Positions 1 to 64,000 of a stretch of 64,000 nt of DNA are shown in pieces. A model generated the notes under the pieces. The model worked only from the letters and a program-made list of their open reading frames with translations. It searched no databases and was not told the DNA's origin. This DNA is from the human T2T-CHM13v2.0 reference genome, Homo sapiens: NCBI RefSeq assembly GCF_009914755.1, contig NC_060930.1. One strand, 5' to 3'. A program made the translations under genes and the position numbers. Positions within the stretch are counted from its first letter, which is position 1. Each line of letters opens with the position of its first letter.

Positions 1-3000
1 CATAGTGCCCCAGTGTGCACTCACCTAGCCTCATCATAGTGTCCCAGTGTGCGCTCACCTAGCCTCATCATACTGTCCCAGTGTGCGCTCACCTGGCCTC
101 ATCATAGTGCCCCAGTGTGCACTCACCTGGCCTCATCATAGTGTCCCAGTGTGCGCTCACCTGGCCTCATCATAGTGTCCCAGTGTGCAGTCACCTAGCC
201 TGATCATAGTGTCCCAGTGTGCGCTAACCTAGTCTCATCATAGTTTCCCAGTGTGGGCTCATCTAGCCTCATCATAGTGCCCCACTGTCCGCTCACGTAG
301 CCTCATAATAGTACCGCAGTGTGCACTCACTTAGCCTCATCACAGTGCGCCTGTGTGTGCTCACCTGGCCGCATCATAGTGGCCCAGTGTGCGCTCAGCT
401 GGCTTCATCATAGTGCCCCAGTGTGCGCTGACGTACCCTCTTCATAGTTTCCCAGTGTGCGCTCACCTAGCCTCATCATAGTGCCCCAGTGTACGCTCAC
501 CAAGCCTCCCCATAGTGCCCAAGTGTGCGCTCACCTAGCCTCATCACAGTGTCCCAGTGGGCACTCACCCGGCCTCATCATAGTGTCCCAGGGTGCACTC
601 ACCTAGCCTCATCATAGTGTCCAAGTGTGCGCTCACCCACCCTCATCATAGTGGCCCAGTGTGCGCTCAACTAGACTCATCTTAGTGCCCCAGTGTGCGC
701 TGACCTACCCTCTTCATAGTGTCCCAGTGTGCGCTCACCTAGCCTCTTCATAGTGTCCCAGTGTGCGCTCACCTAGCCTCATCATAGTGCCCGAGTGTGC
801 ACTCACCAGGCCTCACCATAGTGCCCCAGTGTGCCCTCACCTACCCTCATCATAGTGTCCCAGTGGGCGCTCACCCGGCCTCATCATAGTGTCCCAGTGT
901 GCACTCACCTAGCCTCATCATAGTGTCCAAGTGTGCGCTCACCCAGCCTCATCATAGTGTCCCAGTGCGTGCTCACCCGGCCTCATCATAGTATCCCAGT
1001 GTGCACTCTCCCGGCCTCATCATAGTGTCCAAGTGTGCACTCACCTAGCCTCATCAGAGTGTCCCAGTGTGCGCTCACCCGGCCTCATCATAGTGCCCCA
1101 GTGTGCACTCACCAGGCCTCATCATAGTGCCCCAGTGTGCACTCAAGCAGCCTCATCAGAGTGTCGCAGTGTGCGCTCACCTTACCTCATCATAGTGTCC
1201 CAGTGTGCGCTCACCCGGCCTCATCATAGTGTCCCAGTGTGCGCTCACCTAGCCTCATCAAAGTGTCCCAGTGTGCGCTCACCTGCCCTCATCATAGTGC
1301 CCCAGTGTGCGCTCACCTAGCCTCATCATAGTGTCCCAGTGTGCGCTCACCTAGCCTCAGCATAGTGTCCTTTTATCCGCTCACCTAGCCTCATCAAAGT
1401 GCCCCAGTGTGCGCTCACCTAGCCTCATCACACTGCCCCAGTGTGCGCTCACCTAACCTCATCATAGTGTCCCATTGTGCGTTCACCTAGCCGCATCAGA
1501 GTGTCCCAGTGTGTGCTCACCCGGCCTCATCATAGTGGCCCAGTGTACACTCACCTGGCCTCATTATACTGTCCCAGTGTGCACTCACCTGGCCTCATCA
1601 TAGTGTCCCAGTGTGCACTCACCTAGCCTCATCATAGTGTCCCAGTGTGCACTCAGCTAGCCTGATCATAGTGTCCCAGTGTGCACTCACCTAGCCTCAT
1701 CATAGTGCCCCAGGGTGCGCTCATCTGGCCTCATGATAGTGTCGCAGTGTGCACTCACCTAACGTCATCATAGTGTCCCAGTGTGCAATCACCTAGCCTC
1801 ATCATAGTGCGCCAGTGTCCGCTCACCTAGCCTCATCAAAGTGTCCCATTGTGTGCTCACCTAGCCTCATCACAGTGCCCCAGTCGGCGCTCACCTAGCC
1901 TCATCATAGTGCCCCATTGTTCGCTCACCTAGCCTCATCATAGTGTCCCAGTGGGCACTCACCTGGCCTCATAATAGTGTCCCAGTGTGCGCTCACCGTG
2001 CTTCATCATAGTGAACCAGTGTGCGCTCACCTAGCCTCATTATAGTGTCCCAGTGTGCGCTCACCCGGCCTCATCATAGTGTCCCAGTGTGCACTCACCT
2101 AGACTCATCATAATGCCCCAGTATCCGCTCACCTAGCCTCATCATAGTGTCCCAGTGAGCGCTCACCCGGCCTCATCATAGTGTCCCAGTGAGCGCTCAC
2201 CCGGCCTCATCATAGTGCCCCACTGTGCGCTCACCCGGCCTCATCATAGTGTCCCACTGTGCGCTCACCTGGCCATATCATAGTGTCCCAGTGTGCGCTC
2301 ACCTAGCCTCATCATAGTGCCCCAGTGTGCGCTCACCTGGCCTCATCATAGTGCCCCAGTATGCATTCACCTAGCCTCATCATAGTGCCCCAGTGTGCAC
2401 TCACCTAGCCTCATCATAGTGTCCCAGTGTGCGCTCACCCGACCTCATCATAGTGCCCCAGTGTGCACTCAGGTAGCCTCCTCATAGTGTCCCAGTGTGC
2501 ACTCACCCGGCCTCATCATAGTGTCCCAGTGTGCGCTCACCCAGCCTCGTCATAGTGCCCCAGTGTTCGCTCACCTGACCTCATCATAGTGTCCCAGAGT
2601 GCACTCACTTGGCCTCATCATAGTGTCCCAGTGGGCGCTCACCTGGCATCATCATAGTGTCCCAGTGTGCGCTCACCCGGCCTCATCATAGTGCCCCAGT
2701 GTGCGCTCACCCGGCCTCATCATAGTGCCTCAGTGTGCGCTCATCTAGCCTCATCATAGTCTCCCAGTGTCCGCTCACCTAGCCTCATCATAGTATCCCA
2801 GTATGCACTCACCCGGCCTCACCATAGTGTCGCAGTGTGCATTCACCCGGCCTCAGCATAGTGTCCCAGTGTGCGCTAACCTAGCGTCATCATAGTGTCC
2901 CAGTGTCCGCTCACATAGCCTCATCATAGTGCCCCAGTGTGCACTCACCTAGCCTCATCATAGTGCACCAGTGTGCACTCACCTGGCCTCATCATAGTGT

Positions 3001-6000
3001 CTCAGTGTACACTCACCTGGCCTCATCATAGTGTCTCAGTGTGCTCTCACCTGGCCTCATCATAGTGTCCCAATGTCCGCTCACCTAGCCTGATCATAGT
3101 GCCCCAGTATCCGTTCACTTAGCCTCATCATAGTGCCCCAGTATCCGTTCACCTAGCCTCATCATAGTGTCCCAGTGTGCACTCACCTGGCCTCATCATA
3201 GTGTCCCAGTGTGCGCTAAACTAGTCTCATCATAGTTTCCCAGTGTGGGCTCACCTAGCCTCATCATAGTGCCCCACTGTCCACTCACCTAGCCTCATCA
3301 TAGTGCCCCACTGTCCGCTCACCTAGCCTCATCATAGTGCCCCAGTTTGAACTCACTTAGGCTCATCATAGTGTCCCAGTGTGCGCTCACCTGGCCGCAT
3401 CATAGTGCCCCAGTGTGCACTCACCCAGCCTCATCATAGTGTCCCAGTGTGCACTCACCAGGCCTAATCATAATGCCCCAGTGTGCACTCACCTAGCCTC
3501 ATCATAGTGTCCCAGTGTGCGCTCACCTTGCGTCATCATAGTGTCCCAATGTGCGCTCACCCGGCCTCATCATAGTGTCCCAGTGTGCGCTCACCTAGCC
3601 TCATCATAGTGTCCCAGTGTGCGCTCCCCTGGCCTCATCATAGTGCCCGTGTGCGCTCACCTAGCCTCATCATAGTGTCCGAGTGTGCGCTCACCTAGCC
3701 TCATCATAGTGTCCCATTGTGCGTTCACCTAGCCTCATCATAGTGTCCCAGTGTGTGCTCACCCAGCCTCATCATAGTGTCCCAGTGCGTGCACACCTAG
3801 CCTCATCATAGTATCCCAGTGTGCGCTCACCCGGCCTCATCATAGTATCCCAGTGTGCACTCTCCCGGCCTGATCATAGTGTCCAAGTGTGCACTCAACT
3901 AGCCTCATGATAGTGTCCAAGTGTGCACTCACCTAGCCTCATCAGAGTGTCCCAGTGTGCGCTCACCCGGCCTCATCATAGTGCCCCAGTGTGCACTCAC
4001 CAGGCCTAATCATAACGCCCCAGTGTGCACTCACCTAGCCTCATCATAGTGTCCCAGTGTGCGCTCATCTTACCTCATCATAGTGCCCCAGTGTGCGCTC
4101 ACCCGGCCTCATCATAGTGCCCCACTATGCCCTCACCCGGCCTCATGATAGTGTCCCAGTGTGCACTCACCTGGCCTGATCATAGTGTCCCAGTGTGCAT
4201 TGACCTAGCCTCATCATAGTGTCCCAGTGTGCGCTCACCTAGCCTCATCATAGTGTCCTTTTATCCGCTCACCTAGCCTCATCAAAGTGCCCCAGTGTGC
4301 GCTCAACTAGCCTCATCACACTGCCCCAGTATGCGCTCACCTAACCTCATCATAGTGTCCCATTGTGCGTTCACCTAGCCTCATCAGAGTGTCCCAGAGT
4401 GTGCTCACCCAGCCTCATCATAGTGGCCCAGTGTACACTCACCTGGCCTCATTATACTGTCCCAGTGTGCACTCACCCGGCCTCATCATAGTGTCCCAGT
4501 GTGCACTCACCTAGCCTCATCATAGTGTCCCAGTGTGCACTCAGCTAGCCTGATCATAGTGTCCCAGTGTGCACTCACCTAGCCTCATCATAATGCCCCA
4601 GGGTGCGCTCATCTGGCCTCATGATAGTGTCGCAGTGTGCACTCACCTAACGTCATCATAGTGTCCCAGTGTGCAATCACCTAGCCTCATCATAGTGCCC
4701 CAGTGTCCGCTCACCTAGCCTCATCAAAGTGTCCCAGTGTGTGCTCACCTAGACTCATCACAGTGCCCCAGTCGGCGCTCACCTAGCCTCATCATAGTGC
4801 CCCATTGTGCGCACACCTAGCCTCATCATAGTGTCCCAGTGTGCATTCACATGGCCTAATAGTGTCCCAGTGTGCGCTCACCGTGCTTCATCATAGTGAA
4901 CCAGTGTGTGCTCTCGTAGCCTCATTATAGTGTCCCAGTGTGCGCTCACCCGACCTCATCATAGTGTCCCAGTGTGCACTCACCTAGACTCATCATAATG
5001 CCCCAGTATCCGCTCACCTAGCCTCATCATAGTGCCCCAGTATCCGTTCACCTAGCCTAATCATAGTGTCCCAGTGTGCACTCACCTGGCCTCATCATAG
5101 TGTCCCAGTGTGCGCTAAACTAGTCTCATCAGTTTCCCAGTGTGGGCTCACCTAGCCTCATCATAGTGCCCCACTGTCCACTCACCTAGCCTCATCATAG
5201 TGCCCCACTGTCCGCTCACCTAGCCTCATCATAGTGCCCCAGTGTGAACTCACTTAGCCTCCTCATAGTGCGCCAGTGTGCGCTCACCTGGCCGCATCAT
5301 AGTGCCCCAGTGTGCACTCACCCGGCCTCATCATAGTGGCCCAGTGTGCACTCACCAGGCCTAATCATAATGGCCCAGTGTGCACTCACCAGGCCTAATC
5401 ATAATGCCCCAGTGTGCGCTCACCCGGCCTCATCATAGTGTCCCAGTGTGCGCTCACCTAGCCTCATCATAGTGTCCGAGTGTGCGCTCACCTAGCCTCA
5501 TCATAGTGTCCTTTTATCCGCTCACCTAGCCTCATCAAAGTGCCCCAATGTGCGCTCATCTAGCCTCATCACACTGCCCCAGTGTGCGCTCACCTAACCT
5601 CATCATAGTGTCCCATTGTGCGTTCACCTAGCCTCATCATAGTGTCCCAGTGTGTGCTCCCCCTGCCTCGTCATAGTGCCCCAGTGTATACTCACCTGGC
5701 CTCATTATACTGTCCCAGTGTGCACTCTCCCGGCCTCATCATAGTGTCCCGGTGTGCGCTCACCTAGCCTCATCATAGTGTCCCACTGTGCGCTCACCTG
5801 GCCTCATCATAGTGTCCCAGTGTGCACTCACCTGGCCTCATCATAGTGCCCCAGTGAGCACTCACCTAGCCTCAGCATAGTGCCCCATTGTGCACTCACC
5901 TACCCTCAACGTAGTGCCCCAGTGTACACTCAACCGGCCTCATCATAGTGCCCCAGTGAGCACTCACCTAGCCTCAGCATAGTGTCCCACTGTGCGCTCA

Positions 6001-9000
6001 CCTGGCCTCATCATAGTGTCCCAGTGTGCACTCACCTAGCCTCAGCATAGTGCCCCAGTGTGCACTCACCTACCCTCAACATAGTGCCCCAGTGTGCACT
6101 CAACCGGCCTCATCATAGTGCCCGAGTGTCCGCTCACCTAGCCTCATCATAGTGTCCCACTGTGCACTAATCCGGCCTCATCATAGTGTCCCAGTGTGCG
6201 CTCACCTAGCCTCATCTTAGTGTCCCAGTGTGCACTCACCTAGCCTCATCATACTGCCCTAGTGTGCACTCACCTACCCAATCATAGTGTCCCAGTGTGC
6301 ACTCACCCGGAATTATCATAGTGTCCCAGTGTGCGCTCCCCTAGCCTCATCATAGTGTCCCAGTGTGCACTCACCTAGCCTCATCATAGTGTCCCAGTGT
6401 GCGCTCACCTATCTTCATCGTAGTGTCCCAGTGTGCGCTCACCTACCCTCCTCATAGTGTCCCAGTGTGCGCTAAAATGGCCTCATCATAGTGTCCCAGT
6501 GTGCATTGACCTGGCCTCCTCATAGTGCCCCAGTGAGCACTCACGTAGCCTCATCATAGTGCACCAGTGTGCACTTACCTAGCCTCATCATAGTGCCCCA
6601 GTGTGCACTCAAGCAGCCTCAGAGTGTCGCAGTGTGCGCTCACCGAGCCTCATCATAGTGCCCCAGTGTCCGCTCACCTAGCCTCATCATACTGTCCCAG
6701 TGTGAGCTCACCTAGCCTCATCATAGTGTCCCAGTCTGCGCTCACCTAGCCTCATCATAGTGCCCCAGGGTGCGCTCATCTAGCCTCATAATAGTGTCCC
6801 AGTGTGCACTCACCTGGCCTCATCATAGTGTCCCAGAGTGCGCTCACCCGGCCTCATCATAGTGCCCCAGTGTGCGCTCCCCTAGCCTCATCATAGTGTC
6901 CCAGTGGGCGCTCAACCACCCTCATCATAGTGTCCCAGTGTGCACTCACCTAGCCTCATCTTAATGCCCCAGTGTCCGCTCACCTAGCCTCATCATAGTG
7001 TCCCAGTGTGCACTCACCCCGCCTTATAATAGTGCCCCACTGTGCGCTAACCTGGCCTCATCATAGTGTCCCAGTGTGCATTCACCTGGCCTCATCATAG
7101 TGTCCCACTGTGCGCTCATCTGGCCTCATCACAGTGTCCCAGTGTGAACTCACCTGGCCTCATCATAGTGTCCCAGTGTGCACTCACCTGGCCTCATCAC
7201 AGTGCCCCAGTCTGCACTCACCTGGCCTCATCATAGTGTCCCAGTGTGCACTCACCTAGCCTCATCATAGTGCCCCAGTCTGCACTCACCTAGCCTCATC
7301 ATAGTGCCCCAGTCTGCACTCACCTAGCCTCATCATAGTGTCCCAGTGTGCACTCACCTAGCCTCATCATAGTGCCCTCGTGTGCGCTCACCTAGCCAAA
7401 TCTTAGTGCCCCAGTGTGCACTCACCTAGCCTCATCATAGTGTCACACTGTGCGCTCACCCGGCCTCATCATAGTGTAACAGTGTGTACTCACCTGGCCT
7501 CATCATAGTGCCCCAGTGTGCACTCACCTAGCCTCATCATACTGTCCCAGTGTGTGCTCACCTAGCCTCATCATAGTGCCCCATTGTGCACTCCCCTAGC
7601 CTCATCATAGTGTACCAGTGAGCGCTCACCCGGCCTCATCATAGCGCCCCACTGTGTGCTAACATCGCCTCATCATAGTGTCCCAGTGTGCGATCACCTG
7701 GCCTCACCATAGAGTCCCAGTGTGCACTCACCTAGCCGCATCATAGTGTCCCAGTGTGCACTCACCTAGCCTCATCAGTGTCCCAGTGTGTGTACACCTA
7801 GCCTCATCAGAGTGTCCCAGTGTGCGCTCACCTAGCCTCATCATAGTGTCCCAGTGTGCGCTCACCCGGCCTCATCATAGTGCCCCAGTGTGCACTCACA
7901 TGGCCTCACCAAAGTGTCCCAGTGTGCACTCACCAGGCCTCATAATAGTGCCCCAGTGTGTGCTCAACTACCCTCATCATAGTTTCACAGTGTGCACTCA
8001 TCCGGCCTCATCATAGTGCCCAAGTGTGCACTCACCTAGCCTCATCATACTGTCCCAGTGTCTGCTCACCGAGCTTCATCATAGTGCTCCCGTGTGCACT
8101 CACCTAGCCTCATCATAGTGCCCCAGTGTGCACTTACCTAGCCTCATCATAGTGTCCCACTGTGCGATCACCCGGCTTCATCATAGTGTAACAGTGTGCG
8201 CTCACCTGGCCTCATCTTAGTGCCCCACTGTGCACCCACTTAGCCTCATCATAGTGCCCCAGTGTGTACTCACATAGCCTCATCATAGTGCCCCAGTGTG
8301 CACTCACATACCCTCATCATGGTGTCCCAGTGTGCACTCACCTACCCTCATCATAGGGTCCCAGTGTGCACTCACCAAGCCTCATCATAGTGCCCCAGTG
8401 TGTGCTCATCTAGCCTCAACAAAATGTCCCAGTGTGCACTCACCCGGAATCATCATAGTATCCCAGTGTGCGCTCACCTAGCCTCATCATTGTGTCCCAG
8501 TGTGCGCTCACCTGGCCTCATCATAGTGCCTCAGTGTGCGCTCACCTAGCCTCATCATAGTGTCCCAGTGTGCGCTCACCTAGCCTCATCATAGTGTCCT
8601 ATTATCCGCTAACCTAGCCTCATCAAAGTGCCCCAGTGTGCGCTGACCTAGCCTCATCACACTGCCCCAGTGTGCGCTCACCTAACCTCATCATAGTGTC
8701 CCATTGTGCGCTCACCTAGCCTCATGATAGTGTCCCAGTGTGTGCTCACCCAGCTTCATCATAGTGCCCCAGTGTACACTCACCTGGCCTCATTATACTG
8801 ACCAGTGTGCACTCACCCGGCCTCATCATAGTGTCCCAGTGTGCGCTCACCTAGCCTCATCATAGTGTCCCAGTGTGCGCTCACCTAGCCTCATCATAGT
8901 GTCCCAGTGTGCACTCAGCTAGCCTCATCATAGAGTCCCAGTGCGCACTCACCTAGCCTCATCATAGTGTCCCAGGGTGCGCTCATCCAGCCTCATCATA

Positions 9001-12000
9001 GTGTCGCAGTGTGCACTCACCTAGACTCATCATAGTGTCCCAGTGTGCAATCACCTAGCCTCATCATAGTGCCACAGTGTGCGCTCACCTGGCCTCAACA
9101 TACTGTCCCAGTGTGCGGTCACCTAGCCTCATCATAGTGTCCCAGTGTGCGCTCACCTGGACTCATCATAGTACCGCAGTGTGCACTCACCTGGCCTCAT
9201 CATAGTGTCCCAGTGTCCGCTCACCGAGCATCATCATAGGGCCCCAGTGTGCGCTCACCCGGCCTCATCATAGTGCCCCACTATGCCCTCACCGGGCCTC
9301 ATGATAGTGTCCCAGTGTGCACTCACCTGGCCTGATCATAGTGTCGCAGTGTGCATTCACCTAGCCTCATCATAGTGCCCCAGTGTGCACTCACCTAGGC
9401 TCAACATAGTGTCCCAGTGTGCGCTCACCTAGCCTCATCATAGTGTCACAGTGTGCCCTCAGCCGGCCTCATCATAGTGTCCCAGTGTGCGCTCACCCGG
9501 CCTCATAACAGTGCCCCAGTGTGCGCTCACCTGGCCTCGTCATAGTGTCCCACTGTGCATTCACCTGGCCTCATCATAGTGTCCCAGTGTGCATTCATCT
9601 GGCCTCATCATAGTTTCCCAGTGTGCGCTCACCCGGCCTCATCATAGTGTCCCACTGTGCACTCACCTGGCCTCATCATAGTGTCCCAGTGTGCGCTCAC
9701 CTAGCCTCATCATAGTGTCCCAGTGTGCGTTCACCTAGCCTCATCATAGTGTCCCAGTGTGCGCTCACCTGGCCTCATCATAGTGCCCCACTGTGCACTC
9801 ACCTAGCCTCATCATAGTGCCCCAGTGTGCACTCACCTAGCCTCATCATAGTGTCCCAGTGTGCGCTCACCCGGCCTCATCATAGTGCCCCAGTGTGCAC
9901 TCACCTGGCCTCATCATAGTGTCCCAGGGTGCACTCACCCGGCCTCATCATAGTGTCCCAGTGTGCGCTCACCCAGCCTCATCATAGTGCCCCAGTGTTC
10001 GCTCACCTGGCCTCATCATAGTGTCCCAGATTGCACTCAACTGGCCTCATCATAGTGACCCAGTGGGCGCTCACCCGGCATCACCATAGTGTCCCAGTGT
10101 GCGCTTACCCGGCCTCATCACAGTGCCCCAGTGTGCGCTCACCCGGCCTCATCATAGTGCCTCAGTGTGCTCTCGCCTAGCCTCATCATAGTGTCCCAGT
10201 GTCCCCTCACCTAGCCTCATCATAGTGTCCCAGTGTGCACTCACCCGCCCTCACCATAGTGTCGCAGTGTGCACTCACCCGGCCTCATCATAGTGTCCCA
10301 GTGTGCGCTAACGTAGCCTCATCATAGTGTCCCAGTGTCCACTCACATAGCCTCATCCTAGTGACCCAGTGTGCACTCACCTAGCCTCATCATAGTGCCC
10401 CAGTGTGCACTCACCTAGCCTCATCATAGTGCATCAGTGTGCACTCACCTTGCCTCATCATAGTGTCCCAGTGTGCACTCACCTGGCCTCATCATAGTGT
10501 CTCAGTGTGCTCTCACCTGGCCTGATCATAGTGTCACAGTGTCCACTCACCTAGCCTGATCATAGTGCCCCAGTATCCGCTCACTTAGCCTCATCACAGT
10601 GCCCCAGTATCCGTTCACCTAGCCTCATCATAGTGTCCCAGTGTGCACTCACCTGGCCTCATCATAGTGCCCCAGTGTGCGCTCACCTTGCCTCATCATA
10701 GTGTCCCAGTGTGCACTCACCTAGCCTCATCATAGTGCCCCAGTGTGCGTTCACATAGCCTCATCATAGTACCCCACTGTCCGCTCACCGAGCCTCATCA
10801 TAGTGCCCCAGTGTGCACTCACCTAGCCTCATCTTAGTGTCCCAGAGTGCGCTCACCTAGCCTCATCATACTGTCCCAGTGTGCGCTCACCTAGCCTCAT
10901 CATAGTGCCCCAGTGTGAACTCAACTAGCCTCATCATAGTGCCCCAGTGTGGACTCACCTGGCCTCATCAGTGTCCCAGTGTGCGCTCACCTGGCGTCAT
11001 CATAGTGTCCCAGTGTGCACTCTCCTAGCCTCATCATAGTGTCCCAGTGTGCGCTCACCTGGCGTCATCATAGTGTCCCAGTGTGCACTCTCCTAGCCTC
11101 ATCATAGTGTCCCAGTGTGCGCTAACCTAGTCTCATCATAGTTTCCCAGTGTGGGCTCATCTAGCCTCATCATAGTGCCCCACTGTCCGCTCACGTAGCC
11201 TCATAGTAGTACCCCAGTGTGCACTCACTTAGCCTCATCATAGTGCGCCAGTGTGCGCTCACCTGGCCTCATCATAGTGCCCCAGTGTGCGCTGACGTAC
11301 CCTCTTCACAGTTTCCCAGTGTTCGCTCACCTAGCCTCATCATAGTGCCCCAGTGTGCGCTCACCAAGCCACCCCATAGTGCCCAAGTGTGCGCTCACCT
11401 AGCCTCATCACAGTGTCCCAGTGTGCACTCACCCAGCCTCATCATAGTGTCCCAGGGTGCACTCACCTAGCCTCATCATAGTGTCCAAGTGTGCGCTCAC
11501 CCACCCTCATCATAGTGGCCCAGTGTGCACTCACCTAGCCTCATCATAGTGTCCCAGTGTCCACTCACCTAGCCTCATCATAGTGTCCCAGTGTGCGCTC
11601 ACCGGCCTCATCATAGTGTTCCAGTGTGCGCTCACCCGGCCTCATCATAGTGTCCCAGGGTGCACTCAAGTAGCCTCAACATAGTTCCCAGTGTGCGCTT
11701 ACCCGGCCTCATCATAGTGCCCCAGTGTGCACTCACCAGGCCTCATCATAGTGCCCCAGTGTGCACTCACCTAGCCTCATCATAGTGTCCCAGTGTGCGC
11801 TCAACTGGACTCATCATAGTGCCCCAGTGTGCGCTGACCTACCCTCTTCATAGTGTCCCAGTGTGCGCTCACCTAGCCTCTTCATAGTGTCCCAGTGTGC
11901 GCTCACCTAGCCTCATCATAGTGCCCGAGTGTGCACTCACCAAGCCTCCTCATAGGGCCCGAGTGTGCACTCACCTAGCCTCATCACAGTGTCCCAGTGT

Positions 12001-15000
12001 GGGCTCACCTAGCCTCATCATAGTACCCCAGTGTGCACTCACCGGGCCTCATCATAGTGCCCCAGTGTGCGCTCACCTAGCCTCATCATAGTGTCCCAGT
12101 GTGCGCTCACCTAACCCCATCATAGTGCTCCAGTGTGACCTCACCTAGCCACATCATAGTGTTGCAGTGTGCAGTCAGCTAGCCCCATCATAGTGTCACA
12201 ATGTGCGCTCACCCGGCCTCATCAGTGTCCCACTGTGCACTCACCTAGCCTAATCATAGTGCCCCAGTGTCCGCTCACCTAGCCTCATCGTAGTGCCGCA
12301 GTGTGCACTCACCTGGCCTCATCATAGTGTCCCAGTGTGCGCTTACCTAGCCTCATCATACTGCCCCCCTATGCACACACCGAGCCTCATTATAGTGTCC
12401 CAGTGTGTGCTCACCTAGCCTCATCATAGTGTCCCAGTGTGCGCTCACCTAGCCTCATCATAGTGTCCCAGTGTGGACGCATACGGCCTCATCATAGTGT
12501 CCCAGTGTGCACTCAATCGGCCTCATCATAGTGCCCCAGTGAGCACTCACCTAGCCTCAGCATAGTGCCCCAGTGTGCACTCACCTACCCTCAACATAGT
12601 GGCCCAGTGTGCACTCAACCGGCCTCATCATAGTGCCCTACTGTCCGCTCACCTAGCCTCATCATAGTGTCCCAGTGTGCACTAATCCGGCCTCATCATA
12701 GTGTCCCAGTGTGCGCTCACCTAGCCTCATCTTAGTGTCCCAGTGTGCACTCATCTAGCCTCATGATACTGCCCCAGTGTGCACTCACCTACCCAAATAT
12801 AGTGTCCCAGTGTGCACTCACCCGGAATCATCATAGTGTCCCAGTGTGCGCTCCCCTAGCCTCATCATAGTATCCCAGTGTGCACTCACCTAGCCTCATC
12901 ATAGTGTCCCAGTGTGCGCTCACCTATCTTCATCGTAGTGTCCCAGTGTGCGCTCACCTAGCCTCCTCATAGTGTCCCAGTGTGCGCTCAAATGGCCTCA
13001 TCATAGTGTCCCAGTGTGTACTCACCTGGCCTCATCATAGTGTCCCAGTGTGCACTCACCTGGCCTCATCATTGTGTCCGAGTGTGCACTAACCTGGCCT
13101 CATCATAGCGTCCCAGTGTGCACCCACCCGGCTTCATCATAGTGTCCCAGTGTGCGCTGAGCTAGCCTCATCATAGTGCCCCCAGTGTACACTCATCTAA
13201 CCTTATCATAGTTTCCCAGTGTGCACTCACCTAGCCTCAACATAGTTCCCCAGTGTGCGTTGACCTGGCCTCATTATAGTGCCCCAGTGTGCAATCACCT
13301 AGCCTCATCATAATGTCCTAGTGTGCACTCACCTGCCCTCATCATAGTAACGCAGTATCCACTCACCTAGCCTCATGATAGTGTCCCAGTGTGCACTCAC
13401 CTGGCCTCATCATAGTGCCCCAGTGTGCGCTCACCTAGCCTCATCATAGTGTCCCAGTGTGCACTCACCTAGCCTTATCATAGTGACCCAGTGTGCGCTC
13501 ACCCGGCCTCATCATAGTGTCCCAGTGTGCACTCACCTAGCCTTATCATAGTGACCCAGTGTGCGCTCACCCGGCCTCATCATAGTGTCCCAGTGTGCAC
13601 TCACCGAGCCTCATCATAGCGCCCCAGTGTGCACACAGCTAGCCTCATCATAGTGTCCCAGTGTTCGCTAACCTAGCCTCATCATAGTGACCCAGTGTCC
13701 CCTAACCTAGCCTCATCATAGTGTGCCAGTGTGCGCTCACCTAGTCTCATCATAGTGCCCCAGTCTGCGCTCACCTAGCCTCATCATAGTGCCCCAGTGT
13801 ACGCTCACCCGGCCTCATCATAGTGCCCCAGTGTGCACTCACCGAGCCTCACCATAGTGTCGCAGTCTGCGCTCACCCGGCCTCATCATAGTGCCCCAGT
13901 GTGCCCTCACCTAACCCCATCATAGTGTCCCAGTGTGCGCTCACCTGGCCTCATCTTACTGTCCCAGTGTGCGCTCACCTAGCTTCATCATAATGCCCCA
14001 GTGTGAACTGAACTAGCCTCATCATAATGCCCCAGTGTGCAGTCACCTGGCCTCATCATAGTGTCCCACTGTGCGCTTACCTAGCCTCATCATACTGCCC
14101 TAGTGTGCGCTCACCTAGCCTCATCATACTGCCCCAGTGTGCGCTCACCTAGCCTCATCATAGTGCCCCCGTGTGCACACACCGAGCCTCATTATAGTGT
14201 CCCAGTGTGTGCTCACCTACCCTCATCATAGTGTCCCAGTGTGCGCTCACCTAGCCTCATCATAGTGTCCCAGTGTGCACGCATACGGCCTCATCATAGT
14301 GTCCCAGTGTGCACTCACCTGGCCTCATCATACTGCCCCAGTGAGCACTCACCTAGCCTCAGCATAGTGCCCCAGTGTGCACTCACCTACCCTCATCATA
14401 GTGCCCCACTGTGCACTCAACCGGCCTCATCATAGTGTCCCAGTGTGCGCTCACCTAGCCTCAACATAGTGCCCTAGTGTCCCCTCACCTAGCCTCATCA
14501 TAGTGTCCCAGTGTGCACTAATCCGGCCTCATCATAGTGTCCCAGTGTGCGCTCACCTAGCCTCATCTTAGTGTTCCAGTGTGCACTCACCTAGCCTCAT
14601 CATAGTGCCCCAGTGTGCACTCACCTAGCCTAATGATAGTATCCCAGTGTGCACTCACCCGGAATCATCATAGTGTCCCAGTGTGCGCTCCCCTAGCCTC
14701 ATCATAGTGTCCCAGTGTGCACTCACCTAGCCTCATCAGTGTCGCAGTGTGCGCTCACCTGTCCTCATCGCAGTGTCCCAGTGTGCGCTCACCTAGCCTC
14801 ATCATAGTGTCCCAGTGTGCGCTCAACTGGCCTCATCATAGTGTCCCAGTGTGCGCTCACCTGGCCTCATCATAGTGTCCCAGTGTGCACTCACCTGGCC
14901 TCATCATAGTGTCCCAGGGTGCACTCACCCGGCCTCATCACAGTGTCCCAGTGTGTGCTGAGCTAGCCTCATCATAGTGCCCCAGTGTACACTCATCTAG

Positions 15001-18000
15001 CCTTATCATAGTTTCCCAGTGTGCACTCACCTAGCCTCAACATAGTGCCCCAGTGTGCGTTGACCTGGCCTCATTATAGTGCCCCAGTGTGCATTTACCT
15101 AGCCTCATCATAGTGCCCCAGTGTGCGCTCACCTAGCCTCATCAGTGCCACAGTGTGCACTCACCTAGCGTCATCATAGTGCCCCAGTGTGCACTCACCG
15201 AGCCTCATCATAGTGCCCCACTGTGCTCTCACCTAGTCTCATCATAGTGTCCCAGTGTGCACTCACCGAGCCTCATCATAGCGCCCCAGTGTGCACTCAG
15301 CTAGCCTCATCATAGTGTCCCAGTGTGCGCTAACCTAGCCTCATAATAGTGCCCCAGTGTCCCCTCACCTGGCCTCATCATAGTGTCTCAGTGTGCACTC
15401 ACCTGGCCTCATCATAGTGTCCCACTGTGCGCTCACCCAGCCTCATCATAGTGCCTCAGTGTGCCCTCACCTGGCCTCATCATACTATTGCAGAGTGCAC
15501 TCACCTGGCCTCATCATAGTGTCCCAGTGTGCGCTCATCCGGCATCATCATAGTGTCCCAGTGTGCGCTCACCTGGCCTCATCATAGTGTCCCAGTGTGC
15601 GCTCACCTGGCCTCATCATAGTGTCCCACTGTGCGCTCACCCGGCCTCATCATAGTGCCTCAGTGTGCCCTCACCTGGCCTCATCATAGTGTCGCAGAGT
15701 GCACTCACCTGGCCTCATCATAGTGTCCCAGTGTGCGCTCATCCGGCATCATCATAGTGTCCCAGTGTGCGCTCACCTGGCCTCATCATAGTGCCCCAGT
15801 GTGCGCTCACCTGGCCTCATCATAGTGCCTCAGTGTGCGCTCACCTGGCCTCATCATAGTATCCCAGTGTCCGCTCACCTAGCCTCATCATAGTGTCCCA
15901 GTGTGCACTTACCTGGCCTCATCTTAGTGTCCCAGTGTGCACTCACCCGGTCTCATCATAGTGTCCCAGTGTGAGGTAACGTAGCCTCATCATAGTGTCC
16001 CAGTGTCCGCTCACCTAGCCTCATCATAGTGTCGCACTGTGCACTCACCTACCCTCATCATAGTGCCCCAGTGTGCGCTCACCTAGCCTGATCGTAGTGC
16101 CCCAGTGTGCGCTCACCTAGCCTGATCGTACTGCCCCAGTGTGCGGTCATCTACCCTCATCATAATGTCCCAGTGTGCACTCACCCGGCCTCATCATACT
16201 GCCCCAGTGTCCGCTCACCTAGCCTCATCATAGTGTCCCAGTGTGTGCTGACCTTGCCTCATCACAGTGCCCCAGTCTGCGCTCACCTGGCCTCATCATA
16301 GTGCCCCAGTATCCGCTAACCTAGCCTCATCATAGTGCCCCAGTGGGCGCTCACCTGGCCGCATCATGGTGCCCCAGTGTGCAGTCACCTAGCCTCATCA
16401 TAGTGTCCCAGTGTGCGCTCACCTAACCCCATCATAGTGCCCCAGTGTGCTCACACCTAGCCACATCATAGTGTCCCAGTGTGCACTCACCTAGCCCCAT
16501 CATAGTGTCCCAGTGTGCACTCACCTAGCCCCATCATAGTGTCCGAATGTGCGCTCACCCAGCCTGATCATACTGTCCGACTGTGCGCTCACCTAGCCTC
16601 ATCATAGTGCCCCCGTGTGCACACACCGAGCCTCATTATAGTGTCCCAGTGTGTGTTCACCTAGCCTCATCATAGTGTCCCAGTGTGCGCTCACCTAGCC
16701 TCATCATAGTGTTCCAGTGTGCGCTCACCTAGCCTCATCATAGTGTTCCAGTGTGCACGCATACGGCCTCATCATAGTGTCCCAGTGTGCAATCACCTGG
16801 CCTCATCATAGTGCCCCAGTGAGCACTCACCTAGCCTCAGCATAGTGCCCCAGTGTGCACTCAACCGGCCTCATCATAGTGTCCCAGTGTGCGCTCACCT
16901 AGCCTCAACATAGTGCCCTAGTGTCCCCTCACCTAGCCTCATCATAGTGTCCCAGTGTGCGCTCACCTGGCCTCATCATAGTGTCCCAGTGTGCACTCAC
17001 CCGGCCTCATCATAGTGTCCCAGTGTGCACTGAGCTAGCGTCATCATAGTGCCCCAGTGTACACTCATCTAGCCTTATCATAGTTTCCCAGTGTGCACTC
17101 ACCTAGCCTCAACATAGTGCCCCAGTGTGCGTTGATCTGACCTCATTATAGTGCCCCAGTGTGCAATCACCTAGCCTCATCATGTCCCAGTGTGCACTCA
17201 CCTGCCCTCATCATAGTACCGCAGTATCCACTCACCTAGCCTCATCATAGTGTCACAGTGTGCACTCACCGAGCCTCATAGTGCCCCAGCGTGCACTCAC
17301 CTAGCCTCATCATAGTGTCCCAGTGTGCACTCACCGAGCCTCATCATACCGCCCCAGTGTGCACTCAGCTAGCCTCATCATAGTGCCCCAGTGTACGCTC
17401 ACCCGGCCTCATCATAGTGCCGCAGTGTGCACTCACCTAGCCTCACCATAGTGTCGCAGTGTGCACTCACCCGGCCTCATCATAGTGCCCCAGGGTGCAC
17501 TCACCTAGCCTCATCATAGTGTCCCAGTGTGCGCTCACCTGGCCTCATCTTACTGTCCCAGTGTGCGCTCACCTGGCCTCATCTTACTGTCACAGTGTGC
17601 GCTCACCTAGCTTCATCATAATGCCCCAGTGTGAACTCAACTAGCCTCATCATAGTGCCACAGTGTGCACTCACCTGGCCTCATCATAGTGTCCCAGTGT
17701 GCACTCACCTAGCCTCATCATAGTGTCCCACTGTGCGCTCACCCGGCATCATCATAGTGCCCCAGTGTGCGCTCACCCGGCCTCATCATAGTGCCTCAGT
17801 GTGCGCTCACCTAGCCTCATCATAGTGTCCCAGTGTCCGCTCACCTAGCCTCATCATAGTGTCCCAGTGTGCACTCACCTGGCCTCATCATAGGGTCCCA
17901 GTATGCACTCACCTGGCCTCATCAAAGTGTCCCAGTGTGTGCTCACCCGGCCTCATCATAGTGTCCCAGTGTGCGCTCACCTGGCCTCATCATAGTGTCC

Positions 18001-21000
18001 CACTGTGCGCTCACCCGGCCTCATCATAGTGCCTCAGTGTGCCCTCACCTGGCCTCATCATAGTGTCGCAGAGTGTGCTCACCTGGCCTCATCATAGTGT
18101 CCCAGTGTGCGCTCATCCGGCATCATCATAGTGTCCCAGTGTGCGCTCACCTGGCCTCATCATAGTGCCCCAGTGTGCGCTCACCTGGCCTCATCATAGT
18201 GCCTCAGTGTACGCTCACCTAGCCTCATCATAGTGTCCCAGTGTGCACTTACCTGGCCTCATCTTAGTGTCCCAGTGTGCACTCACCCGGTCTCATCATA
18301 GTGTCCCAGTGTGCGCTAACGTAGCCCCATCATAGTGTCCCAGTGTCCGCTCACCTAGCCTCATCATAGTGCCCCAGTGTCCGCTCACCTAGCCTCATCA
18401 TAGTGCCGCACTGTGCACTCACCTACCCTCATCATAGTGCGCCAGTGTGCGCTCACCTAGCCTGATTGTAGTGCCCCAGTGTGCGCTCATCTACCCTCAT
18501 CATAATGTCCCAGTGTGCACTCACCCGGCCTCATCATACTGCCCCAGTGTCCGCTCACCTAGCCTCATCATAGTGTCCCAGTGTGCGCTGACCTTGCGTC
18601 ATCACAGTGCCCGAGTGTGCCCTCACCTGGCCTCAACGTAGTGCCCCAGTCTGCGCTCACCTGGCCTCATCATAGTGCCCCAGTGTGCACTCACCTAGAC
18701 TCATCATATTACCCCAGTGTGCATTCACCTGGCCTCATCATAGTGTCCCAGTGTGCGCTCACCTAACCCCATCATAGTGCCCCAGTGTGCTCTCACCTAG
18801 CCAAATCATACTGTCCCAGTGTGCACTCACCTAGCCCCATCATAGTGTCCCAATGTGCGCTCACACAGCCTGATCATAGTGTCCGACTGTGCGCTCACCT
18901 AGCCTCATCATAGTGTCCCAGTGTGCACTCACCTAGCCTCATCATAGTGCCCCCGTGTGCACACACCGAGCCTCATTATAGTGTCCCAGTGTGTGCTCAC
19001 CTACCCTCATCATAGTGTCCCAGTGTGCGCTCACCTAGCCTCAACATAGTGCCCTAGTGTCCCCTCACCTAGCCTAATCATAGTGTCCCAGTGTGCACTA
19101 ATCCGGCCTCATCATAGTGTCCCAGTGTGCGCTCACCTAGCCTCATCTTAGTGTCCCAGTGTGCACTCACCTAGCCTCATCATAGTGCCCCAGTGTGCAC
19201 TCACCTAGCCTAATGATAGTGTCCCAGTGTGCACTCACCCGGAATCATCATAGTGTCCAAGTGTGCGCTCCCCTAGCCTCATCATAGTGTCCCAGTGTGC
19301 ACTCACCTAGCCTCATCATAGTGTCCCAGTGTGCGCTCACCTATCCTCATCGCAGTGTCCCAGTGTGCGCTCACCTAGCCTCATCATAGTGTCCCAGCGT
19401 GCGCTCAACTGGCCTCATCATAGTGTCCCAGTGTACACTCACCCGGCCTCATCATAGTGTCCCCGTGTGCGCTGAGCTAGCCTCATCATAGTGCCCCAGT
19501 GTACACTCATCTAGCCTTATCATAGTTTCCCAGTGTGCACTCACCTAGCCTCAACATAGTGCCCCAGTGTGCGTTGAACTGGCCTCATTATAGTGCCCCA
19601 GTGTGCAATCACCTAGCCTCATCATAATGTCCCAGTGTGCACTCACCTGCCCTCATCATAGTACTGCAGTATCCACTCACCTAGCCTCATCATAGTGTCC
19701 CAGATTGCACTCAACTGGCCTCATCATAGTGCCCCAGTGTGCGCTCACCTAGCCACATCATAGTGTCCCAGTGTGCGCTCACCTGGCCTCATCATAGTGC
19801 CGCAGTGTGCACTCACCTAGCCTCATCATAATGTCCCAGTGTGCGCTCACCTAGCCTCATCTTAGTGTCCCAGTGTGCACTCACCTAGCCTCATCATAGT
19901 GTCCCAGTGTGCACTCACCTAGCCTCATCATAGTGTCCCAGTGTGCGCTCACCCGGCCTCATCATAGTATCCCAGTGTGCACTCACCTAGCCTCATCAGT
20001 GTCCCAGTGTGCGCTCACCTAGCCTCATCATACTGTCCCAGTGTGCGCTCACCCGGCCTCATCATAGTGCCCCAGTGTGCACTCACCAGGCCTCATCATA
20101 ATGCCCCAGTGTGCACTCACCAAGCCTCATCATAGCGTTCCAGTGTGCGCTCACGTAGCCTCATCATAGTGCCCCAGTGTACACTCACCCGGCCTCATCA
20201 TAGTTTCCCAGTGTGCGCTCACCCGGCCTCATGATAGTGCCCCAGTGTGCGCTCACCTAGCCTCATCATAGTGTCCCAGTGTGCGCTCACCCGGCATCAT
20301 CATAGTGTCCCAGTGTGCACTCACCAAGCCTCATCATAGTGCCCCAGTGTGCACTCACCTGGCCTCATCATAGGATCCCAGTGTCTGCTCACCTGGCCTC
20401 ATCATAGTGTCCCAGTGTGCGCTCACCTAGCCTCATCATAGTGCCCCAGTGTGCACTCACCTAGCCTCAACATAGTGCCCCAGTGTGCGTTGACCTGGCC
20501 TCATTATAGTGCCCCAGTGTGCACTCACCAAGCCTCATCATAGTGCCCCAGTGTGCACTCACCTGGCCTCATCATAGGATCCCAGTGTCTGCTCACCTGG
20601 CCTCATCATAGTGTCCCAGTGTGCGCTCACCCGGCCTCATCATAGTGCCCCAGAATGCGCTCCCCTGGCCTCATCATAGTGCCCCAGTGAGCGCGCACCC
20701 GGCCTCATCATAGTGCCGCAGTGTGCGCTCACGTGACTTCAACATAGTGTCCCAGTGTGCACTCACCCGGCCTCATCATAGTACCCCAGTGTGCACTCAC
20801 CTGGCCTCATCATACTGTCCCAATGTGCACTCACCTGGCCTCATCATAGTGTCCCAGGGTGCAATCACCAGGCCTCGTCATAGTGTCCCAGTGTCCGCTC
20901 ACCTGGCCTCATCATAGTGCGCCAGTGTGTGCTCAACTAGCCTCATCATAGTGCCCCATTGTGCGCTCATCTACCCTCATCATAGTGTCCCAGTGTGCAC

Positions 21001-22350
21001 TCACCTGGCCTCATCATACTGTCCCAGTGTGCGCTCACCTAGCCTCATCATAGTGTCCCAGTGTGCACTCACCCGGTCTCATGATAGTGTCCCAGTGTGC
21101 GCTGACCTAGCCTCATCATAGTGTCCCAGTGTGCACTCACCTAGCCTCATCATGGTGTCCCAGTGTGAGCTCACCCGGCCTCATCATAGTGTCCCAGTGT
21201 GCGCTGACCTAGCCTCATCATAGTGTCCCAGTGTGCACTCACCTAGCCTCATCATAGTGTCCCAGTGTGAGCTCACCCGGACTCATCATAGTGTCCCAAT
21301 GTGCACTCACACGGCCTCATCATAGTGTCCCAGTATGCACTCACCCAGCCTCATCATACTGCCCCAGTGTCCGCTCACCGGGCCTTATTACAGTGTCCAG
21401 TGTGCGCTCACCTGGCCTCATCATAGTGCCCCAGTCTGCGCTCACCTGGCCTCATCATAGTGCCCCAGTGTGCACTCACCTAGACTCATCATAGTACCCC
21501 AGTGTGCAGTCATCTGGCGTCATCATAGTGCCCCAGTGTTCGCTCACCTAGCCTCATCATAGTGTCCCAGTGTGCGCTCACCTAACCCCATCATAGTGCC
21601 CCAGTGTGCTCTCACCTAGCCACATCACAGTGTCCCAGTGTGCATTCACCTAGCCCCATCATAGTGTCCCAATGTGCGCTCACCTGGCCTCATCATAGTG
21701 TCCCCGTGTGTGCTCACCCGGCCTCATCACAGTGACCCACTGTGCGCTCACCTGGCCTAATCATAGTGTCCCAGTGTGCGCTCACGTGGCCTCATCAGAG
21801 CGCCCCAGTGTGCGCTCACCTAGCCTCATCACAGTGCCCCAGTGTGCACTCCCCTAGCCTCATCACAGTGCCCCAGTGTGCGCTCACCTGGCCTCATCAC
21901 AGTGTCCCAGTGTGCGCTCACCTGGCCTCATCACAGTGTCCCAGTGTCCGCTCACCTGGCCTCATCATAGTGCCCCAGTGTGCGCTCACCTAGCCTCATA
22001 GTGTCTCAGTGTGCACTCACCCGGCCTCGTCATAGTGCCGCAGTGTGCGCTCACCCGGCCTCATCATAGAGCCCCAGTGTGCGCTCACCCGGCCTCATCA
22101 TTGTGTCCCAGTGTGCGCTCACCCGGCCTCATCATAGTGTCCCTGTGTGCGCTCACCCGGCCTCATCATAGTGTCCCAGTGTGCGCTCACCTGGCCTCAT
22201 CATAGTGCCCCAGTGTGCACTCACCTGGCCTCATCATAGTGTCCCAGTGTGCGCTCACCTGGCCTCATCATAGTGTCGCAGTGTGCACTCACCTGGCCTC
22301 ATCATAGTGTCCCAGTGTGCACTCACCTGGCCTCATCATAGTGTCCCAGC
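1..22350. repeat. 34-bp unit macrosatellite/VNTR in TMEM242 intron 3 (consensus CATAGTGYCCCAGTGTGCRCTCACCYRGCCTCAT), about 655 copies, truncated by the window start
   Basis: The unit recurs in exact register at 1, 35, 1021 (30x34), 2041 (60x34) and 3061 (90x34). It ends abruptly at about 22349 (…catagtgtcccag|catgcattccc). Copy number is length/34. Confidence 0.98.
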
Positions 22351-22600
22351 ATGCATTCCCATGATCATGTACACAGCTGATTTAGGAGACTACAAACCCA
22401 AAGTAAATGTTCATCTTTTTTTCCAGAATTAAGTTATTGTGATAAAATTGGTGCTATCTTAATTATAATCAAATAATAAAATACCATAGTTGAAAGTAAT
22501 CGATGAACACAAACTGAACAGTCAAGCCGTGCTTGTTGGCCAGGGTGGGCCGGGGAGCAGGGTAGATACTGAACTGGCACTGATTTCTCCCCATTGTCAA

Positions 22601-22770
22601 TGCTGGGCAAACTTACCTGCCTTGGTCTAACAAGACATCTTCTGCTACCTCTCCTTCTTTAGATCCTCTGGTTAAATGATATAACAGTGTGTAAAATACA
22701 CATGTGTTTATATTTAATGTTATTATATGCATTCTATGTGAAATGAAATTCCAGAATAATTATGAATAAA
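22601..22770 (+). repeat. copy 1 of a diverged ~170-bp local duplication
   Basis: Aligns by eye with 23768-23934 (tgctgggcaaac…ctctccttcttt…ttaaatgata…ttctatgtgaaatgaaattcca…taattatgaataaa). Confidence 0.85.
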
Positions 22771-22910
22771 CAAACAGTAAAACCAAAATACTTTAAAGAA
22801 ACCGAAGTTTCACTTTAAGCATTTTAAACATGTTCCCTTTTAGGCCAGCAGATGTAGCTGCGAATTAAAATAGGAACCGCAAGCACTTTCATCAAGCTGC
22901 TCTAGGTTAA

Positions 22911-22924
22911 CCATTAGATGGCAC
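22911..22924 (+). promoter_or_regulatory. candidate CTCF site
   Basis: CCATTAGATGGCAC resembles the CTCF core CCASYAGRKGGCRS. Motif match only. Confidence 0.4.
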
Positions 22925-23510
22925 CCTTTTGTATTGGAACTGGGTTTCTATCAGAGATTCAATTCAATTCGAGCTAGCTACTTACAATTATTTAACGCTG
23001 GAGTTGATTTTATCTAGAATGATCATCTCAGTTATTTATTGAGTGCATAGACTTGGACCATTTCTGTTTAACATTTTCTGACTGAGACTGTTTTCTTAGT
23101 CATACAAAGATGAGACAGTACACAGTGACAGAAGTTCTTACTGGACTCAGGGTAACCTCATAATTATCAAAACTCTCTAAACGTTGAGCTGAATATACCA
23201 CATTGCTGTCTGCAAGCCTCAGAGCAGGGTCATACCATAAGAATTTGCTTAGAAAGTCAACAGGTAAGGTTTACCCCTTTACAGGGTAGCGCTGTCTTAG
23301 CACAGTGCTTGGCTCAGGAGAGACCCACAAATGACTTTAGAATGAACAAACCAGCAAATTAGTAAACACTACCGCCTTTAAAAGATATGACCTTGAAAAG
23401 GTATCAGTGAGTTCATTTTTCTGTGGGCCTTCTCAAACATGGAGATCAAACTGATATGCCTAATGATCTATATGCAGAGAGAGTGCATATGCAGTCTCTC
23501 TTTTTACTTA

Positions 23511-23626
23511 GACATAAAGATGTCAGGAACTCTCTTTCTTTGTGGTCCCAGCACCTAACCCAATCCCAGGTACCCAGCAGAGGCTGAGTAGATATTTCCT
23601 ACTTATCACTGGATGACATAAAGATG
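23511..23626 (+). other. templated insertion (94 bp matching 55811-55906) between 12-bp direct repeats GACATAAAGATG
   Basis: Direct repeats at 23511-23522 and 23615-23626. The insert differs from the donor by 3 substitutions and a 2-bp indel. Confidence 0.88.
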
Positions 23627-23767
23627 CAATATAAAAGGATTCCACATATTCTTATATTCAGTAGTGCCAACCAGAAAATATTTTTTCTCCCCAAAATATC
23701 TTATTTAGGCAGCAATCCTTGTATCAATGCCAAAAAACAAAGAAGTTCACATTCTACCCATCTTCAG

Positions 23768-23934
23768 TGCTGGGCAAACGTATCTGCTTTGTTTGGTAAC
23801 AAGATAGCTCCCAATACCTCTCCTTCTTTGGAACCTCTGATTAAATGATATACCACTGTGTGAAATAGAAATGTATGTTTGTATTTAATGTATGTGTTCT
23901 ATGTGAAATGAAATTCCATAATAATTATGAATAA
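23768..23934 (+). repeat. copy 2 of the ~170-bp local duplication
   Basis: Aligns with 22601-22770. Confidence 0.85.
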
Positions 23935-24224
23935 AAAATTGGATTATTCTAGCACAGTTGGATTATTCTAGCCCATAAACACTGAATTATCAAGTGTATA
24001 ATTTAGATAACCTAATTTTGTTGGTTTATGAAAACTGGGATTGACTCTTCTAAGTGAGACTATTTGTATTTTCAAATACCTTAAAATTTTACTAAGTTTG
24101 TGACCCACATTACTAAACACTGGAAACATCACATATCAGTTCCACACAGTTCATGTAAAGTGCTAGCAGACTGTCATTTTTATAGAAACTAGAAGCTTAA
24201 TAACTTTATTACTAAGTACTACTT

Positions 24225-24420
24225 AATAATCTGAAGATTCAGACCTGGGTTTAAATCTTGACACTGCCAATCACATGTTATGTCATCTTGGGCAAGTGAT
24301 TTAACCTCTTTGAGCCCCAATTTCCTCATTTATAAAATGGGGGATATTAATATCTGCTAGATAGTTATTATGAAGATTAAATAATCTGCTATGTCTAAAA
24401 TGTCTGTAGAATGCCTAAAA
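24225..24420 (+). mobile_element. MIR SINE
   Basis: MIR core cttgggcaagtgatttaacctctttgagccccaatttcctcatttataaaatggggat. Confidence 0.8.
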
Positions 24421-24580
24421 TGGAAGAAGAGATTTTATATTGGTCGAAAGCAAAATTGAGGTTAACAGCAAAAATCATGAAAAATCTTCAGTCACAGGTT
24501 TTCTGTCTTTTCAAGCAATCTCTAATTTAGCATTACAAACAATGATTAGCCAGCAAAGTTAACTCAAAAATCAAGGTGAG

Positions 24581-24895
<315 letters not shown>

Positions 24896-25029
24896 TTAGA
24901 CTAGGAGAAAAGCACCATCATCTGTCTATCAGTGTATTCTGAGTGGAAAGCACAGTAATGTTTATGTTTGTTTACGATTAAACTAAATATGAAAAGCTCA
25001 ATAATGTCTATGAGGTTGTTCCTGCAACC

Positions 25030-25920
25030 CTGCCAACTTGCCCCAGTTTCTTCCTCCCTGCTGAATCATTCCCATCAGCATATACATGCTGTTAATTCTC
25101 CCAATGTAAAATATAACAAGTAAAAACTTATCTCTTGATCCCATTCTTTTTTCCAGCTATGACCCCATTTCCTTCCTTCACTTTGTGGCAAAACTCAAGA
25201 CTCACCTAGATATACTGCCTCTGATTCTCCTCTATTCTCTTTTGAATCACTCAGGCTTCACTCCACCATTTCACCAATGGCTGTCACACTGCCAAACCGG
25301 GTGAATCATCAGTCCTCATCTTACGTAACTTATCACCAGCATACAACACAGTCAGTCACTTCTCCTTGAAGTGTTTTCTTCACCGGGTGTCCAAGTCACC
25401 AGGCCAAGGAGATTTCCCTCTTCAGTAGGGTACTTTCCCCTCATTCCCCAACCTCTTAACATTAGGAGTCCCCAAGAGTTCCTTCCTCAGACCTCTTCTC
25501 TTTTCTTTCAACCTTCACTGCCTTGGTGAGTTAATCTAGTCTCACAGCTTTAAATGCTAGCCATATACTGATGAGTCTCAAATTCAAATCTTCACCTTGT
25601 ACTTCTCCCCTAACTCTCAACTTCTATATCTAACTGCTTACTTGCTCTCCATCTCACTATCAAACGGATGTGTCAACCTCACAAGTCAGATTGAGCTCCT
25701 GACATTATCTCCCAATACCTCCTTTTCTCACACTGCTCCCCACCCATCCTTCAGTTGCTCAGGCCAAAAGTCTTGATGACATCCAACTTCACTCTTTCTC
25801 ACACCCCACATCCAATCAACAACAAATCTTTGCTGACTTGACCTTCAAAATATATCGACATCTGTTTTCATCAACTTTACCGCTGCCACCTATCTCAAAC
25901 TACTGCCAATTCTCACCAGT
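25030..25920 (+). mobile_element. L2 LINE remnant
   Basis: Pyrimidine-rich, with L2-type motifs (cagtcctcatctta, ctagtctcacagctttaaat, cagttgctcaggccaaaa, gaccttcaaaatatatc). Confidence 0.7.
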
Positions 25921-26230
25921 CACGAAGGGTCCGGTCCACAGAACTTCCAACCAGTTGTTTAAAAAAAGAAGGCAGTCATTCTTAATGTAATGCTCTGTAG
26001 CTTGAAGTATAAATTTTACATATATACACAAACACAGACACAGACACACAAGATTTTAGGATTTTTTCCAAAAATGTGTAAATAACACATTAGTAATTTA
26101 AATAATTAATTTTAAAATGCTTTAACTTTTACAAAGATTATATATATATGTCAAACAGCAATAGAAAGTTGTTCCAAATTAATAATTTTATTGAACAAAT
26201 CGCTAATGTCAATTTGTTTATTTATTCTAC

Positions 26231-26508
26231 TTTGTTTTTGAGACAGGGTCTTACCCCGCTGCCAAGGCTGAAGCGCAATGATCTTGGCACACTGCAGCCT
26301 CAGCCTGTGAGGCTCAGGTGATCCTCCTCCCTCAGCCTTCTGAGTAGCTAGGACTATAGGCGCATGCCACCACACCCAGCTAATTTTTTTATAGAGACAG
26401 GGTTTCTTTACATTGCCCAGGCTGGTTTTGGACTTCAGAGCTCAAGTGATTTGCCTGCCGCAGGCTCCCAAGGTGCTGGGATTACAGGCATAACCCACTG
26501 CACTCGCC
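26231..26508 (-). mobile_element. Alu (AluJ-like)
   Basis: Reverse Alu flanked by TSD ctaatgtcaattt. Confidence 0.92.
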
Positions 26509-26768
26509 CTAATGTCAATTTATATAGAACATTAGCTATAAATTAGTCATTACTTAATTATATTTGAAGTTTTACCACCTTCAAAAATTGTATTTATTAG
26601 TAATAAGAAGTTGTCTAGTTATTTGTAAGAATTTAGTCACGTACTCTGTCATCATCTCCCTAGACAGTGACCAAACTACATGCAAATAAATTTGAAAACC
26701 AGAAAAATTTAGAACACAGTAAGCAGAATAAACATGTAGATACCAGGGACAAGACAGTAGTTACTTAC

Positions 26769-26906
26769 ACTGTGAACTCCTAAAGCTTTCCAGACTGCGA
26801 AGCTAATCACACCAACCCCACACCATGCATACAGGGAGCCCCAGCCCAGAGCTCGCAAGGCAAGGGAAGACCCGCTTTCCGGTAATGCAGCCGTGGCCAT
26901 ACTTCC
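26769..26906 (-). CDS. TMEM242: TMEM242 coding exon 3 ([46 protein letters not shown]), 138 nt. TMEM242 is a mitochondrial inner-membrane assembly factor for the ATP synthase c-ring.
   Basis: Acceptor ttcatttcag|GGA and donor AGT|gtaagt. Contained in track ORF 26709..27002(-). Phase 0 at both ends. Confidence 0.95.
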
Positions 26907-27834
26907 CTGAAATGAAACAGAAAAGTTGAGGTAAAAACAATCAGTGCAGAAAGAATAAGCATTCTGGGGGTGTTTGCAAATTCCTCTCTGTGCAAACAAC
27001 ATGATATTAGGAAGCTAAATCAACCCAAGGTCTAATTCTGGCTTTGCTACTTAATAATTGCATGCCTTCTCTGACTCACAGATATTTGAGTATGCAAGGC
27101 ACCTTGCCTGTTAATTCTTCCAGAAAAATCCTAGACCATTTTGTCAAGATTTCTCTATCCCCCATTCATTGGCATTTTCACAGAATGACATTAAAGTGGT
27201 ATTAAAATAACTCAGTTATTTTATGAATGTTTTTCCTGCCATAATATTAAGATGAGCAAGGGCACCAGATATTTCAGATAAGTAAACTTTGCATGTGTGT
27301 AAACATTATGTACTTTCTTCAGTTATTTTAACCAAATAGACATATAATACATGTTATTTTCTCTCATAGCACCTCATTTAGTCTACCGATTATGAGACTG
27401 ATGTATAAATGCAGGATAGACTAGTTAACAAAAATGTTGATCTATTTTAATAGATCGACCAAAGAAGCTCAAGAGTAAATTACTTCGCCACTTTTAGCTT
27501 GCACCTTCCTCTTTCTGTTTATTCAGGGAACTACAAAGAAAAATGAATGTCCATTCAGCATCTATTATTGCTTTTCAACTCCCAGTTGTTTTGCATGACA
27601 CACAGCTAAGAAAATGAGAACAGGACATTAAAAGGATAACTATCATCCCAAAATAAAAGCAGTGTAGGCAGTCCCCAACTGAAAAGTTTATCATTTTAAT
27701 GTCCTCTGGGGTTGCAATTTGAATCTGTTTTAATACCTAGAATCCCAGGCTAATGGATAGAAGTCTGTTTAAATAGCAAGATTACTAAAAATTGTATCAT
27801 TTCTTCCCTAGAAGTATCCCAAGATGGGAAGAGT

Positions 27835-27990
27835 ACCATGTTGGGCAAGTTGCTTAATTCATCTGTGCCTCAGTTTCCTGCCCTTTAATGGGGACCACAC
27901 ATAACGGTGCTGCATAGGGTGTGAGGAGAGTTCAATGAGTCAAGCCCGCAGAAGAACAGCCAGCACATGCTAAGCACTCAAATATTAGAT
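27835..27990 (+). mobile_element. MIR SINE
   Basis: ttgggcaagttgcttaattcatctgtgcctcagtttcc…cacatgctaagcactcaaata. Confidence 0.75.
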
Positions 27991-28010
27991 ATTATCAATG
28001 TTAGAAAAGA

Positions 28011-28024
28011 CCTCCAGGTGGCAA
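28011..28024 (+). promoter_or_regulatory. candidate CTCF site
   Basis: CCTCCAGGTGGCAA. Motif match only. Confidence 0.3.
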
Positions 28025-28452
28025 CTGTGAAGTGCACTGACTAAGTGAGATTCTTAGACTGGTGCTTGCTCAGTATAAACGCATTAACTGTGTGCTCCAA
28101 AATCTCTGAGTTCTTCTACAAACAATTTTACCTCTGAAACAGAGTCTGGGTAAGTGGTCATACTCTAATTCCAGTGTTTTCCCAGAGGGAGACAGAACCA
28201 TCTAAAACAGGGGTTCTCAAACTACCTGGTCTCAGGATCCCTTTACACTTGGGCCCTAAAGACTTTCAATTAAGTGGGTTGTATTTATCAATATTTAATG
28301 TATTAGAAATTAAAACTATGAAATTCTTAAATTATATTAGTCATTTAAAAATAGTAAATCATTTTAGATTAATATAAGCCTATTTTTTATGAAAAATTAC
28401 TTTTCCAAAACAAAACTGTGCAAAGAGAGACAATGTTTTACATTTTTGTTAG

Positions 28453-28731
<279 letters not shown>

Positions 28732-28951
28732 AAAGTTTTCTAAAATCTAATTTTCACTTGAAAGCTTGAATTTTATCAGTGGCAATAAATACTGACAATT
28801 GTTTGCTTGAAAAGACAAGCTCATTTTATTCATTGTTAAGATGTCTGCCAAATATTCTTTCAAGTAAAAATGATATTCTATAGGAAAAAAGTGGCTAGTT
28901 CAGCTTGCAATTCAATTGCTTTTCTAGAGAAAAAATCCTACTTCAGTATAA

Positions 28952-29294
<343 letters not shown>

Positions 29295-30117
29295 TTGTAT
29301 TTCCCATTTCTTTACACAGAATATTAAAATGAGGTTTATTTGAAGGTCATGATTTAATAAAATTAACTATTTTATTTCTTCAACAAGGACACTGTTAAGT
29401 AATACTGGCTTTAAAAAATACAGGTACTTTGTAATGAAGGACACAAGGACTTTCACAGTTTGGTGCTACTGCCTTAGACCAAGGTATCAGCAGTTTTACT
29501 CTCCATTGCCTCTGTACCATTAGTACAAGCATCTTAGTATCATTATGAAAATAGTTCTGACTTCATGGACCCAAGGATCAAGGATCAGCAGGGTTCTGTG
29601 GACTGCAGTTTGAAAACCACTGTTAGACCCCGAAGAGCATCTGTGATGATCAAATCTCAGAATAACAAAATAGGATGGAAAGTTGTGATATGTGTACGTG
29701 CGCTCTTCAGCCCCAGAGAATCCCTAGTTTTCATCAGATTATTAAAAAGATCAGTGAGCCAAGGATTAACATAACTTAGGCTTAGAAATCAACCAAAACT
29801 CTACTGTTAAGGCACTACTCTGATTTCCACCACAAAATATATTTCTGCTCTGAAAACATTCTATAACATAGAGAGAAAATGACCCACAAGGTCCATAGCA
29901 GTGATTTAGGAAGCTCCATATAAGCTTAGAGCATTCAGAGGGGATCCAAGCACACTTTAAACATGGTCTCTTGCCATTATGGTATCGATAAGGCTTAAGT
30001 ATGATTATTAAAGATAAATGTAAGTGGAAAGGAAACTTGACTTTTTATGATGTTTTACGTAACACTTTTCCTCCATAGCACACATCAAATTGTAATTACA
30101 CAGTTATTTGTGTGAAT

Positions 30118-30418
30118 ATTTATTTATTTATTTTTGAGACAGAGTCTCGCTCTGTCACCCAGGTTGAAGTGCAGTGGTGTTATCTGGGCTCACTACAACC
30201 TCAGCCTCCTGGGTTCAAGTGATTCTCCTGCCTCAGCCTCCCGAGTAGCTAGGACTACAGGAGTGCCACACCACACCTGGCTCATTTTTGTATTTTTAGT
30301 AGAGATGGGTTTTCGCCATGTTGGCCAGGCTGGTCTCAAACTCCTGACCTCAGGTGATCTGCCCCTCTCGGCTTCCCAAAGTGCTGGGATTACAGGCATG
30401 AACCACGATGCCTGGCCC
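30118..30418 (-). mobile_element. Alu (AluSx-like)
   Basis: Reverse Alu with cctcaggtgatc. Confidence 0.92.
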
Positions 30419-30691
30419 AAATTTAGATTCAAAGTCATGTTGTGAATAGGAAATGTACCAGATAAGCTTTCAAAGTCTTGTTCCGCTAAAATTTAAGAAA
30501 GCACATAAGTACATCCTTCTAAATGAAAATAAAGACTTGGTTAATTTGTACATTTCTAGAATCCATGAGCGTATATAAATTCACATCTTAAAGCAATGTG
30601 AAAGACCATCAATATTTTATTTTTTCTACGCAAAAGCTGCCATATATTGTAAACAATAACAATGCTATGAATGGATTTCAGTGTCACCAAC

Positions 30692-30792
30692 CTTATTGAA
30701 CCATTCAGGGCTTTTCTTTTTAGCCAATGATAATGTTGTAATAAATCCAGCTAGCATTCCCGCTGCAGCAACGGTACCAAGGAAAATTCCAC
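30692..30792 (-). CDS. TMEM242: TMEM242 coding exon 2 ([34 protein letters not shown]), 101 nt
   Basis: Acceptor cttggcag|GT and donor AAG|gttggt. 88+101=189 nt keeps the frame. Encodes a hydrophobic TM segment. Confidence 0.95.
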
Positions 30793-30949
30793 CTGCCAAG
30801 AGTTTCGGGGAGGAGGGGGGATATTAAAAAAAATTAAATAAAAAGAGGTTAAAAAGATGTACAAAAGTAAGTTTAAGATACTATTCGAGTTACAATCAAA
30901 ATCACTTTTGAAATTCAAGAAACCATGGCTAAGCAGCTCTTGCTAACAG

Positions 30950-32250
30950 TAAATGACAGCGGCTGAGAAACACGCGTGACCGCACGACCTCTGGTTCCTT
31001 GGGTCATTCCGAATTATTATTCCCGAGCGCAGAGAAAAGGTTCAGCTTCCCTTCCCCTCTCCCCTGGGACCACAGCGTGAAGTTTCTCACGGGGAGGAGA
31101 AGAGACGATGGCAATCAGAAAAGGCAAGGCTCTAGAACAATTGCAGAGGTGACGGGGAAATATGGCACGCCCGGGAGAATAGCTCGCGGGATCTGCCCCC
31201 CGCCCCGCCCAAGGGGAGACTCCACCCAGTAAGCGACCTACCCTCCCTGGGCCGCCAGACTCCGCGGGCTAAACTCAGGGGCAAGCACAAGCTAAGGGCT
31301 CTCAGAGCGGGATGTGTGTGGGAATGCCCGCTCCAGAGCAAGCCAGGGTCCGGGGTTAACTCACCCCGACGCCCGCACCTCACCACAGCACATCTTACCT
31401 TTAACCAGGAAAAGCCGGTCATTCGTGGACCCCGGAGCCTCCAGCCCAGAGGCCGGCTGCCCAGTTGCAGCGCCCGCTGTCTCCATGTTTAGGTCGCCTC
31501 TAGTGCGTCCGTCCCCAACTGGGCCCGGGTGGAAGCGAGAACCAGGCGGAGGAGAAAGGTTCCGCTACCGCCTCCTCCTGTGCAATCTGAAGAAGGGTCC
31601 GGAGTGCGGCCGCTGTCCCCAAACCCTCCTCCCGCGCCGGGGCCGGGAAGACGTGCTGTGCCCAGCCCCAGGGGCGATGCCCTCCAAGGCCGTCTCTTAG
31701 GGAGGATCTTTTGATTTCTCCAAGGAGATCATTGCTGGACTTAAGTGATTACTTTGGCTGTTTGAAAGAACGCTCAGCCCCGACTGTAGGAGGCAGTGAG
31801 GGTCGCAGATTGCGCCAAGATTCCAGGCCCCGCCTGTGAGACCCTGGAGCTCATTTTCCTGATCAAGCTTACATTGTGTCCAACGATTTGGCCAGCGCTA
31901 ACACTCCACGATTCTAAAACGCAAGCCTAGGTCTTCTGTCTGTACTTTTCTAGGTAACTTCCCAACAGTGTTGAGGAATAAGTGACAGGCTTTCTCCCTG
32001 GAGGAGAGCCAGCCACCCGGTTCTGCGGTGACGGGTACCTCCGCCGCGGTGTGAGTGCTCGGCCTCCGTCGGGAAGTGGAACACTCACAGGATGACCGAA
32101 TGAAAGTACCACCCCCGAAAGGAGAGCGACGCCCGCTGGAAGCGCTTGCAGAGCTGCCGGCAACGTTGACCGCTAGCAAGCTTGGTCTTCCGCTGGGAGG
32201 CTGGTTTGCCCATTCTGTAAATGGCCGTGGAGAGGAGGAGGCTAGTGGTG
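30950..32250. promoter_or_regulatory. CpG-island promoter of TMEM242 (possibly bidirectional)
   Basis: High GC and CpG density around exon 1. GC boxes (ccccgccccgccc ~31198, ccccgcc ~31828), an ETS-like cgggaagt (~32070) and a YY1-like aaatggccg (~32219). Confidence 0.85.
31399..31486 (-). CDS. TMEM242: TMEM242 coding exon 1 (METAGAATGQPASGLEAPGSTNDRLFLVK), 88 nt
   Basis: ATG at 31486 and donor AAAG|GTAAGA at 31399/31398. The translation is recognised as the TMEM242 N-terminus. Confidence 0.95.
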
Positions 32251-32489
32251 ATAGAAAATCTTTTCAGCCTCTCAGAGAACAATGACATCTTGTAAAATAA
32301 GGCGGTCTCTCTGCTATTTGTCCTGCCCCCCATCACCGGAGGGCATGAGTTTCCTGAGGATGGAGATGGGACTCTATGTTCAGTTTATATCCCCCAGCTT
32401 TCAGATATTAACTGGTTACCAACATCAAATGCATGTTGGATGAATGAGTAAATGAATGCATCCATTTTTGCGTCAGTGAAGTGCAGTTA

Positions 32490-33030
<541 letters not shown>

Positions 33031-33349
33031 CCTTTGATTCCAGTAGCTATTTTGCAGCATTGCCTATGGGGATTTTTAAAAATGATGGATTATCAAGGTC
33101 TATCTACCACGGGAGATTAGAGCTCTGAAGGCCCGCGGGTGGCAGGGCAGAATGTAAAAGCTCCGTGGGGTTTCTGATGATAAAAAACTACTGCTCTGTT
33201 CAAATTTTTGTGTGGATGAGATCACACAGAATGTATGTGACCTTTGGATTTCCTGGAAACACGTCAGTATCTGAAAGGGCTTTTAAGCTGGTAAATGCTG
33301 TGCTAATTTGTTGAAGGACCTATCCTTTTTCCTTCCCCTCATACATAAC

Positions 33350-33520
33350 AGTAACCATAGCTGCTAACATGTATTGAGTGCTTTCTATATATCTGACATT
33401 GCACTAAGTGCTTCAAGTACATTATCTCATTTATTCCTCTCCATAAACTCAGAAAGACTAACTTGCTCAAGCTCACACAGCTGTTAAGTGGCAGAGACAG
33501 GGCTTAAAAGCAGGTCCTTC
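33350..33520 (-). mobile_element. MIR SINE
   Basis: tattgagtgctt…attatctcatttattcctc…taacttgctcaagctcacacagctgttaagtggcagag. Confidence 0.7.
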
Positions 33521-33534
33521 CTTATCCACTGTGC

Positions 33535-33700
33535 CAGTCGTCCTCAAGTGTGAACTTGAATATTGGAATCACCTGGAAGGCTTATTGCACTCAGCTTGCT
33601 GGGCCCCATTCCCAGAGTCTGTGACTCAGTGGGGGCTGAGAACGTGTATGTCTAAGTTCCCAGGTGATGCTGTTGCCACGGATTCCACTTCGAGAACATC
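33535..33700. mobile_element. MER5-type hAT-Charlie MITE
   Basis: ttggaatcacctggaag…tgctgggcccc…tctaagttcccaggtgatgctg. Confidence 0.7.
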
Positions 33701-33866
33701 TTCTGTGTGCCTTCCTCTTATGGATTACACCTCTTAAAATCCACACCATACACTTTAGCACTTGGAAATCTGTTTTCCCAAGACTGCTTAGGGAGAAAAA
33801 GTGCAGATTCCTCCACTCTCTTCTTTGCTGTCCCCTTAGAAAACGACAGAAACATTTTAAGGATTA

Positions 33867-34195
<329 letters not shown>

Positions 34196-35473
34196 TTATA
34201 TCACTGCTTACTATAAGGAACAGAAGGGAGATAATAGATCTTGTAATCTAGGGAAATTACAGAGTCCTGCATTCCAGAGCTGGTCTCCATTGAAAGTAAC
34301 TGCACATCCTAGGAAACTGGTGTCTGCTTTGTTTTGGATGTTGCAGCTCACAAACCTCTATCTTCTTTCTAAATCCCCAAAGTAAAAGGCAATCTTCCTT
34401 TTTTCTACTTGAAAGCTTGTTTTCCCAATATACACAGGACTGAAAAGGCAATTGACACAAACCAATGGTTTACACTTCAGCCTCAAAATTTGCATTTTGA
34501 GGATCTTTGTGGGATACATACCAAGGAGAGGAGGAGGTGCGAGCTCCTTGGTCAAGGCCTGTTTGTGGAGACTACTACAGCCCCATTTCTCACTAGCCCC
34601 CAGCACCTGCCCTGTGACTTGCTTGGTGCCAGATCCTGGGAGATGGTGTTTCCAGAGCCTCAGAAGCCTGCCACACACTGGGACGGGAAGTCCCTGGCCC
34701 TGGGATAAGACCAAATTCCAGGCATCCCAAGTTGGAATGCTGAAAGAAAGCATTTTTTAAAGACAATGTTTCCCAAGGTCTCATATCTCTACAGGACACC
34801 CAGTTGGGTACTTTGGGTACAATTTGATTAATTGCACTGCTCTAAGAATTCCACAATTCCACCTAGACTTGTTACTAGAGGAAGATATGACACAAGCTCC
34901 AAACAGGTGAGTTGTAGACATTCTAAGCACAGTTTCTTTGCAAGATGGGGACTTGAGCAGGGAAGCATTTCCAAGTGTGGAAACCAGAGATTAGAAAGTC
35001 ACAGAGCTTTGTTGCTTCACGCAGCACCAGCAGGACTGATATTTCAATGGAAGCACAGTACTCTTCTAGAAAAAGTAATGGAAATCTCTTACAAGCCAAG
35101 GAGGCTGCTGGGAAAGCAGGTTTATCTGAGACGGATGCTGTTGCTATTTCGGTATTTGTTTTAGTCAGCTGAAAGTTCATACCAGGGACACATTTGACCA
35201 CATTCTTATTTCAAACGTTTTGGCTCCTGTAGATTCTATTTCAAATGTTGACAGCTAGAAACTTGTTAGCTTTACCGTTCCTGGAATTTGGATGGCCCTA
35301 GCTCTAGCTTGTTTTGAACTCTGATGGACTCTTTTCCCCGTCACTTTTTAAAACATTTCTTCAGAGCTTCAATCTCTCCATGTTTAATGTATGAGGCTGA
35401 ATTATTTTTAAAATCTGATAAGGGTCAAATCATCCTTCCTGCTGCTTGATATAAGATAGTTGTCAAAAATATA

Positions 35474-35842
<369 letters not shown>

Positions 35843-38800
35843 TCAATATATATATATATATATATATATCAGAGATCTTTAAAAGTTATTGCCAGCTTAA
35901 GTGTGTGCACAGAAGAAAAGATCTGGACTCAACACTGAATTATTAACAGAGGTTACTTTGACAGGAGGGAGGAGGTGAGTGTTCTATCTATATCTCTTCT
36001 ACTTTCTGCCTTAGTAAGTAAAATGCTGACCAAAGCCACATTTTTACATATTTCTATAATGTTTGCAAAATGTTTAATAAGGGACATGTATTACTTTTGT
36101 GAGAAGGGAAAAAATGGAAGGAAAACAATAAAATACTTTAAAAATGTATCGCCTTGTTTAAAAGATGAATTTTGGTTTAAATAGAAATATTATATAGGTT
36201 TTCAGGGTAACTCATCAAACTCTCCAGCAGGATACCCAGCGATAACATTCTTGGAAAGCAAGGGAATGAGAGCAAGATGCATTATGTCACAAGGAGAAGC
36301 TCTGGGCTGGCATGAGAGCCCACGTGGTATCTGCACCCTCCAGTTTGCTGCTCTCAGCCTCTTGAATTCTTCCCAGTATCTGCTCTGAATCCCCAGAGCT
36401 ACAGCTCCTTCGAAATGGCATTAGTACAATCAATAGAAATGGTAAGTATGGTAATAACTCCTCTTGAGTGAGCTGAAACTAGCTTGAGTCCAAAGCTTGA
36501 GTCTCATTACTCATTTCCGGTATCTCATTACTAATCTTTTAGAATCATATTCTGTAACTGCCTCAGGTTGAATAATATGTCTGTCTTTATCACAGTAAAT
36601 GAGAGTTGCCATTATATATTCCTCCATTCAATTTTTCTTATTGTAGAGTATATCTTTCCTATCTCTTTCTGTGCTATCAGTTGAATTGTTATCATTAATG
36701 ATAGACTAGAAATCTTTTCAAGAGCTGTTATATTTCATAAGCCACTAGATATTATCTTATAAAAGAGTGATGCATATAATTTCCTTTAACTATGTTTCTC
36801 TATCTTCTTGTGAGGATCAAATAGGATCACAGATGTTCAAGCATTTTGTAAACTGTTGAGTATTCTGGCAATGTAAAGCATTGTTATTTTTAGTCCTGTG
36901 TGTGTCCCAGTTATAGAAAAGACTCTTAGCATTCCCAAAAGCCAAATATATTTCCATCTATGCATTATCATTTTGCCAGTATTTCATATACAAGGACATA
37001 TGTTACACTCCCATTTACTATTAAAATCTGTGATATCAACCACTTGCATCATTAAATACATCTTATGTTTATTGTATTTATTGTTAATAATCTATACCAT
37101 TCTGATATATTAAAGGCTATAAATTATAAAATGATTTAAAAACAAGTATTATCACATGTATGATGAAAGAGTGACCACATAAAGTAGTAAGACCTTTTCT
37201 GACCAAATACTGTGTTTCGATTGACTTTATTTTTTATTGACACAGCAAGTATTTACTGAGCACCTCTATGGTCTTAAGCGCTGTTTTACTATAGCGAAGT
37301 AATGAGGCACAGTCCTTGGCTCATTGGAGCTTATAGTTCCATAACCCTTAATTTTCTAAGAAATTTCATCAAAATATCTTTTTGCTTGAATCTTTGCAGT
37401 TGATATTCTTTCTTGGTCTTCTACTTTCTGCCTTAATAAGTAAAATATGGTTTACTTCTTGCTTAAAAAGTATGCAGTGCTTTAAGTCACTTCTCTGAAT
37501 ATCAACTGTTACTGTAAATGTGGATATAGAGGGCTTAAGAGGTTGGTCTGCATATGTACCAAACCCAGACTGTCCTGGCTTGGAATTCAGAGGGGGCCTG
37601 TGGAGAAGGGACTAGTTCCTACAAGTGGGCTCAGCAACTGAGGCCCAGACAAAAAACTCAAAAGCAAGAGGCACATGTCCCTGGGGGACAAAGCTCATGC
37701 CAGGGGGTGATGGCAAGAGAGTTTTTCAGTCCAGGTGACCTAGTTGTGAGATGAAGTAGAAGGATTTTTAAGTAGGTAACAGGGCATCCTGGAATCCAGG
37801 GCAGGGAGAGAGTTCAGAACTTTAGGCAGGAAGGCTAGTGTCACCAAGAAATTTGTCCATGGGTAGCAGAGTTGAAGCCCCTAGGCAGAACTGAAGACCT
37901 AGAGATGGTAACTGGTAATTGCACAAGACACAAACCCAGCTAAAATAGCAAGGAAATGAAAAAGAGACCATTGTTCAGGAGCCCGGTTATCAGACTTGGA
38001 TCACTGTAATAGAGTCAGACATACTCTGATGTTGAGTCAGCAAGGCAAATTGAGAGGCTCAGGCCCAGAAGTACATGCTGATTCAGGTCAAGATGAAGGC
38101 TGGGTCTGCAGGTAGGAATGGGAGTTCAGCCTTACAGGGGTGGGGGGCTCAAGGAGAGGGAGGGAAAGAAACAGGGATCTTGCCTTTAGTTGTGCAACTT
38201 GTTCATTTGCATGAGGGCCTCCATCTTGGGGGACATGGAACAGGATGGAACAGGTCAGGTCAGGAATCCAGCCTGCATTTTGCTCACCAAAGCCTTGCGC
38301 TCTGGTGCTGGAATCCAGCAGCCCTGGGGAAGGTGCACCTTTTCTGGTTCACACACACACACACAAAAGTACCACATGGGCTAATATTGGCTTTGGAAAC
38401 CTTGTATTCAGAGGCTAGAAACTAATTTAAAATATCCCAACTGCTAGGAGTATATCTCATATCTCAAGTGTATTAAGTCAGAAAAAAAAAATTTACAGGC
38501 TTCCAAAGTACCCAACGCTGCAGTCTCAGAAACCATGGTATGGTTAAAGAAGTGAGAAAATGTGTGTAGATTCAAAGTGCCTTTAGGATTCAGAGAATGG
38601 GGCAGATAAATATTGCTTCTGAGGGGTGCAAGCATGCTCAAGCTACTTGAATTTACATTATTTTGGAAAAATATATACACGACCCTTGGACACATTTTTA
38701 TAATTTTGTCCTCACCAACTATTCCTCTCTGCATTGCAAGAGAATTGTCTACAGTTACTTCCCATTGGGTAGTATACTTATATTTTAGGAACACTTTATT

Positions 38801-39034
38801 GGGATTTCACCCCTTTGATTTACTCTTGCTTATAAAAGTAATAACCTCTTAGAATGTGATTATACAGCCTGATAAAATATTTACTATCTAGTAAATTACG
38901 TATCATTTAGATGATAGTGTTTTATTTAGGTCAACTGTTCAGGGCCCAATGCCCTTTTAAAACAGTCAAAGCATTTGATGGATTCATTGCTGAGTGCACT
39001 ATAAATAAATGCTACCTCAAATTCCAGACAGTGA

Positions 39035-39589
<555 letters not shown>

Positions 39590-42542
39590 TGATCAAAGAA
39601 GTTTGGAAAACAAAACCTCACAGAATTCTTTGCTTCAGAGCCTCTCAGAGTCTTCAAGAGGAGGGCACGGTAAGCTTTGATTCTGTAACTTATTTGACCA
39701 ACAACTCTTTGTTTAGGAACATCTTGTGGGCTCATATATCTTAGAATATAGACTGAGAAAATACTGAACTACTTGGTCACTAGGATTCTTCCTAGTTCCC
39801 AAACTCTATGCTTCTAGTTCAGTTTGGAGAAATGAGACTGTTCCCTTTAGAGGACAGAGAGCAATGCCCCCTCTCTCTTGCAGCTCATGGTAAGATCTAA
39901 AAGTTAGTGATGTCTCCACTCTGCAATTTGTCTGAACCAGAAGAGTGGTCAAAATAGCAAAGACCAGATTTCATGATGGGGTTGAAGCTTTCCTTCTACT
40001 TAAGCCAAACATAATATCTCACTTTCCCATGTCAAATTTAGAGCTTTTCTTCACATTCTAAGAGAGAAGGAGAGATATTTGCTAGGGGAAAAAGCCAAAA
40101 TGTTCATGAATAATCTACTTCATTCCAATCAATTAGGAAGAAAAACGCAGTCCGCAAAGCACATTCTGAATTGGTATAGTTGAGAGACCAAAATAGACTG
40201 GCACACAGTAGAATTAGATTTACTATTTCAAGCCCTGCTATATATTTATCCTTATTTGGTTGTCTTTTGCAGAGTTGCATGACTATGGAAATGAGAGTGA
40301 CCTTGGGTCATGTAGCTGATCATCTTGTATCCAAGAAGTATTTCTCTCAAGTTCTCCTAATTACAGATTCAGCAGCGGGTCTATTGTGACTCCTGATTTT
40401 AGAGTGCATTCTACCTGACACGCAGTTTCTCTTACAGTAACCAGGTACCCATTGTGCTGTGATTGTGGTAGTAGCATGGACTGGAGAAATTTGATGATGT
40501 GTTGAATGCTAGTCATTTCCTCAGAAAAATGGCCAGGCGTGGTTCCATTTGCAGGGGTGGCTGTGTTTCATCTCACATCATCCACTTACCCTGGCCAAAG
40601 CGAGTTGAACCAGAGTCACCACCAGACCCAAAGACAGCCATGTATAGGCCAGCAGCTCTGCCTAGTGGGAACCACATTTATCAATGGTCCACCCAATCTG
40701 CAACACATGATGTCCTGATGACTTCCTCTCTCCTGGCACTCTGTCTGCTCTTCCCTCTCCTAACGCCCTCGCAGCCATCCTTCAAGGTACTATCCAGGCT
40801 TGCTTTCTCTGGCTCCCACACTGTCTTTCACGGGGATATCATGAAAGCCCTTATGGTGTCTTTGCTAGAATTGGGAAAACACACCCCTCTCATGTAAAAT
40901 AGTCTTATTTAATGCATTAACCTCATTGCACACCTGCACACGCAGCAGCCTGTGAAGTACATGCCACTCTCATAACCACATGTGCCACTCACATCGTCTA
41001 GAAGCAAAAGCCCATAGGGTACCGTGAGCTGAGTGGCTGGTGGTACTTCCTAATATTACTAACATAACGATTCTCTCTGAAACCCCAGCCTCGCCCCAGC
41101 CCACTGTGTGTTCCACTCCAGGAGTCAGATCTGATTCTAGGTCCTGGTTTTTTCCTGTGTGCGCTGCTCTGTTGTAGTGGCTGCACCCATAGCTGACCAC
41201 ATCACAGATGGGTCACATGGAGCTCTGGACAATACTCTTCCCCAGCTGATCTTTGACAAGGTCCTTCCTTTCATCCCTTTATCAATAAGATTGGTTACGT
41301 TTGAAGCTGATTGACCACCTATGCCTAAAGAAGAGTGATTTATGTATCACCTGGAAGGAGACACCCGAGGTCACGCCACAGGTCTCTCCTCAGCCCTGGC
41401 CATTTCAACGTATTTATATGCAACTTGGACCTAGAGCTAGAAGGCAGGCTATTAAATTTTATGTAAGGCACAAAACAAGAAGGTTTGGTTATTTAATGAA
41501 TGAGATGAATGACAGAAATGTCTCAAAATTACTTAGCTAGACAAGAACAAAAGTCAATCACACATAAAATGAACTTTAACAGGAATAAATCAAATTTTCA
41601 GAAAATACACAAGTGCAGGATGGGAGAGATTTGGCCTGAAGCACTTCCTGAGACAAAGAAATGGACAATTTAGTTGGCGATAATGCTGAAACAGTGGAGG
41701 TCATTGTGCGTCTGCCTAGGAGAAGTCTCTCCCACTCATTCCCATCTGTTCTGGGGGCCACTGTGGAGGAAGCGTCCTCCAAGAGCAGGCAGGCGAAGGG
41801 GAGTGACAAGGAGGGTGAGAAGTCTTAGCCAGCTTATCTAAGAAGAAATCATTGAGGGAGATATATTTAGGTTGGAGAGAGAAGAATTGGGAAGCTGATG
41901 CCTCTCTCAGGAGGCACAGAGAGAAGTTATATTGGGTAGATCATGTCTCTACACATGAGAACTTTTAAAAATTTGAAATGTCCCCAAAATGGAATTAGGT
42001 ACTTTCTGAGCAAAAAATGAACATCTTTGTATGTCAACAAATATACCTCTACAACAGAGGTTCATAAATACATTTTTTTGTATTAATATGTACAAAGCGA
42101 TGTAGAAGACATTCCTCCACTGAGGGACAGGTTAGAACTTGCAAGGTGGCTTATGCCACACAACATGGGCCAGCTCAGCTCCGCTGTCTCTGAAACTTTC
42201 TTTTGTCAGCAGAGCAAGAGTAGATTTATCTCTCAGGGGAAAAATTACGTTAATTAGGCTCATGAGTGAATGCCAGCTTAATATAGTATAATGAAAAATA
42301 TGGCAAAAGAACCATAATGGGAAGCCAGATAACAATCAAAGTTGCAGGGGACACCCCCCTCTTGGAGGTTCTGGCAGATTAATTGGACATATAATAAGTA
42401 AGGAAAAACGTTTAGAATGATTGAGGATTCAGTGAAGTTTCCAGCTGTAAAAGAAATCTTAATAAAAGTTTCAACTTTTCTATACATTAGCTATACCCCA
42501 TTAAAATACAAAACAGAGGGGAAGAAATCCACTATGTGATGA

Positions 42543-42928
<386 letters not shown>

Positions 42929-43014
42929 TAGAAGTCTTAATCACACAGGTTGTTAATTCTTCTCCTTTATGTTATAAATGTAATGCAATTCCTGTTAAAA
43001 TCCAAATAAGATCT

Positions 43015-44960
<1,946 letters not shown>

Positions 44961-45246
44961 AAAATATTTCTTGGTAAATACGGAATTGAAACATGGGGAA
45001 TTAGAATTGATTATTTAAAGGCATCAGGCTGAGATAAGCTGAGGTGTTTGTTTCACAGTAAGGATATCTAAACATTCCAAGCAATTCAAGCTTGTTCTTC
45101 TGCAAGGGAATTCATTGAGCACTCTTGATGTCTGCTTTGATGATGAGCTTTGGTGGCCTTTTCTGACGAGCGCATTTTGCTTCAGATAGTTTGATATACT
45201 CAATCCAGCCAAAGCCAAGTCCTCCAGCTCTCAGGATACTTCTGGG

Positions 45247-45472
45247 TTTTGTTTTGCTTTGGGTTTTCGTTTTGAGACAGGGTCTCCCTCTGTCGCCCAG
45301 GTTAGAGTACAGTGACACAACTTGGGCTCACTGCAACCTCCGCCTCCCAGGCTCAAGCAGTCCTCCCACCTCAGCCTCCCAAGTAGCTGGGACTACAGGC
45401 ATGAGCCACCATACCTGGCTAATTTTTGTATTTTTTTTGTAGAGATGGGGTTTTGGCATATTGCCCAGGCTG
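45247..45472 (-). mobile_element. Alu (AluJ-like, truncated)
   Basis: gagacagggtct…ggctcaagcagtcctcccacctcagcc. Confidence 0.9.
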
Positions 45473-46070
45473 AGGGTACTTCTGTTTTTAAGGTGACTTT
45501 GTATTTCTTTGTTATTATTCTGTCCTAGTGATTTGAAACTTAACTCTCAGAGAGTATCTTATTTCTCTTATTTCCAAGATTTTTGTGGGGAGGGAGGGAT
45601 GAGAATATGCCTCATGATAGCCCCTAAATATTGGCTTAGAGACAAGTGTTGGATTCTCGTAGGCAGGTAATTAGTCTTTGCCTTAAGAGTAATGAGAAGG
45701 CAAATGACCAAGAACAATATGATCCTTTGGTAGCTCGATTCTGCCAACTCCTGTGCTAATGACTTCTAACTTACCATTTTTCACATTTCTGAATCCATCA
45801 AGCCATGAGCAAGAATTACATTTCCTTTGCTGTATTTCTCAATTTCACTGAAATACTAAATCCTAAAAATGATTATTTCCCTTATGGCAATTACCATCAT
45901 GACCTTGCAAAAGCCACATGTGCCAGCTGGAACTTCTCCAGAATTTCTGTTTTAATGAAGGAAAATATTTTATTAAACTAAGAGCATGACTGATAGGAAA
46001 GTAGGATGCATGGGAAAATAGTGAAGTTTATTATCATTACATCTGTTGCCCGGGGCCCATCAGGAAATAG

Positions 46071-46412
<342 letters not shown>

Positions 46413-46983
46413 TGTTCAGCGGAAGGTTCTTCAACCAAGGGACTATCACTAGGGATGTGGGCAGGGAGCTGATGAAAGGCTGGGGCATTCGGATACTAGC
46501 AACAGTGGGAAGCTGTTACAAACCCTGGGCCTCAAGGGAGATGGGGTGGGAGCGTGGACGTTTTGAAATCCAGTGATCTGGCAGAGCCAGGAACTCCTGG
46601 AGGGATGTCACAAGTCCCAGAACCAGGCACCAAAAGTGTGAAGGGAACAGGGAAACAATGCCCAGCTTCCTGCCCTAGGATGTCCTCTGGTGCCTCCCAT
46701 TGACCCAGTCTTAGCAGAAAGCAGCTGAAAAGGACCCCACAGGAGTTCTTTGGAGCAGAGAAAGGCCAAGAGGGTAAAGAATGGATGTGAGGGCACAGGT
46801 GGAGAATGACCAGCTTGCTCTCTGACGGAATGTTTTGTCCTTGAAAAGAGATAACACTTCAAGTAAAATTTTGGCAATGCTTAGCTGTGCTTCCTCAAGG
46901 TTCAGCTGTGTGGTTTCAGGACCTTATAATTTTCAAAAGATAATGAAAAAAATCAGGTTCAGTGGAATCCCAAAGAAACATAT

Positions 46984-47360
46984 TGTTAGGGACTAATAAA
47001 TGTTTGTGTCCCTTCAAAATTCTTATGTTGAAACCCTTAATTCCCAATGTGGTGGTATTTGGAGGTGAGGCCTATGGGAGGTAATTAGTTTTACATGAAA
47101 TCATGACAGTGAGGCCCCCACAATGGGATTAGTGTCCTTTTAAGAAGAAACACCAGAGAGCATGCTTTCTTTCTCTAAATGTGAAGGCACAGCAAGAAGG
47201 TGGCTGTCTGCAAGTCAGGAAGCGAGCCCTCACCAGAAATCAACAGTGCTGGCACCCTGATCTCAGACATCCAGCCTCCAGAACTATGAGAAATAAATTT
47301 CTGTTGTTGAAGCAACCTCGCCTATGGCATTTTGTTATGGCAGCCCAAACTAAGATACAT
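46984..47360 (+). mobile_element. MLT1A-like MaLR solo LTR
   Basis: TG…aatgtttgtgtcccttcaaaattc…tttggaggtgaggcc…ccagcctccagaactatgagaaataaatttctgttg…cagcccaaactaagataCA. Confidence 0.85.
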
Positions 47361-47389
47361 ACCTACAATGAAACATGCATATGTTGAAG

Positions 47390-47570
47390 GCAGTACTTGC
47401 CATCATTTATCAAGCACATGCTTGGTGCTAGGCACTGTGCAAAGTGCTTTATCTGCCCAGAGTCATTTAATCTCCACACCTGTGGGGTAGATACTGTGAC
47501 CCCATTTGACACAGGAAGAAACTGTTGTCCAAGGAATTGTTCATCCATCCTCCAAAGTCACATAACTAGC
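47390..47570 (-). mobile_element. MIR SINE
   Basis: tgctaggcactgtgcaaagtgcttt…tcatttaatctccac…ccaaagtcacataactag. Confidence 0.65.
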
Positions 47571-48236
47571 CAGGGTGGAAGCTTTCTGTCTCTAGAGGGC
47601 AGGCTGTTGTCACTGGTGATAGTTGCTGCCACAAACTGGGACCCTCTGTTCAAATGCCCAGAGTGGAGGGGGCAGCTGCTGTCCCCAGTCACAGGAGGGC
47701 TGGGACAGGTGGTTTGGGGGACAGGCGGTTTGGAGGTTGGGCAGTTTGGGGGTCAGGCAGTTTGTGGGTTAGGCAGATTGCTTGCCTGTTGTCTAGCTTC
47801 TCTCACCAGGATGACAGTAGGAACCTGGCCAGTCTTGTTCATCACTGTATCCACACAGCTTGGCATGTAGCAGGTGCTCAGTAATGTTTGTGAAGTGAAT
47901 ACATGACCCCACCAGATAGAATCAATGTTTGTAACTTACATTGTTTTCACCTGATGACTTTGTGGTTGTGCAAAAATCACCTTTAGCAAAGATAAATGTA
48001 CTGAAATGTTTTTTTAAATCAGTGGTGTCGAAGTGTATCTGAGCACGGAAACCGGTTGAAACTAGTTGCCACTTCCAATCTGGATCACTAACGTGAGCAG
48101 CCCAGCAGGGCAGGTGTGGGAAGTGACACTGCGTGTGGGCTGGCATCATCAGTGTGGTCATAGAGCCTCAGTGCCACAGCTGACATGTGTGCAGAACCTA
48201 TCTGATGCCATTTAAATATTTTTTGGTTTCTGTTAA

Positions 48237-48367
48237 TTTCATTTTTATTTTTTGTAGAGATGGGATCACACTATGTTGCCCAGGCTGGTCTCAAACTCCT
48301 GGGCCTGAAGCAATCCTCCCGTCTCAGCCTCCTAAAGTGCTGGGATTACAGGCATCAGCCACCACAT
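48237..48367 (-). mobile_element. FLAM/Alu left monomer
   Basis: Single reverse left arm. Confidence 0.85.
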
Positions 48368-48454
48368 GCAGTCATCATTTAAATGTCTGTGAGAGCCGTG
48401 GCTTGGCTATATAGGAAGATGAAAAGAGTTCAAAGTCAAAACAGCAGTGACAGA

Positions 48455-48779
<325 letters not shown>

Positions 48780-48871
48780 AGTAGTGACAGAATAGAGAAG
48801 TTTAACTGAAACCTTGGTTGAGGAGATGGTTTCCATGTTCCACATCAGGCAGCAATGTTGAAAGAAGTTTG

Positions 48872-51315
<2,444 letters not shown>

Positions 51316-51449
51316 AAGAAGTTTGAAAGATTAGATAATGCTGTCACTTGAACCCAGGTGTCATGAGCTTTAAGATTAACAACACCTTCTGTAAGGTAAG
51401 GACTTATTTTCCTATATGGTCAGACTACAAGAAAAGCTCACTGGTCCAT

Positions 51450-51471
51450 TAGTAGCAGTAGTAGTAGTAGT

Positions 51472-51502
<31 letters not shown>

Positions 51503-51531
51503 ATAGTAGTAGTACTAGCAGCAGTAGTAGT
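51450..51531. repeat. compound (TAG)n/(CAG)n microsatellite
   Basis: agtagcagtagtagtagtagtagcagcagcagcagcagcagtagtag…. Confidence 0.9.
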
Positions 51532-51612
51532 TTTTTACCATTGATCTGAATTTTTTTTCTTTACATAAAGAAAACCTGAACCCATGACATCATTTCAAAA
51601 ACAAAAACCAAA

Positions 51613-51917
51613 GGCCGGGCGCAGTAGCTCGTGCCTGTAATCCCAGCAATTTGTGGGGCTGAGGCAGGAGAATTGCTTGAGCCCAAGAGTTTGAGATCAG
51701 TCTGGACAACATGGTGAAAACCTGTTTTTACAAAAAATACAATTGGCTGGGCATGATGGTGAGTGCCTGTGGTCCCAGCTACTCAGGAGGCCAAGGTCAG
51801 AGAATCGCTTGAGCCCAAGAGGTTAAGGCTACAGTGAGCTATGATCATGCCATTACATTCCAGCCTATGTGACAGAGTGAGACTCTGTCTCAAACAAAGA
51901 CAAAGCAAAACAAAAAG
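51613..51917 (+). mobile_element. Alu (AluJ-like)
   Basis: ggccgggcgcagtagctc…ttgcttgagcccaagag. Confidence 0.9.
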
Positions 51918-52269
51918 CGGGTGGACAACTTGCACATTCCTGTCCAAATGCCAAGTCTCCTGCAGTACTGCGTTCTGAGCCTGGTGAAGGTAAGTACAGG
52001 AAGTAAAATGCTCTGGAAACTGACAGAACTAAGGAAGCGATACAAATGCTGGGAGAGAACAGACATGCTGTAGTTAATTCCAGGTGCCTTAATGAGAAAC
52101 AAGTGAGATCAGTTCATGGGCAGGTCTTAGAAACAGAGAACAGAGAAGCTGAGTTCAGCTGAATGAAGTACCTGTCCACATCCTAGGCACGTGCCTCTCA
52201 CTGCCCCACCACTCTGGGCTTCTTGGAGTCAACATACTTCCTCAGCACAAGACTTTTTAGAATTCTTTT

Positions 52270-52878
52270 TAAATTCTTTTTAAATTAAAATTGTATATAC
52301 ATATGGTATACAACATGATATTTCTGATATATGTATATGTTGTGGAATGATTAAATCAAGCTACTTAATTTGTGCATTGCCTTACATACTTAGCATTTTT
52401 TGTATTAAGAACACTTAAAAATCTCTCTTAGCAATTTTCAAGTGTAAAATATATTATTATTAACTATAGTTACCATGATGTACAATAGATCTTTTGAACA
52501 TTCCTCCTGTCTACCTGGAATTTTTTATCCTTTGACCAACGTCTCTCCAATCCCTCCTCCCCCCAGCCCTAGCTTTTTAGTTTGATATAATCCTATTTGT
52601 TTATTGTTGCTTGTGTTTTTGGGGTCATATCCAAAAAATCGTTGCTCAGACCAATGTCATAGAGATTTTCTCCTAGGTTTTCTTCTGGCAGTTTTACAGT
52701 TTCACTTGTTACATTGAAGTCTTTAAACCATTTTGAGTTTGTTTTTGTATATGATGTGAGATGAGGATCTAATTTCATTCTTCTGCACGTGGGTAACCAG
52801 TTTTCCCAACACCACTTATTGAAGAGACTGTCCTTTCCCCATTGTGTGCTCCTGACATTTTTGTCAAAAATCAATTGG
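52270..52878 (-). mobile_element. L1MA-type remnant: 3'UTR end (~52270-52565) abutting an ORF2 fragment (~52572-52878)
   Basis: Track ORF 52593..52892(-) reads QLIFDK…[15 protein letters not shown]. 3' end motif taactatagttaccatgatgtacaatagatc. Confidence 0.85.
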
Positions 52879-53318
52879 GATGTGCCTGACACTGGTCAGT
52901 TTTGGCTGTAGGTAGGGTTGCCTGGGACAAGTGCAGGCTCAGAGCTGGAGTCTCATGTAGGACTTGGCTGCCTGGCCAATAAGTGATTTGAACACCTTGA
53001 GAAGACAATCCAGGTTTTTTGGGGATAATGAAATTGTTCTTTCCATTGGGTGAACCGTAGTTCTAGCCCTATAAAAGTTTAGAATTAGAAATGGAGATGC
53101 TGAAGTAAACCAAACTATGCTATTTATACCTTTGTATAAAGTTCAAGAAATCATTGAGACAATCTGAGTGTACGTAGATTTTAAGTGTTCGTAATAAGAG
53201 GATTGGGCACATTAGAACAAAGACAGCCCTGCTTGTGATTCCACTTAAAATGCATAATTAAGTAATTACACATTTTGATTTCAGACATGATTTTAGATTG
53301 AGTTTAAAATTTGATTAG

Positions 53319-53610
53319 ACCAGGCGCTGTGGCTCCTGCCTGTAATCCCAGCAGTTTGGGAGGCCAACGGGAGGTGATCATTTGAGGTCAGGAATTCGAG
53401 ACCAGCTTGGCCAACATAGTGAGACCTCTTCTCTACTAAAAATACAAAAATTAGCCAGGTGTGGTGGTGCGCACCTGTAATCAATCCCAGCTACTCAGGA
53501 GGCTGAGGCAGGAGAATCGCTTGAACCCAGGAGGCAGAGATTGCAGTGAGCTGAGATCGCACAGTTGCACTTCAGCCTGGACCACAGAGTGAGACTCCAT
53601 ATCAAAAAAA
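53319..53610 (+). mobile_element. Alu (AluS-like)
   Basis: Alu consensus. Confidence 0.9.
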
Positions 53611-54832
53611 ATCTTTTAAAATTAATTTTATAGAAGAATGTTTAAGTGAGCTTAAGAGTCACTATATTTATAGGCTTAATGTATTACATTTATTACCATT
53701 GTTAAGGATTTGGAATGGCTTTGCTCTTTAGAATAGGCATTTGAAGCAGTCCAAAGGAAAATGGAATATATTACATTTATCACTGCAGTTTCACATATTT
53801 GAGGGAATTTAATTAACCACAAGTAAATGGGAATTATTAAGGAAGTTTAGTCTGTTCAACTTGATGTGATCAGTCATTGATAAAAGAAAATGAAATTAAC
53901 TATTCTTGTTTTGCTAGATGTATAAGTAGACTAAGAGTTGTCATTTGACCTTAGTGGCTCAAGGAAAACTTAGGTTTTAAAATGTGGCATACCCTCCTCC
54001 TTTCCAGTTTCCTTCAGCCTTTCCCCAAGAGGCTCAGGGGTCCCTGTGCTTTAGAGATTGGGGGGCAGGAAGGCTGCCCATGAAGGCTTCAGGACAAGTG
54101 GTGAGATGTGCTGCTGCCTCTCTAGGAGGGTCAGGGACTGAGACTGCTTACAGGGTCCAAAGGAGATCTGGCTTTACCTCTTGGGACAGGTGCCTTGTGA
54201 AAAAGCCATACACATTTCCTAAAAAGAAATGTCTTCAGCAACAGAGATCAGCAACAAATGGAACCACACTGCACCTGCCAGAGCCTGAGGTGCCACACTG
54301 CACCCCTCTCCAAGATGTGCCCGCTTTGCACTTTTGCCTACTCAGAACTAGGTCCTGGAGTCATATTAGCTATTACCCTTTGTCCAATGCTGTACAGATG
54401 ACACCATTGCCAGTTACCTCTGCATCAATTTTATAGGAAAGCTGGTCTCAAGGCACTGTAAGTCTTATTTTAAAGACAAGGAGCATTACTCGGGTTTCAA
54501 TAATGCATAGATCTGGAGCCTGATAAGACATAAGAGAAGGAGCATTTATCCAGCTGGCAGCAATTAGTAATGGAATGGCACATTTTGAGCCAAGGAATTA
54601 CACAGCCCCCTAAGGGAAGGGTTAGTGTTATAAGAATGATACACCGGCCATGTCTCAGGCCCCTGGCTATGTCTCAGCCACTCACTGGAGTCTTCAGCCT
54701 ATGCACATGGGATACATAAACTGCAAATGGCATGTCCAAATAAAGACCCATCACAAGACAGAAGACAAGAAATCACATTGATGAGATGGACACCCAGTAA
54801 GAATCTGTTGACTTGCCTAGGCAGGTAGGGGA

Positions 54833-55080
54833 TTGTCTTAGTTCATTTTCATGCTGCTGATAAAGACATACCTGAGATTGGGAAGAAAAAAGGGGTTTAA
54901 TGGACTTACAGTTCCACATGGCTGAGGAGGCCTCACAATCATGGCAGAAGGCAAGGAGGAGCAAGTCACATCTTACATGGATGGCGTCAGACAAAGAGAG
55001 AGAGTTTATGCAGGGAAACTCCCGCTTTTAAAACCATCAGATCTGGAGAGATTCATGCACTATCATGAGAACAGCACAGG
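54833..55080 (-). mobile_element. THE1 MaLR LTR, partial
   Basis: tgctgctgataaagacatacctgag…acagttccacatggctgaggaggcctcacaatcatggcagaaggcaaggaggagcaagtcacatcttacatgg. Confidence 0.88.
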
Positions 55081-55389
55081 TATATCAAGGATATATCTGC
55101 TGTCTCAGAGCTAGATGATGATGAAGCAAGGACAAGGATCCCAGATACCCAACACTTTAATGTTCCCTATACCGTGATTCTAGTTACATTTAGCAAAGGT
55201 AAAACCTAAATTATGTGGATTCCAATTAAACGGGACAGGAGCAGCATAAAATATGCTTTCCTCAATGGATAGTATAATTTATTCTAGACCAATTGTGTAA
55301 ACAAAATAGGAGTGAAATAATAGGCATATGAACAGACATTTCAAACACTCATGTCCTTTAGAATCACCACCTTATGGTAACTGATATGG

Positions 55390-55391
<2 letters not shown>

Positions 55392-55421
<30 letters not shown>
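55392..55421. repeat. (CA)n microsatellite
   Basis: About 15 CA units. Confidence 0.95.
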
Positions 55422-55422
<1 letters not shown>

Positions 55423-55689
55423 CCTTATTCATTTTCAAAGGCAATCTAAGGATTTCCAATTGTTAGCTTAATTTGTTTAAAATGCAATTGAGAGTAAAAA
55501 AAATCTATTAGACCATTTTCTCTAACTTAAATTGACCTTTATTTACTAAGATTCACAAGTGAGTTCTTTCACAGAGTCTGTAAAAGGTAGAATGGGGAGA
55601 TATTTGAGACAAAGGAAATGATATTATTAAAGACTTCAAAATATGTTTGGGTCTCTTCTGGTAAAGCCTCCTTGTTCCCCCAGGTTAAG

Positions 55690-55906
55690 ACAAGACTGCC
55701 TCTCCTTACTCTCAAAGTACACATCTCTATCACAGTCCTTCCCCTAAGGCATCTTGTGATCACTGGTTATTGGGTTTCTCTCTCTTTCTAGACCAAGAGT
55801 TCCTTGAGGGCAGGAACTCTCTCTTTCTCTGTGGTCCCAGTACCTAACCCAATCCCAGGTACCCAGCAGAGACTGAGTAGATATTTCCTACTTATCACTG
55901 GATGAC
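55690..55906 (+). mobile_element. L2 3' end remnant (donor of the 23524-23617 copy)
   Basis: ctagaccaagagttccttgagggcaggaac…gtcccagtacctaacccaatcccaggtacccagcag. Confidence 0.65.
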
Positions 55907-56311
55907 TCAGTTGCCGCTCCAGGTGTGAGAGATTGGCTTGTGGTAGATGAAAGGAGCATGCATGGATATGGTGAACTGACCCTCAGCCACTATTCCACTC
56001 GCTTTCTAGAGGCCTTTCTCTCCTGCAGAGGCAGAAAACTAAAGGCTGCTTCTCTGGAATCCTGTGCAGCCAGTGTTCTGTGTGTGAATTCAGTTCTATC
56101 AATTAGATGTGCTTTCCTGAGATTTGGATGTGGAAAGTGACATGCGGCAAGGGCAGGTCACCCTTCTCCACCTTGATTGTTGCTGCTGGCCAGACAGGTG
56201 GTAGAGAGACTGGGTTTATTCCCAAGTGTCCAGTCACTAGTGGTGTGCATTTTGGGGGACTTCATGGGTGTATGGGTGGCTCCCTGATATCTGGATTGCA
56301 GCAAGGATGGG

Positions 56312-56618
<307 letters not shown>

Positions 56619-57183
56619 TAACACTTCCAGTGGAAGCCTCTGGAACCCCACCTGCCTGATTGGAGAATTCCCCTGGAGATCCAGTTTGGTGGTCTTGCAT
56701 GGGGTTCATTCCTGGCAGTCAGCCAGGCAAAGATCCTCCAGCCTCCCAGTGATTTTGTAAGCCCTGAATTATCTGTATACTTCTCTCTGTGCTTCAGATT
56801 ATTGGAATGGCTTCTGTCTGCTGCCTCTGAACCTTGACTGATGTAATGGAAAGGAGAAAGAAACCTGCTTGAAAGGAAGGCTTGCGGGACTTGATAGTAC
56901 AATGTAGAGAACATAAGGCAATGAGAGGTGCCAGAGAAGTTACTAGGAAATGAGAGGCTCCCCTAACTCACGCGTATCTGTCTTAGACTCCGCCTTCACC
57001 ATGTTGATAGGTCATGCAAGTACAGATGTCTGTGGAAGGACCGAGAGTGATAGGGGTTAGGGGGAGAGATTTAAGAGCCATCAGCATACACCTAGTAACA
57101 AAAGTGTATACGTAGAGACAAGCTCCTTGAAGAAGAGCTTGCAGAGACTCGAACTGGGAATCACTTCTTATTTTATGCTCTTA

Positions 57184-58108
<925 letters not shown>

Positions 58109-58109
58109 T

Positions 58110-58181
58110 GGGCTCAAGCAGTCTGTCCACCTCAGCCTTTCAAAGTGCTGGTATTACAGGCATGAGCCACTGTGCTCAGCC
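58110..58181 (-). mobile_element. Alu 5' fragment
   Basis: ggctcaagcagtctgtccacctcagcctttcaaagtgctggtattacaggcatgagccactgtgctcagcc. Confidence 0.85.
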
Positions 58182-60565
58182 AGATGTTGCATTTTTTATA
58201 AATTGAAGTATTGTGGCAACTCTGTGTCAAGGAAGTCTATCAGTGTCATTTTTTCAACAATATGTGCTCGCTTCAAGTCTCTGTGTCACATTTAGGTAAT
58301 TTTCACAATATTTCAAACTTTTTCATTATTATTATAACTATTATGATGATCTGTGATTGGAGATCTTTGATGTTACTATTGTAATTGTTTTGGGGCACCA
58401 GGAATCACACCCATATAAGATGGGGAACTTAATAAATGTTGTGTGTGTTCGGACTGCTTCACTGACCTGCCATTCCCCTATATCTCTCCCTCTCCTCAGG
58501 CTTCCCTATTCCCCGAGACACACAATATTGAAATTAGGCCAACTAATAACCCTATAATGGCCTCTAAGTGTTCAAGTGAAAAGAAGAGTCTCTCACTTTA
58601 AATCAAAAGCTAGAAATGGTTAAGCTCAGTGAGGAAGGTATGTCAAAAACCAAGATAGGCTGAAAGCTAGGCCTTCTATGCCAATTAGCCAAGTTGTGAA
58701 TGCAAAGGAAAAGTTCTTGAAGGAAAAGTGTTACTCTAGTGAACATACGAAGGATGAGAAAGTGAAATAGGCTTATTGTTGCCATGGAGAAAGTCTGGAT
58801 CAAAGATCAAACCAGCCACAACATTCCCTTAAGCCAAAGCTTAATACAGAGCAAGACCCTAACTCTTTTCAATTCTATGAAGGCTGAGAGAGATGAGGAA
58901 GCTGCAAAAGAAAAGTTTGAAGCTAGCAGAGATTGGCTCGTGGGGATTAAGGGAAGAAGCCATCTCCATAACATAAAAGTGCAAGGTGCTGCAGCAAGTT
59001 ATCCAGAAGCTCTAGGTAAAATAATGGATGAAGGTAACTATGAAAAACAACAATTTACAATGTTGTCAAAACAGCCTTCCATTGGAAGAAGATGCTGTTT
59101 AGGACTTTCATAACTACAGAAGGGTCAATGCCTGGCTTCAAAGCTTCACAGAACAGGCTGATTCTCTTGTTAGGGGCTAATGCACCTGGTGACTTTAAAT
59201 TAAGTCAATGTTCATTTACTATTCCAAGAATCCCAGGGCACTTAAGAACTATGATGCATCTACTCTACTCTGTGCTCTACGAATGTAACAACAAAGCCTG
59301 AATGACAGCACATATGTTTTTAGTCATGGTTTACTGAATATTTTAAGCCCACAGTTGAGACCTACTGCTAAGAGAAAAGATTCTTTTCAAACTATTACTA
59401 CTTATTCATAATGCACCTGGTCACCCAAGAACTCTGATGGAGATGTACAAGGAGATTCATGTTGTTTTCATGACTACTAACACAACATCCATGCTGCAGT
59501 CTATAGATCAAGAAGTAAATTTGACTTTCAAGTCTTAATATTTAAGAAATACATTTAGTAGTAAGACTATACCTGCCATAGATAGTGATCTCTGACAGAT
59601 CTGGACAAACAGCCAAAAGATTATAACTCAACAAAAGCTGAGATTATCATTAGTGATTTATAGCAATAAGGTATTTTTTAATTATGGAAGGGAAAACCTT
59701 CTGGCAAGGAGTCACCATTCTAGATGCCATGAACAACATTCATGATTTGTAGGAGATGGTTAAAATGTCAACATTAACAAGGGTTTAGAAGAAGTTGATT
59801 CCAACCCTCATGGATGACTTTGAGAGGTTCAAGACTTCAGTGGAGGAAGGAACTGCAAGTGTGGTGGAAATAATAAAAGAAATAGAATTATAAGTGGAGC
59901 CTGAAGATGTGACTATATTGCTGCAATCTCATAAAACTTACACATATGAGGAGTTGCTTCTTATAGATAAACAAAGAAAGTGGTTCCTTGAGGTGGAATC
60001 TGGTTCTGGTGAAGATGTCGTGAACATTGTTGAAATGACCACAAAGGATTTAGAATATTCCATAAACTTAGTTGATAAAGCAGCAGCAGGTTTGAGAAGA
60101 CTGACTTGAATTTTGGAAGGAGATCTACTGTGGGTAAAAAGCCATCAAACAGTATCACATTGCTACAGAGAAATCTTTTGTGAAAGAAAAAAATCAATTG
60201 ATGCAAAAAACTTCATTGTTGTCTTAAGAAATTACCAAAGCTACCCCAACCTTCAGCAATCACCACCCTGACCAGTCAGCAACCATCAACATCAAGACAA
60301 TACCCTCCACCAGCAAAAAGATTACAACTCAATGAAAGCTGAGGTGATCATTAGTGATTTATAGCAATAAAGTATTTTTTAATTAAGGCATGTACATTGT
60401 TATTTTAAATAATACTATTGCATACCTAGTCTACTACCACATAGTATAAACATAATTTTTATATGCACAGGGAAACAAATAAATTTGTGTGACTTACTTT
60501 ATTGTGATGTTCACTTTATTGCAGTGGTCTGGAACCAAACCCACAGTATCTTCAAGCTTTGCCTG
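58181..60565 (+). mobile_element. near full-length Tigger1 (TcMar/pogo) DNA transposon with decayed transposase; left TIR missing
   Basis: Track ORFs 58784-60109 give Tigger1 transposase pieces ([20 protein letters not shown]…, MPGFKAS…LLLGANA…). Right end …ggtctggaaccaaacccacagtatcttcaagctttgcctg followed by TA. Confidence 0.93.
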
Positions 60566-60567
60566 TA

Positions 60568-62450
60568 GATCCACTATCATTTATTGAAAAGACCATCCTT
60601 TTTCTGAACTTTGTGTTATATTCTGGTGATCTATTTTGTTTTCATTTCACTGATACCTTAATATTAACTTCATTTTACAATAAAACTTGATATTTGCTAA
60701 TAAAAATCTTGCAACTTCTTTTGTTGATCAAGATTGTTTTAACTTTTCTTGGCCCTTTGCATTTCCATATAATTTAAAAATCAATCTGTCAATTTCCAAT
60801 TTGTCAGTGAACTGCAGCCATTTTTTTTATTGGGACTGCATTGAATCTACTGATGGATTTGAGTAGAATTAACCCTTAAAATATTGAGTCTTCTAATTGA
60901 TGAACATGGTATATTTTTAAATTTATTTAGATCTTTTCAAATATTTTCAGGATATTTTGTAGTGTTCAGTATGGAGACTTTACCCATCTTCTGTTCAATT
61001 TATTCCTATTTGATGATTTTTGCTTTTATTATAAATGGTATGGTCTTTTAAATTTCATTTTCTATTCTTTTCTAACATATAGAAATACAATGTTAACCTC
61101 AGAATTGTCTTATTGTTGCGCCTTTGAGGATAATATTTTTTCTCTTTTATTCTGAAGATTTTATTTCCTTTAACTTTAGTTTTCAGCAGTCTTACAATGA
61201 CATATCTATGTATGATTTACTTTTGTATTTATCTTGGTTAGAGATTTTTGAATATAAATACAGCTCAGATGCACAAATACAAAATGCAAGAAGGAGAAAT
61301 ACAGCTTCTTGAATTTGTGGCTTGAGGTCTTTTGTCAGTTTTGGGAAATAGTTTCTGCCAGATTCTCTCTCCTCTCTAGGAATTTTAATTGCACATATAT
61401 TAGAACTTTCTACCATGTTTCATGTACCTCTTTTCTCTATTTTTGAATCCTTTTTCTCTGAGCTTCAATTCGGATTTTTGGACTGAACTATCTTCCAGTT
61501 TGCTAATGTTCTCTTCTGCTTTTAGTTATCATCAAGTTCAGGTTTAGAGCTATCAATCCAGTTATTATATTGTTCAGCTATAGAATTCCCATTTAAGTTT
61601 TAAAATAGATACCAGTTCTCAATAAAATCTCCACATTTTAATCTATTTTATGACTATTTCCATAAGTTATTTTAAAGTCTGAGTCTGATAAACTTAATAT
61701 CTGGATCAAATGTGTTTCTCTTTCCATTGTCTTATTTTTTTTCTCTCTCTCTCTCTCTCCGTTGTATTTTGGTCTTTGGTCATATTTTCTGGTGTGCCTG
61801 GTAATTACAGATTAAATGCTGGACATTACGTATAAAAACTACAGAAGGACTAAATGATGATTTCCTTACTACAGAGAGCATTCGGTTTTATCTGGGCAGC
61901 AGATCACCTTGATCAAATCAGAAATTGAGCTGATTGGAGCCGAGTTTTGGGTTTTGTAAGGGCTATTTTTTCTCTTATTTGCCCTTACTCTTCAGATGTG
62001 GCCCTTTAGGGGTTCTCAATTAAAGGCCTGAAGTGCCTACCAGGAATTCTCTTTTTTGGAAGGTCCTGAACTCTGAGTTTTGTCTTCCTAGGACCATGAG
62101 ACTACTAAAATCTCTGGTTAACAAGCAGTTTGTTGAGTGGTTTCTTGGTTTCTTGCCTCTTGGACTGTGCATGTTTAGTTTAGAAATAGGGCAATTCCTT
62201 GAGGAAACATTACACGGAGAATGTAGGGCTCGCTTCTCTAGAACCCTGGTTCCTCAAATCATTTGATAGTCATGAATTCTACTTTTCTCCCCAGCCCAGT
62301 AAGACTCTTGTAACACAAGGTATTATTAATTTATTTGGCCTCTATTCTGCAGAAAATTATCTATACCAAATAGTGGTGGCTTACCTCAATGCATTTTATT
62401 TCTCTCCAGTATCTTGGCCCTTTAAATCCTGGTGGCTTTGTTACTCTCTG
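60568..62450 (-). mobile_element. old L1M remnants (ORF2, then ORF1/5' region)
   Basis: catttattgaaaagacc…ggccctttgcatttccatat…tgggactgcattgaatcta. ORF1-like translation FPKLTKDLKPQIQEA in track ORF 61192..61416(-). Confidence 0.7.
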
Positions 62451-62502
62451 TTGTTTAGAGCTGTTTTTCTTAGGGGGACTGCTTTATCCTGCCCTTATGG
62501 GG

Positions 62503-62802
62503 TTTTTTTTTTTAATTTTTTGAGAGAGGATTTCACTTTGTTGCCCAGGGTAGAGTGCAGGGGCATGATCTTGACTGCGACCCCTACCTCCTGGGCTCAA
62601 GCCATCCTCCCACTGTTCAGCCTCCCAAGTAGCTGGGACTACAGGTGTACACTCACGATGCCCAGCTAATTTTTGTATTTTTAGTAGGGGTGGGGTTTCA
62701 TCAGGTTGCCCAGACTGGTCTTCAACTCCTAAGCTCAAGTAATCCTCCCACCTCGGCCGCCCAGGGTGCTCGGGTTACAGGCGTGAGCCACCATGCCTGG
62801 CC
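62503..62802 (-). mobile_element. Alu (AluJ-like)
   Basis: Reverse Alu consensus. Confidence 0.9.
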
Positions 62803-63658
62803 TTCACGGTCGTTTTTTGTGGGAGAGTCAGTCCAATACAAGCTATCCGTTCATAGGTGGAAGTAGAAGTTTCCCATTTCTTAATTTCTAGGAAAAATAA
62901 TATGTTGTCAGAAGTCTGCATTATGTGAAGGGAATATTCTTTCTCTCCTGTGCAAGTACGGAAGGCGTCTTGTGATGCTTGTGTCTTCCCAGCCTCATTG
63001 CTTTATTTGACATTTGCCTTTAAGCAGATTTGAAGACTTCTCACAATTTGGTCACAGATTCTGTAATTTTCCATCAGTCCCTGAGGACCTGAAGTTCCTC
63101 AAACTGATCTCTGGGGAACAGAATGATTTTCCTTGGCTGCTTAGAGGCTGGGAGTGTGGTTATGGCAGCAGTAGATGCTGCTCCAAGAGTGGGCAGGGGT
63201 TAGCCTTGAAGAAGCCACTAGGATAAAATATGGGTTTGTGTCATCCAAAGCTCAATGAGGAAAACTGGCTAAAATAAATAATTCCCTCTTAAGATATGGC
63301 TGTTGACATGCCCAGGGAAATGGTTTCCATAGGAAACAATAAAAATAGCACTATTTTTAAACTGGGAAGGAATGGCACTTAGGTATCCAGATTTTAAAAT
63401 AATATTGAATAACAGGAAATGTTGAAAGATTCAGCTATTTTGGTTTGACAGCATCTCTTTTTGCATTCCTCCTATTCTGGAGAAATGGAGAAGAGATAGT
63501 TCTTCATGTCCTCCATATACTTGAAAGAAATGTCAAAATGTCTTTAACCTTTTCTACGGGATAAAAATGGAAAATTCTGACACTGCAATCAGATGTTTCC
63601 ATTTTTTGTCTATTGAGAGCTTTTCTTCAGTTGTTGAGAATTCTTTCAGTACACTTAG

Positions 63659-64000
<342 letters not shown>

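What the first reader, a model, noticed from the sequence alone, without database searches (positions are those of the whole stretch)
1..22350. Intronic macrosatellite that is a tandem array of several hundred consensus 5' splice donors (U1 sites) on the TMEM242 pre-mRNA
Seen: on the transcribed (minus) strand the unit reads ATGATGAGGC(T/C)(A/G)G|GTGAG(T/C)GCACACTGGG(A/G)CACT. Almost every 34 nt therefore carries TAG|GTGAGY, CAG|GTGAGY or CGG|GTGAGY, and CAG|GTGAGT matches the MAG|GTRAGT donor consensus. The unit has no polypyrimidine tract and no AATAAA. Known: U1 snRNP pairs with such sites, suppresses premature cleavage/polyadenylation (telescripting) and promotes chromatin retention of RNA. 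Inference: each TMEM242 transcript carries at least 22 kb of U1-binding RNA. This could act as a U1/SR-protein sponge or seed a nuclear RNA focus, and array length or variant mix could tune intron 3 splicing and TMEM242 dosage (ATP synthase assembly).
Basis: partly seen in the sequence, partly recalled or inferred. Interest (0 to 1): 0.85.

Follow-up and report, generated by a model that had tools for sequence, protein, structure and literature searches.

The report
Giant splice-donor-bearing repeat in TMEM242 intron
A catalogued 40-kb repeat inside an intron of the mitochondrial gene TMEM242 puts roughly 700 to 1,000 strong splice-donor look-alikes on each pre-mRNA, but the sequence shows no sign that these sites are kept by selection or do more than ride along.

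Summary
A 34-bp tandem array fills window 1-22349 and continues past the window start. In this assembly it covers chr6:158516133-158556349: 40,217 bp, about 1,183 units, 65% of TMEM242 intron 3.

On the TMEM242 sense strand, 1029 of 1184 units have GT at the donor position. 733 of 1184 score at or above the median of 256 real chr6 donors. There are no usable acceptors (0 of 3282 AG sites) and no AATAAA or ATTAAA, so the array is donor-only.

It is not new as a repeat. It is a published VNTR with 31-40 kb alleles, only 4 kb in GRCh38, and has been used as a CRISPR imaging target. The kind is also known: the F7 IVS7 and ABCA7 intron 18 VNTRs carry tandem pseudo-donors.

Nothing indicates selection for the donors. 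The donor core columns are no better conserved than the other columns. Genome-wide, tandem triplets of the donor 8-mer are rarer than those of its reversed control (309 vs 649).

Most likely this is a neutrally expanded minisatellite whose unit happened to contain a donor. U1 probably binds it, and it stays splicing-silent. A cell-wide U1 sponge is quantitatively implausible. A length-dependent effect on TMEM242 itself is untested.

The parts
1..22349 (-). Proximal 22.3 kb (658 units) of the 34-bp VNTR. The whole array is chr6:158516133-158556349, so it continues 17,868 bp beyond the window start. Sense-strand unit: ATGATGAGGC(T/C)(A/G)G|GTGAG(C/T)GCACACTGGG(A/G)CACT.
   Evidence: TRF; segmentation; donor scoring
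22350..26768 (-). Unique 4,419-nt 5' part of TMEM242 intron 3, between the authentic exon 3 donor and the array. It has ordinary donor-like density (0.91 per kb at or above the median real donor) and holds 5 AATAAA and 3 ATTAAA.
   Evidence: distance
26769..26906 (-). TMEM242 exon 3. Its authentic donor AGT|GTAAGT scores at the 12th percentile of real donors, below most array pseudo-donors.
   Evidence: RefSeq annotation given with the finding
11771..12076 (-). The 'intron' of Gnomon lncRNA model LOC124906577. It is exactly 306 nt, or 9 units, running from TAG|GTGAGC to CTAG|GTGAGT. Its acceptor has no polypyrimidine tract. It is probably an alignment artefact of a unit-number difference rather than real splicing.
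21609..22600 (.). RefSeq functional-element feature 'H3K27ac-H3K4me1 hESC enhancer', straddling the proximal array edge. A second feature, 'OCT4-H3K27ac-H3K4me1 hESC enhancer', straddles the distal edge at chr6:158516042-158516581, outside the window.

Best explanation
This is a very large but ordinary-in-kind intronic minisatellite (VNTR). It arose by tandem amplification of a unique 34-bp stretch of TMEM242 intron 3 that happened to contain a strong 5' splice-site 9-mer in the sense orientation. Each pre-mRNA from this haplotype therefore carries about 730-1,000 donor-like sites in 40 kb.

Inferred mechanism: U1 snRNP binds many of these sites co-transcriptionally, as it does at other intronic pseudo-donors. 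The sites stay silent in splicing for two reasons. No acceptor lies upstream or inside the array to define an exon. The authentic donor lies 4.4 kb upstream and is engaged first. The array then leaves with the intron lariat.

The donor content is a passenger of repeat expansion, not a selected function. Any effect is confined to the TMEM242 transcript itself: extra transcription time, and possibly slower release or removal of intron 3. Such an effect is probably small.

Shown here: the array, its extent, donor strength, the lack of acceptors and poly(A) hexamers, and the lack of within-array constraint. Inferred: U1 occupancy, silence in splicing, and neutrality.
For: Structure: the array is 40,217 bp with about 1,183 units. 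Its flanks are unmasked unique sequence.

Donor-only composition:
- 733 of 1184 units score at or above the median real donor.
- Density is 18.7 per kb on the sense strand, 0.02 per kb antisense, 0.4-0.9 per kb in the flanks, and 1.2 per kb in 200 kb of chr6.
- 0 of 3282 AG sites reach the 5th percentile of real acceptors.
- There are 0 AATAAA and 0 ATTAAA on the sense strand.

No constraint on the donor:
- Mean major-allele frequency is 0.9416 for core columns 13-18 and 0.9404 for 24 other columns (Mann-Whitney p=1.0).
- The +1 G is the least conserved G in the unit, at 0.891.
- Three of the four highly polymorphic columns lie inside the donor 9-mer.

Chance is adequate:
- About 1.1% of random 34-mers per strand hold an equally good site.
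- Genome-wide, triplets of AGGTGAGT spaced 10-40 nt give 309 matches, against 649 for the reversed control. At least 10 other loci appear in the first 100 rows, three of them in the sense orientation of a coding gene: GET4, JAKMIP1, DHRS3.

Precedent for silence: F7 IVS7 pseudo-donors are functional but unused, even at 91% complementarity to U1 (PMC1557585, abstract, Discussion).

Annotation: RefSeq lists one TMEM242 mRNA here, and none uses an array donor.

The repeat is a known length-polymorphic VNTR with 31-40 kb alleles (PMC12855859, passage). It lies in quiescent, weakly transcribed chromatin in HCT116 (PMC11394217, passages).
Against: - The authentic exon 3 donor is weak (AGT|GTAAGT, 12th percentile). 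It is followed by hundreds of stronger sites, so competition or delayed commitment is conceivable.
- The scale is 40-75 times that of the three comparator arrays looked at.
- A Gnomon lncRNA model built on the array suggests that repeat RNA is detectable in RNA-seq.
- The column test has little power if selection acts on the array as a whole under concerted evolution.
- The genome-wide control uses one exact 8-mer, and only the first 100 of 309 rows were visible.
- No primate orthologues, expression data or binding data could be examined.
Confidence: 0.6

Rival explanations
1. Cis-acting regulator. Dense U1 loading on the array tunes TMEM242 output in a length-dependent way. Possible routes: holding the nascent RNA on chromatin, slowing or decoying intron 3 splicing against the weak authentic donor, or raising local U1 to protect the PAS-rich 17-kb tail of the intron from premature cleavage.
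For: - The exon 3 donor is at the 12th percentile, while 969 of 1184 array sites reach the 25th percentile or better.
- The intron tail downstream of the array holds 12 AATAAA and 9 ATTAAA.
- A single CAGGUGAGU site suffices for U1-dependent chromatin retention of a reporter (10.1101/310433, passages), and 101 units are identical to it.
- Deep-intronic U1 interactions affect splicing of SMN exons (PMC11289892, abstract).
- ABCA7 VNTR length affects splicing (PMC5954066, passages).
- Alleles differ by several kb (PMC12855859).
Against: - There is no constraint on the donor core within the array.
- F7 tandem pseudo-donors do not compete with the upstream site.
- No annotated isoform uses the array.
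- No paper links the repeat to TMEM242 expression in main text.
- Predicted folding leaves the donor 9-mer mostly paired: mean unpaired probability 0.29, against 0.40 for the rest of the unit.
Confidence: 0.22
2. Trans-acting sponge or nuclear-body seed. The repeat RNA accumulates and sequesters U1 snRNP and SR proteins, affecting splicing elsewhere.
For: - Each transcript carries about 1,000 U1-type sites.
- A purine-rich ATGATGAGG run lies next to each donor.
- A Gnomon lncRNA model covers 31.8 kb, mostly array.
- Repeat RNAs that sequester splicing factors are a known class (recalled: PNCTR, satellite III).
Against: - Stoichiometry: even ten pre-mRNAs per cell would offer about 10^4 sites, against roughly 10^6 U1 particles (recalled figure).
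- The locus is only weakly transcribed and in quiescent chromatin in HCT116 (PMC11394217).
- The lncRNA model starts 7 nt inside intron 3, so it looks like pre-mRNA or intron reads and not a separate stable RNA.
- Predicted structure is no more stable than shuffles (z = 0.12).
Confidence: 0.04
3. DNA-level element. The array acts in chromatin, for example as part of a domain boundary or as a platform flanked by regulatory elements, and the RNA motif is irrelevant.
For: - The array was chosen as a marker of a TAD border in HCT116 (PMC11394217, passages).
- RefSeq hESC enhancer features straddle both array edges.
- The array holds 960 CpGs.
Against: - The paper says the locus is at a border, not that the repeat makes it.
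- Chromatin there is quiescent.
- Features exactly at repeat edges are what mappability limits on the 4-kb GRCh38 version would produce.
- No PRDM9-type 13-mer lies in the array, and CpG observed/expected is only 0.33.
Confidence: 0.1

Closest known systems
F7 intron 7 (IVS7) 37-bp VNTR of tandem 5' pseudo-splice sites (PMC1557585; abstract and Discussion read)
   Same: An intronic minisatellite of similar unit length (37 vs 34 bp). Every unit carries a functional-looking donor in the sense orientation, and the downstream copies are silent in normal splicing.
   Different: F7 has 5-9 copies and its first unit contains the authentic exon 7 donor. The TMEM242 array has about 1,183 copies, starts 4,419 nt downstream of the authentic donor, and does not include it.
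ABCA7 intron 18 25-bp VNTR (PMC5954066; passages read)
   Same: An intronic VNTR whose units begin with a GT donor. Its length is polymorphic and reported to affect splicing of the host gene.
   Different: The ABCA7 array abuts exon 18 and supplies its donor, the reference copy is 592 bp, and use of a unit donor has been observed. None of this is shown for TMEM242.
U1-dependent chromatin-retention element NXF1-enChr (preprint 10.1101/310433; abstract and passages read)
   Same: It has the same 9-mer, CAGGUGAGU, with no acceptor and no splicing. 101 array units are identical to that site.
   Different: It is a single site presented in a structured 162-nt element in a retained-intron isoform, with U1 binding and retention shown by experiment. 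Here there are about 1,000 copies in an intron that is normally removed, and nothing has been measured.
Other donor-bearing minisatellites in the same genome (GET4, JAKMIP1, DHRS3 introns and at least 7 more loci)
   Same: Short G-rich units that contain AGGTGAGT, in the sense orientation of a host gene.
   Different: They span 0.5-1.1 kb (726 bp, 543 bp, about 1.1 kb), against 40.2 kb.
Large intronic VNTRs such as the CACNA1C intron 3 30-mer array
   Same: A unit of about 30 bp expanded to tens of kb inside an intron, and under-represented in older references.
   Different: That array is discussed as a DNA-level expression modifier. I know of no donor motif in it.

Membership tests
Minisatellite / VNTR | Head-to-tail tandem copies of a 10-100 bp unit | tested here: met
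   Period 34, 658.4 copies in the window, 0% indels. 1184 units in the whole array.
Minisatellite / VNTR | Copy number varies between haplotypes | not testable with these tools
   Only one assembly was available. Published evidence: four haplotypes of 31-40 kb against 4 kb in GRCh38 (PMC12855859, passage).
Macrosatellite | Unit of several hundred bp to kb (definition recalled) | tested here: not met
   The unit is 34 bp with no higher-order period. Unit identity is flat at about 0.84 for lags of 1 to 800 units.
Tandem pseudo-5' splice-site VNTR (F7 IVS7 / ABCA7 intron 18 type) | Each unit carries a donor-like site in the sense orientation of the host gene | tested here: met
   1029 of 1184 units have GT in place and 733 of 1184 score at or above the median real donor. 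On the antisense strand only 1 site reaches the median.
Tandem pseudo-5' splice-site VNTR (F7 IVS7 / ABCA7 intron 18 type) | The first unit spans the exon-intron junction, so the authentic donor is part of the array | tested here: not met
   The array starts 4,419 nt downstream of the exon 3 donor, which is AGT|GTAAGT and not a repeat unit.
Tandem pseudo-5' splice-site VNTR (F7 IVS7 / ABCA7 intron 18 type) | Downstream pseudo-sites are unused in normal splicing | not testable with these tools
   There are no RNA data. Annotation has one mRNA that does not use them. The only model that does is a Gnomon 9-unit 'intron' with a poor acceptor.
U1-dependent chromatin-retention element | A U1 recognition site able to pair with the U1 5' end, without a partner acceptor | tested here: met
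   849 of 1184 units have 7 or more contiguous pairs and 101 are exact CAGGTGAGT. 0 of 3282 AG sites are acceptor-like.
U1-dependent chromatin-retention element | U1 snRNP binding and U1-dependent retention of the host RNA shown | not testable with these tools
Recursive splice site | A strong 3' splice site (polypyrimidine tract plus AG) juxtaposed to the donor | tested here: not met
   The AG|GT of the unit has median acceptor score -3.39 and maximum 2.33, below the 5th percentile (3.42) of 262 real acceptors.
Splicing-factor sponge repeat RNA | Stable accumulation of the repeat RNA, with enough sites to deplete the factor | not testable with these tools
   Accumulation is unknown. The arithmetic with a recalled U1 abundance argues against depletion. 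Predicted structure is not unusual (z = 0.12).
Known structured RNA family (Rfam) | A match at the gathering threshold | tested here: not met
   The only hit in the window is Metazoa_SRP (Alu-like) at 30134-30281. Nothing matches in the array.

The most novel reading that the evidence does not exclude
The TMEM242 array is a natural cis-acting U1 landing pad and may be the largest donor-only RNA tract examined so far. By loading hundreds of U1 snRNPs on one nascent intron, it would hold the transcript on chromatin, set the pace of intron 3 removal against a weak authentic donor, and shield the PAS-rich 17-kb intron tail. The 31-40 kb length polymorphism would then be a graded modifier of the dosage of an ATP synthase assembly factor. 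It would also give a ready-made human system for testing telescripting and 5' splice-site-dependent retention.
Probability: 0.15. Interest if true: 0.7.

Novelty: new member of a known kind. Interest (0 to 1): 0.38.

Why it matters
If the donors matter, a common length polymorphism that was invisible in GRCh38 (4 kb there, 31-40 kb in complete assemblies) could modulate TMEM242. TMEM242 is needed to assemble the ATP synthase rotor ring (PMC8020751, listing only). The locus would then be a natural experiment on how much U1 an intron can carry.

If they do not matter, which I think more likely, the locus is still useful:
- It shows that about 1,000 strong donors can sit in an intron of an expressed gene without wrecking its splicing. 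That fits exon definition and the F7 result.
- It warns that annotation pipelines can turn unmasked repeat RNA and unit-number differences into 'lncRNAs' with 'introns'.

Tried and rejected
Ideas tested and set aside:
- Higher-order repeat structure: none. Identity is flat with distance. Four internal block duplications exist, at lags of 389, 649, 128 and 260 units.
- Coding potential: rejected. 52 ORFs of at least 40 aa overlap the array; the longest is 95 aa. 51 of the 52 are antisense, and most start at GTG or TTG.
- Structured RNA: rejected. There is no Rfam hit in the array, and fold energy equals shuffles (z = 0.12).
- Recursive splicing: rejected, because there are no acceptors.
- Cryptic exon ending at the first array donor: unlikely. 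The nearest acceptor-like site at or above the 25th percentile is 508 nt upstream, and no such exon is annotated.
- PRDM9 hotspot motif: none in the array; 2 in the window against 2.25 expected.
- m6A DRACH enrichment next to the donors: rejected. There are 0.66 per unit, against 0.62 per 34 nt in the flanking intron.
- Edge units as a guide to the ancestral form: edge donors are only slightly stronger (mean 9.9-10.3 vs 9.34 in the interior). Not decisive.
- CpG decay as the sole source of the polymorphic columns: only partly. Columns 11, 12 and 19 are CpG transitions, but the strand bias is inconsistent between sites and column 30 is not at a CpG.
- Other copies of the repeat elsewhere in the genome: none reported (only the best candidates are scored).

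Limits of what I could do:
- Literature: no paper prints the unit. TMEM242 with 'tandem repeat', 'VNTR' or 'copy number' gave only the two papers used. One search was badly framed and added nothing.
- MaxEntScan and SpliceAI were not on hand. I used a PWM from 256 real donors instead.
- No primate sequence, reads, CLIP or expression data were available.
- Supplementary tables of VNTR-eQTL studies, which might list this locus, were closed.
Full report
WHAT IS THERE

Tandem Repeats Finder reports a single array at window 1..22349 with period 34, 658.4 copies, 85% matches and no indels. G+C is 0.55-0.58 with a steady negative GC skew, and both drop sharply at the array end. Fetching the reference upstream showed that the array continues through all of L003 and into L001.

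The array spans chr6:158516133-158556349, 40,217 bp or about 1,183 units. It lies in TMEM242 intron 3, which is 61,992 nt. The array makes up 64.9% of the intron and 56.9% of the gene. It starts 4,419 nt after the exon 3 donor and ends 17,356 nt before exon 4. Neither the array nor its immediate flanks are soft-masked in the RefSeq sequence. The flanks read as unique sequence.

THE UNIT

I segmented the sense (minus) strand into 1184 units, with a mean of 3.3 mismatches to the consensus.

759 of the 1184 units are distinct sequences. Unit-to-unit identity is about 0.84 at every lag from 1 to 800 units, so there is no higher-order repeat and no local homogenisation. Four internal blocks of 24-63 units have been duplicated over long distances.

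DONOR CONTENT

No MaxEntScan was available. I built a 9-position log-odds matrix from 256 annotated GT donors of RefSeq Select mRNAs in twenty exon-dense 10-kb pieces of chr6.

- 1029 of 1184 units have GT at +1+2.
- 998 reach the 5th percentile of real donors, 969 the 25th, and 733 the median.
- The commonest forms are TAG|GTGAGC (212), TAG|GTGAGT (179), CAG|GTGAGT (101), CGG|GTGAGC (100), CAG|GTGAGC (91) and CGG|GTGAGT (47).
- In the window alone the figures are 566, 551, 535 and 408 of 658. 398 of 658 carry one of the six named forms.
- Perfect CAGGTAAGT occurs twice.
- 849 of 1184 units allow at least 7 contiguous pairs with the U1 5' end, against 114 of 256 real donors.

Density of sites at or above the median real donor:

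| Region | Sites per kb |
|---|---|
| Array, sense strand | 18.7 |
| Array, antisense strand | 0.02 |
| Two unique parts of the same intron | 0.91 and 0.40 |
| 200-kb chr6 background | 1.20 |

The array has no AATAAA or ATTAAA on the sense strand. None of its 3282 AG dinucleotides reaches the 5th percentile of 262 real acceptors. It is a donor-only tract.

IS THE DONOR MORE THAN A PASSENGER?

The units are copies of one another, so their number is not independent evidence. Three checks bear on this.

1. A random 34-mer has about a 1.1% chance per strand of holding a site as good as the consensus unit's. That is not rare, given how many minisatellites the genome holds.
2. Within the array, the invariant donor core (columns 13-18) has mean major-allele frequency 0.9416, against 0.9404 for the 24 other non-polymorphic columns (Mann-Whitney p=1.0). 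The +1 G, at 0.891, is the least conserved G of the unit. Three of the four polymorphic columns sit inside the 9-mer and move its score between about 8 and 12.4.
3. Across the whole genome, three AGGTGAGT motifs spaced 10-40 nt apart occur 309 times, against 649 for the reversed control. This array accounts for 26 of the 309. The first 100 rows show at least 10 other loci. Three of them lie in the sense orientation of a coding gene. Those three arrays are 726 bp (GET4), 543 bp (JAKMIP1) and about 1.1 kb (DHRS3).

Donor-bearing minisatellites are therefore commonplace and not enriched. This one stands out for size only. The caveats are the weak power of the column test under concerted evolution, and a crude genome-wide control of which I saw only part.

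WHAT THE RNA WOULD DO

The authentic exon 3 donor, AGT|GTAAGT, is weak (12th percentile). The exon 4 acceptor is average (64th percentile).

RefSeq lists one TMEM242 mRNA here, and none uses an array donor. The Gnomon lncRNA LOC124906577 starts 7 nt inside intron 3 and runs 31.8 kb, mostly through the array. Its single 'intron' is exactly nine units, from TAG|GTGAGC to CTAG|GTGAGT. Any whole-unit length difference can be aligned with GT-AG ends in this repeat, and the acceptor is very poor. I therefore read the model as pre-mRNA or intron reads plus an alignment artefact.

Folding gives no unusual stability (z = 0.12). It predicts that the donor 9-mers are often paired with the same segment of other units: mean unpaired probability is 0.29, against 0.40 for the rest of the unit.

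WHAT IS IN PRINT

- The repeat is a catalogued VNTR: 34-bp units in TMEM242 on 6q25.3, 4 kb in GRCh38, with alleles of 31-40 kb in long-read assemblies (PMC12855859, one passage).
- It served as the 'C6' target for CRISPR-Sirius imaging. That paper describes it as at a TAD border, in quiescent chromatin, and weakly transcribed in HCT116 (PMC11394217, passages).
- No paper prints the unit sequence. None found or 42 links it to splice donors or U1.
- The kind is known. The F7 IVS7 37-bp VNTR gives 5-9 identical donors, of which only the most upstream is used, even when downstream ones are strengthened to 91% complementarity (PMC1557585, abstract and Discussion).
- The ABCA7 intron 18 25-bp VNTR starts at the exon 18 donor, and its length affects splicing (PMC5954066, passages).
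- The site CAGGUGAGU, identical to 101 units here, is the U1 recognition motif that retains NXF1-enChr RNA on chromatin without splicing (10.1101/310433, abstract and passages).
- Deep-intronic U1 interactions influence SMN splicing (PMC11289892, abstract).
- Papers on 5' splice-site-motif nuclear retention (PMC9074902, PMC4380460, PMC11629677) were seen only in the search listing.

MOST LIKELY EXPLANATION

This is a neutrally expanded minisatellite whose unit happened to include a strong donor. U1 probably binds it. That follows from complementarity and from the general behaviour of intronic pseudo-donors (telescripting literature, recalled).

The sites are silent because they cannot be exon-defined, the upstream authentic donor is engaged first, and the array leaves with the lariat. 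This rests on the exon-definition model (recalled) and the F7 result.

A cell-wide sponge is implausible. A few pre-mRNAs carrying about 1,000 sites each is small beside roughly 10^6 U1 particles per cell (recalled figure).

A cis effect on TMEM242 remains possible and is the interesting residue. It could involve chromatin retention, slower intron removal given the weak true donor, or protection of the intron tail that holds 12 AATAAA and 9 ATTAAA. Nothing available here could test it.

VERDICT

- Observation: confirmed, and the array is larger than stated.
- Interpretation: partly supported.
- Novelty: the repeat itself is known; as a tandem pseudo-donor VNTR it is a new and extreme member of a known kind.
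- Interest: moderate (0.38).

Noticed in passing
window 1-22349 and chr6:158516133-158534000: The 40-kb array carries no soft-masking of 100 bases or more in the RefSeq sequence. It also underlies a Gnomon lncRNA model (LOC124906577) with two 'exons' of 16.8 and 14.7 kb. This is a likely case of an annotation pipeline modelling intronic repeat RNA as a gene.
   Followed up: partly
window 1-22349 (GRCh38 chr6:157,310,356-157,314,362 per PMC12855859): GRCh38 holds only about 4 kb of this array, against 31-40 kb in complete assemblies. The CRISPR imaging study counted 22 and 39 guide targets on the 4-kb version. The true target number is probably about ten times higher, which could explain why this locus imaged best in that study (my inference).
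   Followed up: no
window 21609-22600 and chr6:158516042-158516581: RefSeq hESC enhancer features sit exactly on both edges of the array. They could be real flanking elements or mappability-edge artefacts carried over from the short GRCh38 version.
   Followed up: no
whole array, units 374-437, 390-413, 590-615, 779-803 (chr6:158543645-158541506 and others): Unit identity shows no decay with distance (about 0.84 at all lags), and 585 units are unique. Yet four multi-unit blocks are duplicated at lags of 389, 649, 128 and 260 units, and the longest exact repeat is 323 bp. The mix of high scrambled diversity and a few recent long-range duplications is not explained.
   Followed up: partly
window 26766-26774 (exon 3 / intron 3 junction): The authentic donor of TMEM242 exon 3 (AGT|GTAAGT) and that of exon 2 (AAG|GTTGGT) are both weak, at the 12th and 17th percentiles of 256 real chr6 donors.
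   Followed up: partly
window 30134-30281 (-): The window's only Rfam hit is Metazoa_SRP, just at gathering score (70 bits), in TMEM242 intron 2. It is most likely an Alu-type SRP-derived element.
   Followed up: no
window 1-22349, unit columns 1-7: Each unit begins with AUGAUGA, which matches the C-box heptamer of C/D snoRNAs (recalled consensus). The consensus has no D box, and Rfam reports no snoRNA match.
   Followed up: partly
window 47702-47780 and 51450-51531: A small G-rich 16/32-bp minisatellite (about 4 copies) and a (TAG)n microsatellite of 27 copies lie in the intergenic part of the window.
   Followed up: no
L025 1233-1958 (chr7:996733-997458, GET4), L026 1132-1674 (chr4, JAKMIP1), L027 917-2024 (chr1, DHRS3): Other intronic minisatellites carry AGGTGAGT in the sense orientation of their host genes. 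At least seven further loci on chr1, chr2 and chr4 appear in the first 100 rows of the genome scan, and 209 more rows were not shown.
   Followed up: partly
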